Source of the DNA: Burkholderiales bacterium
GTDB taxonomy: Bacteria; Pseudomonadota; Gammaproteobacteria; Burkholderiales; JBILQJ01
Reading direction: 5' to 3'
Assembly (NCBI GenBank): GCA_044373325.1
Contig: JBILQJ010000005.1
Span: 656 to 64,655 of the forward strand
DNA length: 64,000 nt
The translations under genes were made by a program, and so were the position numbers. A model generated the notes under the pieces. The model searched no databases. It saw nothing but the letters and a program-made list of their open reading frames with translations, and was not told the origin of the DNA. Shown here in pieces: positions 1 to 64,000 of the stretch. The stretch's first letter is position 1, and every line of letters starts with the position of its first letter.

Positions 1-309
1 TTACCTTTTTCTCCAACTTCAGCAGGACAGGAACACGCTTGGCATTTGTACATGATACGGTTGAAGCCTGAAGCGGGGATAGGTCGAGATGAATTTATTG
101 TAAAAATGACTGAATTGGGTATTGGTTGTTCAGTGCATTTTATCCCCTTGCATTTACAACCCGTTTGGCGCGAGACTTATCACCTTACCCCACAACAGTT
201 TCCTGTTGCTCAAGCGGCGTTTGAGCAAGAAATCAGCTTGCCTTTATATACCAAAATGACGGAGGCTGATCAAGATCGAGTAATTGCCGCCGTTCGGTCT
301 TTATTGTAA
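1..309 (+). CDS. DegT/DnrJ/EryC1/StrS family sugar aminotransferase, C-terminal part (5' truncated by window)
   Basis: Frame is open from base 1 ([21 protein letters not shown]...[13 protein letters not shown]...ISLPLY), a typical DegT-family C-terminus. Confidence 0.85.
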
Positions 310-337
310 ATAGCAAGCCAATTTCGAACATAAAACA

Positions 338-378
338 AAGCTTCCCATTTTTTTGATTAGTGGGAAGCTTGATTTTTT
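338..378 (+). terminator. Intrinsic terminator-like hairpin
   Basis: AAGCTTCCCA (338-347) / TGGGAAGCTT (361-370), followed by a T-run. Confidence 0.55.
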
Positions 379-408
379 GATTTAACCCATTGAATTTATA
401 TTAATTTT

Positions 409-1011
409 ATGTATAAGCTTTATTATAAACGCCTGTTTGATGTTGTCGTTGCGGTTATTGCTTTGATATTTTTATTGCCTTTATTTGTTTTTATTGCGAT
501 ATTGATTCTTTTTGAAAGGCGAGGCCCTGTTTTTTTTACACAAAGTCGAGTAGGGCGATTTGGGCAAGATTTTCCCATTTATAAATTTCGTACGATGGCC
601 GTGGCTTCCGAACAGTTTGGGCAATTAACTTTAAAAAACGATGCCAGAGTCACGCGGTTGGGTCGTGTTCTGCGATTGAGTAAATTAGATGAATTGCCTC
701 AATTATGGAATGTGTTGGTTGGGCACATGAGTTTGGTTGGGCCTAGGCCTGAAGTGCCTAAATATGTGGCCATTTATCCGCCCGAAACTCGAGTTTCCGT
801 CTTGTCGGTACGGCCAGGGATTACCGACAGAGCCTCTTTGTTGATGATAGATGAGAGTACCTTATTGGCCTCTGCCCAAGATGCAGAAAGTGTTTATGTT
901 CATGAAATTTTGCCCCAAAAATTGGCCTTGTGTGTGGCTTATGTACACAACATGAGTTTTTGGGAGGATTTGGTGATTTTAGGATTAACGGTTAGAAAAA
1001 TAGTGAGATGA
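409..1011 (+). CDS. Bacterial sugar transferase (PglC/WcaJ-like phosphoglycosyl transferase)
   Basis: KRLFD, YKFRTM and KLDELPQLWNVLVGHMSLVGPRPE motifs. Confidence 0.92.
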   Translation: MYKLYYKRLFDVVVAVIALIFLLPLFVFIAILILFERRGPVFFTQSRVGRFGQDFPIYKFRTMAVASEQFGQLTLKNDARVTRLGRVLRLSKLDELPQLWNVLVGHMSLVGPRPEVPKYVAIYPPETRVSVLSVRPGITDRASLLMIDESTLLASAQDAESVYVHEILPQKLALCVAYVHNMSFWEDLVILGLTVRKIVR

Positions 1012-1090
1012 GTCCCATCGCTGTATTTGCGGCCAACCTTTTCGATGATAACTCATCGTTCATTTAAAAAAGAAAGTAACAAGGTTTATT

Positions 1091-2569
1091 ATGACTTCAT
1101 TTCGTTCGCGGGCTCGCTCTGGGCAGCGCCGCCTTACACAAGAAACGCCAACCGAAGGCGAAGCGCTGATTTCGACCAAACCGTCTCAACCCAAATCGGA
1201 CAAACGTTCAGCGCCGTTCAATAATAACAATCCGAAAAAATCGTTTAAGGATAAAACGGCTCATGCTCCAACGAGAGAGTCGGCTGTTTCTCCAACTCGT
1301 ACCGAAGTGCCTGCGAGCCCACCGCAATTGGGGAGAGATGACCGCCCCATGAATTTAACGGGTGAAAAAACGCGCGCCCCACGCTCTATGCCTGCGGCCA
1401 ACGTTGCGGATTTAAAAAGCGATCGATTTACTTTATTTGCGTCTTGTCCGCGTGGTCTGGAAGGCGTGTTGGCCGAAGAATTAACGGCCTTGTCCATGCA
1501 GCAAGTTGAAAAAATACAAGGTGGCGGTGGCGTGCATTTTGTCGGTGGCCTAAATGACGTGATGCGTGCGAATTTACACAGTCGCGTGGCCAGCCGTATT
1601 TTGTTACAAGTGGCTGAAGGGGAATATCGCACCGAAGATGACATTTATCGCATGGCGCGCCAAGTCAAATGGGAAGACTGGTTCACGCCTGCAAAAACCA
1701 TACGCATGAAAGTCGATGCTATGACCCAACGCGTCAAAAGCACCGAATTCATTGCCTTGCGCATCAAAGATGCGGTTTGTGATTATTTCCGTCACATCGA
1801 TCAAATCCGCCCCAGCGTTGATAAACATTTTCCTGACATACGCGTGCATGCATTTGTGGGGGAATACGCGGTGAATATTTATTTGGATACCAGCGGCGAA
1901 GCCTTGTTTAAAAGAGGCTGGCGCGGACAAACGGGTGAAGCGCCCCTGCGTGAAAACTTGGCCGCAGGCATTTTGTTATTGTCGGGTTATAACGGCGAGC
2001 AAAGTTTATTTGACCCCATGTGCGGCAGTGGTTCTATTTTGATTGAAGGCGCAATGATTGCGTTGAATATTGCCCCTGGCTTGCAGCGTTCGTTTGGTTT
2101 TGAAAAATTTAATGCTTTTGATGCCGCCGCTTGGCAGGGGCACAAAACAGCCGCCAAACAAGCGGAATATGATTATTTGGCCAAGCCCATTCGTGGCTCG
2201 GATCATCTTGGGCATTTGATTGAAGTGGCAAATGTTAACGCTCTAAAAGCAGGTATTGATGATGCGGTTGAATGGGGTATTGCTGATGCGCTTACGACGA
2301 AAGCCTTTGATGACAACGGCATGCTGGTGAGTAATCCGCCATACGGCGTGCGTTTGGAAGAGGTCGCTACCTTGGCCGCACTTTACCCTCAAATGGGGAC
2401 GTGGCTTAAGCGGGAATTTGCTGGTTGGTCTGTACATTTGTTAACGTCAGATCAGGGCATACAGCGCGGTTTGCGCTTGCGTGAAAAAAGAAAAGACAAG
2501 CTTTTTAACGGAGCATTGCCTTGTCATTTGTATCATTTTGAGATGGTTGCAGGTTCTAACCGCGATTAA
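1091..2569 (+). CDS. rlmL: THUMP-domain rRNA m2G methyltransferase (RlmL-like)
   Basis: THUMP domain, LDTSGEALFKRGWR, APLRENLAAG, DPMCGSG, NPPYG; about 110-aa low-complexity N-terminal extension. Confidence 0.85.
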   Translation: MTSFRSRARSGQRRLTQETPTEGEALISTKPSQPKSDKRSAPFNNNNPKKSFKDKTAHAPTRESAVSPTRTEVPASPPQLGRDDRPMNLTGEKTRAPRSMPAANVADLKSDRFTLFASCPRGLEGVLAEELTALSMQQVEKIQGGGGVHFVGGLNDVMRANLHSRVASRILLQVAEGEYRTEDDIYRMARQVKWEDWFTPAKTIRMKVDAMTQRVKSTEFIALRIKDAVCDYFRHIDQIRPSVDKHFPDIRVHAFVGEYAVNIYLDTSGEALFKRGWRGQTGEAPLRENLAAGILLLSGYNGEQSLFDPMCGSGSILIEGAMIALNIAPGLQRSFGFEKFNAFDAAAWQGHKTAAKQAEYDYLAKPIRGSDHLGHLIEVANVNALKAGIDDAVEWGIADALTTKAFDDNGMLVSNPPYGVRLEEVATLAALYPQMGTWLKREFAGWSVHLLTSDQGIQRGLRLREKRKDKLFNGALPCHLYHFEMVAGSNRD

Positions 2570-3666
2570 TTTTCGGGTTGATGCTCTGCGTTTTCTATGG
2601 ATGCCAAGACTTGAGTCACGGCATCCATTTCTGTTTTTGTGCCGATGCTCAAGCGTATGCAGTGACTTAAACTGGGTTTGGTCGAAAAATCTCTCAACAC
2701 CACGCCTTGGGCTAACATGGCCTGAAATACCGTCGCACTGTCTTTAAAACGCACCAACATAAAATTGCCGTGCGCAGGAAAAATTTCAGTCACAAAACTC
2801 AAGCTGCGCAGCAAACTCACCAAATCGTTTTTGGCTTGATTGACGTTGGCCACATTGCGCGTCATGAAGGGTACGTTTGTGGCACTGACGGCCAATTCCG
2901 CCACAGCACTGACGGGCGTGGGGATGGGGTAGGGGGCAATGACTTTTTTAAGTTGCTCGATGATTTGGGCATGAGCCAACACAAAACCACAGCGTATGCC
3001 AGCCAAACCAAAGGCTTTAGACAGAGTGCGCGTGATGACCAAATTGGGATAACTGGCCAGTAAGTCGATGACACTTTCTTGTGGACAAAATTCGATGTAA
3101 GCCTCATCGACCACCACCAAGGTGGTGTTTGCGGCGGCCTCAAGCAAACGTAACAATACGGCTCGGCTTAGTAAATCGCCCGTTGGATTGTTGGGTGAAC
3201 ATAAAAACAACAGCTTGGCGTTAGGGAGTTGCACTAATAATTCGGCTTCGTTTAATGCGCGACTGTCGGCCAACAAAGGCACATCTATCACCGCCACGTC
3301 GGCCGTTTGGGCGCTGATGGCATACATGCCATAAGTCGGTGTGCAATGAATAATGGCATCTTGATACGGTTCGCAATAACAGCGAATGAGTAACTCTATG
3401 CCTTCATCTGCGCCTCGGGTGGCCAAGACATTTTGAGCGGTGAGGGCTGCACCATGTTGATTGGCATAGTTTGCGTAAGCCTGTAATAAATTTTCAGGCT
3501 GAGCATTGGGGTAGCGATGCAATAATTGTGCGCGGAGTTCGGCGCTTAAAAAGTCTGGCGATGAACCCGCTTCATTAGCGTTGAGCCAAACTGAACCCAC
3601 GTGACCTATGCGTCTGGCCGATTGGTAAGGGATTAAATTTTCTATGGTAGGACGGGCTTGAATCAT
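2566..3666 (-). CDS. hisC: Histidinol-phosphate aminotransferase
   Basis: WLNANE, RYP, CSPNNPTG, DEAYIEF, RTLSKAFGLAGIRCG. Confidence 0.93.
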   Translation of the reverse strand: MIQARPTIENLIPYQSARRIGHVGSVWLNANEAGSSPDFLSAELRAQLLHRYPNAQPENLLQAYANYANQHGAALTAQNVLATRGADEGIELLIRCYCEPYQDAIIHCTPTYGMYAISAQTADVAVIDVPLLADSRALNEAELLVQLPNAKLLFLCSPNNPTGDLLSRAVLLRLLEAAANTTLVVVDEAYIEFCPQESVIDLLASYPNLVITRTLSKAFGLAGIRCGFVLAHAQIIEQLKKVIAPYPIPTPVSAVAELAVSATNVPFMTRNVANVNQAKNDLVSLLRSLSFVTEIFPAHGNFMLVRFKDSATVFQAMLAQGVVLRDFSTKPSLSHCIRLSIGTKTEMDAVTQVLASIENAEHQPEN

Positions 3667-3763
3667 AAGTAGGATTCTTTCTATGGTCAGTTGAGTTTGT
3701 TTATTTGAAGTGAATAAATCTTACTGTATTTTAAAGAAAAAGCCAAATCAGATTATAAAGGCT

Positions 3764-3813
3764 TTGCGGCCAACCTTTTTCGCTGAATATCTCCCGCAAA
3801 AGGTTGGCCGCAA
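3764..3813. terminator. Inverted motif pair (hairpin) downstream of speB
   Basis: TTGCGGCCAACCTTTT 3764-3779 / AAAAGGTTGGCCGCAA 3798-3813. Confidence 0.75.
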
Positions 3814-3827
3814 TGAAAAAATGACAG

Positions 3828-4787
3828 TTAAGCAATGCCCATCTTTTTATTGCGCAGGACGCACAATAAATCGCAAGCGATGTGCGCCGCCGCAAGGGCG
3901 GTGATGTCGCTTTGGTCGTAAGCGGGCGCGACTTCAACCACGTCGCAACCGACCAAATTGACCGCGCCCATTTTGCGGATGATTTGCAAAGCTTGAGCGC
4001 TGGTTAATCCACCGGGGACGGGCGTGCCTGTACCTGGCGCATAAGCAGGGTCCAAACAATCGATGTCAAACGTCAAATAGGTTGGGTTGTTGCCCACTAT
4101 GGCCAAAATTCTGCGTATGGTTTCGGGGATGCCTATCTCATGTACGGTTGGCGCATCGATGCGGTTGATGCCTAAAAAATCGTCATTCCAAGTTCTTAAG
4201 CCAATTTGCACTGAGGTTTTTGGGTCGATTAAGCCTTCTTTGACGGCTTTGTAAAACATGGTACCGTGATTTAAACTGTCTGGATTGTCATCTGCCCACG
4301 TGTCGCAATGCGCATCAAAATGGATTAAAGACAAGGGTTTACCGTATTTTTCGGCGTGTGCAATCAATAAAGGGTAAGTGATGTAATGATCGCCGCCCAA
4401 AGTGAGCATGGTGGCTCCGCTGTTTAATATCGTTTTTGCGTGTTGTACGATGCTGTCTTTGATGGTCAGTGGATTGTGGGCATCGAACCAACAATCGCCA
4501 TAATCAATCACAGCCAAGTCGTCAAACGGGTCAAATCCCCACGGAAAAGGTTTGAGTTCAGCCAATTGCACCGAAGCGGCTCGAATGGCCGCAGGCCCTA
4601 AGCGCGCGCCAGAGCGAAACGTGGTGGATAAATCCAACGGTACGCCAGAAATGGCCACATCAACGCCCGTTAAATCGCGGCTGTAATTGCGGCGCATAAA
4701 ACTGAGTACGCCCGCATAAGTGTTTTCTATGGAAGAGCCATAAAGAGACTCGCGTCGTATCGCGCCATCGCCCATGATTTCGGCCAT
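3828..4787 (-). CDS. speB: Agmatinase (ureohydrolase family)
   Basis: GGDH, DAHCD, DIDCLDPAYAPGTGTP, DVVEVAP. Confidence 0.9.
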   Translation of the reverse strand: MAEIMGDGAIRRESLYGSSIENTYAGVLSFMRRNYSRDLTGVDVAISGVPLDLSTTFRSGARLGPAAIRAASVQLAELKPFPWGFDPFDDLAVIDYGDCWFDAHNPLTIKDSIVQHAKTILNSGATMLTLGGDHYITYPLLIAHAEKYGKPLSLIHFDAHCDTWADDNPDSLNHGTMFYKAVKEGLIDPKTSVQIGLRTWNDDFLGINRIDAPTVHEIGIPETIRRILAIVGNNPTYLTFDIDCLDPAYAPGTGTPVPGGLTSAQALQIIRKMGAVNLVGCDVVEVAPAYDQSDITALAAAHIACDLLCVLRNKKMGIA

Positions 4788-4849
4788 GTTGTTTCCTTTT
4801 TAAAGTTAAAATTAAAATTGAGTCCAGTTAAAAATAGCCGCGCAGTGGC

Positions 4850-5497
4850 TTATTCTCCGCAGCATTTTTTAAATTTTTTGCCACTGCCGCAAGGGCAAGC
4901 TTCGTTGCTGCCTATCTTTTTGCCCACGATGCGTTGGGCGGGTTTGCATTTAATGACTTGCCAATATTGGTAAATGGCGATGAGGCTGGGGACTAAATTT
5001 TCACGACAAGCGCGGCGTTCGGCTTCGCTTGGGGGCATCATTTTTTCGAGTTCTTCGCCTTCATTGGCCAATACAAACAAAGGCACAAACAGCTCTTCAA
5101 ACTCTTCAGATTCGCCAGTGGCTTCAAACCAATCGGTTTTGACGCTGTCTAGGCCATATAAATAAGCGCCGCACCATGATTTATAATCTTCTTGGCCATC
5201 TTCACCATAAACAATTAAGGTCAAGCCTTCGCCTTCGGCCAATTGTGCCAAAATGTGGTCTTTATATTGAACCAGCAACGTGGCCAATTCGGCGGTATCG
5301 GCATGATCGCGTGGTGTCTCGCCCAACAAAGCTGACCAATGTTCTTCTAAATCAAAGGCATCTGGCCCGCTGACGGTGGCGCACAAAAACCCTTGAATTT
5401 CGTCTAAAGACAAGGGTTCGAAGCCTGCATCGCGCAGTTCGTCGCATAAGCCATCAAGGCGGTCTAGTTGGGTGTCACCAAAAGCAGTGTTATTCAT
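4850..5497 (-). CDS. YecA/UPF0149 family protein with C-terminal SEC-C motif
   Basis: GFLCATVSGP, WCGAY, GSNEACPCGSGKKFKKCC. Confidence 0.85.
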   Translation of the reverse strand: MNNTAFGDTQLDRLDGLCDELRDAGFEPLSLDEIQGFLCATVSGPDAFDLEEHWSALLGETPRDHADTAELATLLVQYKDHILAQLAEGEGLTLIVYGEDGQEDYKSWCGAYLYGLDSVKTDWFEATGESEEFEELFVPLFVLANEGEELEKMMPPSEAERRACRENLVPSLIAIYQYWQVIKCKPAQRIVGKKIGSNEACPCGSGKKFKKCCGE

Positions 5498-5747
5498 GGC
5501 AGAGTTTCCTTTACAAAGGTCATTTAAAAGGCGCTATTGTACGGAAAAATCACTCGTTTGGGGGTTAGTTTCATGTAAATCTCGACACAATCAAGGGGCT
5601 AGACACAAAAAACCTTGTCATTCTGGGTGAATTTTGTAACAATCAGAACCTTTTTATCCTGGCGGTCTCGCAAAGTTGTAGCCAATCTTTTGCGGCCAAC
5701 CTTTTATATTATTTTTCTTTTATTTTTAAGTCGTTTTAATCCAAATC

Positions 5748-8411
5748 ATGAAAACAGCTGATATTCGTCAAAAATTCCTCCATTTTTTTGAAAAAAATGG
5801 CCACACCATTTGCCCCTCGAGCAGTTTGGTGCCTTGGGAAGACCCTACTTTATTATTTACGAATGCGGGCATGAACCAATTTAAAGACACTTTTTTGGGC
5901 TTGGAAACGCGCGCGTATCAACGCGCCACCACGTCGCAAAAGTGCGTGCGTGCCGGCGGTAAACACAACGATTTAGAAAATGTGGGTTACACCGCAAGGC
6001 ATCATACTTTTTTTGAAATGTTGGGTAATTTCAGTTTTGGCGATTATTTTAAGCGCGAAGCCATACAATTTGCATGGAACTTTTTGACCTCTGTCGAAGA
6101 TGGCTTGGGTTTGCCGAAAGAAAAATTAATGGTGACTGTTTACGCCACAGACGACGAAGCCTTTGACATTTGGCATCAAGAAATCGGCATACCCGTTGAA
6201 AAAATTGTGCGCATCGGCGACAACAAAGGTGCGCCTTACGCGTCCGATAATTTTTGGACCATGGGCGACACGGGGCCTTGCGGGCCTTGTACCGAAATTT
6301 TTTATGATCACGGCGCACACATTGCGGGTGGGCCACCCGGTTCACCAGAGGAGGACGGCGATCGATTTATCGAAATTTGGAACAATGTTTTCATGCAGTT
6401 TAATCGCGATGAAAAAGGCGTTTTGCATCCTTTGCCCAAACCTTCGGTGGATACGGGCATGGGTTTGGAGCGCATCAGCGCGATTATGCAACGCGTACAC
6501 GCCAACTACGAAATAGATTTGTTTGTGGCCTTGTTAAAAGCCGCCGCGCGTGAAACGGGCGTGCCTTACAATCAAGAAACGCCATCGCTCAAAGTCATCG
6601 CCGATCACATTCGCGCGTGTTCTTTTTTGGTGGCCGATGGCGTGTTGCCTTCCAACGAGGGACGGGGCTATGTTTTGCGCCGCATCATACGTCGCGCCAT
6701 ACGTCACGGCTATAAATTGAATCAAAAAGGCACGTTTTTCTATAAAATTGTGCCTGATTTGGTGGCTGAAATGGGCGATGCATATCCTGAACTTCGCACC
6801 GAACAGCAAAAAATCATGCAAGTCTTAGAACAAGAAGAAATCCGTTTTGCTGACACCTTAGAAAAAGGGATGTTGTTGCTGGATGGCGCGTTGGCAGGTG
6901 GCAAAAAAGCCTTAGATGGCGCCAGCATTTTCAAACTGTATGACACCTTTGGTTTTCCGGTGGATTTGACGGCCGACATTTGCCGCGAACGCAACATAGA
7001 ATTGGATTTGGCGGGTTTTGAAGTCGAAATGGCCAATCAGCGCAATCGTGCGCGTGCGACTTCTGCTTTTAAAGTATCGGCCAATGTGATTTATGAGGGC
7101 ACGGACAGCGCTTTTCATGGCTACGAACAGCATAGCCGTGAGGCCACCATTTTGGCTTTGTATCAAGATGGCGCGGCTGTGTTGGCTTTAGAAGCGGGCG
7201 CAACGGGCATCATCGTCTTGGATAACACGCCTTTTTACGCTGAAGGCGGCGGTCAAGTGGGCGATGTGGGCTTGATTGTTTCCGAGGCCAGTCAATTTAA
7301 AGTTTTGGATACTCAAAAAATTAAAGCCCAAGTCTTTGGTCAAGTGGGTTTTATTGAAAAAGGGGTGTTGCGTGTGGGCGAAGCGGTCACGGCCAGCGTG
7401 GATTTGGCCAGCCGTCAAGCGACCTCTCGCAATCATTCGGCAACGCATTTGTTGCACAGTGCCTTACGAAAAATTTTGGGTACGCACGTTGCTCAAAAAG
7501 GGTCTTTGGTTAATCCTGAACGGGCGCGTTTTGATTTTACGCACACAGAACCCTTAAGTGCCGAAATCATTAACGCCATCGAAGCTCATGTGAACGCGGC
7601 TATTTTGGACAATGCAGCCATAGAAGCGCAAACCACGACTTACGAGCTAGCCATCGCCCAAGGCGCGATTGCTTTGTTTGGTGAAAAATATGGCGATGAT
7701 GTGCGCGTATTATCGATGGGCGAGCATTCTACTGAATTGTGCGGCGGTGTACACGCCAGTCGCACGGGCGACATCGGTTTGTTTAAAATTGTCAGTGAGG
7801 GCGGTGTGGCCGCAGGCATTCGACGCATAGAAGCAGTGACGGGCACCAATGCTTTGGTTTGGGTGCAACAACAAGACAATATTTTGAAAAACAGCGCGGC
7901 TTTGCTTCAGGCGCAACCGACTGAATTGTTTGATAAATTGACAAAGTTGCAAGCCGAATTAAAATCTACCCAAAAAGAAATGGCCACTTTAAAATCACAA
8001 ATGGCGTTTTCTCAATTGGATGGGTTGTTGGGTGCGGGTTTGCGCGTGATTCATGGTGTTAAAGCTTTGGCTTCGGTGGTTGAGGGGCTAGATGCGGCTA
8101 CTTTGCGTGACATGAGCGACAAAGTCATGGACTCTTTGTGCGCCAATCAGAGTGAAGCCGTTGTGTTGTTGGCCAGCGTAGTGGACGGTAAAGTCAGCTT
8201 GATTGCGCGGGTTTCCAAAGGCTTAACCAAGCAAGTCAAAGCCGGCGAGTTGGTCAACTGGGTAGCCGAGCAAGTCGGTGGCAAAGGCGGTGGTCGTCCC
8301 GACATGGCGCAAGCTGGCGGCACAAAACCAGAAAATTTAGCGCCCGCCATGCGGTCGACCGAAGTTTGGTTAACTGAAAAATTGCAAGGCCTATCGTCAG
8401 TCAGCGTTTGA
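5748..8411 (+). CDS. alaS: Alanine--tRNA ligase
   Basis: [60 protein letters not shown]. Confidence 0.99.
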
Positions 8412-8431
8412 TGGTTGAGTGTTAAATAGTA

Positions 8432-8480
8432 TTGCGGCCAACCTTTTTCCTTGTTTTTAGGTAAAAAAGGTTGGCCGCAA
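8432..8480. terminator. Inverted motif pair after alaS
   Basis: TTGCGGCCAACCTTTT 8432-8447 / AAAAGGTTGGCCGCAA 8465-8480. Confidence 0.75.
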
Positions 8481-8550
8481 GTGACAGGCTACAAAATAAA
8501 CTGTTACTATGCGTGACTTCTTTAATTTTCAATGAAATGAGTTTAATTTT

Positions 8551-9963
8551 ATGACAGTACGTACCCGATTCGCACCAAGCCCAACTGGACTTTTACACAT
8601 AGGCGGTGTTCGCACGGCTTTGTTTTCATGGGCTTATGCAAAAAAAATGGGCGGTGAGTTTATTTTAAGAATAGAAGATACCGATTTGGTGCGTTCGACG
8701 GCCGAATCCAAATTAGCCATTTTAGATGGCATGGCTTGGGTTGGTTTGCAAGCTCAAGGCGAACCCATTTATCAAACGCAACGTTTTGCGCGTTACGCGG
8801 AAGTCTTGCAAAGCTTGCTGGACAGCGGTCATGCGTATTATTGCTATTCGACCAAAGCCGAATTGGATTTGGTGCGCGAAGCACAAGAAGCGGCAGGAGA
8901 AAAACCCCGTTATGACAGAACTTGGCGACCCGAAGCAGGGAAAATTTTGCCAGCCATCCCAGCCGATGCCACGCCTGTGGTGCGTTTCAAAAATCCGTTG
9001 ACAGGTGAAGTGGCTTGGGACGATGCCGTCAAAGGTCGCATCAGCATACAAAATGAAGAGTTAGACGATTTGGTGCTGGCACGAGGTGATGGCTCACCCA
9101 CTTATAATTTTTGTGTGGTGGTCGATGACAGCGACATGGGGATTACTCACGTTATACGCGGCGATGATCATGTGAATAACACGCCGCGACAAATTAATAT
9201 TTTGGCGGCTTTGGGTGTAAAAGCCCCCATTTATGCGCATTTGCCCATGATATTAAACGCCGATGGGCAAAAAATGTCTAAGCGCCGCGATGCGGTCAGC
9301 GTGGTGGATTTTGATGCCATGGGGATTTTGCCTGAAGCCATGTTGAATTATTTGGCGCGCTTGGGTTGGGGACACGGCGACGATGAAATTTTTACTTTAG
9401 ATCAATTTGTTGAATGGTTTACGCTCGAACACGTCAGCCCATCGCCCAGTCGGTTTGATTTGGAAAAATTGCGCTGGACGAACGCGCAGCACTTAAAATT
9501 AATGGACAATACCGAGCTAGCAAAGCGCTTGGCTGGGCGCTTGCCCATTCAAGTGTTCGAGAAAAGTCAAGCCGCTGATGCGCCTGATTTGGCGGCGGTG
9601 GTGGGTTTGGTCAAAGAAAGGGTGCAAGATTTGAATGCTTTGGCTTTGGAATGCGATTATTTTTATTGCCCCCGCACGCCAGAAACCGTTGAGGTCGAAA
9701 AACATTTGTCAATGGAAACTCGTGAACGGATGCAGCGTTTTGCGCAAAGGTTGGCCGCATTACCTGCTTGGAATGCGGTGGCCATTCACGAGCTTTTCAA
9801 ACCTTTTTGCGCGGAAGAAGGTATTAAAATGGGGCAGCTGGGTATGCCTTTGCGTTTGCTGGTGTGCGGCACAACGCAAACTCCTTCGGTGGATGAGGTG
9901 TTGGCCTTAATTGGCCAACCAGAAGTTTTGGCGCGTTTATCGCATACTTTGCAATTGTCATAA
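8551..9963 (+). CDS. gltX: Glutamate--tRNA ligase
   Basis: RFAPSPTG, HIGG, KMSKR. Confidence 0.98.
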   Translation: MTVRTRFAPSPTGLLHIGGVRTALFSWAYAKKMGGEFILRIEDTDLVRSTAESKLAILDGMAWVGLQAQGEPIYQTQRFARYAEVLQSLLDSGHAYYCYSTKAELDLVREAQEAAGEKPRYDRTWRPEAGKILPAIPADATPVVRFKNPLTGEVAWDDAVKGRISIQNEELDDLVLARGDGSPTYNFCVVVDDSDMGITHVIRGDDHVNNTPRQINILAALGVKAPIYAHLPMILNADGQKMSKRRDAVSVVDFDAMGILPEAMLNYLARLGWGHGDDEIFTLDQFVEWFTLEHVSPSPSRFDLEKLRWTNAQHLKLMDNTELAKRLAGRLPIQVFEKSQAADAPDLAAVVGLVKERVQDLNALALECDYFYCPRTPETVEVEKHLSMETRERMQRFAQRLAALPAWNAVAIHELFKPFCAEEGIKMGQLGMPLRLLVCGTTQTPSVDEVLALIGQPEVLARLSHTLQLS

Positions 9964-10076
9964 AGGGTTTGGAGGATGTCAAAAAACAAGCGTGTATACT
10001 TAGTGACTAAAATGACTTGGAATAAGGTATAATGCGCCCCTTATTTTTGCTTGATTTTTATTAATTGGGGTATTTT

Positions 10077-10736
10077 ATGATGGCTGCCGTACCTGATTTT
10101 CCTGAAAAAAAAGAGCATAAAAGCACCAAAAGTTATATGCAAAGACTGCGTGATTATTTGATTACAGGCTTGTTGATTTGGTTGCCAATTTCGCTCACCA
10201 TTTGGGTGGTGTCGACTTTAATTGGTTCTATGGATCGGTTTTTGTTGTTGTTGCCTGCGCATATGCAACCCAAAGCGCTGTTTGGTTTCGATATTCCGGG
10301 CTTGGGTGCTGTGTTGGTGGTGTTTTTAATTTTGGCAACGGGTTTGTTTGCGGCCAACGTTTTGGGTAAAAAACTGGTGTATGCCTTTGAATGGTTGATG
10401 TCCAGAACACCTGGCATCAAAGGCATTTACAACAGCATCAAACAAGTCAGCGACACCTTGTTATCGGATAGTGGCAATGCTTTTCGCGAAGCGGTGCTGG
10501 TGCAATTTCCTCACCCTGGTTGTTGGGCGATTGCTTTTGTGACGGGCAAACCCGCTGAATCGCTTAATCCTCATTTGGGCACAGAAGAATACGTCAGTGT
10601 TTATGTGCCAACCACCCCCAATCCAACAGGGGGATATTTTATTATGATTAAAAAATCAGACGTTCGCGTGTTGGACATGAGTGTCGATACAGCCTTGAAA
10701 TATATTATTTCTATGGGTGTGGTTACCCCAAACTGA
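10077..10736 (+). CDS. DUF502 family membrane protein
   Basis: Two N-terminal TM segments; VYVPTTPNPTGGY; ALKYIISMG. Confidence 0.88.
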   Translation: MMAAVPDFPEKKEHKSTKSYMQRLRDYLITGLLIWLPISLTIWVVSTLIGSMDRFLLLLPAHMQPKALFGFDIPGLGAVLVVFLILATGLFAANVLGKKLVYAFEWLMSRTPGIKGIYNSIKQVSDTLLSDSGNAFREAVLVQFPHPGCWAIAFVTGKPAESLNPHLGTEEYVSVYVPTTPNPTGGYFIMIKKSDVRVLDMSVDTALKYIISMGVVTPN

Positions 10737-10810
10737 CAAGGGTTGTGTGCTGTTTTTGTGTTGATAAGTTTCTTTCATGGATATGATCTTTTTATTTTTA
10801 GGAGCAGGTT

Positions 10811-11344
10811 ATGCTTAGCCAAGATGGCAAACATTTGTATGTAGACAATACCGAATATCATGATTTAATTGAAAGATTGGCCATACAAATCGATGATTCT
10901 CAATGGGAATTTGATACGATTTTGTGTTTGGCTCGCGGAGGGACTCGTCCTGGTGATGTCTTGAGCCGCATTTTTGAAAAACCGTTGGCCATTATGTCCA
11001 CCAGTTCTTACCGTGCAGATGCAGGCACGGTGCAGGGCAATTTGGATATCGCGCGTTATATCACCACGCCCAAAGGCGAAATCAGTGGCCGAGTTTTATT
11101 GGTGGATGATTTGGCCGATACGGGACACACGTTAATTAAAGTGGTTGAACAACTCAAAAACAATTATGCACCCATTACCGAGTTACGTAGCGCGGTCTTG
11201 TGGACAAAAGCCATTTCTGATTTTAAACCTGATTATTCGGTTGAATTTTTAGAGAGCAATCCGTGGATACATCAACCGTTTGAAGCTTACGATTTGATTC
11301 GCCCCGCTGATTTACGAGCCAAATTTGCCGCTAAAAAAGATTGA
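10811..11344 (+). CDS. Purine phosphoribosyltransferase family protein
   Basis: LARGG; PRPP loop VLLVDDLADTGHT; WIHQPFE. Confidence 0.88.
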   Translation: MLSQDGKHLYVDNTEYHDLIERLAIQIDDSQWEFDTILCLARGGTRPGDVLSRIFEKPLAIMSTSSYRADAGTVQGNLDIARYITTPKGEISGRVLLVDDLADTGHTLIKVVEQLKNNYAPITELRSAVLWTKAISDFKPDYSVEFLESNPWIHQPFEAYDLIRPADLRAKFAAKKD

Positions 11345-11368
11345 TTTGGCCTTAAAAAACCGTTAGTC

Positions 11369-11476
11369 CGCTCCTTGTTTGCTCAGTTTTTATCTGTTTT
11401 TCTTAAAAAGGTTGGCCGCAACCTTGTGGCCAACCTTTTTAAGAAAAAAGCGAAAAAAGCACATAACAAGGGGGCG
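11369..11476. terminator. Long hairpin built on a back-to-back motif pair
   Basis: TTTTTCTTAAAAAGGTTGGCCGCAA-CC-TTGTGGCCAACCTTTTTAAGAAAAA, plus outer CGCTCCTTGTT / AACAAGGGGGCG arms. Confidence 0.7.
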
Positions 11477-11519
11477 AAAAAGTCATTTGATCGTTATTTT
11501 TTGAAGGAATCCTAACATT

Positions 11520-13313
11520 ATGCGTACCAATTATTGTGGTTTAATCGACCAACATTATATCGGCCAAACCGTCACTATTAAAGGCTGGGCTCATCGTCGC
11601 CGTGATCATGGTGGCGTGATTTTTATTGACTTGCGCGACAGAGAAGGCTTGGTGCAAGTGGTGATTGATCCTGATACCAAAGAAGCGTTTGCGATTGCTG
11701 ATGCCTCGCGTAATGAATTTGTGTTGTCAATTACGGGTTTGGTGCGCGCGCGTCCTGAAGGCACGAGCAACAAAAATATGATTTCTGGTCAAATTGAGAT
11801 TTTGGCCAAAGAAATTGAAGTCCTAAACACGGCGGTGACCCCACCTTTTTCTTTAGATGATGACAATTTATCTGAAAACGTGCGCTTACAAAATCGCGTG
11901 ATTGATTTGCGCCGTCCAGTGATGCAACGTAATTTAATGACGCGCTATAAAGTGGCGATGAACGTCAGAAATTATTTGGATAAAATGGGCTTTGTTGACA
12001 TAGAAACGCCAATGTTGACCCGTTCGACCCCTGAAGGCGCACGAGATTATTTGGTGCCCAGCCGTGTGCATCCTGGTGAATTTTTTGCATTGCCTCAATC
12101 ACCTCAATTGTTCAAACAATTGTTAATGGTGTCTGGTTTTGATCGATATTATCAAATTGTAAAATGTTTTCGTGATGAAGATTTGCGCGCTGATCGCCAA
12201 CCTGAATTTACGCAAATCGATATTGAAACGTCTTTTTTAGACGAACAAGCGATTATGGACATCACTGAAAACATGACCAAACACGTGTTTAAAGACGTGT
12301 TGGGCGTGGATTTACAAGATTTTCCGCGTATGCCTTATGCCGAAGCCATGTTTGATTATGGTTCCGACAAGCCCGATATGCGCATCCATTTGAAATTTAC
12401 AGAATTGACCGATGTCATGAAAACGGAAGAGTTTAAAGTGTTCCGTGGTGCAGCAGATATGGATAATGGCCGTGTTGCGGCGCTTTGTGTTCCGAATGGC
12501 GCACGTTTTTCACGTAAAGAAATCGATGATTACACCAAATTTGTGGCCATTTATGGCGCCAGAGGTTTGGCTTACATCAAAGTCATTAATCCCGATGTAT
12601 TGACTGAAGAAGGCTTGCAGTCGCCCATTGTTAAATTTTTATCTGAAGCAGCTTTAAAAGCCATTTTGGACAAAACGGGTGCCAAAGCTGGCGATATTAT
12701 TTTCTTTGGTGCAGACAAAACCAAAATAGTGAACGAAGCCTTGGGTGCTTTGCGCATTAAATTGGGCTTGGAACAAGGTGCAAAAGACGGCTATTTTGTG
12801 GATGAGTGGAAACCTTTGTGGGTGGTTGATTTCCCTATGTTCGAACATGACGAAGAAAACGACCGTTGGACGGCGTGTCATCATCCCTTTACCGCACCCA
12901 AATTAGGGCATGAAGCCTTAATGGCCACTGACCCCGCCAATTGTTTGGCGCGAGCGTATGACATGGTGTTAAATGGTTCTGAAATTGGGGGCGGTTCGAT
13001 ACGGATACACCGCGCCGACATGCAAGAAAAAGTCTTTGCTGCCCTAAAAATCAGTCCAGAAGAACAACAAAACAAATTTGGTTTCTTGTTGGATAACTTA
13101 AAGTTTGGTGCGCCTCCGCATGGTGGATTGGCTTTTGGTTTAGATCGATTGGTGACCTTAATGGTGGGTGCAGAATCGATACGCGATGTGATTGCTTTCC
13201 CTAAAACGCAGCGTGCGCAATGTTTGTTAACCAATGCACCCAATTCGGTTGATGAAAAACAATTACGCGAATTGTCTTTGCGCATTCGAGCCAAAGAAAC
13301 CCCCAGCGCTTAA
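11520..13313 (+). CDS. aspS: Aspartate--tRNA ligase
   Basis: [50 protein letters not shown]; HGG and FGAPPH suggest a non-discriminating type. Confidence 0.99.
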
Positions 13314-13421
13314 TTGAAAAACAAAAAAATCGGCCAATTTTTCAATGGTTCTTGAGAAATGGGTCGGTTTTTTTTGGCCAACCTTTTGCGGCCAACCTTT
13401 TGGGGTTTTATTGGGGGCTTT

Positions 13422-14132
13422 ATGTTGACCGTGAAAAAAAACTTGCGGCAGTGCTTGCGTTTGGCGAGAAAAACCTTGAGTGATGAGCAACGCAAGCAAG
13501 CGGCATTGGCGCTTGCTCGTTGGCTACTTCAACGCCTTGCGCGTACCCGTCGAGGCAGTCGTTGGGGCATTTATTTGGCAACAGGCAGTGAATTGTCTTT
13601 GGATGTTTGGGTGCAAGCCCTTAAGCGCCGTCGCTTGCCGGTGGTTTTATTACATCCGTTAACGCCAAAAATAGGGCGACGCTTGCAGTTTAGGCCGTTG
13701 TCGGCTGAGGCTTATGTGCAAATGCAGCGGCAAAAAGCGTATGCGCTGCAATACGGTCGATATCAAACCCCGTCCGCTCAGCCTGACGCTTTGGTGCGTC
13801 ACCCTTCTTTTAAAATTTATCAGGCGGGTAATTATGTTAGGCTAAGCGCGCAAACAAATCACTTAGATCAGCTGATTTTGCCTGTGCTTGGGGTTGATGA
13901 ATATGGCCATCGATTGGGGGCTGGTGGTGGATATTATGATACGTCTTTGGCCATTTATCAGCACCAAAGACTTGCGCCACACAAAATTGGTGTGGGATTT
14001 GACTGTCAGCGCTGGCCTGAAAATATACCAACCGAGCCATGGGATGCGGCCTTGCATGAATTTATTTCAGAGGCAGGTGTGCTTGATTTTACAACCAAGA
14101 AACTAAAAAATAAGCAGCAGTCCAACGAATAG
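13422..14132 (+). CDS. 5-formyltetrahydrofolate cyclo-ligase (YgfA/Fau)
   Basis: KKNLR...AR, LPVLGVD...RLGAGGGYYD, EPWD; start set at ATG 13422 after GGGGG. Confidence 0.88.
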   Translation: MLTVKKNLRQCLRLARKTLSDEQRKQAALALARWLLQRLARTRRGSRWGIYLATGSELSLDVWVQALKRRRLPVVLLHPLTPKIGRRLQFRPLSAEAYVQMQRQKAYALQYGRYQTPSAQPDALVRHPSFKIYQAGNYVRLSAQTNHLDQLILPVLGVDEYGHRLGAGGGYYDTSLAIYQHQRLAPHKIGVGFDCQRWPENIPTEPWDAALHEFISEAGVLDFTTKKLKNKQQSNE

Positions 14133-14196
14133 AGACGCCATTTTTTTGTTAAAAATGGCTTTGATTGCTGATTTTAATTGATGAAATAATAGACTT

Positions 14197-15558
14197 ATGA
14201 TGACTGCACAAGAACGGCTGTCTGTTAAAGGATTGGCCAGTTTGTATGCCCTGCGTATGTTGGGTTTGTTTTTGGTCTTACCTTTTTTGGCCTTGCACGC
14301 CCGCGACATGACAGGCAGCACGGGTTGGTTAGTGGGCTTGGCGATGGCCGCTTATGGATTAACGCAAGCCATTTTTCAGCTGCCGTTAGGCATTTTGGCC
14401 GACAAGGTTGGCCGCAAACCCATCATCGTTTTTGGTTTGGTTTTGTTTGCAATTGGTGGCGCGGTCGCGGGTTGGGCCAGCAATCATGATGCTTTATATG
14501 GCTTGATTCTTGGTCGTGCGTTGCAAGGCGCAGGGGCGATGAGCGCGGCGGTGACCGCCTTATTAGCCGACCAAACCAGCGAAGAAAATCGCACCAAAGC
14601 CATGGGCGCAATCGGCATGACGATAGGATTGACCTTTGCGGTGAGTTTGGCCATAGGCGCAAGCTTAGATACTTGGTTAGGCACAGGCGGTGTTTTTTAT
14701 TTAACGGCCTTGCTGTCTATTTTAGGCATAGGCGTGATCTTGTTTTATGTGCCACCTGCGCCGCCTTTGCCACGAAGTTCACAACATCATTTAAAAAGTC
14801 GCTTTGCGCGGGTCATCGCTCACCGCGAATTACTGCGCTTGAATTATGGCATTTTTGCGTTACACGCGGCACAAATGGCCATGTTTAGCATGGTGCCGTT
14901 TCTTTTGGTTGATCAATTACAGTTGGTTAAATCTGCGCATTGGCAAATTTATGTGCCCAGCGTGATGGTGGGCTTTGTGTTTATGATTCCGATTATTATT
15001 TTTAGCGAAAAAAAACGCTGTTTGAAATCGGTTTTTATGGCTGCCATCGGTTTGATTGCGGTCGCACAAGCCCTATTAGGCTTAATGCACCACAGTTTAT
15101 GGAGTTTCCTTTTTTCCATGAGCCTGTATTTTATTGCGTTTAATGTGTTAGAGGCGACTTTACCTTCGTTAGTGTCTAAAATTGCGCCGATAGACGCAAA
15201 AGCCACCGCGATGGGCGTGTATAATACTGCCCAGTCTTTGGGCTTGTTTGCGGGCGGGTTAATTGGAGGCATCGGTTATATTTATTACGGTTCGCTGGGC
15301 GTGACCTGCGTTAGTGTGCTGTTGTTGTTGAGTTGGTTGTTTTTGGCTGTTAATATGATAACGCCTCCGCCCGTGCGGACGATTTTTCGGCCTTTGCCGC
15401 CTCATTATGTCAATCAATTAGCCTTTTATACTGAAAAAATATTGGCCGTTGACGGCGTAAAAGAACTGTCTTTCAATCTCGATAAAACCGAAATTCAACT
15501 CAAAGTTTTACAAGATGGCTACGATGAGGCCAGTTTGAAGGCTTTATTATTGCCTTGA
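14197..15558 (+). CDS. MFS transporter (YajR-like)
   Basis: [11 protein letters not shown], motif [21 protein letters not shown]; lies upstream of ssb. Confidence 0.9.
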
Positions 15559-15623
15559 TGTATTTGATTTTATTTTTTTGTCATACTTATTTTTTTAATC
15601 TGATTTTTGAAAAGGACACACTC

Positions 15624-16115
15624 ATGGCATCAGTCAACAAAGTCATACTTATCGGTAATTTAGGGCGAGATCCAGAAGTTCGTTTTATGCCTGATGGTAC
15701 CGCCATTGCAACCCTAGCCATTGCGACCACTGAAAAATTTAAAGATCGCGAAGGCAATACACAAGAAAGTACCGAATGGCATCGCGTGTCATTTTTTGGC
15801 CGTATTGCTGAAGTTTGTCAGCAATATTTGAAAAAAGGTTCTTCTGTTTATGTTGAAGGATCGCTAAAAACCAGAAAGTGGCAAGACAAAGAAACGGGTG
15901 CCGACAGGTACGCGACTGAAATCAGAGGCGCTAGCATGACCATGTTGGGTGGCCGTAATGACAGTGGCCAAAGCAGCCCTGCGGGTTATGATGAGTATGA
16001 TCAAAGTGCGCCAGCCACTTCAACGCCACCAGCACCGCCAGCTGCTGCGGCGCAACGCAAACCAGCTGCCCCTGTTGCGCCCGTTGATGATCTGGATGAT
16101 GACATTCCGTTCTAA
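15624..16115 (+). CDS. ssb: Single-stranded DNA-binding protein
   Basis: [18 protein letters not shown]...DDDIPF; AAGGA RBS supports ATG 15624. Confidence 0.98.
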
Positions 16116-16148
16116 ACCCATTTAGACCGAAAAATAAACCAGTAAACC

Positions 16149-16202
16149 CACTTGCGGCCAACCTTTTTCTCTATTTTTAGGAAAAAAGGTTGGCCGCAAG
16201 TG
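16149..16202. terminator. Inverted motif pair between convergent ssb and metW
   Basis: CACTTGCGGCCAACCTTTTT / AAAAAGGTTGGCCGCAAGTG. Confidence 0.8.
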
Positions 16203-16227
16203 AGTTTTTAAGTTTTTAAGAGCTTGT

Positions 16228-16827
16228 TTAGTCAGATAAAGTCAAGCGATAAAAAGCCAAGCTGCCGCGCAGATTGGGTAAAAAGTGTACGACTTGATTC
16301 TTTTCGTCTAGCACGATGCGTTCGATGATTCGAATGTGGTTTTTTGCGCACAACTTTTCAAAATCGCCCAGCATACACCAATGAATGTTGGGCGTGTTAT
16401 ACCATTGATAAGGCATTGCTTCTGAAATGGGCATTTGTCCTTTGGCGATTTGGGTGCGATTTTTCCAATAGCCAAAATTGGGGAAAGTTACGATGACTTC
16501 TCGCCCAACGCGGTGCATTTCTTGCAAAATGTGTTCGGTGTGGTGCATGGCTTGGATGGTTTGAGACAAAATAACCACATCAAAATCTTGATGTTGAAAA
16601 TCGCACAATCCGACTTCGAGGTCGCCTTGTATGACAGACACTTTTTTTTCTAGAGCAGAAATGACATTGGCGGTGGCTTTGTCTACGCCATAGCCAGAGA
16701 CATTTTTGTATTCGGTTAGCCAAGCCAATAAGGTGCCGTCGCCACAACCCAAATCTAAAACATGGCTGTTATTGGGTATCCAATCGGCAATTAAAGCCAA
16801 ATCTTGGCGTAAAACAGTCATATTCAT
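16228..16827 (-). CDS. metW: Methionine biosynthesis protein MetW
   Basis: VLDLGCGDG, VILSQTIQ, FPNFGYW, WYNTPNIH. Confidence 0.92.
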   Translation of the reverse strand: MNMTVLRQDLALIADWIPNNSHVLDLGCGDGTLLAWLTEYKNVSGYGVDKATANVISALEKKVSVIQGDLEVGLCDFQHQDFDVVILSQTIQAMHHTEHILQEMHRVGREVIVTFPNFGYWKNRTQIAKGQMPISEAMPYQWYNTPNIHWCMLGDFEKLCAKNHIRIIERIVLDEKNQVVHFLPNLRGSLAFYRLTLSD

Positions 16828-16840
16828 TGAGTTTTCCTTT

Positions 16841-17350
16841 TTAATCTAAATTTATATCGAGCGACATAGACAAGACTTTTTGCGTTTGTGTTTGGCGATA
16901 ATCGGCCAGTTGACGCGCCAATTCGGGGCGATAAACGGCCAATTGAGCCACCGCAAACAAGGCCGCATTGACAGCACCCGCTTCGCCAATTGCAAACGTG
17001 GCCACAGGAATGCCTTTAGGCATTTGCACGATAGACAGCAAAGAATCTTCACCGCGCAAATATTTAGAAGGAACAGGCACGCCCAAAATAGGGACGGGCG
17101 TTTTTGCGGCCAACATACCAGGTAAATGAGCCGCGCCGCCCGCGCCAGCAATGATGGCTTTGAGACCACGCGATGCCGCTTTTTCGGCATATTCAAACAT
17201 TAAATCAGGGGTGCGGTGCGCAGAAACTACTTGGGCTTCAAAAGCCACGCCAAATTGTTTTAAAAGGTTGGCTGCGTGCTGCATCACAGGCCAATCGCTG
17301 TCGCTGCCCATGACGATGCCGATTTCTACTGTTGGACGATAGTCGAGCAT
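16841..17350 (-). CDS. purE: N5-CAIR mutase
   Basis: [32 protein letters not shown]. Confidence 0.97.
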
Positions 17351-17377
17351 GATTTCTCCTTAAATTGAGTGAAAAAA

Positions 17378-17791
17378 TTAGAAAGGTTTGGCGATGGCCA
17401 ACCACAAAATAATCAGTAACATGAGGGCTGGAAATTCATTGAACCAACGAAACCAAACGTGCCCATGTTTATTTTTATTGCGTTCAAATTGGCGCAGCAA
17501 TAAAAAACAATAAAAATGATAAGCCAACAAGCACGCCACCAAAGTCAATTTGGCGTGTAACCACCCACCGCTGATGGGTATGCTAAACATTAACCACACC
17601 CCAAAAATCAAGACGCCAGCGACCAAAGGCAGCATAAACCGCAGTAATTTTTTGCTCATCAATAATAGGCGAGGGCGTTCATTGTCGGTCGCCAAAGCCA
17701 AATTGACAAACAAACGGGGCAAATAAAATAAACCCGCAAACCAAGACACCACAAAAAACAAATGCAGGGTCTTTATCGTTAAATAGTCCAT
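17378..17791 (-). CDS. hemJ: Protoporphyrinogen oxidase HemJ (UPF0093)
   Basis: KTLH, WFAGLFYLPRLFV, WLHAKL, NEFP, KPF. Confidence 0.88.
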   Translation of the reverse strand: MDYLTIKTLHLFFVVSWFAGLFYLPRLFVNLALATDNERPRLLLMSKKLLRFMLPLVAGVLIFGVWLMFSIPISGGWLHAKLTLVACLLAYHFYCFLLLRQFERNKNKHGHVWFRWFNEFPALMLLIILWLAIAKPF

Positions 17792-17832
17792 TTTTTACGG
17801 TCACTTTCTAATTTTTTAAGGGATTGGTGGTA

Positions 17833-19473
17833 TTAATCGCTATAAACCATATCGGCGGGGTGATCGCTGACCATGAGCAAAGTGGACAGCAATTTTTGTT
17901 TTTTCTCAAAAAACAATTTGAGTTGTTCTATGCTCAAGTCTTCGCTGGGCAAAGCGGTATTAACGGGGTCGACGGGCTCACCATCTAAATGCACTTCAAA
18001 ATGCAAATGAGGGCCAGTGGACAAACCTGTGTTGCCAAGATAACCAATGACTTCGCCTGCTTTGACGCGTGATCCGACGCTAAATTGGTCGTTAAACCCC
18101 GACATATGCCCGTATAAAGTATTGATGTTGCCATTGTGGCGGATTTTTATCATGTTGCCATAACCACGTTGCCGTTCTCGCGTAATGATAACACCATCTC
18201 CCGGTGCCAAAATCGGTGTACCGATGGGGCCGCGAAAATCCACGCCGTTATGCATACGCACTTGACGCGTGACTGGGTGTACGCGTACCCCAAAACTGGA
18301 CGAAATACTTGGGTTGGCAATGGGTTGCAACACAAAGCCGCTTTTCATGGCCAAGCCTTTGTCATCATAATAAACGCCATTGTTGTCGCTGTTTGGGTCT
18401 TTTTTATTAAACAAAAAGGCTTGATAAACTTGGCCATTTTGAATGATTTCGGCACTTAAAATATTGCCTGCATTGAGTGGCGTGCCATTAAAATACAAAA
18501 CTTCGTACACCAGATTGATGCTGTCGCCGACTTGTAGGCTATTGATGGCCAATTTGGTGTCAAACAAATCGACCAAAGCAAGGCGAATTTTTTGGGGCAA
18601 TTTGGCTTGTAACAGCGATTGTGTCACATCTTCGGTGATGCGTATCGATTGCAAAGTGTTGATGCTGATGGTTTCAACATCGGTGTCTTTTAGCCGCCAA
18701 ACGCCTTGGTCTTTTTCTAAATTGATAAAGCGATTATCACCGTTGCCGCTGTCGTTTAGATAGCGCAAACCAAAAAACTGATTTTTATTATTGGCGTAAA
18801 TTGAAATGCTGGCGGCCAAACGCGTTTTCAGTAAGTCTTCATCATCCAGTGTTAGGTTGAGCAAATGGGTGATTTCTTCTTGAGGCATGCCTTCGCGGCG
18901 TAATAAATCGACTAAATTTTCGTTATCAGCCAATTTTTCTTCACGCCAATATCGAATGCTGTTATCGGCCAAGCTGAATTTGGGCAAAGGAAGGTTGACG
19001 TAAGTCAAACTTTGTTTGCTGTAACGGGTGGTGAGGGTGTAATTAATGCTAATGACAACCACCAAAAATAACAGACTGATGGGTATGATTAATGCCGCTT
19101 TTAACCAGCCCAATTTATGATTGATGATTTTATAGCGAAAAAAACGCAAAGTATGCCACCAAGCCCGCAAACTTTGGCGTTTGGTTTGTCGGCTTGATTT
19201 TTTTGCCCAGCGCACGGCCTTGGGCTTGGCGCTATGATAGGTGCGGTGAGTCAATAGTAAACCGTGGATGCTTAAATAACGAATGACGCTGTCTAAATAA
19301 TGTTCTACCGTGGCAGAAATGGCGCGTAATGTACGAAAAATAAGACGCAGAAAAAAATGAATAACAATATCAATTAAGGTCAGGGTTTGGTTTAATTGCT
19401 GCCCAAACCAAGTCAGTGCTTGACGTATTTTTTTCAGGAGAGACTGAATAAAATTCATTCGGTGTCCTTTCAT
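17833..19473 (-). CDS. M23 family peptidoglycan endopeptidase (MepM-like); start uncertain
   Basis: HNGVD and STGPHLHFEV motifs; TM anchor preceded by a long basic extension. Confidence 0.88.
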   Translation of the reverse strand: MKGHRMNFIQSLLKKIRQALTWFGQQLNQTLTLIDIVIHFFLRLIFRTLRAISATVEHYLDSVIRYLSIHGLLLTHRTYHSAKPKAVRWAKKSSRQTKRQSLRAWWHTLRFFRYKIINHKLGWLKAALIIPISLLFLVVVISINYTLTTRYSKQSLTYVNLPLPKFSLADNSIRYWREEKLADNENLVDLLRREGMPQEEITHLLNLTLDDEDLLKTRLAASISIYANNKNQFFGLRYLNDSGNGDNRFINLEKDQGVWRLKDTDVETISINTLQSIRITEDVTQSLLQAKLPQKIRLALVDLFDTKLAINSLQVGDSINLVYEVLYFNGTPLNAGNILSAEIIQNGQVYQAFLFNKKDPNSDNNGVYYDDKGLAMKSGFVLQPIANPSISSSFGVRVHPVTRQVRMHNGVDFRGPIGTPILAPGDGVIITRERQRGYGNMIKIRHNGNINTLYGHMSGFNDQFSVGSRVKAGEVIGYLGNTGLSTGPHLHFEVHLDGEPVDPVNTALPSEDLSIEQLKLFFEKKQKLLSTLLMVSDHPADMVYSD

Positions 19474-19736
19474 GTAAAAGTCTAAGCAAAAAATGAGAGA
19501 TAAAAAAGCCTAAAAATAAGGACTGCATTGTACGCAAAGAGTACTGCTTGCGCTACTTTTTATCGGAACTGCCTATCGGCATTTTGGCGGTCAACCTTTT
19601 AAGATTAAGAATAGGGATAAAAGCTAGCGCTCTAAGGTTTTCGCTGGCAAAAGGTCTAAAATCATGTCTAAAATTATATGTGGCCAACCTTTTGGTATCG
19701 CCAGACTGTTAAACTACGGCAACACAGAGCCTCTAA

Positions 19737-19768
19737 CCAAACAAGGATAAACCCAAACAAGGATAAAC
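19737..19768 (+). repeat. 16-bp tandem duplication spanning the RBS
   Basis: CCAAACAAGGATAAAC x2 just before ATG 19773. Confidence 0.8.
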
Positions 19769-19772
19769 CAAG

Positions 19773-20636
19773 ATGCGACTCGCTTTTGTTTCAATGATTT
19801 TTGCGGTGATTTGCCAATCACTGACCTATGGTTTTTTATCGGGCGCATCAAGCAATGACATTTTGTTGTTGGTGAGTTTCGGTTTTTTTCTGAGCGCCAT
19901 GGTTTACCAATCAATTGCGATTTTTCAAGGGCAGCCACTCACAAAGAATGCGCGGCCGGTCTTGTTGGTCTTAAATATCAGCACGGCTCTTGCGTTTTTA
20001 AGTTTTTATGTGGCGCTGTATTTTATTCCAGCCTCGTTAGCCAGTTTGATAGAAGCTGCGGCTGGGCCTTTGTTGATGATCTTGCTGATTTATTTGAAAA
20101 ACATAAAATCAAGCGCTAGGCCTTCTGGCTTGGCTTTATGGCTGAATGTTGGCATCTTACTTTGTGGTTATTTGGCCTTGAGTTTGGAGCGCCACGGGCT
20201 TTGGACAGCAACCGAATGGGTGGGCATCGCCTGTGCTTGTCTTGCTGCTTTAGGGGCTTGTTTGATTGCCATACAAAGTAAAACAACCGCTGCGATGGGC
20301 TTGCCTGCAGTGAGCGTGTTAAGTTGGCGACTTCATTTGACTTGGTTGCTGGCCTTGAGTTTATATTTTTGGCAAGGTGGTTCGTTGACCTTGGCCGCTT
20401 TATTGAATATGAAAACCCTTGCTTTGGCTTTGGTCGGCATTGTTTTTCCTATGTATTTGTTACAGCGTAGCATGCAAAAGTTGCCACCGCTGTTTAGCAT
20501 GATTGCATTAAGTTTTATTCCGTTGCTTTCTTACTTGGTTGAATTTTATTTAGGAAAAACCAGCCACATTGGCGTCTTTTTTCTGTTATTACTGAGCTTG
20601 GTTTTAGGATTCGTACAACTTAAAAAACTAGCGTAA
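19773..20636 (+). CDS. EamA/DMT-like membrane transporter
   Basis: 287 aa with about 10 hydrophobic segments; ALYFIPASLASLI pattern. Confidence 0.7.
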   Translation: MRLAFVSMIFAVICQSLTYGFLSGASSNDILLLVSFGFFLSAMVYQSIAIFQGQPLTKNARPVLLVLNISTALAFLSFYVALYFIPASLASLIEAAAGPLLMILLIYLKNIKSSARPSGLALWLNVGILLCGYLALSLERHGLWTATEWVGIACACLAALGACLIAIQSKTTAAMGLPAVSVLSWRLHLTWLLALSLYFWQGGSLTLAALLNMKTLALALVGIVFPMYLLQRSMQKLPPLFSMIALSFIPLLSYLVEFYLGKTSHIGVFFLLLLSLVLGFVQLKKLA

Positions 20637-20662
20637 CCCATTAAAAAAAAGACCTTTAATAC

Positions 20663-20711
20663 TTGTGGCCAACCTTTTATCCCAAAAATAGGAGAAAAAG
20701 GTTGGCCGCAA
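20663..20711. terminator. Inverted motif pair between the convergent EamA gene and yqgF
   Basis: TTGTGGCCAACCTTTT / AAAAGGTTGGCCGCAA. Confidence 0.8.
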
Positions 20712-20728
20712 TGTTTTTGTCAAGCCAG

Positions 20729-21205
20729 TCAAACCAGTATTGCACCATTTTCCATGGCTTGCATTAGGATAGCTTGCGCTGAAATTTGGTCTAAGGCAGG
20801 TTTTTGTTTGTGACCGTGTATGCCCATGTCATTGAGTAAACTGGCTGCCCAAGCCGAAGTTAAGCGTTCATCAACCAAAAAAACAGATAAGCCAAAACGG
20901 CCATGTAAGCGATGGGCAAATTTTCTTGCCAAGCGCGTCATCAGATGTTCATCGCCGCTCATATGTGTGGGTAAGCCCACAATTAAGGCTCTGGGTTGCC
21001 AGGTGTTGAGTAAAGCGCTGATGGCAGAAAACCGTGCCGCATTGCTTTCTACGGTCAAAGTGACTAAGGGGTGCGTGCTTCGCAAAGGCAGCTCACCGAC
21101 AGCCACGCCGATGCGTTTTTCTCCGTAATCAAAAGCCAATAGCGTGCCTTCAGGTAAAGCACGTAAGGCGTGGGCATCTGAACGGGTAGGGTTAAGGTCG
21201 GTCAT
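20729..21205 (-). CDS. ruvX: YqgF/RuvX pre-16S rRNA nuclease
   Basis: LAFDYGEKRIGVA, VGLP, VDERLTS; follows yqgE. Confidence 0.93.
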   Translation of the reverse strand: MTDLNPTRSDAHALRALPEGTLLAFDYGEKRIGVAVGELPLRSTHPLVTLTVESNAARFSAISALLNTWQPRALIVGLPTHMSGDEHLMTRLARKFAHRLHGRFGLSVFLVDERLTSAWAASLLNDMGIHGHKQKPALDQISAQAILMQAMENGAILV

Positions 21206-21208
21206 CAG

Positions 21209-21766
21209 TTAAGCGTGTCCCAAGGTGGTTGGCATTAAATTGAAATCAAAGCCCAGCAATTGGATGGCGGCTTGGTAACGAGATTCTGGCGGATAGGCAA
21301 ACAAAATATCGGCATTGGCCGGGACGTATAACCAATCGTTGCGCCCAATTTCTTGTTCTAATTGTCCTGCCGTCCATTTGGCGTGCCCTAAAGCCACAAC
21401 CATAGACGCTGGGCCTTGATCGTGTGCGCTGGCCATTAACAAGTCTCGGCTGGTTGTCATGCTGATGTGCGGCGTAATGGGCGCAGACAATTGCCATTGG
21501 CCTTTAGGCGTATGCAATATAAAGCCGCGTTCACTTTCAACAGGCCCGCCCAACAAAATAGGCTCTTGGGCTTTATTGGCTGCGCTGGGCAAATCCAGTT
21601 GAGTAAATAATTCTTTTAAAGTGATGCCCATAGGGCGATTCACGACGATACCTAAAGCGCCTTGCTTGTTGTGTTCACACACGTAAACGAGGCTTTTTTC
21701 GAAAAAAGGATCGTCTACTTGTGGCATTGCAATTAAAAAATGATGAGTTAAGTTAGTATTTTCCAT
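21209..21766 (-). CDS. yqgE: YqgE/AlgH (UPF0301) protein
   Basis: HFLIAMP, DPFF, GGPVE, GQLEQE. Confidence 0.93.
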   Translation of the reverse strand: MENTNLTHHFLIAMPQVDDPFFEKSLVYVCEHNKQGALGIVVNRPMGITLKELFTQLDLPSAANKAQEPILLGGPVESERGFILHTPKGQWQLSAPITPHISMTTSRDLLMASAHDQGPASMVVALGHAKWTAGQLEQEIGRNDWLYVPANADILFAYPPESRYQAAIQLLGFDFNLMPTTLGHA

Positions 21767-21929
21767 AAACGGCATTATGGCATAGCGCCAAACAAACTCA
21801 CAATCAGTTTGTCGCTGCGTCTTGTTTTGTCGGTATTCAATTGGGGGCGAGTAGTGCTAAAATAACGCCCTTTACCGTTACAACTGATTTTTCATTTTTT
21901 TGAATAACCAAACCATAAGGAAATTTACC

Positions 21930-23363
21930 ATGTCATCTGTCTTTGACGTTGTTGTGATAGGCGCTGGTCCTGGCGGATATGTTGCGGCCATTCGGGCGGC
22001 ACAATTGGGCTTTAATACCGCTTGCATCGATAATTTTGTGGGCAAAAATGGCGAGCCTGCGTTAGGTGGCACCTGCTTAAATGTTGGCTGTATCCCTTCC
22101 AAAGCGCTTTTGCAGTCGTCTGAAAATTTTCACGCTTTACAACATGATTTTGCAGAACATGGCATCAGCGTCACAGGTGCCAGCTTTGATGCCAGCACCA
22201 TGTTGGCTCGTAAAGATGGCATAGTGACCAAATTAACCCAAGGCATTGCTTATTTGTTCAAAAAGAATAAAGTCACCCCTGTTTTTGGTACAGGTCGTTT
22301 ATTAAAACAAGAAGGCGATGCTTGGTTGATTGCGGTGGACAACAACGGCGAAACCCAGCAAATTGTCGCCAAACACGTCATTATTGCAACGGGCTCTCGT
22401 CCAAGAACTTTGGCGGATACGCCCATCGATAATCGCTTGGTTTTAGATAATGAAGGTGCCTTGAATCTTGCTGCCACGCCTGCACGCTTGGGTGTGATTG
22501 GTGCGGGCGTGATAGGCTTAGAAATGGGATCGGTCTGGAAACGGGTTGGTTCTGACGTGACGATTTTAGAAGCGGCGCCCACTTTTTTAGCCGCCGCCGA
22601 TCAACAAATTGCCAAAGAAGCTTATAAAACCTTAACCAAAGACACGGGTTTGGACATACAATTGGGCGTTAAAATTGGCCAAATTGAAGTGGGAATAGAC
22701 AGCGTGACCGTTAACTATGCCACGCCAGAAGGCCAAAACATCAGCAAAACGTTTGATAAATTGATTGTTTCTATCGGTCGCGTGCCCAACACACAGGGTT
22801 TGGGGGCGGCCGAAGCGGGTTTGGGCTTAGACGAGCGAGGTTATGTTGTGGTTGATGAAGCCTGTGCCACGAATTTGCCTAATGTTTGGGCGATCGGTGA
22901 TGTGGTGCGCGGACCTATGTTGGCGCATAAAGCCTCAGAAGAGGGCGTGGCTGTCGCCGAACGCCTTGCTGGGCAAAAACCACACATCGATTTTAATTGC
23001 ATTCCTTGGGTCATTTACACCAGTCCAGAAATCGCTTGGGTAGGTCAAACAGAAGAACAATTGAAAGCAGCTGGCATCGACTACAAAAAAGGCAGTTCGG
23101 GCTTTGCGGCCAACGGTCGGGCTTTGGGTTTGGGTCATGCGGCTGGCACGGTTAAAATTTTGGCTTGTGCCAAAACCGATCGGATTTTAGGCTTGCACAT
23201 GATAGGCCCTATGGTGTCAGAATTGGTGACTGAAGGCGTTTTGGCGATGGAGTTTAGAGCCGCCTCTGAAGATTTGGCTCGTATAGTTCATGCGCACCCG
23301 TCTTTGTGCGAAGTGATACACGAAGCGGCTTTGGCCGTTGATAAACGCCCTTTGCATGGTTAA
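21930..23363 (+). CDS. lpdA: Dihydrolipoyl dehydrogenase (E3)
   Basis: [24 protein letters not shown]. Confidence 0.97.
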
Positions 23364-23410
23364 TGAAGCACCGATTTGAATGATATTGATAAACGTCTTG
23401 TTATAAAAAG

Positions 23411-23464
23411 CATTGTGGCCAACCTTTTTACCCTAAAAACAAGGGAAAAAGGTTGGCCACAATG
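23411..23464. terminator. Inverted variant-motif pair between convergent lpdA and the DUF484 gene
   Basis: CATTGTGGCCAACCTTTTT / AAAAAGGTTGGCCACAATG. Confidence 0.8.
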
Positions 23465-23484
23465 TTTTGTATGTGTGATTTACT

Positions 23485-24066
23485 TTATTCTTTGAGTCGA
23501 TTGACCGCTGCGCTGACCAATTCGCCCATTTTTTGTAAATAATGGTGGTCAGCATTCGCCTGAAAGTGTTGCCCATCTTCGCTGGCAAACACTAATAAAC
23601 CTAATGTTTGCTTTGATTTTCCAGCAGGATGGACGGTAAATAAAGGCAGTTGAGCAAACGATTGTAGCTTGATTTTTTGAGGAAAAAGCGCAATCACGCT
23701 GGCATGGGCATAATACCCGCATAAGGGTTCATGCATGGATTGTGTTGCGCTGATTAATGCAGGATTGATGGCTTTTGCATGACTTTTTTTGTGAAATAAG
23801 GCCAGTTCAACGTGAGGCAATTGAAAGTGTTCAAGCAGCAAAGCACGCACTTGATTGCGTAGTTGCTGAAGGGTGTTGGCTTGCAAACACACTAAAGCCA
23901 ATTTATGCAAGCCATTGATAATATGTTCATTATCTTTGGCTCGACTTAATAACGTCGATAAATTATTTTCTAAAATCAGCTGTTTTTCTTGTAAACGCAG
24001 GAAACGATGGTCATCTAAAGAGATGATGTCTGTATTCGTTGGTTGATTGATCAGCATTGAGGTCAT
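23485..24066 (-). CDS. DUF484 (YigA-like) protein
   Basis: IISL...RL coiled coil, SFAQLPL, GLLVFASED...F; directly downstream of dapF. Confidence 0.8.
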   Translation of the reverse strand: MTSMLINQPTNTDIISLDDHRFLRLQEKQLILENNLSTLLSRAKDNEHIINGLHKLALVCLQANTLQQLRNQVRALLLEHFQLPHVELALFHKKSHAKAINPALISATQSMHEPLCGYYAHASVIALFPQKIKLQSFAQLPLFTVHPAGKSKQTLGLLVFASEDGQHFQANADHHYLQKMGELVSAAVNRLKE

Positions 24067-24092
24067 AAATGGCGTCGCCTTTTTTGTCGTTG

Positions 24093-24938
24093 TTAAACAG
24101 AAATTACGCCGTCAAACACTTTAACGGCGGGGCCTGTCATGACAACAGGATGTCCCATACCTTGCCATGAAATGGTGAGTTCGCCACCCCGCATACGAAC
24201 CGTAACGGGTGAAGCAACCAGCCCGCGTTGTATGGCGGCAACGGCAGCCGCGCAAGCACCAGAGCCACAGGCGGCGGTTTCTCCTGCACTGCGTTCAAAA
24301 ACGCGCAATTGTAAAGTATGCGCATCGATGGGCGTAAAAAATCCCACATTAACGCGTTGAGGAAAACGCGGGTGATGTTCTAAGGCCAGTCCCAAGGGTT
24401 GAATGTCCAAATTTAAAACATCCTCAACCAATAGCACCGCATGAGGATTGCCCATAGACAAGGCGGACAGCAGATAAGTATGGTCATCGACCGCTACGTC
24501 ATAAGTTAATGCCATTTTTGGCGCAACAAAAGGAATGGCTGTCGGTTCAAATACGGGTGCGCCCATGTCAACACTGACCAAATCATGATCAAGCAATTGC
24601 AAAACGATAACCCCTTTCGCAGTTTCAACGAGCAAGCTTTTTTTGTCGCTTAGTCCCTGATCGGCGATGAATCTGGCAAAGCAGCGCGCACCGTTGCCGC
24701 ATTGTTCGACTTCGCTGCCATCGGCATTAAAAATGCGATATTTAAAATCATGCTCGGCCGAAATGGCGCGTTCTATCACCAATAGTTGATCAAAACCCAC
24801 CCCTAAAGTGCGGTTGCCAAGCGTAGAAATCTGCTCTGGGGTAAATGATAAATTCTGATTTATTCCATCTAATACCATGAAATCATTGCCTAAACCATGC
24901 ATCTTTGTGAAGTGAAGTTGGGTCATTTTCGGGTCCAT
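24093..24938 (-). CDS. dapF: Diaminopimelate epimerase
   Basis: FTKMHGLGNDF, EQCGNGARC, MGNPH, ERSAGETAACGSG. Confidence 0.97.
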   Translation of the reverse strand: MDPKMTQLHFTKMHGLGNDFMVLDGINQNLSFTPEQISTLGNRTLGVGFDQLLVIERAISAEHDFKYRIFNADGSEVEQCGNGARCFARFIADQGLSDKKSLLVETAKGVIVLQLLDHDLVSVDMGAPVFEPTAIPFVAPKMALTYDVAVDDHTYLLSALSMGNPHAVLLVEDVLNLDIQPLGLALEHHPRFPQRVNVGFFTPIDAHTLQLRVFERSAGETAACGSGACAAAVAAIQRGLVASPVTVRMRGGELTISWQGMGHPVVMTGPAVKVFDGVISV

Positions 24939-25034
24939 TCAAATATAAAATAAGTCCCCATTATAACTAAGAAGTTTGCCTATAGGTGGTTTAGTCTGCG
25001 CCCGAAAATCGTTGTGCCTAAGAGGATGTTTTCC

Positions 25035-25071
25035 TTGCCCTCTATCGGGGATTGAAGGTATAATCCGCCCC
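25035..25071 (+). promoter_or_regulatory. Sigma70-like promoter with GC-rich discriminator upstream of the rpsU leader
   Basis: TTGCCC-N18-TATAAT-CCGCCCC. Confidence 0.5.
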
Positions 25072-25260
25072 TGATTTTACATTTAGCCGTTAAGACTAAC
25101 TCTAACTGATTCGACACTATCGAGGGTACAAGCCCGTGTCGATGGCTCAAAAACGCTGCTACGCAACCCTGCAAACGCTTGAGCATATAAGGAGGTGATT
25201 CCCTAGCATTTTATGTTTTATTAGTCCCAAGCCTAAGCAATGACTAAACAGCATAAAATA

Positions 25261-25307
25261 ACCTAATCAAGTAAAGTAATTGTTTCAATTGCTTTACTTG
25301 ATTAGGT
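25261..25307. repeat. 22-bp near-perfect hairpin in the rpsU 5' region
   Basis: ACCTAATCAAGTAAAGTAATTG-TTT-CAATTGCTTTACTTGATTAGGT. Confidence 0.85.
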
Positions 25308-25404
25308 AAGATGAAACATGACGGAAGGGTTGCTGTCTGGGTTCATTCACTCAAATCAATTTAAATTGTTAAACCTCCAGTTTTAAAAATAAAAGGAATT
25401 TGTT

Positions 25405-25617
25405 ATGCCAGCTATTCGTGTAAAAGAAAATGAACCCTTCGAAGTTGCAATGCGTCGTTTTAAACGTGCTGTTGAAAAAACAGGTCTTTTAACTGATTTA
25501 CGTGCTCGCGAAGGCTACGAAAAACCAACGACCGAACGCAAACGCAAAGCAGCTGCCGCTGTTAAACGTAATCAAAAGCGCTTACGCAGCCAAATGTTGC
25601 CTCCTAAAATGTACTAA
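25405..25617 (+). CDS. rpsU: 30S ribosomal protein S21
   Basis: [21 protein letters not shown]...[11 protein letters not shown]. Confidence 0.98.
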
Positions 25618-25646
25618 TTTGTTCACGCAGATTCATACTTTTAGGC

Positions 25647-25698
25647 CATAAAAAAATCCTTTTCGACACTTTTTAGTCTCGAAAAGGATTTTTTTATG
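25647..25698 (+). terminator. rpsU intrinsic terminator
   Basis: CATAAAAAAATCCTTTTCGA / TCGAAAAGGATTTTTTTATG. Confidence 0.8.
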
Positions 25699-25722
25699 CA
25701 GTTTAAAGCGCGGTTTAAAAAA

Positions 25723-25772
25723 TTTGCGGCCAACCTTTTTGCCTGATTTTCAGCGCAAAGGTTGGCCGCAAA
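25723..25772. terminator. Inverted motif pair at the end of dnaN
   Basis: TTTGCGGCCAACCTTT / AAAGGTTGGCCGCAAA. Confidence 0.78.
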
Positions 25773-25777
25773 GTGAA

Positions 25778-26881
25778 TTAAATGCGCATCGGCATGACCA
25801 CATATTTGAAACTGGTATTCTCTGGCAAGGTAAATAAGGCCGAACGACTGGCATCACCAAAAGCCAGTTGAACCTCTTCTGCACTGACATTGCTTAAAAC
25901 GTCTTGGATGTATTGTATATTGAAACCGATATCAATTTCGTCTCCAGTGTATGCAATTTCTAACTCATCTTGCGCTTCTTCTTGTTCATTATTGGTACAA
26001 AATATCGACATTGTGCCTGCTTTTAGCACAATACGCATGCCCCTAAATTTTTCATTGGCCAAAATAGAGGCTCTTTTTAACGATTGCAAAAAGGCCAAAC
26101 GGTTCACCATTAAAATATTTTGGTTGTCCAGTGGAATGACACGTTTGTAATCGGGAAACTTGCCATCTATGACTTTGCTGACCATAACGGTAGAACCAAA
26201 CGTAAAACGAACTTGATTCGTTAATAATTCAACCTGTATTAAATCGTCGCTGTCTTGCAAGGCTTTTGATAATTCTTGTATGGTTTTTCTGGGTAAAATC
26301 ACATCCGTTTTTTCTAAATTGCCGTCTATGGTCGCACTGGCAAACGCCAAACGATGCGCATCTGTGCTGACTAAACGTACTTCGTTGCCTTCGGCTTGCA
26401 TGAGTAAGCCATTGAGGTAATAACGAATGTCTTGAGTCGCCATGGCGTACTGCACCAAATGGATTAGGCTTTTAAGTTCGCGCTGTGGCATGCTAAATTC
26501 GGCTTGAACGGCACTGATTTTAACCAAAGGAAAATCATCGCCAGGAAGACATTGCAAATTAAAGCGGCTTTTTCCTGCTTTGATGGTGAGTTTGTCGTCT
26601 TTGCTTTCTAAAGTAACTTCAGCTTTGTCGGCCGTGCTGCTTAAAATGTCTTTTAATTTGGCCGCAGAAGTGGTGATGCTAAAATCATCGCCCAACATTT
26701 CTTGCGGTAATTGAGTGGTGATTTCAATTTCTAAATCAGAGGCCACAAAACGCAAAATGCCTTGGCGTCTTTCAATTAAAACATTGGATAAAATGGCCAT
26801 GGTATGACGTTTTTCAACAATACCAATCACTGCCAAAAGCGGCTTGAGTAGGGTGTCTCGTTCGGTTTTAATTAATATCAT
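25778..26881 (-). CDS. dnaN: DNA polymerase III beta clamp
   Basis: ILSNVLI, DIRYYLNG, GKFPDY, YVVMPMRI. Confidence 0.98.
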   Translation of the reverse strand: MILIKTERDTLLKPLLAVIGIVEKRHTMAILSNVLIERRQGILRFVASDLEIEITTQLPQEMLGDDFSITTSAAKLKDILSSTADKAEVTLESKDDKLTIKAGKSRFNLQCLPGDDFPLVKISAVQAEFSMPQRELKSLIHLVQYAMATQDIRYYLNGLLMQAEGNEVRLVSTDAHRLAFASATIDGNLEKTDVILPRKTIQELSKALQDSDDLIQVELLTNQVRFTFGSTVMVSKVIDGKFPDYKRVIPLDNQNILMVNRLAFLQSLKRASILANEKFRGMRIVLKAGTMSIFCTNNEQEEAQDELEIAYTGDEIDIGFNIQYIQDVLSNVSAEEVQLAFGDASRSALFTLPENTSFKYVVMPMRI

Positions 26882-26982
26882 TATAAAAAGTCCTTAAAAA
26901 ATAAAGATTAAACAGGTATTTAGAAAGCGTGTTAGCCAACTGGGATAAGGTGTAGCGAAAAGCTTGATTTTACAAGGAATGT

Positions 26983-28386
26983 TTAATTTTGCAACATATG
27001 ACTTAAGGCCAAATAGGCGCGATCGAGTTCGCTGTCTTCGGCTCTTAATTTCACCACAGTTTTACAAGCATGAATGACCGTTGTGTGATCTCTGCCGCCA
27101 AAGGCTGCTCCAATAGAAGGCAAAGATAACGTGGTCAACTCTTTAGACAAGGCCATGGCAATTTGGCGGGGGCGTGCAATGTCACGATTGCGTTTCTTGC
27201 CTAAAATTTCAGCCAGTTTGACGTGGTAGAAATCCGCAACTGTTTTTTGAATTTCATCCAAACTGATTTGTCGATTGTTGGCCGCCAGTAAGTCTTTTAA
27301 AGCTTCTTTGGCCAAAGCTAAAGTAATGGGCTGATGAAGAAAACGAGAATGTGCCACGACTTTTTTGAGCGCACCTTCTAATTCTCGCACATTGGCTCGA
27401 ATGTTTTGGGCAATGAAAAAAGCAATGTCTTGATCCAAAGATAATCCTTCTGCAGAGGCTTTTTTTAATAGAATGGCCACCCGCATTTCAGGTTCTGGCG
27501 GTTCAATTTCAATGCTGATGCCGTAAGAAAAACGAGAAATTAAGCGCTCTTCCATTTTTTCTAAATGGCGTGGAAACGTATCGCTGGTCATGACAATTTG
27601 TTTGCCATTTTCAAACAAGGTATTGAATAAATAGAAAAATTCTTCTTGGGTTCGGTCTTTTCCGCCGATAAATTGAATGTCGTCCAGTAACAACAAATCA
27701 ATGGAATGATAAAAGCGTTTGAAATCATCAAACGTGCGATGTTGAGCGGCTTTCATTAAGTCGCGTACATATTGCTCGGCATGAATGTATCGAATGTTTA
27801 GACGGCTGTTTTGCTTAAAGGCATGGTTGCCTATGGCCTGTAAAATGTGAGTTTTACCTAACCCTACGCCACCATAAATAAAGAAAGGATTGTGCGCTTT
27901 ATCACCAAGGTTGGCCGCAACGTGTTGGGCAATGACGGAAGCTAATTCGTTCGACTTTCCCGTCACCAAAGTTTCAAACGTATGGTTGGATTGTAAACGC
28001 GTTCCTTCTCGGTTGCTTAAAATTCTGGCGACGGCTTCTTCTTTGTCGATTTCTTTTGGGGGTGTTGCTTTGCTGGTCTGTTCTATAAGGGGTTCGGCTA
28101 TGCTTTTGGCGGTTGTTTTGGCGGTTTGTTGGCCGTGATTTTTATTAACGCCAACTTTGAGCTCTATCAGCGGAACGAGAGGGTAATCTGCTGAAAATAA
28201 GGCCTGAATGCGGCTTAAATAACGCTCTTTGACAAAGCGTAAAACAAAATTATTCGGGGCATATAAGATAAAAATCCCTGCTTCTTCGGCAGGAATTAAG
28301 GGCATTAGCCAAGTTTTAATCTGTTGTTCTGGCATTTCTTTTGATAAGACAAGCAAATAATTTTGCCATAATTGAGTAACATTCAT
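26983..28386 (-). CDS. dnaA: Chromosomal replication initiator
   Basis: YGGVGLGKTH, LLLDDIQF, NVRELEGAL, GGRDHTTV. Confidence 0.99.
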   Translation of the reverse strand: MNVTQLWQNYLLVLSKEMPEQQIKTWLMPLIPAEEAGIFILYAPNNFVLRFVKERYLSRIQALFSADYPLVPLIELKVGVNKNHGQQTAKTTAKSIAEPLIEQTSKATPPKEIDKEEAVARILSNREGTRLQSNHTFETLVTGKSNELASVIAQHVAANLGDKAHNPFFIYGGVGLGKTHILQAIGNHAFKQNSRLNIRYIHAEQYVRDLMKAAQHRTFDDFKRFYHSIDLLLLDDIQFIGGKDRTQEEFFYLFNTLFENGKQIVMTSDTFPRHLEKMEERLISRFSYGISIEIEPPEPEMRVAILLKKASAEGLSLDQDIAFFIAQNIRANVRELEGALKKVVAHSRFLHQPITLALAKEALKDLLAANNRQISLDEIQKTVADFYHVKLAEILGKKRNRDIARPRQIAMALSKELTTLSLPSIGAAFGGRDHTTVIHACKTVVKLRAEDSELDRAYLALSHMLQN

Positions 28387-28557
28387 GCAATTGTAACCTT
28401 GTTTTTTGTAACAGACCTTAAGCCTTTAAACCTAAAAGCTGATTTTATTATTTTGATTTGAATGACAAAGTCCTTTATTTTAGGCTTTGCCTACCTCAGG
28501 CAAATTGACCAGCATTCACTTTAATGTAAAGCGCTATCTTACTCTAAATTGTTGGAC

Positions 28558-28580
28558 TTATCCACAGCGTTTTATCCACA
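28558..28580 (+). promoter_or_regulatory. Two perfect DnaA boxes in the dnaA-rpmH intergenic region
   Basis: TTATCCACA at 28558-28566 and 28572-28580. Confidence 0.85.
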
Positions 28581-28598
28581 GTCGATTTAAAACAAACA

Positions 28599-28627
28599 TT
28601 GACAAAAACACTATTTAGCTGTTTAAT
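28599..28627 (+). promoter_or_regulatory. rpmH promoter
   Basis: TTGACA-N17-TTTAAT. Confidence 0.65.
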
Positions 28628-28684
28628 GTTGCGTTTTGTAGCACTCAACAAGCCTAGCTTTTTTTATTTACAGGATATTTTCTA

Positions 28685-28819
28685 ATGAAACGTACATACC
28701 AACCTTCAGTCATCAAACGTAAACGCACTCACGGCTTCCGTGTTCGCATGAAAACCCGTGGTGGTCGCGCCGTGATTCGTGCTCGTCGTGCCAAAGGCCG
28801 CGCTCGTTTAGCTGTATAA
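28685..28819 (+). CDS. rpmH: 50S ribosomal protein L34 (not in ORF track)
   Basis: Manual translation [44 protein letters not shown]. Confidence 0.98.
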
Positions 28820-28829
28820 TACACTGACC

Positions 28830-29168
28830 GTGTATCGTTTTCGAACCAAGCAGCGTCTTTTAAAAACGGGTGAGTTTTCATCCGTTTTTAATTTTAGGCG
28901 CTCAAAAAGTAGTGCTTTGTTCCAAGTGTTTGCTATTCCAAATGAGCTTGGATTTGCCCGATTGGGTTTGGTGGTGAGTAAAAAAGTCGCCAAACGAGCG
29001 GTGTCTAGAAATTACATAAAAAGACTCGCCAGAGAAGGCTTTCGATTGAATCAACACGATTTACCCTCTGTGGATTATGTTGTACGAGCCAAAAAGAAAT
29101 TACTTAAGGGAGAAGGGTTGGCCGCACAAGCCGATTTGTTGACTTTAATGAAAAAAATCATTTTATGA
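28830..29168 (+). CDS. rnpA: Ribonuclease P protein component
   Basis: [26 protein letters not shown]; conserved position after rpmH. Confidence 0.95.
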
Positions 29169-29377
29169 TAACGACTTTACTTTGCTTTGTAATCAGAGCT
29201 TATCAATTGTTGATTAGTCCTTATTTACCAGCACGTTGTCGCTATTTACCGACTTGTTCAGCGTATGCTTTGGCCGCCCTAAAAAAACATGGGGGGGCTA
29301 AAGGCACGTATTTGTCTTTTAAAAGAGTGTGTCGTTGTCATCCTTGGGGTGGCTCTGGCCATGATCCTGTGCCGTAA
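29165..29377 (+). CDS. yidD: Membrane protein insertion efficiency factor
   Basis: [29 protein letters not shown]. Confidence 0.95.
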
Positions 29378-29442
29378 TTTAACCTTAAAAGATTGATATG
29401 TGTTTTATTTTCAACCATAACGTTCAAAGATAGAAAAATTCA

Positions 29443-31155
29443 ATGGAAAACAAGAAAAATCTGATGCTATTTGTGGTTTTAGCCATAACGATACTTTTAG
29501 TTTGGGAAAATTACTTTGCGCCGCCGAAACCTGTCGTGCCTGTGGCCCAAAGTCAAAATACATCGACTAATGAGGGCAAAGCGCCGATTTCTGGGGACAT
29601 CAATGCCAGCAAATTGGCAATGGGTGGTCAACGTGTTTTGGTGGATACAGGTGTTTTAAAAGTAGAAATTGATACAACGGGCGGTGATATCCGTTATGTC
29701 GAGTTGCTAAAACATCAAGGTACGAGTGATGCCTCTCGTTCGGTTAATCTGTTGTCCGATAAAGATGGACACGTTTTTGTCGCTCAAACGGGTTTGCAAT
29801 TGGCCAACGTACCAGATGCTTTGCCGACACATAAAACTTTGTTTTCAAGTGAACAATTGAATTACGTGATGACGGGCGATACCTTGAGCGTTAAGTTAAA
29901 TGCGCCAGAAATGAATGGCGTTAAAGTCACTAAAATCTTTGAGTTCAATAAAGCCCAGCCTTATCAAATTGCCGTGAAGTATCAAATTGTGAATGGCAGT
30001 GATAAAGCCATCGAGCCGAAAGCGTATTACAGTTTTTTGCGTGATGAAAAAGCGGTTGATGGCAAAAGTTATTTTGATAACACCTACATGGGGCCAGCTG
30101 TTTTTAGTCAAACCGAGGGTAAAGGTGAATTTCAAAAAGTTGATTTTGCCAGCATCAAAAAAGGAAGTACCGATTTTAATGCCCATCCAGAGAATGGTTG
30201 GATAGGCATCATCCAACATTATTTTTCTTCGGTTTGGTTGTTGTCCCCTAAAAATGGCGACAACGTTTGCGCCGCTAAAAATACTTGCTTGTTCCAAATG
30301 ACCGAAGAAAATGGCGGCTTTTACCGTGCCAGTGTTTGGGTTAATTTGCCTAGCATTGCGGTTCAAGGCACTCACACTTTATCTTTGCCTTTGTATGTTG
30401 GACCTTTGGATTTGAAAGGGACGGAAGCGATTGCTGAAGGGCTGGTGTTGGCTAAGGACTACGGCATCTTTTATATTTTCGCAACGCCATTGTTTTGGGT
30501 GATAGATCAATTACATGGTTTGGTTGGCAACTGGGGTTGGGCGATTGTATTATTAACGGTCATGCTCAAAGCTGTGTTTTTCCCTTTGACGGCGGCTTCG
30601 TATAAATCGATGGCCAAAATGCGTGTTCTTGCACCTCGCATGGCTACCTTAAAAGACACTTATGGCGCTGATCGCATGAAATATCAGCAAGCCGTGATGG
30701 ATATGTACAAAACAGAAAAAGTGAATCCTATGGGCGGGTGTTTGCCGATTTTGATTCAAATTCCAGTGTTTATGGGCTTGTATTGGTCTTTGTTGGCTTC
30801 TGTTGAATTGCGTGGCGCGCCTTGGGTGTTGTGGATACAAGATTTGGCGCGACCAGATCCGTATTATATTTTGCCGATTATTATGGCGGCGACCATGATA
30901 TTACAAACGTATTTGAACCCACCGCCCGCTGATCCTATGCAGGCCAAAATGATGAAAATCATGCCTGTGATTTTTTCGGTGATGTTCTTCTTTTTCCCTG
31001 CTGGATTGGTTTTATATTGGGTTGTGAATAATATTTTGTCGATGACTCAACAATATTTTATTAACAAAACGATAGAAGCCAACGCAAAAGCAGCAAAAAT
31101 CGATAAGCCTCATGCCGTCATTCATGCGAAAACCAAGAACAAAAACAAATCTTGA
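29443..31155 (+). CDS. yidC: Membrane protein insertase
   Basis: GNWGWAIV, NPMGGCLPILIQIP, GLVLYW. Confidence 0.97.
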   Translation: MENKKNLMLFVVLAITILLVWENYFAPPKPVVPVAQSQNTSTNEGKAPISGDINASKLAMGGQRVLVDTGVLKVEIDTTGGDIRYVELLKHQGTSDASRSVNLLSDKDGHVFVAQTGLQLANVPDALPTHKTLFSSEQLNYVMTGDTLSVKLNAPEMNGVKVTKIFEFNKAQPYQIAVKYQIVNGSDKAIEPKAYYSFLRDEKAVDGKSYFDNTYMGPAVFSQTEGKGEFQKVDFASIKKGSTDFNAHPENGWIGIIQHYFSSVWLLSPKNGDNVCAAKNTCLFQMTEENGGFYRASVWVNLPSIAVQGTHTLSLPLYVGPLDLKGTEAIAEGLVLAKDYGIFYIFATPLFWVIDQLHGLVGNWGWAIVLLTVMLKAVFFPLTAASYKSMAKMRVLAPRMATLKDTYGADRMKYQQAVMDMYKTEKVNPMGGCLPILIQIPVFMGLYWSLLASVELRGAPWVLWIQDLARPDPYYILPIIMAATMILQTYLNPPPADPMQAKMMKIMPVIFSVMFFFFPAGLVLYWVVNNILSMTQQYFINKTIEANAKAAKIDKPHAVIHAKTKNKNKS

Positions 31156-31280
31156 TTTTGCCGTGAGTTGAGTGGGAAATATATCGAAAAATGTAAGCAG
31201 ATTGCGGCCAACCTTGTTTTGTCAAAAAGCAAGCCGAGCCGCAATTTTTTATTGGTTCGTTTTTTATCAGGAGTCCAAAA

Positions 31281-32330
31281 ATGCGTCGATTTTATGCCAT
31301 GTTGATGGTTTTACCCTTGTTGTTTGCCTGTAATCAAAAAACAGATGCTGCCCCTGAAGCCACGTCTGCTTCGGTGAACTTAGGCGATGTCAAAAAAAAC
31401 TTTGAACAGGCTTTTGTGGGTAGGGAAGTGTTGTCTGCCCATTTGACACCCGTTGAGGGCGTTTACGAGCTTTTTGTCAAAGCGGACGGGGGATATAATT
31501 TATTGTACAGTAGCGCCAATGCGCGTTATTTGTTGGTGGGTGATATGGTTAACGCCACAACCAAACAAAGCATTAGCGACAGACGCAAAGCCGATTTATT
31601 GGCCTCGGCTGGTGTGGCAAAAGAAGTCGATAAGGTTGTGGTTGAACCTCGTTTGTTGGGGGAAAATGCGGCGTCGATTACAAAAAAATTTCAACAGCAA
31701 TTTGGGGGTTATCCTGTACTGGGCGTTAAAGAAACCCCTTTGAGCGGCATTTATGAATTAACGATAAAAAATAACGGCAGCCCTAGTTTGGTTTATACCG
31801 ATGCTGCTGTGCATTATTTGTTTTTTGCTGAATTGATAGATACGGTGAATCGCACCAATTTGACTCAATTAAGTCGTGAAAAATTGAGCCAGTTTGATTT
31901 TACTAAATTGCCTTTTGAAAAAGCCATTAAAGAGGTAAGAGGCAATGGTAAGCGGCAGTTGGCCGTGTTTTCTGACCCAGATTGTCCTTATTGCAAGCAG
32001 TTAGAACGCGACAGTTTGGCCAAAATGACGGACATCACCATTTACACCTTTTTGATGCCACTTAAAGGTTTGCATCCTGATGCGACCCGTAAATCCATTG
32101 CCATTTGGTGTAGCGCCGACAAAACTGCCGCTTGGACGAATTGGATGAGAAATAACAAAGCGCCGAGTGCCAAAGTTGATTGTGCGAATCCAGTGCAACA
32201 AACGGTGGATTTGGGCGCGGCCATGGGCATACGTGGTACGCCTGCGTTGTTATTTCCTAGCGGACGCATGGAAGCGGGTGCTTTGCCAGTTGAGGCGATA
32301 GAATCTTTATTGAAGCAAGGCAAACAATAA
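31281..32330 (+). CDS. DsbC-family disulfide isomerase lipoprotein with duplicated N-terminal domain
   Basis: LFAC lipobox, FSDPDCPYCK, GTP cis-Pro loop; two TP-x-x-G-x-YEL dimerization-type modules. Confidence 0.85.
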   Translation: MRRFYAMLMVLPLLFACNQKTDAAPEATSASVNLGDVKKNFEQAFVGREVLSAHLTPVEGVYELFVKADGGYNLLYSSANARYLLVGDMVNATTKQSISDRRKADLLASAGVAKEVDKVVVEPRLLGENAASITKKFQQQFGGYPVLGVKETPLSGIYELTIKNNGSPSLVYTDAAVHYLFFAELIDTVNRTNLTQLSREKLSQFDFTKLPFEKAIKEVRGNGKRQLAVFSDPDCPYCKQLERDSLAKMTDITIYTFLMPLKGLHPDATRKSIAIWCSADKTAAWTNWMRNNKAPSAKVDCANPVQQTVDLGAAMGIRGTPALLFPSGRMEAGALPVEAIESLLKQGKQ

Positions 32331-32386
32331 TCAATGCTGTTGTTTTAGTTTGATGCGTTTACTTAATACTGAAAGTTTTATTAAAC

Positions 32387-32434
32387 TTGCGGCCAACCTT
32401 TTTGAAGAAATTTTTCTCAAAAAGGTTGGCCGCA
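32387..32434. terminator. Inverted motif pair between the convergent dsbC-like and hydrolase genes
   Basis: TTGCGGCCAACCTTTTTGA / TCAAAAAGGTTGGCCGCA. Confidence 0.8.
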
Positions 32435-32460
32435 GGCTTGTTTAAGGGCAGCAAAGAGCG

Positions 32461-33084
32461 TTAGCGTAAAGGTGGCAGGCGCGATTGTATGACTTGGCCT
32501 AATTGGATGAGGCGACCATGAAAAAAATGGCTGGTTTCAGGAAAAACCATGACAGGCAAGCCTTGAGGGCGCGCCCAATCCATTACATCCGCTAAAGGAA
32601 TCACTTCGTCTTCTTCGCCATGAATGACTAAGGTCTGCGCAGGAACGTGAGGGGTTGCAATGGGGTATTTCCCTGCAGCCAAACCCAGTAATAAAAGTTG
32701 GTCGATTTCGGTGCGAGTCTGAACATGCGCGGCCACATAAGCCCCAAAAGAAAACCCCGCTAATAAAATCGGCAAAGGGGCTTGCGTTTGGCGTACGTGT
32801 TGCAGGACAGCCAGCACATCTTCAATTTCACCCACGCCAAAGTCGTGCACGCCTGCGCTGTTGCCCACCCCACGCAAGTTGGGGCAATACACTTGATAAC
32901 CCATTAAGGACAAGGCTTTGGCTGTGGTTTGGACAACTTTATTGGTGTTGCTTCCGCCTTGGGTGGGGTTGGGGTGACACATAATCGCCCAGCCTTTAGT
33001 TTGTGGGCGTTTGGATGGATAAACCAAAGTTTCTAATAAGCCGACTGGGCCCATAATGTGTTCTGTTATGGTGGGATTGAGCAT
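32461..33084 (-). CDS. Alpha/beta hydrolase
   Basis: CHPNPTQGG, GFSFG nucleophile elbow, HGEEDE, HFFHG. Confidence 0.9.
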   Translation of the reverse strand: MLNPTITEHIMGPVGLLETLVYPSKRPQTKGWAIMCHPNPTQGGSNTNKVVQTTAKALSLMGYQVYCPNLRGVGNSAGVHDFGVGEIEDVLAVLQHVRQTQAPLPILLAGFSFGAYVAAHVQTRTEIDQLLLLGLAAGKYPIATPHVPAQTLVIHGEEDEVIPLADVMDWARPQGLPVMVFPETSHFFHGRLIQLGQVIQSRLPPLR

Positions 33085-33094
33085 GATGTTAGAC

Positions 33095-33463
33095 TTATAT
33101 GAGGGGCTGTTTTGAAGTTTGATCGTCCAGCAATTGCAGTCTAGTGACGACTTGGCCGTCCATCAAATGAGAGGCAATGATTTCGTCCATGTCGGCTTCG
33201 TTATGAAAGGTATACCAAGTTTCTTGGGTGCTGGCTGTGTTGCCATAAACGACCATCACAGGCCCTAAACCACAGCGATTTAAACAGCTGGATTGATTGA
33301 TGCGCGCGAGATTTTTACCCGCGCCATTTAAGGCTTTTAAGCGTTTTTTTGCATAATTGAACAAAGGCGTTGCGTGATGATTGTTGCAACAGTCAAGGTC
33401 TTGGCGTTGATTGCAGCAAATAAAAGCTTGTTGTGCATAAAAAGACATATTAAACTCACTCAT
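33095..33463 (-). CDS. Thioredoxin-like [2Fe-2S] ferredoxin
   Basis: FICCNQR..CC, SSCLNRCGLGPVMVVY, WY. Confidence 0.88.
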   Translation of the reverse strand: MSEFNMSFYAQQAFICCNQRQDLDCCNNHHATPLFNYAKKRLKALNGAGKNLARINQSSCLNRCGLGPVMVVYGNTASTQETWYTFHNEADMDEIIASHLMDGQVVTRLQLLDDQTSKQPLI

Positions 33464-33577
33464 TTTTTTTTGTGGAAAGTGGGATTATAATCCAGCTTTT
33501 ATGCCTCTGCCTAGAGTAAAATGGCTCGCTTACATCGGCACCTTACTTGAGTTGACTTGTAATTTAGAAAGGGTTTT

Positions 33578-34114
33578 ATGTCTACAAAGGAATACATGAA
33601 TTGGCCAAATTGGTTAGAAGGTTGTGACTTACGCTTGGCGCAGCGTGCTGATTTGTCAAGTATTGTTGATATTTATAATTCAACCATACCTAGCCGCGAA
33701 GTCACAGCGGCTTTAGAGCCAGTCAGTGTGGCCGAACGGGAACCTTGGTTTTTGGCGCATGATGACCGTCACCCCATTTGGGTGTTAAGCAATGCGCACA
33801 ACGATATTTTGGCTTGGGTGTCGATAGAGCCATTTTTTAATGGGCGGGCGGCGTATGCGGCCACGGCAGAAGTCAGTATTTATTTGGCGGCCAATCAGCG
33901 CGGCCAAGGCTTGGGCAAAAAATTGTTGCAACACGTGTTGTTGGTTTGCCCTCCTTTGGGTATCACGCGCCTGATGGCGGCCATTTTTGCTCACAATCAA
34001 GCCAGCATGGCCTTGTTTCAAAAAGCAGGTTTTGAAACGTGGGGTATTTGCCCCGATGTCGGCTTATTAGATGGGCGTGCGGCCAGCCTTGCTTTGTTGG
34101 GTAAGGTGATTTAA
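33578..34114 (+). CDS. GNAT N-acetyltransferase (YncA/Pat-like)
   Basis: DIYN, AEVSIYL, RGQGLGK, HNQAS. Confidence 0.88.
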   Translation: MSTKEYMNWPNWLEGCDLRLAQRADLSSIVDIYNSTIPSREVTAALEPVSVAEREPWFLAHDDRHPIWVLSNAHNDILAWVSIEPFFNGRAAYAATAEVSIYLAANQRGQGLGKKLLQHVLLVCPPLGITRLMAAIFAHNQASMALFQKAGFETWGICPDVGLLDGRAASLALLGKVI

Positions 34115-34144
34115 GGCTTTTTTATTCACTTGAAGGGGATTGTG

Positions 34145-34759
34145 ATGCGAAAGCAGGGCAGAATATCCAGTTGGGACGATGATAGAGGTTTTGGTTTTGT
34201 TTCTCATGAAAGCGACGGACGAATTTTTGTACACATCCATGCTTTTGAAAAAGGTCAGGGCTATCGCCGCCCAATTAATGGCGATTTAATTAGTTATGTG
34301 CTTTTACGCGATGATAAAAATCGTATTCAAGCGAGACAAGTTAAGTTCATTGAACGCCGTCAATTTGTTTCAAAAAAACCTGAACTTAAATCTGATTCAA
34401 TGAATTGGACGGAATGCGTTGTTCTTTGTTGTGTTTTTATTTACTTGATGATGAGGTTACCCCAGTTGATTGTGATGATTTATGGTGTGATGAGTCTTTT
34501 GACATTTATTGCTTACGCATTGGATAAATCCGCCGCTCAATCGGGGCAGTGGCGCACGAAAGAAGATACGTTACATTCGTTGGCAATTTTAGGAGGCTGG
34601 CCTGGCGCTTACTTGGCTCAAAAATATTTGAGACATAAGTCACAGAAAAAGTCTTTTTTGGCAGAGTTTTGGACGACTGTTGTTGTTAATTGTGTATTGG
34701 CTTTGTTGTATTTGAATATGGATACTATAACAATTATTTTTAAGTTTTTTAAACCGTAA
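34145..34759 (+). CDS. Cold-shock domain plus DUF1294 membrane protein
   Basis: WDDDRGFGF, FVHI; DKSAA..GQWRTKE, GGWPGA, RHKSQK. Confidence 0.88.
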   Translation: MRKQGRISSWDDDRGFGFVSHESDGRIFVHIHAFEKGQGYRRPINGDLISYVLLRDDKNRIQARQVKFIERRQFVSKKPELKSDSMNWTECVVLCCVFIYLMMRLPQLIVMIYGVMSLLTFIAYALDKSAAQSGQWRTKEDTLHSLAILGGWPGAYLAQKYLRHKSQKKSFLAEFWTTVVVNCVLALLYLNMDTITIIFKFFKP

Positions 34760-34770
34760 AAGGAAAAGAA

Positions 34771-35688
34771 ATGAAGTGGATGCCAGTTTGTATGGTTAGT
34801 GCCTTATGTTTGGGTTTATTGGGTTGTCCGACTAATACGCCTTTGCCCGTGAAAACACCACCAGTGACCCCAAAACCTGTAGCGCAAGCCAAACCTTTGC
34901 GCATCGGTTTGGCTTTGGGCGGGGGTGCGGCCAAAGGATTTTCGCACATCGGCGTGATTAAAATGTTGGCCGCACAAGGCATTAAAGTGGATATGGTTGC
35001 TGGCACCAGCGCTGGCGCGGTGGTTGGTGCGATTTATGCAGGTACGGGCGATGCGTATCAGTTGCAAAAAATTGCCATGAGTTTGGATAAAAGTGAATTG
35101 TCGGATTGGAAAGTGCCTTTTTCAGGTAATGGGGGCGTGTTAAAAGGTGAAAAGCTACAAAACTTTATCAATCAAAAAGTTGGCAATCGAACACTGCAAA
35201 ATTTAAAAATCCCTTTTGCGGCGGTTGCAACCAACTTGGCCACGGGTGAACGTATCGTTTTTCGTAGCGGCAATACGGGGCTTGCCGTAAGGGCTTCGGC
35301 CGCGATACCGAATGTTTTTGAGCCTGTCGTCATCGGTAAACAAACTTACGTTGATGGCGGTTTGTCTAGTCCCGTGCCTGTTTCGGCATTAAAAGAAATG
35401 GGCGCTAATTTTGTGATTGCGGTGGACATTTCAGCCAAACCGACCGCAGAAAAAAGCAGTGGATTTTTTGCAGTCTTTGATCAAACTTTTAACATCATGA
35501 GTTTGTCGGCCTTAAAACAAGAATTGGCGCAAGCCGATGTGGTGATACGTCCCAATGTCTTAAGCCACAGTTCAACCGATTTTGATGACAGAGAAAAATC
35601 CATTTTAGAAGGAGAGCAAATTACCCAATCGCAAATGGTTGCCATTAAAAAAGCCATTGCCGCCAAACAAGCGATGTTGTCCCGTTAA
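34771..35688 (+). CDS. Patatin-like phospholipase lipoprotein
   Basis: LLGC lipobox, GGGAAKG, GTSAG, DGG. Confidence 0.9.
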   Translation: MKWMPVCMVSALCLGLLGCPTNTPLPVKTPPVTPKPVAQAKPLRIGLALGGGAAKGFSHIGVIKMLAAQGIKVDMVAGTSAGAVVGAIYAGTGDAYQLQKIAMSLDKSELSDWKVPFSGNGGVLKGEKLQNFINQKVGNRTLQNLKIPFAAVATNLATGERIVFRSGNTGLAVRASAAIPNVFEPVVIGKQTYVDGGLSSPVPVSALKEMGANFVIAVDISAKPTAEKSSGFFAVFDQTFNIMSLSALKQELAQADVVIRPNVLSHSSTDFDDREKSILEGEQITQSQMVAIKKAIAAKQAMLSR

Positions 35689-35691
35689 GGT

Positions 35692-35738
35692 TTGCGGCCA
35701 ACCTTTTCCCAGTTTTGGGGTTAAAAGGTTGGCCGCAA
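35692..35738. terminator. Inverted motif pair between the convergent patatin gene and trmJ
   Basis: TTGCGGCCAACCTTTT / AAAAGGTTGGCCGCAA. Confidence 0.8.
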
Positions 35739-35754
35739 GTGTTTTGCAAGACGA

Positions 35755-36504
35755 TTACACGTCCTTGCCTGTTTTTCTTTGAACTTGCTTTAAAAATCCA
35801 CGCAAAATATCGATTTCTTCGCGTTGTAAAATGGTGCGATTAAACAGCGTTTTGATGCGGCGCATGATGCGCTCGCCATTTCTTTTGTCGTAATAGCCAA
35901 GATGAGCTAATGTTTCATCAAAATGTTGATAAAACCCTTCGGTTTCTAGCCGTGTGGCATTGTCAGGCAAGGTTTGTAAATGCGCGACACCAACCTCGAG
36001 ATGGCTAAATAATTCATACGTCACAATTTGTACGGCCATAGCTAAGTTCAGCGAAAAGTAATCAGGATTACCTGAAATGGTCATTAAATGACTGCATTCT
36101 GCGACTTCTTCTACCGATAAACCAAAGGTTTCATTGCCAAAAACCAAGGCGATTTTCTCACCACCAGCTGCACGTGACAGCAGTTCGGGCGCTAAAGTTC
36201 TTGGCGTTTGTATGGGCGTGGTGAGCTCTCGGCGGCGACTGGTGAGCGCGCAAGCAATGTGAACATCCGCTAAAGCGGCTTTCAGGGTATCGACAAAAAT
36301 GGCTTGATTCAACACATCAATCGCGCCAGAAGCCAGCGCACGCCCTTGGTCATCGATAGGATTTTGGGGAGCAACGACGTAAAGTTGCGTCAGTCCCATG
36401 GTTTTCATGGCTCGCGCTGCCGAACCCACATTACCTGCATGAGAAGGGCGCGTTAGTATCACGCGGATATTGTTTAAAAAAGAGGGGAGTTCGGGTTTAT
36501 TCAT
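35755..36504 (-). CDS. trmJ: tRNA 2'-O-methyltransferase TrmJ (SPOUT)
   Basis: GNVGSAARAMKTMG, VFGNE, SLNLAMAVQ; divergent from suhB. Confidence 0.9.
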   Translation of the reverse strand: MNKPELPSFLNNIRVILTRPSHAGNVGSAARAMKTMGLTQLYVVAPQNPIDDQGRALASGAIDVLNQAIFVDTLKAALADVHIACALTSRRRELTTPIQTPRTLAPELLSRAAGGEKIALVFGNETFGLSVEEVAECSHLMTISGNPDYFSLNLAMAVQIVTYELFSHLEVGVAHLQTLPDNATRLETEGFYQHFDETLAHLGYYDKRNGERIMRRIKTLFNRTILQREEIDILRGFLKQVQRKTGKDV

Positions 36505-36623
36505 AAGAGGATTTCGCGTATAATTGGGGGTTCTTTAAATACTGGCTAAAAATTTTTGGCGAGTATTTTGTTCTTTTACAGTTCAATTTTGACTCATACG
36601 TCATATTAAAAAAAGGTTATTTC

Positions 36624-37427
36624 ATGGCTCTTCATCCTATGCTCAACACCGCAATTAAAGCAGCAAGACGTGCAGCGGGCAGTATTGCTCGCACGGCTCG
36701 CGATTTAGACAAAATGTCGGTTGAAAAAAAATCTCAAAACGACTTTGTGACTGAGGCCGATAAAGCGGCGGAAGAAAGCTTGATAGAGTCTTTGTTAGGC
36801 GCTTACCCAGACCACAGCATTTTAACAGAAGAACAAGGTTGGGTTGGCGATAAAAATGCCGAATTTACGTGGATTATCGATCCGATAGATGGCACAACCA
36901 ATTTTATGCATGGTCATCCTCAATATGCCATTTCGATAGGTTTATTGCATAAAGGGGCAATACAGCAAGCGGTGGTTTATGCGCCTGCTGTCAATGATAT
37001 GTTTATTGCTAGCCGTGGCGTTGGTGCTTTTTTAAACGAACGTCGCATCCGTGTATCACGTCGTTTTAATATGAATGAATGCCTCATCGGCACAGGGTTT
37101 CCTGTGGTCGATCAGTCAAAATTAGACGATTACTTGGCCAGTCTAAAAACAGTCATTACCAAAACGGCAGGCGTGCGTCGTGAAGGGGCGGCTTCTTTGG
37201 ATTTATGTAACGTGGCGGCTGGTCGTACAGATGGTTTTTGGGAAATGAACTTAAAACAGTGGGATTATGCTGCGGGCTCTTTGATTCTTCAAGAAGCGGG
37301 TGGCATTGTGACTGATTTTTCGGGCAACGATGGCTGGTGGGAAAGCGGTGATATTGTTGCTGGCAATCCACGCGTTTTAGCCCAATTATTACAAATGGTT
37401 GGTGAACAAAAAGCAATGATGATTTAA
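36624..37427 (+). CDS. suhB: Inositol monophosphatase SuhB
   Basis: DFVTEAD, WIIDPIDGTTNF, WDYAAG. Confidence 0.95.
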   Translation: MALHPMLNTAIKAARRAAGSIARTARDLDKMSVEKKSQNDFVTEADKAAEESLIESLLGAYPDHSILTEEQGWVGDKNAEFTWIIDPIDGTTNFMHGHPQYAISIGLLHKGAIQQAVVYAPAVNDMFIASRGVGAFLNERRIRVSRRFNMNECLIGTGFPVVDQSKLDDYLASLKTVITKTAGVRREGAASLDLCNVAAGRTDGFWEMNLKQWDYAAGSLILQEAGGIVTDFSGNDGWWESGDIVAGNPRVLAQLLQMVGEQKAMMI

Positions 37428-37595
37428 GTTGTACTTTTGCAAGCGGCTAGGCGTGACCCTCTTTTGATTTGGTGAGTTTATCTAAAAAAGAGTCAACGGT
37501 TGGTCGCTGTTTATGTTTTATGTTATCTGTTCAAAATTTTAGTTTTTGGGAAACTCCGTTCCCGTCGTATAAAAACACTCAAAAGGAAAAAATAA

Positions 37596-39263
37596 ATGGC
37601 TCAATATGTCATGTCCATGCTCAAAGTGAGCAAAATGGTGCCGCCAAAACGTCAAATTATCAAAGACATTTCATTGTCTTTTTTTCCAGGCGCTAAAATT
37701 GGTTTGTTGGGTTTAAATGGTTCAGGCAAATCGACTGTGATGAAAATCATGGCGGGGGTTGATAAAGAATTTGATGGCGAAGTGCAACGCTTGGCTGGCA
37801 TTTCGATCGGTTATTTAGAGCAAGAGCCGCATTTGGATAACACAAAAACTGTGCGCGAAGAGGTGGAGTCTGCTTTTGGCGAAATCATTGCCGCTCAAGG
37901 TAAACTTGAAGCTGTTTATATGGCTTATGCTGATGAAAATGCTGATTTTGATGCTTTGGCCGAAGAACAAGCTCGATTAGAGGCTATTATTTCGGCAGGT
38001 TCTGGCGACAACATAGAACAACAACTCGAAATGGCCGCTGATGCGTTGCGCCTGCCACCTTGGGATGCGGTGATTGGTTTACTGTCTGGTGGTGAAAAAC
38101 GTCGCGTGGCTTTGTGTAAGCTCCTTTTGTCTCGTCCCGATATGTTGTTATTGGACGAACCGACCAACCATTTGGATGCAGAGTCCGTGGATTGGTTGGA
38201 GCAATTTTTGGTACGCTTCCCTGGTACTGTGGTCGCTATTACGCACGACCGTTACTTTTTAGACAATGCTGCTGAGTGGATTTTGGAGTTAGACCGCGGC
38301 ATTGGCATTCCTTATAAAGGCAATTATTCTTGTTGGTTAGAGCAAAAACAAGAGCGTTTGTTATTGGAAAGCAACAAAGAAGATTCGCGTCAAAAAGCCA
38401 TGAAACAAGAGCTAGAATGGGTTCGTAAAAATCCTAAAGGGCGACAAAGTAAATCGAAAGCCCGTATTGCGCGTTTTGAGGAATTGAGTTCTTATGAATA
38501 TCAAACGCGGAATGAAACACAAGAAATTTTCATCCCTGTCGGCGAACGCTTAGGGACGAAAGTTTTGGAGTTTAAAAATGTCAGTAAAGGCTTTGGTGAT
38601 CGATTGTTGATTGATGATTTGAGTTTTGATGTGCCTGCTGGGGCAATTGTGGGAATTATTGGCCCCAATGGTGCGGGTAAATCTACCCTATTTAAAATGA
38701 TTGCAGGCATAGAACAACCCGACAGCGGTAACATTGAAGTTGGACAAACGGTGCAAATGTCCTTTGTCGAGCAAACTCGCGAAGGTTTGGACAGCACAAA
38801 AACAGTTTGGGAAGATTTGTCTGATGGGCGTGAAATTTTGACGGTGGGGCGCTTCGAAATGTCCAGCCGCGCTTATTTGGGGCGCTTTAACTTTAAAGGC
38901 TCAGATCAACAGAAACAGGTTGGTATGTTGTCAGGCGGTGAAAGAGGGCGTTTGCATTTAGCCAAAACGCTGTTGCAAGGCGGTAATGTGTTGTTTTTAG
39001 ATGAACCTTCAAACGATTTGGATGTGGAAACTTTGCGTTCGTTAGAAGATGCTTTGTTAGAATTTGCGGGCAGTATTTTTGTGATTTCGCATGATCGTTG
39101 GTTTTTGGATCGCATTGCGACCCATATTTTGGCGTGCGAAGGCGATTCGCATTGGCATTTCTTTGATGGGAACTATCAAGAGTATGAAGCCGACAAACGT
39201 GCCCGTTTAGGGGAAGAAGGTGCAAAACCCAAACGAGTTCGTTTTAAAGCGGTCACACGTTAA
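37596..39263 (+). CDS. ettA: ABC-F translational throttle protein
   Basis: ISLSFFPGAKIG; two ABC domains; ELEWVRKNPKGRQSKSKAR. Confidence 0.96.
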   Translation: MAQYVMSMLKVSKMVPPKRQIIKDISLSFFPGAKIGLLGLNGSGKSTVMKIMAGVDKEFDGEVQRLAGISIGYLEQEPHLDNTKTVREEVESAFGEIIAAQGKLEAVYMAYADENADFDALAEEQARLEAIISAGSGDNIEQQLEMAADALRLPPWDAVIGLLSGGEKRRVALCKLLLSRPDMLLLDEPTNHLDAESVDWLEQFLVRFPGTVVAITHDRYFLDNAAEWILELDRGIGIPYKGNYSCWLEQKQERLLLESNKEDSRQKAMKQELEWVRKNPKGRQSKSKARIARFEELSSYEYQTRNETQEIFIPVGERLGTKVLEFKNVSKGFGDRLLIDDLSFDVPAGAIVGIIGPNGAGKSTLFKMIAGIEQPDSGNIEVGQTVQMSFVEQTREGLDSTKTVWEDLSDGREILTVGRFEMSSRAYLGRFNFKGSDQQKQVGMLSGGERGRLHLAKTLLQGGNVLFLDEPSNDLDVETLRSLEDALLEFAGSIFVISHDRWFLDRIATHILACEGDSHWHFFDGNYQEYEADKRARLGEEGAKPKRVRFKAVTR

Positions 39264-39284
39264 TGACTGGACAAAAGTTATTTG

Positions 39285-39345
39285 AGTAAAAAATATTGCG
39301 GCCAACCTTTTAATCATAAAAAAGTTGGCCGCAATATTTTTTACT
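39285..39345. terminator. Inverted motif pair between convergent ettA and nagE
   Basis: AGTAAAAAATATTGCGGCCAAC / GTTGGCCGCAATATTTTTTACT. Confidence 0.82.
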
Positions 39346-39389
39346 TTTGTTACTCCTATTTGAAGTGACAGAATAGGGGGAGTAAAGTC

Positions 39390-41168
39390 TTAAGGCTGGA
39401 TGGCTGTTGCATACGATTGGGAATCTTGTCCCAACAAAATCTGTATCGTATCATCGCCAGTTGCCACAACCGCCGTTGCCCCTAAACCTAACAATTGAGC
39501 ATCTTGAACCAACGCTTTGTTTTTTAAGACCACTAGCAAGCGAGTACCAGCCGAAGATTTAACGCTGACAATGTTAGCGCTGCCACCCAAAGCGGTTTGC
39601 CATGCTTGTGCGTTCACGTTGGCATTGCTAACTTCCGCTGTTGGTTTGGCACTGACTGCGGCTTCGTTGCTGACATTGACTTTATTTGTCCCACTTAAAC
39701 GGAACAACTCTTGCATATTGCTGGCTATGCTGTCTGCCGTTAATCCAACGATGACTTGTACATTTTTGGCATCCATCACCATGACACCAGCAGCCCCCAA
39801 TGCTTGGGCTTTGCTTTTATTGACTTTGCTGGTGTCTTTTAAGATTAAGCGCAAGCGAGTTGTGCAGGCATCAATTTCGGTGATGTTACTAAAACCACCA
39901 ACCGCCTCAATGTAGCTTTGAGCCAAAAGATTCGTGTCATTTGTGACGGGTTTGATGTTCTCTTCACTTTCATCTTGGGCAGGATTTTCATCTCGACCTG
40001 GCGTTTTTAAATTAAGTTTTAAAATCGTGAAGCGGAAAATGAAGTAGTAAAGAGCAAAGAAAATCAAACCTTGCACGATCAACATAGGTAACTTAGTCGC
40101 GAGCGGATTTTGAGAAGATAAGACCAAATCCACCAGTCCCGCTGAGAAACCAAAACCTGCCATCCATTGCATTTGCGCCGCAATAAAGACAGAAATGCCC
40201 GTCAAAACCGCATGGATAAAGTACAACACAGGCGCAACAAACATGAAAGCAAACTCAAGGGGTTCGGTGACTCCAGTGAAAAAAGAAGCAAAAGCAGCTG
40301 CAATCATCAAAGAACCAATTTTGGCGCGTTGAGCTGGGAGCGCGGTGTGGTAAATGGCCAAAGCCGCGCCAGGTAAACCAAACATCATAATTGGGAAATA
40401 ACCTGCTTGATAGCGTCCTGTTTCACCCAAAACGGCTTTGCCAGCATCAATAGAAGCTTGACCACCCATAAAGTTAGGTAAGTCATTGATACCAGCCACA
40501 TCAAACCAAAAGACGCTGTTTAACGCGTGGTGTAATCCAATAGGAATCAATAAACGATTTAAAAATCCATAAATACCAGCGCCGATAGCACCCAATTTAC
40601 TAATACCTTCACCAAAGCTGACCAAAGCATTAAAAATGAAAGGCCAAATAAAATAAAGAATGAGTGAGACAAATATCATCGCGACAGAAACAACGATAGG
40701 CACTAATCGACGACCACTAAAGAAAGCCAGTGCGCTATGTAAATTGACTTTGCTGTAATAATTGTACAATTCAGCCGTAATTACACCAATTAAAATACCA
40801 ACAAATTGATTTTTGATTTTGCCAAAAGCAGGGGCAACTTCCTCAACTTTAACGCCTTTTAACATTGCTATGGTGTCTGGGGACAATAAAGTGGTTAAAA
40901 CCAGCCAACCAACCAAACCAGACAAAGCGGCTGAACCGTCTTTATCTTTAGACATCCCATAAGCGACGCCAACAGCAAACAGCAAAGCCATGTTATCTAT
41001 GATGGCCGCACCAGCCTTGATTAAAAAGCCAGCCGTTGGGCTGCCACCGCCCCAACCCTGCGGATCTATCCAATAACCAATCCCCATTAATATGGCGGCT
41101 GCGGGTAAGGTGGCGACTGGCACCATCAATGCCCGACCAATTTTTTGTAGATATCCTAAAATACTCAT
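39390..41168 (-). CDS. nagE: PTS N-acetylglucosamine EIICB with a second, degenerate EIIB domain
   Basis: LQKIGRALMVPVA, GLHH, TGVTEPLEF, DACTTRLRL; second module GGSANI...SAGTRL. Confidence 0.92.
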   Translation of the reverse strand: MSILGYLQKIGRALMVPVATLPAAAILMGIGYWIDPQGWGGGSPTAGFLIKAGAAIIDNMALLFAVGVAYGMSKDKDGSAALSGLVGWLVLTTLLSPDTIAMLKGVKVEEVAPAFGKIKNQFVGILIGVITAELYNYYSKVNLHSALAFFSGRRLVPIVVSVAMIFVSLILYFIWPFIFNALVSFGEGISKLGAIGAGIYGFLNRLLIPIGLHHALNSVFWFDVAGINDLPNFMGGQASIDAGKAVLGETGRYQAGYFPIMMFGLPGAALAIYHTALPAQRAKIGSLMIAAAFASFFTGVTEPLEFAFMFVAPVLYFIHAVLTGISVFIAAQMQWMAGFGFSAGLVDLVLSSQNPLATKLPMLIVQGLIFFALYYFIFRFTILKLNLKTPGRDENPAQDESEENIKPVTNDTNLLAQSYIEAVGGFSNITEIDACTTRLRLILKDTSKVNKSKAQALGAAGVMVMDAKNVQVIVGLTADSIASNMQELFRLSGTNKVNVSNEAAVSAKPTAEVSNANVNAQAWQTALGGSANIVSVKSSAGTRLLVVLKNKALVQDAQLLGLGATAVVATGDDTIQILLGQDSQSYATAIQP

Positions 41169-41322
41169 TGTCAACATCCTTTTTAAATTGAGAATATTTA
41201 ATAAAATCATCATGCTATTGATTTTATTAAATATTCTTTATTGTAGAAAAATAAATATATTTTAGTGACTTTTTATAACTAAAGTCATTCATTTTTTAGA
41301 ATTGTGTACTCTAAAACCAAAC

Positions 41323-41378
41323 AATACCACATCAATTTAAAAATGTATATTCATTGCTAATTGATGTGGTATTTTTTT
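41323..41378. terminator. Hairpin downstream of the PTS multidomain gene
   Basis: AATACCACATCAATT / AATTGATGTGGTATT. Confidence 0.55.
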
Positions 41379-43881
41379 AGCCCCAATGCGTTTTAGCGTA
41401 ATCTCGCACGGCTTGAGCCGACGTCAGTGCAAGAACTGCCGAGATTTTTTCTTGGCATTCTGTGACACTTAAGGTACGGACACGGGCTTTAATTTGAGGG
41501 ATTAAGGGGGTACTAACCGAAAGTTCAGTTAACCCTAAGCCTAACAAAATGGGCGTGGCATCAGGGTCAGAAGCCAACGTGCCACACATACCAACCCAGC
41601 GTCCATGTTTGGCGGCACCTTCACAAGTGAGTTTAATCATATGTAGCACCGCAGGATGCATGGCATCCACGCGATGAGCCAGTTGGTTGTTGCAACGATC
41701 CATGGCCATGGTGTATTGGGTCAAGTCATTCGTGCCGATAGACATGAAGTCGATATGTGGCGCTAATTGCTCGGCCAGTAAGGCCGCAGAAGGCACTTCT
41801 ATCATGACACCTAATTGTGGGCGTTCAGTTAATCCCAATCCTTGCGCTAAGGTTTCTAAGCGCTCTTTAAATTGAATGACTTCAGCAACATCGCTAATCA
41901 TGGGCACTAAAATACGGCAAAGTGATAACGGTTTGACTTGCAATAACGCGGCCAACTGTGCGTCCAGCATTTCAGGGTAAGCAAAACTGGTGCGCACGCC
42001 ACGCAAACCCAATGCTGGATTGGGTTCTTCAGGTAATTGCAAATAGGGAACTTCTTTGTCGCCCCCCACATCTATGGTGCGTATGATGGCTGATTTGCCT
42101 TGCATGGCATCAATGACGGCTTGATAGGCGACTCGTTGTTCTTCTTCCGTTGGTGCTGTGCTACGGTCGATGAAAAGAAATTCACTGCGCAATAACCCGA
42201 TGCTGTCTGCGCCTTTTTCATAAGCATTTTTGGCATCTACTTCGTTGGCAATGTTGGCCGCAATTTCAATGTGCTTACCATCTAAAGAGATGGCTGGTTG
42301 GTCGGCCAGCTTGGACATTTCTGCCTGTTCTAAAGCCTGTGTTTTTAACTGAATTTTAGCTTGAGATAAAACATCTTCGGATGGCGTTGGGTTCGCCCAA
42401 TTTTGGGTGCTGTCCAATAAAATGGTTTGGCCTTGTTCTAAAGTCAAGGCTTTGCTGCCTGCTGCCACCAAGGCAGGAATCCCCATAGCGCGAGCCAAAA
42501 TGGCCACGTGTGCTGTTGCACCGCCTTGAGCCGATATAAAACCTGCCACTTTGGCTGGTGGCAAGCTGGTCAAGTCAGATGGCGTTAAATCGTCCGCCAC
42601 TAAAATGGAGTGTTCATATAAAGCAATTTGTGCCGCAGTTTCGCCCACGATGACTTGCAATACTTGGCGTTTTAAGTCGCGTAAATCGGCCACACGTTCT
42701 TTTAATAGCTCTGAACCCATGCTGGACAAAATGGCCATTTGGCTTTCAACGGCTGTTTTCCAAGCGAAGCCAGCGCTTTTGCCTTGTTGTATTAATTGGC
42801 CAGCGTAGTCTGATAATTCAGGGTCTTCTAATAAAGCCAAATGGGCGCTGAATATCGCAACTTCTGTGCTGCGATGCTGGGCTTTTGCTTCGTCGATGGT
42901 GTTTTGTAAATTATTTTTGACGGTTTGTAGTGCCGCCACAAGTGTGTTGTTTTCTGTTGTGGCATTGGCTGCCAACTCCTCGACAACTGGATCGGCTTGA
43001 CCAAGACGAACCACTTGACCTATCGCCAAGCCCGGTGCGGCGCAAACACCATAGATTAAGCTGTCGTCGCCATTGACGGGGCGAACAGCTTTAACTTCGG
43101 GTTGAGTGACGGCTTCTAGTGTGGTGACCGTTTCTAAGGCTGCGATGACGGCCTGCACAGCTTGTTGAGCTTGGTTGCCTATGGCAGAAACGTTGACTGA
43201 GGCGTGTTCTGGTACACCCAATCCTAATAAAGACACCATACTGGCCGCATTGGCTGTTTTTCCTTGATATTCGATACTAATTTTGGCTTGCCCTGCATAA
43301 GGCTTGGCGGTGTTTTGAATCAAAGCGGCAGGGCGTGCATGAATGCCGCCGTGATGCTTGATGGTCGCCGTCGCAGAAAAAGTTTCGTTGCTGTTGCTAA
43401 CGGCTTGATTACCGTTGTCGCTTTTAGAGGAAACACTAAACAAAGCAGTAACGCCTGCGTGAGCCATGCCTTGGCTGCGTGCGCCCAAAACAAATTCATC
43501 GCCGTTGATGATGGTAATCATGGTATTTAAAGAAGGGGCTTTACTCGCCACTAAATTTAAGTCAAACGCAATTAAAGGTTGGCCGCAAGTGACTTTGTCG
43601 CCAACGGACACCAAAGGAATAAATCCTTCTCCTTTCATCATCACGGTATCTATGCCAATGTGCATGAGGACTTGCACACCCGTGCTTGTTTCTATGGTCA
43701 CCGCGTGGTGAGTTTTGGCCAATTGAATGACCTCACCGTCACAAGGCGCAAGCAGATTGTCGCTGATGGGATCTATAGCGATGCCATCGCCAGCCATTAA
43801 TGCTGAAAAGACAGGATCTGGCACGCTTTTTAAATTAAGTAATGGGCCAGTTAAAGGAGATAAAAGGGTAATTGTGCTCAT
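41377..43881 (-). CDS. Multidomain PTS protein EIIA-HPr-EI (NagF/PtsP-like)
   Basis: EIIA DPVF and HIGIDTV; HPr GIHARPA; EI TAHVAILAR, IGLLRSEF, SIGTNDL. Confidence 0.93.
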   Translation of the reverse strand: MSTITLLSPLTGPLLNLKSVPDPVFSALMAGDGIAIDPISDNLLAPCDGEVIQLAKTHHAVTIETSTGVQVLMHIGIDTVMMKGEGFIPLVSVGDKVTCGQPLIAFDLNLVASKAPSLNTMITIINGDEFVLGARSQGMAHAGVTALFSVSSKSDNGNQAVSNSNETFSATATIKHHGGIHARPAALIQNTAKPYAGQAKISIEYQGKTANAASMVSLLGLGVPEHASVNVSAIGNQAQQAVQAVIAALETVTTLEAVTQPEVKAVRPVNGDDSLIYGVCAAPGLAIGQVVRLGQADPVVEELAANATTENNTLVAALQTVKNNLQNTIDEAKAQHRSTEVAIFSAHLALLEDPELSDYAGQLIQQGKSAGFAWKTAVESQMAILSSMGSELLKERVADLRDLKRQVLQVIVGETAAQIALYEHSILVADDLTPSDLTSLPPAKVAGFISAQGGATAHVAILARAMGIPALVAAGSKALTLEQGQTILLDSTQNWANPTPSEDVLSQAKIQLKTQALEQAEMSKLADQPAISLDGKHIEIAANIANEVDAKNAYEKGADSIGLLRSEFLFIDRSTAPTEEEQRVAYQAVIDAMQGKSAIIRTIDVGGDKEVPYLQLPEEPNPALGLRGVRTSFAYPEMLDAQLAALLQVKPLSLCRILVPMISDVAEVIQFKERLETLAQGLGLTERPQLGVMIEVPSAALLAEQLAPHIDFMSIGTNDLTQYTMAMDRCNNQLAHRVDAMHPAVLHMIKLTCEGAAKHGRWVGMCGTLASDPDATPILLGLGLTELSVSTPLIPQIKARVRTLSVTECQEKISAVLALTSAQAVRDYAKTHWG

Positions 43882-44061
43882 GTTAAAGTCTTCTTCTTTC
43901 AAAATTATCCTGACTAAACGGTGAGTTCAGTCAGGATGGTTGGGTTATAGAAAATGCGATGCCTGAATTAAAAAATACGACGAAAAACACGATGAAAAGT
44001 GACGCAGTAACAATAATTATTTATGGGTTTCGTTTAAAAAACAACACAGTAAAAATTTGTG

Positions 44062-45168
44062 TTATTTGAGTTCAACTTTTTCTCCTTCGATATAAACTTG
44101 CGTTAGTTTGAGTTTTTTATTGACGGTGACTATATCGGAAAAAGCCCCTATTTGCAAACGTCCCCGTTGTGGCTCGTTTAAGTAATTGGCAGGAAACAAA
44201 GAAAGGCGATTTGAGGCATCGGCGAGGCTTAACCCTATGCTCACCAAATTTTGCAAAGCCACGTCCATGGTGAGTGCGCTGCCAGCCAAAGTGCCATCAG
44301 CAAGACGCACACCGCCCATACATTTGGTGACGGTTTGGCTGCCCAATTGATAATCGCCATCGGCCATACCTGATGCGGCGGTTGAGTCGGTGACGCAAAA
44401 TAAATGAGGGATGGCGCGTAAAGCGGTTTTGATGGCACCAGGGTGAACGTGCAATAAGTCGGGAATGATTTCGGCATATTGCCCATGCGCCAAGGCGGTG
44501 CCGACCAAACCTGGTTCGCGGTGATGCAAGCCATTCATGGCATTAAATAAATGGGTAAAGCCTGTTGCGCCTGCTTCTAAAGCGCTCACGCCTTCTTCAT
44601 AACTGGCCGTGCTGTGGCCAACCTGTACGCGTACGCCTTGTGCGGCCAAGGTTTTGATGATATCAAGATGGCCTTCAATTTCAGGCGCAATGGTTAATAT
44701 TTTAATGGGGGCAATGGCGTTGAGTTCGTTAAATTCGGGCACGTCGGCTCGTTTAACTGGATCGGGCTGAGCCCCTTTTTTGTTGACATTAATGTAAGGG
44801 CCTTCTAAATGCACACCCAACAAGCGCGATCCGCCTGTCACTCGATTGTTAATGTCAAGCGCAATCAAGGCAGCTTTGATGTTGGGGATTTGATCGGTCA
44901 TGGTGGTGGCCAACATTGACGTGGTGCCGTGTTGTGCATGATGACGCGTGACGGACTCGACGGCATCGCCGCCTTGCATTAAATCTTTGCCGCCGCCGCC
45001 ATGGACGTGGCAGTCAATAAATCCCGGTAAAATGTAACAGTCAGCGTGGCCGTCATCTTCAACGGGCGCGCCGGTGATGTCGGTGATGTGTTCGTTAAAG
45101 GTGATGCTGCCGTCTATCCAGCCCGATGTGCTAAGAATGCGGCCTGTTAAGGTCAATGTCGAGTTCAT
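44062..45168 (-). CDS. nagA: N-acetylglucosamine-6-phosphate deacetylase
   Basis: PGFIDCHVHG, HLEGPY, THLFNAM, LAGS. Confidence 0.96.
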   Translation of the reverse strand: MNSTLTLTGRILSTSGWIDGSITFNEHITDITGAPVEDDGHADCYILPGFIDCHVHGGGGKDLMQGGDAVESVTRHHAQHGTTSMLATTMTDQIPNIKAALIALDINNRVTGGSRLLGVHLEGPYINVNKKGAQPDPVKRADVPEFNELNAIAPIKILTIAPEIEGHLDIIKTLAAQGVRVQVGHSTASYEEGVSALEAGATGFTHLFNAMNGLHHREPGLVGTALAHGQYAEIIPDLLHVHPGAIKTALRAIPHLFCVTDSTAASGMADGDYQLGSQTVTKCMGGVRLADGTLAGSALTMDVALQNLVSIGLSLADASNRLSLFPANYLNEPQRGRLQIGAFSDIVTVNKKLKLTQVYIEGEKVELK

Positions 45169-45334
45169 GAGGGTTGCTCCTAATAAAATAGTCTAAAAAA
45201 CAGGGTGTATCAGTTGAATGTGCGTTACAAGATTGAACCAAGATCGAGCTTGAGGCAGTTTTCGGGTGCTCATTTTAAACCAGCGTCATAAAAAATGCGC
45301 CATTTTTATGAGTAATGTCTATAAATATTTTCTG

Positions 45335-46174
45335 TCAACCCAAAACCACGCGCCGCCAAGTGATTAAATAGCGCCGTAACAAGCCTAAACGCAAATGTTG
45401 TTTTAGGACGCGTCCCAAGCCTTCTTTGTGTAGCTCGTATAAAGTGGCAGCCAACACATCGGCTTGAGCCAATAAAACGCGCCCTGATTTTAAGGCGACA
45501 GGTGAAAACTGACGGAATGCTTGTTCGTGCAAGCCATGTGCTTGCGTTAATTGGGCGGTCATTAAGGCGTTAAATTCTGGCGTATCTTGGCAATCATACA
45601 AAGCACTGGCGGTGACTTGATGTTTTTCTAATTCGCTGATGGGTAGGTAAATACGGCCTTGGCGGATGTGCAAACCGACTTGCGTCAATAAACGCGCGTA
45701 ACGTATAAACGCGCCCAATTGTTGGGCTGCCTGCAAATCGTTGGCTTCGGATATGCCCAACACTTGGGCTGATAATTTGCTTTGTGCGCCGATTTTATAG
45801 CAATATTGCATGAGTTCGCTGTCGGTGGTGTAGCGTGCTTGCAATAAATCTTGTTCGTAGCCTGCGATGATGCTCAAAAAATCGGACAATGCCCATCCAA
45901 ATGGCGCAAAAAAAGGCTGCATTTCTTGAATTAAAGGATGGTTGCAAATGGGCTTTTCGGCATAAGCTTGAGTCATTTCTGCTTGCCACCAGTTGAGCGT
46001 TTGGCGTGCCACATTGGGGTCAGAACATTGAGTCACTGTTTTTTCTATGGTGTCGCAAAAGGCTTGTATGCAGGTTAAGGCTTTTTTTTGTAAGGCAGTA
46101 AGGCGAAAATAGCCCATGTCGTAATGGGGGTTGTGGGCAAGGCAAATGCTGGCAGCAGGCGTTATTTTGTTCAT
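45335..46174 (-). CDS. Squalene/phytoene synthase-fold (HpnD-like) protein with degenerate Asp motifs
   Basis: AFC...CSDPNVARQTLNWW, HPL, YCY, GRIYLP. Confidence 0.8.
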   Translation of the reverse strand: MNKITPAASICLAHNPHYDMGYFRLTALQKKALTCIQAFCDTIEKTVTQCSDPNVARQTLNWWQAEMTQAYAEKPICNHPLIQEMQPFFAPFGWALSDFLSIIAGYEQDLLQARYTTDSELMQYCYKIGAQSKLSAQVLGISEANDLQAAQQLGAFIRYARLLTQVGLHIRQGRIYLPISELEKHQVTASALYDCQDTPEFNALMTAQLTQAHGLHEQAFRQFSPVALKSGRVLLAQADVLAATLYELHKEGLGRVLKQHLRLGLLRRYLITWRRVVLG

Positions 46175-46258
46175 GATGGTTGGTGTAAAAAGGGGGAGTT
46201 TTGGTTGATTGTCAGGTGCGAATTGTAATTCATATTGGCCATCTTGAAAAAACGTTTA

Positions 46259-46286
46259 TTGACATCTGTTGGTTTCGCGCTAAAAT
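46259..46286 (+). promoter_or_regulatory. greA promoter
   Basis: TTGACA-N16-TAAAAT. Confidence 0.65.
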
Positions 46287-46303
46287 ACGGGCTTGCAGTT
46301 GAG

Positions 46304-46346
46304 GGTATCGCCGCCGTGGCAGTTAAACGGCGGTTTACCTTTTTTT
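46304..46346 (+). terminator. greA leader attenuator
   Basis: CCGCCGT / ACGGCGG stem plus T-run between the promoter and ATG. Confidence 0.65.
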
Positions 46347-46378
46347 ATATATGGAAAACGATATGGATAAGACATTCA

Positions 46379-46855
46379 ATGATTAAAATTCCTTTAACCG
46401 TAGTGGGTGCGGAAATGATGAAAGCGGAATTGCAGCAATTACGCAGCGTAGAGCGCCCAAATGTGATTGCAGCGATTGCCGAAGCCCGTGCGCACGGCGA
46501 TTTGTCTGAAAATGCCGAATATGATGCGGCCAAAGAGCGTCAAGCCTTTGTAGAAGGGCGCATTGCAGACATTGAAGCAAAGCTTTCTAATAGCCAAGTC
46601 ATTAATCCTGCCGAATTAGATGCCGATGGTCGCGTGGTGTTTGGTGCCACCGTAGAAATGATGGATTTAAGCAGCGAAGGGCTGGTCACTTATCAAATCG
46701 TTGGCGATGACGAAGCCGATGTTAAAGTGAATAAAATTTCAATCAGTTCGCCAATTGCGCGAGCTTTAATAGGCAAAGAAGAAGGCGATGTGGCCGAAGT
46801 ACAAGCGCCTGGTGGCCTGCGTGAATACGAAGTTTTGAAAGTGCTTTATATTTGA
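46379..46855 (+). CDS. greA: Transcription elongation factor GreA
   Basis: [27 protein letters not shown]; start set at ATG 46379. Confidence 0.97.
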
Positions 46856-46884
46856 TTTTGATTTTTTAAAAAAGGGAGTTCGCT

Positions 46885-47199
46885 ATGCAAACGCAATTTG
46901 TTAATGCCCAAGTTAATGCCGTAACCAATGTTTATTTTGAGGGCTTGTGTTTGTCTAACAACCTGATTACTGCCGATGGCAGCAAAAAATCCATCGGTGT
47001 GATTTTCCCTTCTAAGTTAGAATTTAACACTCAAGCGCCTGAAGTGATGGAAATCATCAGCGGACAGTGTCGTGTGCAATTGGCTGATACCGACGAATAC
47101 ATTACGTATGGCGCGGGGGAGCGATTTTCAGTGGCTGGCAACAGTCACTTTAAAATTGAAACGCTGACTTTGCTGAATTACATTTGTCATTTTGGATAA
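46885..47199 (+). CDS. ppnP: Pyrimidine/purine nucleoside phosphorylase (YaiE/DUF1255)
   Basis: NVYFEG, GVI, PEVMEIISG, YICHFG. Confidence 0.85.
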   Translation: MQTQFVNAQVNAVTNVYFEGLCLSNNLITADGSKKSIGVIFPSKLEFNTQAPEVMEIISGQCRVQLADTDEYITYGAGERFSVAGNSHFKIETLTLLNYICHFG

Positions 47200-47212
47200 A
47201 CCACCCTTTTCG

Positions 47213-47266
47213 TTGCGGCCAACCTTTTTATGAATCTTTGCGTTCACAAAAAAAGGTTGGCCGCAA
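47213..47266. terminator. Inverted motif pair after ppnP
   Basis: TTGCGGCCAACCTTTTT / AAAAAGGTTGGCCGCAA. Confidence 0.78.
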
Positions 47267-47311
47267 TCACAATCTTTCCTGTTTTGTTTCATTCCTTTTA
47301 AAAAGAGCCTG

Positions 47312-48688
47312 ATGATGATTACTTTATACAACACCTTGACCCGTAAAAAAGAAGTGTTTCAGCCCATGCAAAAAGGCCAAGTGCAAATGTACGTTTGCGG
47401 CATGACCTTGTACGATTATTGTCACATGGGGCACGCACGGATGTTGACGGCGTTTGATTTGGTTTATCGGTGGTTTTTGGCGTCGGGTTACGCGGTGACT
47501 TATGTGCGTAATATTACCGACATCGACGACAAAATCATTCAACGCGCAGCCGAAAATCAAGAAGACATTGAATCTTTGGTCGCGCGTTTTGAAGTTGCCA
47601 TGAATGAGGATGCGCAAGCTTTGAATTTGTTGCGGCCAAGCTTTGAACCGAAAGCGACGCATCACATAGATGGCATGATTGCCATTATTGAACAATTGAT
47701 TGCCCAAAATAAAGCTTACGCAGGCGACAATGGCGATGTGTATTACGCGGTGCGCACGTTTGAAGGTTACGGCAAATTATCGGGCAAAACGCCAGACAGT
47801 TTGCGTTCGGGCGAGCGGGTAGACGTGGATAAGGCCAAACGCGATCCTTTGGATTTTGTGTTATGGAAAGCCGCCAAGTCGGGCGAACCCGCGTGGGAAA
47901 GCCCTTGGGGATTGGGCCGCCCTGGTTGGCACATCGAATGTTCGGCCATGAGTTGTCACCATTTTGGACAACAATTTGACATACACGGCGGCGGCGAAGA
48001 TTTACAGTTTCCGCATCATGAAAACGAAATCGCGCAAAGCGAAGGCGCGTCGGGTCACGCTTACGTCAATTATTGGATGCACAACGGATTCATTAATGTG
48101 GATGGTGAAAAAATGTCTAAATCGTTGGGCAATTTTTTCACCATACGCGACGTGTTGCAGCATTTTGATGGCGAAGTCATCCGTTTTTTCATTGCGCGCA
48201 CGCATTATCGCAGCCCAGTGAACTTTACCGATGGGATTTTGCACGATGCCAAACAGGGCTTGACGCGTTTGTACACGGCTTTAAGCGCTTACGATTTGAG
48301 CGCCACCGCGCCTTTGGTCGTGGATTGGACGCAAGCCCATGCGGCACGCTTTAAGGCTGCGATGGACGACGATTTTAATACGGCCGAAGCGGTGGCGGTG
48401 TTGTTTGACTTGGCCAGCGAACTCAATCGCGCCCCCAATTTAGAAACCGCGCGTCTCTTAAAAGCCTTGGCGGGTATTTTGGGCTTTTTAGAGCGCACGC
48501 CCACGGACTTTTTGCAGGGTGGCCAAACGGCGGCTTTTGCAGCTGAAATTGCAGCCTTGATTGAAGGCCGTCATCAAGCCCGATTGACTAAAAATTGGGC
48601 GGAATCCGACCGCATCCGCGACGCTTTGGCGGCAAAAAATGTGCTGGTGGAAGATGGCGAAAATGGCACGACTTGGCGTTTGAAATGA
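47312..48688 (+). CDS. cysS: Cysteine--tRNA ligase
   Basis: [23 protein letters not shown]. Confidence 0.98.
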
Positions 48689-48740
48689 GCCTTAAAGCCT
48701 CTTTTTAATAAAGGACGTGCTCCTCTAATCCGTTCAATCC

Positions 48741-48791
48741 TTTGCGGCCAACCTTTTATCCAAAAAACTGGGTAAAAAGGTTGGCCGCAAA
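48741..48791. terminator. Inverted motif pair between convergent cysS and the small ORF
   Basis: TTTGCGGCCAACCTTTT / AAAAGGTTGGCCGCAAA. Confidence 0.8.
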
Positions 48792-48814
48792 GCGTTTTTT
48801 ATACAGAGGTTGAG

Positions 48815-48973
48815 CTATTCGATGCTGACCAAAGCCCAAGCGATGGCGCTCCATAAGACGCCCAATATGAGTAAAGCTAGCACAAAACGAAAGCCAGCCG
48901 ATCGCAATAATAAACTCGGTTTGGGCGCTGGCGGGCAATTTGGGTGGGCGTGGTGTGGGTGTTGATAAGACAT
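48815..48973 (-). CDS. 52-aa His-rich small membrane protein (not in ORF track)
   Basis: Manual translation MSYQHPHHAHPNCPPAPKPSLLLRSAGFRFVLALLILGVLWSAIAWALVSIE; lies between smc and a terminator. Confidence 0.7.
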   Translation of the reverse strand: MSYQHPHHAHPNCPPAPKPSLLLRSAGFRFVLALLILGVLWSAIAWALVSIE

Positions 48974-49011
48974 ATGCACTTTCGGTAAGTAAATGTGAGG
49001 CGTTGTAGGGA

Positions 49012-52000
49012 TTAAGAATGCGGCGGGGTGTTAACGGCGGCTTGCATATCGACTGACACGATGCGGCTCACACCTTGTTCTTGCATGGTCACGCCGATGA
49101 GTTGTTCGGCCATTTCCATGGTTAATCGGTTGTGGCTGATGTATAAAAATTGGGTGTGGGCGGACAGTTGTTTGACCAATTCACAAAACCGCGCCGTGTT
49201 GGCATCGTCCAAAGGGGCATCGACTTCGTCCAACAAGCAAAAAGGGGCTGGGTTGAGCGCAAACAGCGCAAACACCAAACTCAAGGCGGTGAGGGCTTTT
49301 TCGCCGCCCGACAACAAATGAATGCTGCTGTTTTTTTTGCCGGGTGGGTGCGCGATGAGTTGCATCCCTGCGTTCAATAAATCGTCATCGGTTAACACCA
49401 ATTGCGCCGAGCCGCCGCCAAATAAAGTTGGGAAAATCTCGCCCATTTTGGCATTCACGGCGGCAAAGGTGCTTTGCAATAGGGTGCGCGTTTCGGCATC
49501 GATTTTTTTGATGGCATCGGTGAGCATTTGGGTGGCCGCCGCCAAATCGTGCTGTTGCTCTTCATAATACAGCGCTTGCTTTTGCGTTTCTTCCAGTTCT
49601 AGCGCGGCGGCCAAATTGACCGCGCCAAAGTCGTCCAATTGTCTGGCCAAGCGGCTGATGTGCGCTGCCGTGGCGTTGGGATTGGCCAAACTAAGTGCTT
49701 CGGGCAAGTAGGCGCTTAGGTTGGCCGCGTCTAAACCCAATTGTTCCAAAGCCATTTGTTGGGCTTGGGCTTCTAAAGTGGCTTCTTGTATGCGCAGCAA
49801 TTGTTGCGTTTTTTTATCGTTGAGTTTAGGCACGGCCAACAGCAGCGCATGGTAGTTTTCTTGCGTCTGTTGGCTGTTTTGCTGGCCTTGTTCTTCAGCA
49901 TTGAGGCTGGCTGTCCAGTCGGCTTTGGCCTTTTCCCAAGCAAGGCGCAAAGCATCGATGGCTTCGGTTTGAGCGCTTGCGGCCAACCTTTTTTGCGCCG
50001 CGCTCAATTGGGCAAGTTGTTCATGGAGCGCGGTGGTTTTTTGCTGGTTTTGCGTGACGGCGTGGGTGGTGTATTTGAGGTCTTGTTCTAGCGTTTGCAG
50101 GGTGTGCTGGGCTTGTGTGCAGGTTTTTTCGGCGGCGTGCGCGGCCTGTTGTGCCAAGTTCAACGCTTGCTGGGCTTGCCCAACAGCCGCTTCGGCCACT
50201 GGCAAATCGTTGTCAATTTCGGATTCTAACAAACTGGACAATTGCCATTCTAAAGTTAAGATGCTGTCTTCATCGGCCAATAAAGTCGCTTCTAAATTGG
50301 CCATGTCGCTGGCGAATTCTTGCTGGCGTGTGTCGGCTTGCTGCTGCACCGATTGCAATTGCCAATGCGTTTTTTGGGCGAGTTGATGCGCTTGTTCAAG
50401 TTTCAATAACTCACTTTTTTGGCTGGCGAGGTTGGCACGTAAAGCATAGAGATGGTTTTTGGTGGCCGCCAATTTGGCTTCTGCTTGGCGCAGTGAGGTT
50501 TCGGCGTGGGTTTGTTGCTCTAAAATCAGCGCTTGTTTGGCACTTTGTTCTAAAATTTGCGCGGCTTCGGGCAATTGACTAAGGCCAAAACTGGTGCGAC
50601 TAACCCAAACTTGTTGTGGCGTGATGACGCATTCGCCAGCTTTGAGTTGGTCTTTTTGCGCCCAAGCCGCCTCAACCGTTTCCGCCACAAACACGCCTTG
50701 CATCTGGTCGGCCAAAAAATCGGCAAAATCGGCAGGCGCGTGCAGTTTTGACAACAAGCTGTTAGCTGGAAAAGGGCGCGTGGTGTTGTTCCTTTTTTTG
50801 TACAAATAAGGCACGTTGGGCGGCAAAGCCTTGACGGCTGCCGCGACTTGTTCGGCGCTTGCTTCTGGGGTTGGCGTGTAAAGTCGCGCCTGTATGTTCG
50901 CCCCCAAAATGGCGTTGGCCGCCGCTGCCCAAGGTGCTTCAACGCGCAATTGTTGCCATAAAGGTTGGCCGCAACGGGCATTTTGTGCGTCCCCATTTTT
51001 CGCCTGAGCGGGATCAGATGGCACAGAAAGGCTTTCCGCCGCCACCAAAAAAGCTTGGTTAATATGGCGTTGGTTGTTGATGTGATGCTCTGTTTTTTGG
51101 GCGGCAGCTACCTCGGCGAGGTCGATTTCTTGTTGGCTTTCGGCCTTGGCCAAGGCTCGTTCTAGCGCTTGGTATTGGCTTTGGGCGTTGAGGTAAGCGC
51201 TTTCACACGCCCAAGCATGTTGCGTTGCGGCCAACCTTTGAGTTGCATCGGGCAACGATTCCGCCCAAGTCCTTTGCGTTTGCACCAGTCGTTCGCGTTG
51301 TTGTTGGTGTACGCGCTGTTGTTGTTGGGCGTGTTCTAATTTTTGTTGACACAAAGCCGTTGTTTGGCGATGTGCTTGGAAGTGTTGTTGACGCGCGGCC
51401 AAGGTTTGCGTGGCGGTTTTGAGCGCCAATTCTAAATCGGGCAGCACTTCTTCTGTGGTGTCCAATGTTAATTGCGCCTCGGTCAGCGCCAATTCGGCCT
51501 CTGTTTTGGCATCGAGTAACACCGTTAATCGCGCTTGGACTTGGGTGGATTCGGCGGCCAATTCTGTTTTTTGATGTTCACAGGCGGCAAGGTTGGCCGC
51601 AAGTTGGCGCGCTTCTTTGTGTTGATAGTCGTTGGCCATTTCGGCTTTTACGAGTTCAGTGTGTGCCAGCGTGACGCGTTGTTGATGGCTTAGACTGTTT
51701 GCGGCCAACCCTTGTTGTGCCACTTTGAGTGCGCTTAATTCGCTCTCTAAAGCCCAACGATTGGTTTCTGCCGCGACCAATTCGGTTTCGATTTGCGCCA
51801 AAGCGCCTTGGGCTTCGGCCAAAGTCTCTTTGGCTTGTTCTTTTTTAAACAAGGCAAAAATCGTTTGCTGGTGTATCAAGGTTTTTTTGAGGCGCTGATA
51901 ATCGCCCGCAAGATTGGCTTGTTCGCTTAAAGTCGCCATTCTTTGCGTCAAAGTGAGCTGAATATCGCCCAAACGTGCCGTATTTTGGGCGGTTTCGCGT

Positions 52001-52551
52001 AAATGGGTTTCAGTTTCTTTGCGGCGTTCTTTGTATTTAGAAATGCCCGCCGCTTCTTCTAAATAAGCGCGGAGTTCTTCGGGGCGCGCTTCTATGATAC
52101 GCGCCACCATGCCTTGTTCGATGACGGCATAACCGCCCACACCCACGCCCGTTCCTAAAAACAAATCGTTGATGTCTTTTCGTCTAACTATTTGATTGTT
52201 AATATAATAAAATGAATCGCCCGAACGAGTGAGGACGCGTTTGATGGCGATTTCGGTATAACTGCCCCAACTGCCTTGCGCGGCGTTGTCGCTGTTATCA
52301 AACACCAACTCCACCGAAGCGCGACTAACGGGCTGTCGGGTGTTGGCGCCATTAAAAATCACATCTTGCATAGAAACGCCGCGCAGTTGTTTGGCCGATG
52401 ATGCACCCAGCACCCAACGCACGGCATCAATGAGGTTGGATTTGCCACAGCCATTGGGGCCAACCACCGCGACCAGTTGACCCGGTATGGCGATGGTGGT
52501 CGCATCCACAAAGGACTTAAAGCCCGCCAATTTTAAATGTGTTAAACGCAT
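49012..52551 (-). CDS. smc: Chromosome segregation protein SMC
   Basis: GFKSF, GPNGCGKSN, long coiled coils, LSGGEK, LDEVDAPLDD. Confidence 0.96.
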   Translation of the reverse strand: MRLTHLKLAGFKSFVDATTIAIPGQLVAVVGPNGCGKSNLIDAVRWVLGASSAKQLRGVSMQDVIFNGANTRQPVSRASVELVFDNSDNAAQGSWGSYTEIAIKRVLTRSGDSFYYINNQIVRRKDINDLFLGTGVGVGGYAVIEQGMVARIIEARPEELRAYLEEAAGISKYKERRKETETHLRETAQNTARLGDIQLTLTQRMATLSEQANLAGDYQRLKKTLIHQQTIFALFKKEQAKETLAEAQGALAQIETELVAAETNRWALESELSALKVAQQGLAANSLSHQQRVTLAHTELVKAEMANDYQHKEARQLAANLAACEHQKTELAAESTQVQARLTVLLDAKTEAELALTEAQLTLDTTEEVLPDLELALKTATQTLAARQQHFQAHRQTTALCQQKLEHAQQQQRVHQQQRERLVQTQRTWAESLPDATQRLAATQHAWACESAYLNAQSQYQALERALAKAESQQEIDLAEVAAAQKTEHHINNQRHINQAFLVAAESLSVPSDPAQAKNGDAQNARCGQPLWQQLRVEAPWAAAANAILGANIQARLYTPTPEASAEQVAAAVKALPPNVPYLYKKRNNTTRPFPANSLLSKLHAPADFADFLADQMQGVFVAETVEAAWAQKDQLKAGECVITPQQVWVSRTSFGLSQLPEAAQILEQSAKQALILEQQTHAETSLRQAEAKLAATKNHLYALRANLASQKSELLKLEQAHQLAQKTHWQLQSVQQQADTRQQEFASDMANLEATLLADEDSILTLEWQLSSLLESEIDNDLPVAEAAVGQAQQALNLAQQAAHAAEKTCTQAQHTLQTLEQDLKYTTHAVTQNQQKTTALHEQLAQLSAAQKRLAASAQTEAIDALRLAWEKAKADWTASLNAEEQGQQNSQQTQENYHALLLAVPKLNDKKTQQLLRIQEATLEAQAQQMALEQLGLDAANLSAYLPEALSLANPNATAAHISRLARQLDDFGAVNLAAALELEETQKQALYYEEQQHDLAAATQMLTDAIKKIDAETRTLLQSTFAAVNAKMGEIFPTLFGGGSAQLVLTDDDLLNAGMQLIAHPPGKKNSSIHLLSGGEKALTALSLVFALFALNPAPFCLLDEVDAPLDDANTARFCELVKQLSAHTQFLYISHNRLTMEMAEQLIGVTMQEQGVSRIVSVDMQAAVNTPPHS

Positions 52552-52727
52552 GGGCAACTTTCCACTTTTACAGTGCCATCAAAAAGAGCCTGATTTTAAC
52601 AAAGCTTAGGCGCGCGCGGTAAAAATCTGGAGGGCTACCTTTTAACCCTGACTTTTTGGTTAAAAGGTTGGTCGAAAAATTTAAAAATTTAAAATTTATG
52701 TTTTTAAGTGTTGTTTTTTTATGATGT

Positions 52728-52789
52728 AACCGCTGCGGATAAACTTTTATCTTTTATAAATCAAAGGTAAAAGTTTATCCGCAGCGGTT
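52728..52789. repeat. Inverted repeat in the smc-cdiB divergent intergenic region
   Basis: AACCGCTGCGGATAAACTTTTA / TAAAAGTTTATCCGCAGCGGTT. Confidence 0.85.
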
Positions 52790-52931
52790 TTTTGACGGTT
52801 AGCAAGCTTTACGTTTGGGTTTTATTCTGGTATAAGCTCACATTATTTTTACGCTTGCTATCTATGCTTAACTATTTTGATTGGCAGTGTTTCTTTTTTG
52901 CAACCATTTTGAGCCGTCATGAAGGGGTTTT

Positions 52932-54842
52932 ATGTCACCTGTTTTTTTAAGTTTGCCTTTGAATTTGCCTAGGCCTGTTGGTTTATCTGCCGATGTTTAT
53001 GGCTTGGGTTGGTTAGCGCGGCAGGCGGGCTGTCGGATGTTAGTCATTGGTGGCCTTGGTTTGGGGTTAGGCTTGGGTTTAGGGTCTGCGAGCGCAGCGG
53101 ATGTGCCTGTTGCGCAAAATCCCGCATTCCAAAATTCAGCAGCCGAACGTGCGGCGGACGGATTTTTGCGCCAACAAGAACGCGATCGGCAGTTGCGCGA
53201 GGGTCAAGAACGTGCGCCTGATGTGCGGTTGGGGGCTGATGCGGCAGCGCAAAATGACGCGGCGGCGCGATTGCCCGAGGCCGAGGCGGATTGTGTTTTG
53301 ATACAGGCCATAGAATTGGTGGATGACTTTGTGTCTAAGCCTGTAGATTTTAGCTGGGCGATTTCGGCGGCGAATAAAACGGGGACGGGCGAGCGCGATA
53401 TGGCAGTGGGGCGGTGTTTGGGGTCGCAGGGCGTGAATTTGGTGATGCGGCGCATCCAAAATGGCTTGATTGCACGGGGTTTGGTGACGGCGCGGGTGTT
53501 GGCGGGCGAGCAAACGGCGCTGGATAAGGGCGTGTTGCGGTTGACGGTGTTGCCGGGGCGCATACGGCAGGTGCGTTTTGCGGACAATGGCGCAGAAGCC
53601 ACGGCGTTGATGAATCGCCGCCCTGCGCTGTGGAATGCATTTCCTTTTCAATCGGGCGATGTGCTGAATTTGCGCGACATCGAGCAGGCGATGGAGAATG
53701 TGAAGCGCGTTCCGACTTTGGCGGCCGATGTGCAAATTGTGCCAGCCGAAACCTTAGATGCCCAAGGTCGCCCCGGCAGACCGGGTGAAAGCGATGTGGT
53801 GATACAAACCCAGCAAAGTTTCCCCGTGCGTTTGAGTTTGTCGCTGGACAACAGTGGCAGCGAATCGACGGGCGTTTATCAAGGCGGCGCGACGGTGTCG
53901 TTTGATAATTGGTGGACGCTCAGTGATTTATTTTATGTGAATGTTGGCCGCAATATGGATGGGCAAAACGTGGACGAGGGCGGCACGAATTCCTACACGG
54001 TGCATTATTCGGTGCCATTTGGGGGCAGTTTGTTGACGGCGACGGCCAGCAAAAGCGGGTATTTTCAGACGGTGGCGGGCGCGAATCAGGCCTATGTTTA
54101 CCGTGGGGATAGCCAAAACAGTGAGCTGGAATTGTCTCGGGTGGTCTACCGCGACGGCGTGCGTAAAATCAGCGCGGCGGTTAAAGGCTGGCGGCGCGCG
54201 TCTCAAAATTTTATTGATGACACCGAAATTGAGGTGCAGCGTCGCCGAACAGCGGGCTGGGCGGCATCGATTTCGCACCGCGAATTTGTGGGGGCAGCCA
54301 CGCTGGACACCGACGTGACGTACAAACGGGCGACGGGTGCGCAAGACGCTTTGGCCGCGCCCGAGGCCTTGTTTGGGGAAGGGGCTTCTCGGCCGCAGTT
54401 GTGGCTGGCGTCGACTGAACTGAATGCGCCCTTTAAAGTGGGTGAGCAAGCTTGGCGTTACAACGCGGTGTTGCGAGGCCAGTGGAACGCCACGCCGTTA
54501 ATCGTACAAGATCGATTTTCTATTGGCGGACGCTATACGGTGCGGGGCTTTGATGGCCAGCAACAGTTATTGGGCGAGCGCGGGTTTACGGTGCGCAACG
54601 AATTAAACGTGGCTTTGGGCGGCAGTGGCCAGTGGGCGTATTTGGCGGCGGATTATGGCCAAGTGGGCGGTGACAGCACGGCCTTTTTGGTGGGCAAGCA
54701 ATTGAGCGGCGGCGGTTTGGGACTGCGCGGTGGTTGGCGCGGCGCGTCGTATGACGTGTTTTTGGGCATCCCATTTTATGCGCCTGCGGGATTTTCTACG
54801 GCAGGCAAAGTACTGGATTTTAATGTGAATTGGTCTTTTTAA
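52932..54842 (+). CDS. TpsB (ShlB/FhaC/CdiB) outer-membrane transporter
   Basis: POTRA region, LNLRDIEQ, LDNSG, IGGRYTVRGF, C-terminal WSF; start uncertain. Confidence 0.93.
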   Translation: MSPVFLSLPLNLPRPVGLSADVYGLGWLARQAGCRMLVIGGLGLGLGLGLGSASAADVPVAQNPAFQNSAAERAADGFLRQQERDRQLREGQERAPDVRLGADAAAQNDAAARLPEAEADCVLIQAIELVDDFVSKPVDFSWAISAANKTGTGERDMAVGRCLGSQGVNLVMRRIQNGLIARGLVTARVLAGEQTALDKGVLRLTVLPGRIRQVRFADNGAEATALMNRRPALWNAFPFQSGDVLNLRDIEQAMENVKRVPTLAADVQIVPAETLDAQGRPGRPGESDVVIQTQQSFPVRLSLSLDNSGSESTGVYQGGATVSFDNWWTLSDLFYVNVGRNMDGQNVDEGGTNSYTVHYSVPFGGSLLTATASKSGYFQTVAGANQAYVYRGDSQNSELELSRVVYRDGVRKISAAVKGWRRASQNFIDDTEIEVQRRRTAGWAASISHREFVGAATLDTDVTYKRATGAQDALAAPEALFGEGASRPQLWLASTELNAPFKVGEQAWRYNAVLRGQWNATPLIVQDRFSIGGRYTVRGFDGQQQLLGERGFTVRNELNVALGGSGQWAYLAADYGQVGGDSTAFLVGKQLSGGGLGLRGGWRGASYDVFLGIPFYAPAGFSTAGKVLDFNVNWSF

Positions 54843-54907
54843 GTGACTGACTTTTTTGTTGTCACTTTCTATTTTTTATCATTTCAATGAGCTAAAGGGT
54901 TTTATCA

Positions 54908-57900
54908 ATGAACAAGCAACGGTTTCGGTTGGTGTTTAACAAAGTGCGTTCGGTGTTGATGGCGGTGGCGGAGATTACGGTCAGTTGTGTGGGCAAGGCG
55001 GCGGGCGAAACGCGGGGGTTGCTGGGCAAGGGTTTCGGGGCGGTTTCGGCTGCGGCCAAGGTTGTGGGGATTTTTGGTGCTGGCGGTTTTGCGGCGTTTC
55101 GGCCTGTGACGGCCTTCGTTTGGGTGGCTTTGGGCTTGGCTGTGGTGTCTGGTGGTGCTGCGCAAGCCCAGCCAGCCCAAATCCAATCAGCGCCAACTTC
55201 TTTGGTAAAGGCTTTGCCGATTAGCTGGTCAGCGAGCGCCACGGCTGCGCAGCAAGGGTTGGTGAAGCAAGGTTTGATGAGCAAAGGCGTTCCGCCGGGG
55301 ATTTGGGGCGAACGCTTAAAGACTTTGCCGCAGCGCGCCCGCGATGGTGCGCCAGCGGGGGTTAAGAGGCAAAATTGGCCTTTAAACGGACAATCTTTAA
55401 ATGTCAACGGGCAACCTGTGTATGGGCAAGCCATGAAGGGGCAATTGCCGATTTTGCCAGTGTTTTCAGGCGATAAGGGCGACAAAGGCGATGGGGTTCG
55501 GCATTTGATCAAAAGTGGTTTCCAGCTTTTGTGGCCGTGGACTGACGCTGACAAGCAAGGTGGTTCAGCGGCAGATCAAGAGGGGGATTCAAACGCTTCA
55601 AATGGTTCAAACGCTTCAAATGGCAATATTTCGCCAAGTCAAGCGGCTGGGGCAACACGGGCCAGCTCGGCTGGACAAGTCATCGCCGACCCAAACGCCC
55701 CTAAAAATCAACGCGCCACGGTGTTGGAAGCGGGCAACGGCGTGCCTGTCATCAACATTCAAACGCCCAGCGCGGCAGGCGTGTCGCGCAATGTTTACGG
55801 GGTTTTTGATGTGACGGCGGAAGGCGTGATTTTGAACAACAGCCGCACCAACACGCCGACGGTGTTGGGCGGTTGGGTGCAGGGCAATCCGTGGTTGGGG
55901 TTGGGGTCGGCGCGGGTGATTTTGAACGAAGTCAATTCGACCAACCCGAGTTTATTAAACGGTTATATTGAAGTGGCAGGCCAGCGCGCCGAAGTGATTA
56001 TCGCCAATCCTGCGGGCATTTCGTGCGATGGTTGCGGCTTTATTAACGCCAGTCGGGCGACCTTGACGACGGGTACGCCGCTGTTGGACGCAGGTCGGAT
56101 TTCGGGCTATCGCGTTGTCGATGGCGTGATCCAGATTTCAGGGCAAGGTTTGGACAGTCGCGGCGTTGATTTTACAGACGTTTTGGCGCGTCGCATCGCG
56201 GTGGACGGTGCGGTGAGCGCGGAGCGATTGACGCTGATTGCTGGCGTGAATGACATTGAGTTAACACAAGAAAGTGGCGTTTTGCCTGCGGTGTCCAGTT
56301 CGGCGCAGGCTGCGGCCAAGCTTGTTTCTGAATCCTTGCCCGAAGCCGAGCGCTGGGGCATAGACAGCACGGCGCTGGGCGGTATGACGGCGGGTCAAAT
56401 CACCTTGGTGGCGACCGAAGCAGGCGTTGGCGTGCGTCACGCGGGGACGATGTACGCGGGGGTGGGCGAGGTGCGCATCACGGCGAATGGCGATTTGGTG
56501 AACGCGGGCAGCATCAATGGCGGCGCGGTGGCGTTGAGCGCTTCGAATCGGCTCCAAAACAGCGGCAAAGTGTACGCTGAGGGCGACTTGGCCGTTCAGG
56601 CACAATTCATTGAAAATTCAAGTAAAACTGACAAATCCAACGCGGTGTTTGCGGCGCGCGGGTCGGCGAGCTTGACGGCTGGCGGTTCGGTGACGAGTTC
56701 GGGCTTGTTGGCGGCGGGTTTGCAAGCCGATGGCACGGTGCAGGGCGCGGATTTGGTGGTGTCAGCAGGCGAGGCGATTACGGCGACTGGTCAAAATTTA
56801 AGCGGCAATTCGCAACGTTGGGACGCGCCCAGCGTGAGTTTGGCGAACAGCACCACGCAAGCGCCCAGCGTGACGGTGACGGCGAGCGCGGGCGATGTGG
56901 ACGCGTCGGGCGCGACTTTGTCGGCGACGACTTTGAGCCTCAACAGTGCGCAAACGCTGCGCACGGACGGCGCGTCGGTGTCGGCGGAAACCTTGAATTT
57001 ACAGGCCAAAATCCTATCCAACGTGGGCGGAAGTTTGACCCAAACGGGCGACGGCGACATGGCTTTGGTGGCGACTGACAAGCTCGACAACACGAACGGC
57101 CTCATCGCCACGAATGCGGCCAACCTTGCGATACAAACGCAGCAGTTAATCAATCAAAGTAATGGCTTAAATGCAGAGGGCGAGCCGAACACGGCTCAAA
57201 TCCAACACGCAGGCACGGGCACGTTTAGCCTTGCGGCCACCGTTTTGGATGGCCAAAACGGCGAACTCATCAGCAACGGCGCGTTGAATTTGCAGGGCGA
57301 CGTGGTGAACATGGACGGCGCGTCTACCAGCGCCAAATCCTTGAATATAAAAACCAAAACCCTATCCAACGTGGGCGGCAGGCTCATCCAAACTGGCGAC
57401 GGCGATCAAACCTTGGTGGCCAGCGACAAACTCGACAACACCAACGGCCTCATCGCCACGAATGCGGCCAACTTTAGGCTAGAAACGCAGCAGTTAATCA
57501 ATCAAAGTAATGGCTTAAATGCAGAGGGCGAGCCGAACACGGCTCAAATCCAACACGCAGGCACGGGCGCGTTTGACCTTGCGGCCACCGTTTTGGATGG
57601 CCAAAACGGCGAACTCATCAGCAATGGCGCGTTGAATTTGCAGGGCGACGTGGTGAATTTGGACGGCGCGAACACCAGCGCCAAGCTGTTGAATATCCAC
57701 ACCAAAACCCTATCCAACGTGGGCGGCAGCCTCATCCAAACGGGCGACGGTGACATGAGTTTGGTGGCGACTGACAAGCTCGACAACACCAACGGCCTCA
57801 TCGCCACGAATGCGGCCAACCTTGCGATACAAACGCAACAGTTAATCAATCAAAGCAAAGGCTTAAATGCCGAAAACGAACCGAACACGGCTCAAATCCA

Positions 57901-60900
57901 ACACGCAGGCACGGGCGCGTTTAACCTTGCGGCCACCGTTTTGGAAGGCCAAAACGGCGAACTCATCAGCAACGGCGCGTTGAATTTACGGGGAGATTTC
58001 GTGAATTTTGACGGTGCCAGTACCAGCGCCAAATCCTTGAATATTAATAGTAAAACTCTGTCCAACGTGGGCGGCAGTTTGATACAAACGGGCGACGGCG
58101 ACATGGCTTTGGTGGCGACTGACCAGCTCGACAATACAAACGGCCTCATCGCGACCAATGCGGCCAACCTTGCGATACAAACGCAACAGTTAATCAATCA
58201 AAGCAATGGCTTAAACGCCGAAAACGAACCCAACACGGCTCAAATTCAACACGCAGGCACGGGCGAATTTACCCTTGCGGCCAAGCTTTTAGAAGGCCAA
58301 AATGGCAGCATCATCAGCAATGGCGCCTTGAATTTGCAGGGCGACGTGGTGAATTTGGACGGCGCGAACACCAGCGCCAAATCTTTGAATATCCACACCA
58401 AAACCCTATCCAACGTGGGCGGCCAACTTATCCAAACGGGTGATGGCGACCAAAGCTTGGTGGCGACTGACAAGCTCGACAACACCAACGGCCTCATCGC
58501 GACCAATGCGGCCAACCTTGCGATACAAACGCAGCAGTTAATTAATCAAAGCAATGGCTTAAATTCAGAGGGCGAGGCTAACACGGCTCAAATCCAACAC
58601 GCAGGCACGGGCAGTTTTACGCTTGCGGCCACCGTTTTGGACGGCCAAAACGGCAGTATTGTCAGCAACGGCGCATTGAATTTGCAGGGCGACGTGGTGA
58701 ATTTGGACGGCGCGTCTACCAGCGCCAAGTTGTTGAATATCAACACCAAAACCCTATCCAACGTGGGCGGCCAACTTATCCAAACGGGCGACGGCGACCA
58801 AAGCTTGGTGGCGACTGACAAGCTCGACAACACCAACGGCCTGATTGCCACGAATGCGGCCAACCTTGCGATACAAACGCAGCAGTTAATCAATCAAAGC
58901 AGTGGCTTAAATGCCGAAAACGAGCCGAACACGGCTCAAATCCAACACGCAGGCACGGGCGAATTTACGCTTGTGGCCAACGATTTAGAAGGCCAAAACG
59001 GCGACATTATTAGCAATGGCGCCTTGAATTTGCAGGGTGAGGTGGTGAATTTGGACGGTGCCAACACCAGCGCCAAAGGCTTGAATATTAATAGTAAAAC
59101 CTTGTCCAACGTGGGTGGTAGTTTGATACAAACGGGCACGGAAGCAGGCAGCATCACGGTGGCCGAGGGCTTGAATAATGCGCAAGGCGTGCTGGTGAGT
59201 AATGGCGATTTGGCGTTGGCTGTGGGCAGTTTAGACAACGCGGACGGGACGATACAAGCGGGCGGGTTGTTGGCTCAGGGCGAGGGCGAAGAGCCGATAG
59301 AATTGTTGGGCAATTTGACACTGACGGCGACGGGGTTGGTGAACAACGCGGGTGGCAGCGTATCGGCACAGGGAGAGGTAACGCTCAAGGCTGGGGTGCT
59401 GAACAATACGACAGAGGGGCGTTTATCGGCCAAAGAGGCGCTGACGGTGACGGTGGCGACGCTGGATAACACCGATGGTCAGTTGGTGGCGGGCAGTGAT
59501 TTGACGGTTCAGGCTGATGCAGTGAACAACACGCGCGGGGTGTTGGCGGCGGTGACAGGTTCGGCGACGATTAACGTACAAACCCGCCTTAACAACAGCG
59601 CTGGGCGGGTGGAAGCGGGTCAAGCTTTGAATCTCAATAGTTTGGGGTTAACTAACATAGATGGGGTGGTGACGGCGCAAACTGTGAATATTAACAGTCA
59701 ATTACAAGCGATAGACAACACGCGCGGTCAGTTGACGGCGACCGATTTGGCCATACGAAGTGGCGAATTTTTGAATGATGCGGGCTTGGTGTATGGGGTA
59801 TCGACGTTGGTTTTAAATACCAATGAACAAAGGTTGACGAATAAAAATTCGGGCGAAACGGGTGGTTTGATTGGCTTGGGTAGTGTGAATTTAACCACGG
59901 GCATTTTCGATAATCAAACGGGTTATGTGAGTGCAAACGCCCTCAACCTTAATAGCCGAGAGGTGTTGAATACTCAAGGGGTGTTGGTGAGTTTTGGTGA
60001 TTTGGCCATACAAACGGGTGATATGAATAACGTTGGCGGTCAACTTCAGGGGTTGGGGAACGTGACCTTGGGGGTGACGGGGATGCTGAATAATACGGGG
60101 GGGGTGTTGCGCGCAGGCGGCGGCTTGACCGCGACTGCGGCCAACCTTCTGAACACCAACACCAATGGCGAGAATCAAGGCATAGAAGGCCAAAATGTGA
60201 CATTGACGTCGGATTTTGTGGACAATCAAGCGGGCGCAATCCGTGCGAATACGAATGTTTCTGTGTTGAGTAATGGTACGGTGAATAACACAAGCGGCTT
60301 AATGAGCGCTGGCGAAGCCCTGCGCATTGCGAATGCGCCCGATTTGCGATTGGGGTATGGGTTGAACTTAATCAATACGAGCGGGACTTTGGTGGCTGGT
60401 GGTGAGCAAGGCGGCTCGGTGACGGTGAACAGCGCGAGTTTGAGTGGCGATGGGCGCATCATGAGCTCGGGTTTGGTGAGCGTGACGGTACAAAGTGATT
60501 TTACGAATACAGGTACATTGAGCGCGGCCGAAGTGTCTGTGCAAAGCAGCGGCACGTTGACGAATGAGGGCGTGATTTATGGGGATAATCGGGTCGATTT
60601 AACAGCGGCCATTATCAACATCAATGATAACGCGGCTTACAGCATAGAATCGAGTGGCATATTGAGTTTGCACGCGAGCGACAGGGTCAATAATTCGGGG
60701 ACTTTGAATGCGAGTGAGATGTGGATAGAGACATCCACGTTGAATAATACGGGTAAGATTTACGGCGATCATGTGGCGATTTCGGCGGGGACATTGAATA
60801 ACAGTGCGGTCATGGGTTTAGAAAATGGCATCGTAACCCGCCTAGGTGCGGTCATTGCTGCACGCAATCGTTTGGATATTGCGGCCAACGTCCTAAATAA

Positions 60901-63900
60901 TGAGCCTGACGCATTGATATTTAGTGGGGGCGATATGGTGATGGGCGGGGCTTTGGATGAGTCACATCATGCCACGGGGCAAGCGACCGAGGTGAACAAT
61001 CGCGGGGCTCGGATAGAAGCAATGGGCAATTTGACGATAGGTGCAACTACAATCAACAACACCAACTCTAATTTTACGACAGAGCAGGTGACGGTAGTAG
61101 AGCACATTTCTGAATATGTCACAGCCGATGGGCAACGTTACGCCATCGGTGCAGAGGGTGTATTTTTGGTTAAAAATCTGGTGGGTTATGAGAAAAATTT
61201 CGTCTATGGTGGCGGCGGAGATAATGGTAATGATGGCACTGATCATTACACTGCTGACGAGTTGAAGTTAGTCGTCGGGGGGGAATTTGTCCCGAATTCG
61301 ATTGACGGAATTTTCCCATCTGCTCCCCCATTTGATGGTAATTTTTTCCTAGATGGTAGTGGTCATTACATAGCGAAAGGGGAACTCGTTGGTGGGACTG
61401 CTTATGAGGTTTGGCAAGCAACTGAATTGACGCGAACTGTGACAGAAACCCAAATTAAAACGTCACAAGCAGGTCAAATTCTGTCGGGTGGTCACATGAC
61501 TTTGACGGGAAGAACTTTAAATAATCTACAAAGTGAAGTCATTGCAGGGGGACGGTTGACTGCCAACATCAGTTTGAATAATGAAGAAGCTGAAGGCGTT
61601 CGGACAATCAAAGAAGTGGGTAAGTTGACTTCTAGCAAAAAGGGTGGGGACAGAGATAATAGTTTTTTTTGTAACTCGAATATATTAGGGTGTACGTCAG
61701 GATCAATTTCTACAACAAGTGACGTCGATTATCTAGTCCCCTTGAATCAAGAGGGAAATACTTACAAGACTTACGACAATGTGACGGTCACCGCGAAGAC
61801 GGTGGACTCGAGCATTCCAGATCCTAACTTCACGTTAACCGCTTCACGTTACGAGGAAAATGCTGCTGGAAAGGTAAAAAATATAGATATTGATGTCGTA
61901 AAAGTGGTGAGTAAAGACGCTGCTAATGGGACAGGGGAGGTACAAGCTGCGATTTATCAAGGGGACGTTGAGACGCGTAAGTCTGAGTCTACTGTGCTCA
62001 GTGCGAAAAAAAGCGAGAGCCTCACTAACGTGGGCAGTGATCTCGCGGATGAAGTGTCTCAAGATTCGAGCCCAACCGTGATACCCTCAACCGAAATACC
62101 AAACGGCGGAGCTCAGTCTATCGATTTGAGTCGATTGGCGGCATCGGGAGCCGAGTCGGTGATACGCACAACGACGCTGGCATATCGTTTGCCTAACAAT
62201 GTACTCTATGGCCGCCCCTCCAACCCAGGCGCGGGTTATTTGGTGGAAACCGACCCTCAGTATGCGAATTACCGCAACTGGTTGAGTTCGGATTATTTGC
62301 TGAACGCGTTAAAATACGACCCTGCGCTGACGCAAAAACGTCTAGGTGATGGATTTTATGAACAAAAATTGATTAACGATCAGGTTTTGCAATTGACGGG
62401 ACGGCGCTTTTTGGACGGTTACCAATCGGACGAAGATCAATACCAAGCCTTAATGCAAAGCGGTGTCGCCTTTGCCGAAGCTTATCAATTGGTGCCGGGG
62501 GTGGCGCTGTCGGCGGCGCAAATGGCGCAGTTGACGCACGACATTGTTTGGTTGGTCGAAAAAACCATCACCTTGGCTGATGGCAGCACGGTACAGGCTT
62601 TGGTGCCACAGCTTTACGTGCATGTTCAGCCAGGCGAATTAAGTACTGGAGGGGCGTTGGTGTCGGGCAATCAAGTCATCATCAACGCATCGGGCAATGT
62701 CAACAATTACGGCACAATTGCGGGTCGCGAGTTGGTGTTGTTGACGGCAGACAACATCAACAACGTGGGCGGGCGTGTGACTGCGGCCAACGTTGGCCTC
62801 ACGGCGCGCACCGATGTGAACAATTTGGGTGGTCAGATTTCGGCCACTGATGTGTTGCAAATCAAAGCAGGACGGGATGTGAATGTGGTGACAACGACCA
62901 GCACACAAACGTCTACTCTGGGTAGCAATACCCAAGTTAACCGAGTGGCGGGGCTTTACGTGTCGGGCAATGCGGGACAAATACTGGTATCGGCGGGGAA
63001 TAACGTGAATTTGGTGGCTGCGGTGGTGGCCAATCAAGGCATAGGCAACACAGTCATCAGCGCAGGCAATAACGTCAATTTGAGCACGGTCACCGAAAGC
63101 CAGCAACAAAACGTGGTCTTTCGGGGACGCGGCGTTATTGAACAGTACAGCATGAACCTCAGTTCGGAAGTTGGCAGCGCGGTCATCGGCAACGGCAATG
63201 TATCGATTTCTGCAGGCAACGACATCAACGCCCGTGCGGCCAACGTTGGGGCAGGTGGTCAAATTCTTTTAGACGCAGGGCGCGACGTGAATTTAACGAC
63301 GGGCGTAGCGAGTTCAAGCAGCAGCAGCGCTTTAACCAGCGCAGGCAGCTACCGCACGAATCAAGAAATTCAGCATCAAGATATCGGCAGCAACCTTCAG
63401 GCGGGCAGCCACATTGTGATTAACGCAGGCAACGACATCAACGCCCGTGCCGCCAACATCGGGGCTGGTGGTCAAATTCGCTTAGACGCAGGACACGACG
63501 TGAATTTAACGACGGGTGTAGCGAGTTCAAGCAGCAGTAGCGCTTCAACCAGCAAAAATAATCGCCGCACGACTCAAGACATTCAGCGTCAAGACATCGG
63601 CAGCAACCTTCAGGCGGGCAGCCACATTGTCATCAAGGCAGGTAATGACGTGAACGCCAAAGCCGCAACGGTGTCCAGCGAGACTGGCATCGTGCTGGTA
63701 GACGCAAAGCGCGACATTAACATCATGGCAGGCGAGGCTTATGCCAGCTCGGCCAGCACGTCCAGCAGCACCAAAAAAGGCTTTTTGTCCAAAAAAACCA
63801 CGACGACAAGTGACTTTGTGAGCGACACCCAAGCGCTGGGCAGCACGTTCGATGGCAACCTCGTCAGCATGAAGGCAGGCAACGACTTGACGATAGTCGG

Positions 63901-64000
63901 CAGTAACGTCATCAGTGACAACGGCACGTTTTTGTCCGCAACCAATAATTTATCGATATTGGCGGCGACCAACACGCACAGCGAAAGCCATTTTAGCGAA
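54908..64000 (+). CDS. TpsA filamentous hemagglutinin / CdiA-like exoprotein, >3030 aa, 3' truncated (not in ORF track)
   Basis: ESPR signal MNKQRFRLVFNK; TPS domain NPAGISCDGCGFINA; FHA-1 repeats; YLVETDPQY...RLGDGFYEQKL block; FHA-2 repeats; start and final codons share a frame and the track reports no stop in it. Confidence 0.92.
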   Translation, partial: MNKQRFRLVFNKVRSVLMAVAEITVSCVGKAAGETRGLLGKGFGAVSAAAKVVGIFGAGGFAAFRPVTAFVWVALGLAVVSGGAAQAQPAQIQSAPTSLVKALPISWSASATAAQQGLVKQGLMSKGVPPGIWGERLKTLPQRARDGAPAGVKRQNWPLNGQSLNVNGQPVYGQAMKGQLPILPVFSGDKGDKGDGVRHLIKSGFQLLWPWTDADKQGGSAADQEGDSNASNGSNASNGNISPSQAAGATRASSAGQVIADPNAPKNQRATVLEAGNGVPVINIQTPSAAGVSRNVYGVFDVTAEGVILNNSRTNTPTVLGGWVQGNPWLGLGSARVILNEVNSTNPSLLNGYIEVAGQRAEVIIANPAGISCDGCGFINASRATLTTGTPLLDAGRISGYRVVDGVIQISGQGLDSRGVDFTDVLARRIAVDGAVSAERLTLIAGVNDIELTQESGVLPAVSSSAQAAAKLVSESLPEAERWGIDSTALGGMTAGQITLVATEAGVGVRHAGTMYAGVGEVRITANGDLVNAGSINGGAVALSASNRLQNSGKVYAEGDLAVQAQFIENSSKTDKSNAVFAARGSASLTAGGSVTSSGLLAAGLQADGTVQGADLVVSAGEAITATGQNLSGNSQRWDAPSVSLANSTTQAPSVTVTASAGDVDASGATLSATTLSLNSAQTLRTDGASVSAETLNLQAKILSNVGGSLTQTGDGDMALVATDKLDNTNGLIATNAANLAIQTQQLINQSNGLNAEGEPNTAQIQHAGTGTFSLAATVLDGQNGELISNGALNLQGDVVNMDGASTSAKSLNIKTKTLSNVGGRLIQTGDGDQTLVASDKLDNTNGLIATNAANFRLETQQLINQSNGLNAEGEPNTAQIQHAGTGAFDLAATVLDGQNGELISNGALNLQGDVVNLDGANTSAKLLNIHTKTLSNVGGSLIQTGDGDMSLVATDKLDNTNGLIATNAANLAIQTQQLINQSKGLNAENEPNTAQIQHAGTGAFNLAATVLEGQNGELISNGALNLRGDFVNFDGASTSAKSLNINSKTLSNVGGSLIQTGDGDMALVATDQLDNTNGLIATNAANLAIQTQQLINQSNGLNAENEPNTAQIQHAGTGEFTLAAKLLEGQNGSIISNGALNLQGDVVNLDGANTSAKSLNIHTKTLSNVGGQLIQTGDGDQSLVATDKLDNTNGLIATNAANLAIQTQQLINQSNGLNSEGEANTAQIQHAGTGSFTLAATVLDGQNGSIVSNGALNLQGDVVNLDGASTSAKLLNINTKTLSNVGGQLIQTGDGDQSLVATDKLDNTNGLIATNAANLAIQTQQLINQSSGLNAENEPNTAQIQHAGTGEFTLVANDLEGQNGDIISNGALNLQGEVVNLDGANTSAKGLNINSKTLSNVGGSLIQTGTEAGSITVAEGLNNAQGVLVSNGDLALAVGSLDNADGTIQAGGLLAQGEGEEPIELLGNLTLTATGLVNNAGGSVSAQGEVTLKAGVLNNTTEGRLSAKEALTVTVATLDNTDGQLVAGSDLTVQADAVNNTRGVLAAVTGSATINVQTRLNNSAGRVEAGQALNLNSLGLTNIDGVVTAQTVNINSQLQAIDNTRGQLTATDLAIRSGEFLNDAGLVYGVSTLVLNTNEQRLTNKNSGETGGLIGLGSVNLTTGIFDNQTGYVSANALNLNSREVLNTQGVLVSFGDLAIQTGDMNNVGGQLQGLGNVTLGVTGMLNNTGGVLRAGGGLTATAANLLNTNTNGENQGIEGQNVTLTSDFVDNQAGAIRANTNVSVLSNGTVNNTSGLMSAGEALRIANAPDLRLGYGLNLINTSGTLVAGGEQGGSVTVNSASLSGDGRIMSSGLVSVTVQSDFTNTGTLSAAEVSVQSSGTLTNEGVIYGDNRVDLTAAIININDNAAYSIESSGILSLHASDRVNNSGTLNASEMWIETSTLNNTGKIYGDHVAISAGTLNNSAVMGLENGIVTRLGAVIAARNRLDIAANVLNNEPDALIFSGGDMVMGGALDESHHATGQATEVNNRGARIEAMGNLTIGATTINNTNSNFTTEQVTVVEHISEYVTADGQRYAIGAEGVFLVKNLVGYEKNFVYGGGGDNGNDGTDHYTADELKLVVGGEFVPNSIDGIFPSAPPFDGNFFLDGSGHYIAKGELVGGTAYEVWQATELTRTVTETQIKTSQAGQILSGGHMTLTGRTLNNLQSEVIAGGRLTANISLNNEEAEGVRTIKEVGKLTSSKKGGDRDNSFFCNSNILGCTSGSISTTSDVDYLVPLNQEGNTYKTYDNVTVTAKTVDSSIPDPNFTLTASRYEENAAGKVKNIDIDVVKVVSKDAANGTGEVQAAIYQGDVETRKSESTVLSAKKSESLTNVGSDLADEVSQDSSPTVIPSTEIPNGGAQSIDLSRLAASGAESVIRTTTLAYRLPNNVLYGRPSNPGAGYLVETDPQYANYRNWLSSDYLLNALKYDPALTQKRLGDGFYEQKLINDQVLQLTGRRFLDGYQSDEDQYQALMQSGVAFAEAYQLVPGVALSAAQMAQLTHDIVWLVEKTITLADGSTVQALVPQLYVHVQPGELSTGGALVSGNQVIINASGNVNNYGTIAGRELVLLTADNINNVGGRVTAANVGLTARTDVNNLGGQISATDVLQIKAGRDVNVVTTTSTQTSTLGSNTQVNRVAGLYVSGNAGQILVSAGNNVNLVAAVVANQGIGNTVISAGNNVNLSTVTESQQQNVVFRGRGVIEQYSMNLSSEVGSAVIGNGNVSISAGNDINARAANVGAGGQILLDAGRDVNLTTGVASSSSSSALTSAGSYRTNQEIQHQDIGSNLQAGSHIVINAGNDINARAANIGAGGQIRLDAGHDVNLTTGVASSSSSSASTSKNNRRTTQDIQRQDIGSNLQAGSHIVIKAGNDVNAKAATVSSETGIVLVDAKRDINIMAGEAYASSASTSSSTKKGFLSKKTTTTSDFVSDTQALGSTFDGNLVSMKAGNDLTIVGSNVISDNGTFLSATNNLSILAATNTHSESHFSE
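55588..55623 (+). repeat. 18-bp tandem repeat (SNASNG x2)
   Basis: TTCAAACGCTTCAAATGG x2. Confidence 0.8.
57005..59138 (+). repeat. About six tandem 348-bp (116-aa) repeats within tpsA
   Basis: TCCAACGTGGG recurs at 57017, 57365, 57713, 58061, 58409, 58757, 59105. Confidence 0.95.
63212..63660 (+). repeat. 213-bp (71-aa) tandem duplication in the FHA-2 region
   Basis: GCAGGCAACGACATCAACGCCCGTGC at 63212 and 63425; related start at 63638. Confidence 0.9.

Follow-up and report, generated by a model that had tools for sequence, protein, structure and literature searches.

The 13-base word T-TGCGGCCAACCTT-TT, which is dispersed throughout the 1.86-Mb genome (G000) of the Burkholderiales bacterium studied here, is probably a DNA uptake sequence (DUS), i.e., a self-DNA tag preferred by the transformation machinery. 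This reading draws on four results shown here, namely, the signature of the word in the genome, the set of genes present, the ComP fold of a modelled pilin, and the pattern of dialects in related genera, and from these we infer that a ComP-type minor pilin binds the word and that the word enhances DNA uptake. Our literature search found no published description of the word as a DUS, in agreement with the preliminary description of this DNA, which had called the signal undescribed, and found no paper on competence or biased uptake in this lineage or in Vogesella.

Abundance and Conservation of the Word

In the window, the whole 64-kb stretch of DNA that was analyzed, we counted 51 exact copies of the 10-mer TGCGGCCAAC between positions 1027 and 63244, with 31 on the plus strand and 20 on the minus strand. 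About 50 dispersed copies on both strands had been reported in the preliminary description, and all of the positions listed there were confirmed. The strong excess claimed there, against an expectation of about 0.1 copies, also stands; across 100 dinucleotide shuffles of the window, the average was 0.36 copies and the highest count was 3, and none reached 51. The 16-mer TTGCGGCCAACCTTTT was found 21 times in the window versus 0.00 expected. The enrichment proved to be genome-wide, as TGCGGCCAAC is the most frequent 10-mer of the genome (1474 copies), with observed/expected ratios of 134, 96, 75, and 32 for Markov orders 1 to 4, respectively.

The constrained word of 13 bases occurs 1093 times in the genome, a density of approximately one per 1.5–1.7 kb. 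Positions 2–14 of the 16-mer are nearly invariant, the exception being a C-to-T change at position 4 that is common (74 copies), and no sequence conservation was found past approximately 16 bases around the word. Weak AT-rich flanks lie near the core. The reversed control had no copies. In the consensus, TTGCGGCCAACCTT, GCGGCC is followed by CAA, and the CTG core, located at positions 6–8 in all described DUS dialects, is absent. The Neisseriaceae-type word GCCGTCTGAA, which had not been seen in the initial reading of the window, is present in only two copies in the whole genome.

Arrangement of the Word Relative to Genes

The 51 copies in the window comprise 27 copies inside ORFs, nine inverted pairs, which account for 18 copies and lie without exception between ORFs, and six singles located either between ORFs or at the edge of one. 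Inverted pairs flanked by convergent genes were found at 16152..16199 (ssb, 15555-16115, plus strand; metW, 16228-16827, minus strand), at 32387..32434 (a dsbC-like gene, 31281-32330, plus; a hydrolase gene, 32461-33084, minus), at 35692..35738 (a patatin-like gene, 34771-35688, plus; a SpoU methylase gene, 35755-36504, minus), at 48742..48790 (ORF 47312-48688, plus; smc, 49012-52557, minus), and, with a short loop, at 39296..39333 (an ABC-F ATPase gene, 37596-39263, plus; a PTS IIBC gene, 39390-41213, minus). The second arm of the last pair carries one base change, which lies outside the 10-mer. Another pair, which forms a hairpin at 3764..3813, separates two minus-strand genes, an aminotransferase gene (2566-3666) and an arginase-family gene (3828-4787). 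Further pairs are located directly past alaS (5748-8411) and ahead of gltX (8551-9963) at 8432..8480, at the 3' end of dnaN (25778-26881, minus) at 25724..25770, and past ORF 46885-47199 (plus) and ahead of ORF 47312-48688 at 47213..47266.

Single intergenic copies on the plus strand are located at 1027..1042, between a sugar transferase gene (409-1011) and an rlmKL-like gene (1091-2569), at 5690..5705, in the divergent region ahead of alaS, and at 31203..31215, past yidC (29443-31155), while one on the minus strand is located at 20696..20711, between the convergent ORF 19773-20636 (plus) and ruvX (20729-21205, minus). At 11406..11445, past a phosphoribosyltransferase gene, a perfect minus-strand copy faces a degenerate partner with the C-to-T variant, TTGTGGCCAACC, and at 13366..13401, at the aspS/5-FTHF cyclo-ligase boundary, a perfect plus-strand copy follows a truncated direct copy, GGCCAACCTTTT.

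Inside genes, plus-strand copies were found in the rlmKL-like methyltransferase gene (1393..1402, a variant ending in AACGTT), a DUF502 gene (10349..10358), purE, encoding AIR carboxylase on the minus strand (17105..17114), and a pyridine-nucleotide disulphide oxidoreductase gene (23105..23114). Minus-strand copies were found in gltX (9750..9759), an MFS transporter gene (14407..14416), dnaA (27910..27919), the small ORF 28830-29168 (29117..29126), the patatin-like phospholipase gene (34965..34974), a tpsB (ShlB/FhaC-type) gene (53943..53952), and, twice (42253 and 43578, spanning 42253..43587), a fused PTS IIA-HPr-enzyme I gene (41377-43902). The smc gene holds five copies within 49978..51709, at 49978, 51226, and 51700 on the plus strand and at 50964 and 51592 on the minus strand. 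A giant tpsA-like gene holds six plus-strand copies at 348-bp spacing (57115..58864), one per repeat unit and read in frame as N-A-A-N-L/F, and four further plus-strand copies within 60136..63244 (60136, 60880, 62782, and 63235). The former six, out of the 27 copies in ORFs, belong to a tandem repeat with a 348-bp unit (57006-59141, 6.1 copies) and are not independent, because they were amplified with the repeat.

Across the genome, 278 of the 1093 13-mers lie in genes, in all six frames, 799 (73%) are intergenic, and 16 are at edges, according to our own gene calls, which are crude (1547 genes, 87.5% coding). The word is thus not confined to intergenic elements, in agreement with the initial reading of the window, and the core genes that carry copies include smc, dnaA, and gltX. 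Approximately 630 of the 13-mers (58%) are in inverted pairs, 594 of them forming 297 convergent pairs, and 464 are unpaired. The 297 pairs were found between convergent genes in 116 cases (the genome has 176 such regions), between tandem genes in 147 (792 regions), and between divergent genes in 6 (187 regions), and 263 of them are located at gene 3' ends. Their mean fold energy was -34.1 kcal/mol versus -9.0 kcal/mol for shuffles, and a T-run follows the hairpin on at least one strand in 174 pairs. The intergenic share of 73% and the 58% in hairpin pairs indicate that terminator-linked spread contributes to the picture in this genome.

The same data raise the question of whether the word belongs to a self-spreading hairpin cassette, of terminator or REP-like type, whose spread is unrelated to uptake and is driven by a transposase of its own, by gene conversion, or by selection for termination, with the coding copies as by-products. 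The intergenic majority, the strong hairpins at gene 3' ends, and the T-runs beyond them are what such a cassette would produce. A hairpin, however, requires only self-complementarity and not one fixed 13-mer, conservation ends at approximately 16 bases, and the copies in genes and the unpaired copies are numerous. In addition, copies in Vogesella are seldom paired (two pairs among 22 13-mers in 100 kb), yet the word is equally abundant there, and known DUS and Pasteurellaceae uptake signal sequences (USS), in the portions of the sources available to us, show the same terminator habit. No transposase was found among the 44 window ORFs covered by the family scan, consistent with the initial reading (a few small ORFs, including 28830-29168, lie outside the scan), and a search for a Y1/RAYT transposase in G000 and in a second genome, G032, was likewise negative. 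We therefore consider a self-spreading cassette unlikely. REP/BIME elements with RAYT transposases resemble the present word in their abundant intergenic hairpins at gene ends, but the word differs from them in its non-palindromic unit, its many single copies, and the quarter of its copies that lie in genes, and no RAYT gene was found. The word does not fit the strictly extragenic palindromic units of REP/RAYT elements, given the 278 copies in genes and the search for the RAYT transposase family PF01797, which found no member in G000 or G032.

Orientation and Spread along the Genome

The 13-mer is equally distributed between the two strands of the genome (549 forward and 544 reverse). Single 13-mers were oriented 144/159 at positive local GC skew and 72/63 at negative skew, showing no link to skew, and the strand polarity with replication that the preliminary description had named as a ground for refutation was thus not observed. 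In G032, the word had strand counts of 12/10 over 100 kb and 51/69 over 500 kb. A replication-polarized signal of the Chi or KOPS type, serving architecture or recombination, for which a strong leading-strand bias would be expected, is exceedingly unlikely in view of these direct counts and the skew test, and was rejected.

The word is evenly spread, with a mean of 3.9 copies in 331 bins of 5 kb and only nine empty bins. The two largest gaps are accessory biosynthetic clusters, an aryl-polyene-like lipid cluster of 17.3 kb and a lower-GC polysaccharide cluster of 12.2 kb. The third largest is the core pilMNOPQ-ponA region (9.4 kb, 39% GC), and therefore the gaps are not all accessory islands. 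Such very even spacing, together with the extreme conservation of the 13 core positions, might be expected of a binding site for some other sequence-specific protein (nucleoid, segregation, repair, or restriction-linked) that is kept dense for chromosome biology, and genus-specific variants would be expected of such a site too. On the other hand, the two largest gaps are accessory islands, co-occurrence with ComP variants is not predicted for such a site, and we know of no chromosome-biology system with an asymmetric 13-mer approximately every 1.7 kb on both strands and without polarity. A site of this kind is quite unlikely.

Competence Genes and a Candidate ComP-Type Minor Pilin

The genome encodes ComEC, DprA, ComEA, a single secretin (PilQ), PilB, and PilT/PilU, all as open frames without stops. 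Among control genomes that are not known to take up DNA in a sequence-specific manner, most carry the same genes, and the set is not specific to competent species. A candidate for the receptor was found outside the window, at positions 3605-4033 of contig C10, as the reciprocal best match of the ComP-type pilin encoded by G052, a genome rich in GCCGTCTGAA; the competence genes looked for on the basis of the preliminary description are thus present, together with a candidate for the minor pilin. The AlphaFold model of the candidate (pLDDT 88) had as its top Foldseek matches the two solved ComP structures, 5hz7 (E = 3e-6) and 2nba (5.5e-4), followed by a next match at 0.067. On the Pfam ComP_DUS profile (PF16732) it scored 18.3 bits, under the cut-off of 27.3, and, unlike the Neisseria proteins, it has no Cys-rich (second disulphide) insertion. 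A motif pair is located directly 3' of its gene. The word in the form found here is hereafter called the TG dialect; the seven ComP homologues from genomes with this dialect (G000 and six Vogesella) have in common a loop insertion after WPxLP, R-N-T-D, and VLRA. In the ComP tree, these seven rows fall on one side of a branch whose support of 72 is weak, and the G000 protein forms a very long branch. Of 68 genomes from Vogesella's family, 63 had ComP-like genes, and genera lacking word enrichment were among them; a ComP-like gene is therefore no predictor of the motif.

If the word is a DUS, the ComP-type minor pilin would bind double-stranded DNA carrying it at the type IV pili, and retraction by PilT/PilU would draw the DNA through the single PilQ secretin. 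ComEA would then retain the DNA in the periplasm, ComEC would move one strand to the cytoplasm, and DprA would pass it on for homologous recombination. The word would build up by molecular drive wherever it is tolerated, because tagged fragments would be taken up and recombined more often. It might accumulate at gene ends, in inverted pairs that also act as terminator hairpins, and in coding regions, as single copies in frames giving acceptable peptides (AANL and RLAA), while recently acquired DNA would lack it.

The word could also be a relic, built by uptake bias in an ancestor whose system no longer works in this reduced 1.86-Mb genome. The small genome and the lack of a family relative among the genomes compared would fit with a relic, whereas ComP and the other genes named above have all remained open. 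Moreover, the 680 perfect 16-mers in the genome exceed the 362 one-off variants combined, and the pattern is therefore unlike the outcome of decay. We regard a relic as very unlikely.

The Word and Its Dialects in Related Genera

G000 is the sole member of its family (f1) among the genomes compared and belongs to the same order as the Neisseriaceae and as family f53, which contains the GCCGTCTGAA-rich genomes. The identity of its AlaS is 64–65% to f53 and 68% to families f6, f33, and f59. The 9-mer core CGGCCAACC was enriched 10- to 50-fold over the reversed control in all 17 Vogesella genomes, and the full 13-mer was present in all four Vogesella genomes tested for it. The 9-mer was enriched to the same degree in 10 more genomes of five genera (g169, g170, g171, g173, and g174), and in a sixth genus, g92, it was enriched in only one of 10 genomes (G135); the remaining three genera showed no excess or a weak excess. 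Unbiased k-mer counts in samples of 80–140 kb gave TGCGGCCAAC, TTCGGCCAAC, or CTCGGCCAAC as the top word, depending on the genus. TTCGGCCAAC and CTCGGCCAAC are sister dialects in other genera of Vogesella's family with the core CGGCCAAC, around which three dialects, TG, TT, and CT, were recognized, none with a CTG core. The word is accordingly not unique to the G000 lineage, since Vogesella shares it and other genera of the latter's family have the sister dialects.

These results lead us to favor, by a narrow measure, the view that recognition of self DNA through ComP predates the Neisseriaceae and extends beyond them, and that there is a second clan of uptake sequences whose core is CGGCCAAC rather than CTG. 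At least three dialects (TG, TT, and CT) would belong to this clan, which would extend over Vogesella, several of its sister genera, and one isolated deep lineage and would be read by a short ComP lacking the Cys-rich loop. The G000 lineage and Vogesella belong to different families and are separated by a GC gap of 18 points; the 13-base dialect and the ComP features are common to both. Either the specificity has been retained since the two families diverged or the receptor was transferred laterally; by whichever route, the two could swap genes by transformation if a second clan exists. To our knowledge, sequence-specific DNA uptake is known from two bacterial families only, and its origin may be either convergent or ancient. 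A third set of lineages, in which a ComP homologue and GCGGCC are kept, CTG is replaced, and genera have their own dialects, would offer a natural experiment on the co-evolution of receptor and word. Vogesella is free-living and cultivable, so that uptake, ComP binding, and dialect swaps are directly testable, and adding the word to donor DNA may ease the engineering of these bacteria.

Comparison with Known Uptake Sequences

The word resembles the Neisseriaceae DUS in its copies per kb, strand equality, coding and intergenic copies, and inverted terminator pairs, as well as in its genus-level dialects around an invariant core, in a candidate ComP homologue whose model has the ComP fold, and in the order of its hosts. 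It differs in that its hosts, a lone family and Vogesella with its relatives, are outside the Neisseriaceae. According to the available portion of a recent preprint (bioRxiv 10.1101/2025.10.24.684340), 11 DUS dialects have been described, all with the CTG core and all in Neisseriaceae; here, CAA stands in place of CTG, in a constrained stretch of 13 bases. The nearest dialect in the same portion is vitDUS, AGCGGCCTGTAA, of Vitreoscilla massiliensis, which has the hexamer GCGGCC in common with the present word. As far as the available text of Frye et al. 2013 (PMC3630211) goes, the CTG core is essential in Neisseria, Chromobacterium, Laribacter, Lutiella, and Pseudogulbenkiania are without an obvious DUS, and the origin of the DUS is placed after the split from C. 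violaceum. Our reading contradicts this published view of a system arising after the split from Chromobacterium. The Pasteurellaceae USS leaves a similar signature in the genome and shares the weak AT-rich flanks beside the core, but is an unrelated word in a different order, and its predicted receptor, in the part of the source available to us (PMC12616744), is another minor pilin, PpdA/ComN.

Abundance and Extent of the Repeated Word

The 10-mer TGCGGCCAAC, a candidate DNA uptake sequence (DUS), occurred 51 times in the window, 31 times on the forward strand and 20 times on the reverse strand. The preliminary description had put the number at about 50, and every position that it quoted was among those counted. 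Dinucleotide-preserving shuffles of the window gave an expectation of 0.36 copies, with none of 100 shuffles reaching 51, and the longer 16-mer TTGCGGCCAACCTTTT was found 21 times in the window against 0.00 expected. The window corresponds to G000:C83:656-64655 in the source genome, G000. In the whole assembly of this genome (1,862,309 bases in 83 contigs, 46.2% GC), TGCGGCCAAC was the commonest 10-mer, with 1474 copies, and AAGGTTGGCCGCA was the commonest 13-mer, with 1093 copies. A genome-wide Markov null, the check proposed in the preliminary description, bore out the enrichment in G000, with observed/expected ratios for the 10-mer of 134, 96, 75, and 32 at orders 1, 2, 3, and 4, respectively; the word itself inflates the models of higher order.

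When 1471 sites were tabulated by position, information was confined to the stretch from one base before the 10-mer through five bases after it, with flanks that were weakly A/T-rich. The G000 genome contained 680 perfect 16-mers, compared with 362 sequences carrying one change, mostly at positions 1, 15, or 16 or from C to T at position 4, and the reversed control word had no copies. Apart from the C-to-T variant at position 4, each of positions 2–14 had at most 19 variant copies. Because these positions were nearly without variants, we regarded the 13-mer TGCGGCCAACCTT as the constrained unit. One variant stood out in G000: TTGTGGCCAACCTTTT, with T in place of C at position 4 (for example, window 11424–11439), had 74 copies, and every other core variant had at most 13. 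It could be a second dialect that is tolerated, or it could mark a site of frequent mutation, for example a methylated C.

Placement of the Word in the Window and the Genome

The window is core chromosome and carries alaS, gltX, aspS, ssb, purE, ruvX, dapF, dnaN, dnaA, yidC, and smc, together with a dsbC-like gene and a PTS system; a two-partner secretion pair is also present. None of the 44 window ORFs scanned was a transposase or an integrase, in agreement with the first reading of the sequence, which had seen no transposase. Nine inverted pairs of the word (18 copies) lay between ORFs, mostly where gene ends converge. Six copies stood singly, either between ORFs or at the edge of one, and two of these had a degenerate partner; 27 copies were internal to ORFs, including five in smc and others in dnaA, gltX, and purE. 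The two-partner secretion pair (window 52932–64000) comprises tpsB, of the ShlB/FhaC type with POTRA domains, and a gene for a tpsA-like exoprotein. The latter gene exceeds 3031 codons, runs past the window end, and encodes an ESPR signal, a TPS domain, and haemagglutinin repeats. The tpsA-like gene contains a 348-bp tandem repeat of 6.1 units (window 57006–59141) and a 213-bp repeat of 2.1 units (window 63212–63658). Six word copies lie in the 348-bp repeat, one per unit, and therefore represent one event that was amplified. At window 25778–31155, dnaN, dnaA, a small ORF, and yidC are grouped as at a typical replication origin; despite this group, the GC skew was positive throughout the window with no sign change; possible reasons are an origin at another site and a skew that is uninformative here.

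By crude gene calls of our own (1547 genes, 87.5% coding), 799 of the 1093 13-mers in G000 were intergenic, 278 lay inside genes, and 16 lay at edges. The genic copies used all six frames, the commonest peptides being ..AANL.. (125) and ..RLAA.. (72). REP-like elements, which would be expected to be extragenic and accompanied by a gene for a REP-associated transposase (RAYT), fare poorly as an explanation of this pattern, since a quarter of the 13-mers were inside genes and a search of G000 and G032 for a PF01797 (RAYT) gene found none.

The 298 convergent and 17 divergent pairs took up about 630 of the 13-mers, leaving 464 singles. Among 297 convergent pairs, 116 lay between convergent genes (176 such regions in the genome), 147 between tandem genes (792 regions), and 6 between divergent genes (187 regions); a further 5 were inside gene calls, and contig ends accounted for 23. 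The mean fold energy of the convergent pairs was -34.1 kcal/mol, compared with -9.0 for shuffles, and 174 of the 297 had a T-run beyond the hairpin on one strand or both. A pure terminator module also fares poorly as an explanation, since it needs no single fixed 13-mer and has no need of the 464 unpaired copies.

The word was evenly spread over G000 (331 bins of 5 kb, mean 3.9 copies, 9 empty). The largest word-free gap (17.3 kb) contained ketoacyl synthases, an ApeI-like dehydratase, a halogenase-like flavoprotein, and a lipid A acyltransferase-like protein, and the second was a 12.2-kb polysaccharide cluster of 42% GC. The third gap (G000:C73:5839-15282; 9.4 kb, 39% GC against a genome mean of 46%) includes the PilQ secretin gene. 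Length and order suggest that five same-strand ORFs beside this gene are pilMNOP, and a divergent 831-aa ORF in the same gap looks like ponA by gene order.

Carriers and Dialects of the Word

To survey the order, we sampled 401 genomes from 61 families, and the 13-mer was abundant in only five of them: G000, with no other sampled member in its family or genus, and four genomes from a single genus in another family, with 960, 951, 907, and 288 copies. The remaining sampled genomes had 0–3 copies. G026, a genome flagged as unpublished, was among those sampled; its counts were at background level, and it contributes only to the survey totals. The same order includes genomes rich in GCCGTCTGAA (family f53; 1863 and 298 copies), a word with two copies in G000. 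The compared genome G032 is Vogesella indigofera DSM 3303 by its DprA protein, which matched the record of that strain at 100%, with 94–95% to V. fluminis, V. alkaliphila, and V. margarita, and 71% to V. urethralis. G032 has a GC content of about 64%, and in 500 kb of it the commonest 10-mer was GTTGGCCGCA (256 copies) and the consensus was cTTGCGGCCAACCTTg.

A polar signal, oriented with replication, would be expected to be strand-biased. The 13-mer was found in 549 forward and 544 reverse copies in G000 and in 51 and 69 copies on the two strands in 500 kb of G032, so that the word was without strand bias in either genome and this explanation fares poorly. Single 13-mers in G000 likewise showed no link with local GC skew (144/159 where positive, 72/63 where negative). 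An apparent share of about 96% '+' matches in G032, which had pointed to replication polarity, was not upheld by direct strand counts.

We further compared the 9-mer core CGGCCAACC with its reversed control in 68 genomes of Vogesella's family. The core was 10- to 50-fold enriched in all 17 Vogesella genomes (1428–2004 copies, with 1470 in V. fluminis and 2004 in V. urethralis). Five other genera, represented by 10 genomes, were enriched throughout (263–1196 copies). Two large genera, of 20 and 6 genomes, were not enriched, and one further genus was only weakly so. The core was at control level in Craterilacuibacter sinensis, Andreprevotia lacus, and Deefgea rivuli. In an order sample of 126 genomes, the core stood out only in G000 (1303 vs 0) and G032 (1638 vs 33). 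In a scan of viral contigs, 79 of the 80 entries listed were single, chance-level matches, and one contig had two. By unbiased k-mer counts in 80–140 kb samples, with logos from 80–500 kb per genome, the top word was TGCGGCCAAC for G000 and Vogesella; for five genera it was TTCGGCCAAC, and for one genus CTCGGCCAAC. The dialects are named TG, TT, and CT by variable position, TG being the word of G000 and Vogesella. No comparable repeated word was found in 120–140 kb of the related genomes G005 and G086.

Two genomes departed from their genera. In genus g92 of Vogesella's family, the core was enriched in one of ten genomes, G135 (766 copies; about 100–130 in the other nine), the word of which was of the TT dialect; G135 may be misplaced in g92, or the system may have been recently gained or lost. 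The Vogesella genome G338 had 1428 copies of the core, only 288 of the 13-mer, and a divergent ComP, suggesting a sub-dialect within Vogesella with other flanks.

In a quick tree of one gene, AlaS, G000 stood beside G005 (f6), the pair was sister to a group including Vogesella's family, and the Neisseria-type family lay outside both; because the rows of G058, G041, and G013 were taken from the wrong ORF frame, this placement of G000 is a hint only.

Relation to Described Uptake Sequences

A preprint (bioRxiv 10.1101/2025.10.24.684340) describes 8 + 3 DUS dialects, all of Neisseriaceae and with CTG at positions 6–8. The Vitreoscilla massiliensis dialect vitDUS, AGCGGCCTGTAA, has GCGGCC in common with the G000 word, which continues with CAA where the described dialects have CTG. 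Frye et al. 2013 (PMC3630211) reported no abundant repeat as an obvious DUS in Laribacter, Lutiella, Pseudogulbenkiania, or two genomes of Chromobacterium and no ComP by BLAST in C. violaceum, and they placed the origin of the DUS system later than the separation from C. violaceum. For Laribacter, Lutiella, Pseudogulbenkiania, and Chromobacterium, Table S1D of that paper gives the commonest 10-mers, and the TT word may be among them without a DUS label. Within the library searched, no paper tied the word or its dialects to "uptake sequence", and none connected Vogesella to uptake sequences. Among the matches listed, nothing relevant concerned natural transformation in Vogesella and nothing concerned competence in Chromobacteriaceae. 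The accessible sections of the recent ComP paper and of the paper on the receptor for Pasteurellaceae uptake signal sequences (PMC12616744) mention neither Chromobacterium nor Vogesella.

Competence Genes and a ComP Homologue

The search for competence and pilus genes that the preliminary description had recommended yielded, in G000, one ComEC (open frame of 646 aa), DprA, a 146-aa ComEA-like protein, a single secretin, PilB, and adjoining PilT/PilU. Most control genomes also carry these genes, and their presence therefore shows only that nothing needed is missing in G000.

With the Pfam model ComP_DUS (PF16732), one G000 pilin scored over the cut-off, C20:4762-5202 (59.9 bits), located after pilW- and pilX-like genes. 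We rejected it as the receptor, as its sequence matched PilE-type pilins only (4noa, E 0.12) and no solved ComP. Of five related genomes searched with PF16732, four gave 2–4 matches each and G058 gave none; because there were several matches per genome and the top ones were not ComP, the name of the model alone is not evidence.

The better receptor candidate is a 142-aa protein encoded at C10:3605-4033, which scored 18.3 bits with ComP_DUS, under the cut-off of 27.3. When G000 was searched with the ComP-type pilin of G052, a genome rich in GCCGTCTGAA, this protein was the best match (28% identity over 129 aa, E 1.9e-10); it was likewise the best match for the Vogesella counterpart (36%, E 3.5e-20), and the reverse searches returned the same genes in both. 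An alignment of six ComP-type proteins showed T..WP.LP, L.A, and two cysteines to be invariant, with an extra Cys-rich insertion in the Neisseria-type proteins that the others were without. The AlphaFold model of the C10 protein (pLDDT 88, 11-row alignment) matched the ComP structures of N. meningitidis (5hz7; E 3e-6, TM 0.62) and N. subflava (2nba; E 5.5e-4), the only two below 0.001, the next being PilV at 0.067. A protein search with this ComP homologue returned seven close relatives (80–100% identity) and no distant ones, and G005, which is also without a repeated word, had no full-length match to it.

Among 21 aligned ComP homologues, the seven of the TG dialect (G000 and six Vogesella) shared a loop insertion after WPxLP, R-N-T-D residues, and VLRA, and were without the DWLG insertion present in most TT and CT proteins. 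In a quick, one-gene ComP tree, these seven formed one side of a branch with weak support (72), G000 being long-branched. The inferred steps are that the word is bound by ComP and that DNA carrying it is taken up preferentially. Compared with the described Neisseriaceae DUS, the word has no CTG, its host is not one of the Neisseriaceae, and its ComP homologue is shorter; we file it as probably DUS-like in function, yet outside the described family.

ComP-like genes were present in 63 of the 68 genomes of Vogesella's family, and ComP presence was rejected as a predictor of the motif for this reason. In g73 of that family (20 genomes of 4–5.7 Mb), all 20 had a ComP-like match (E 1e-8 to 1e-20) and the core was unenriched.

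Directly before the ComP homologue lies a gene for a FimT/GspH-like minor pilin (G000:C10:3000-4033 for the two). FimT is reported to mediate DNA uptake in another bacterium (PMC8897410), and the two G000 pilins may work together. Elsewhere in the genome, pilin queries matched five or more places in a stretch of about 3.2 kb at G000:C42:1765-4945, suggesting that pilin genes or cassettes are arrayed there in tandem, in a manner that recalls pilE/pilS loci.
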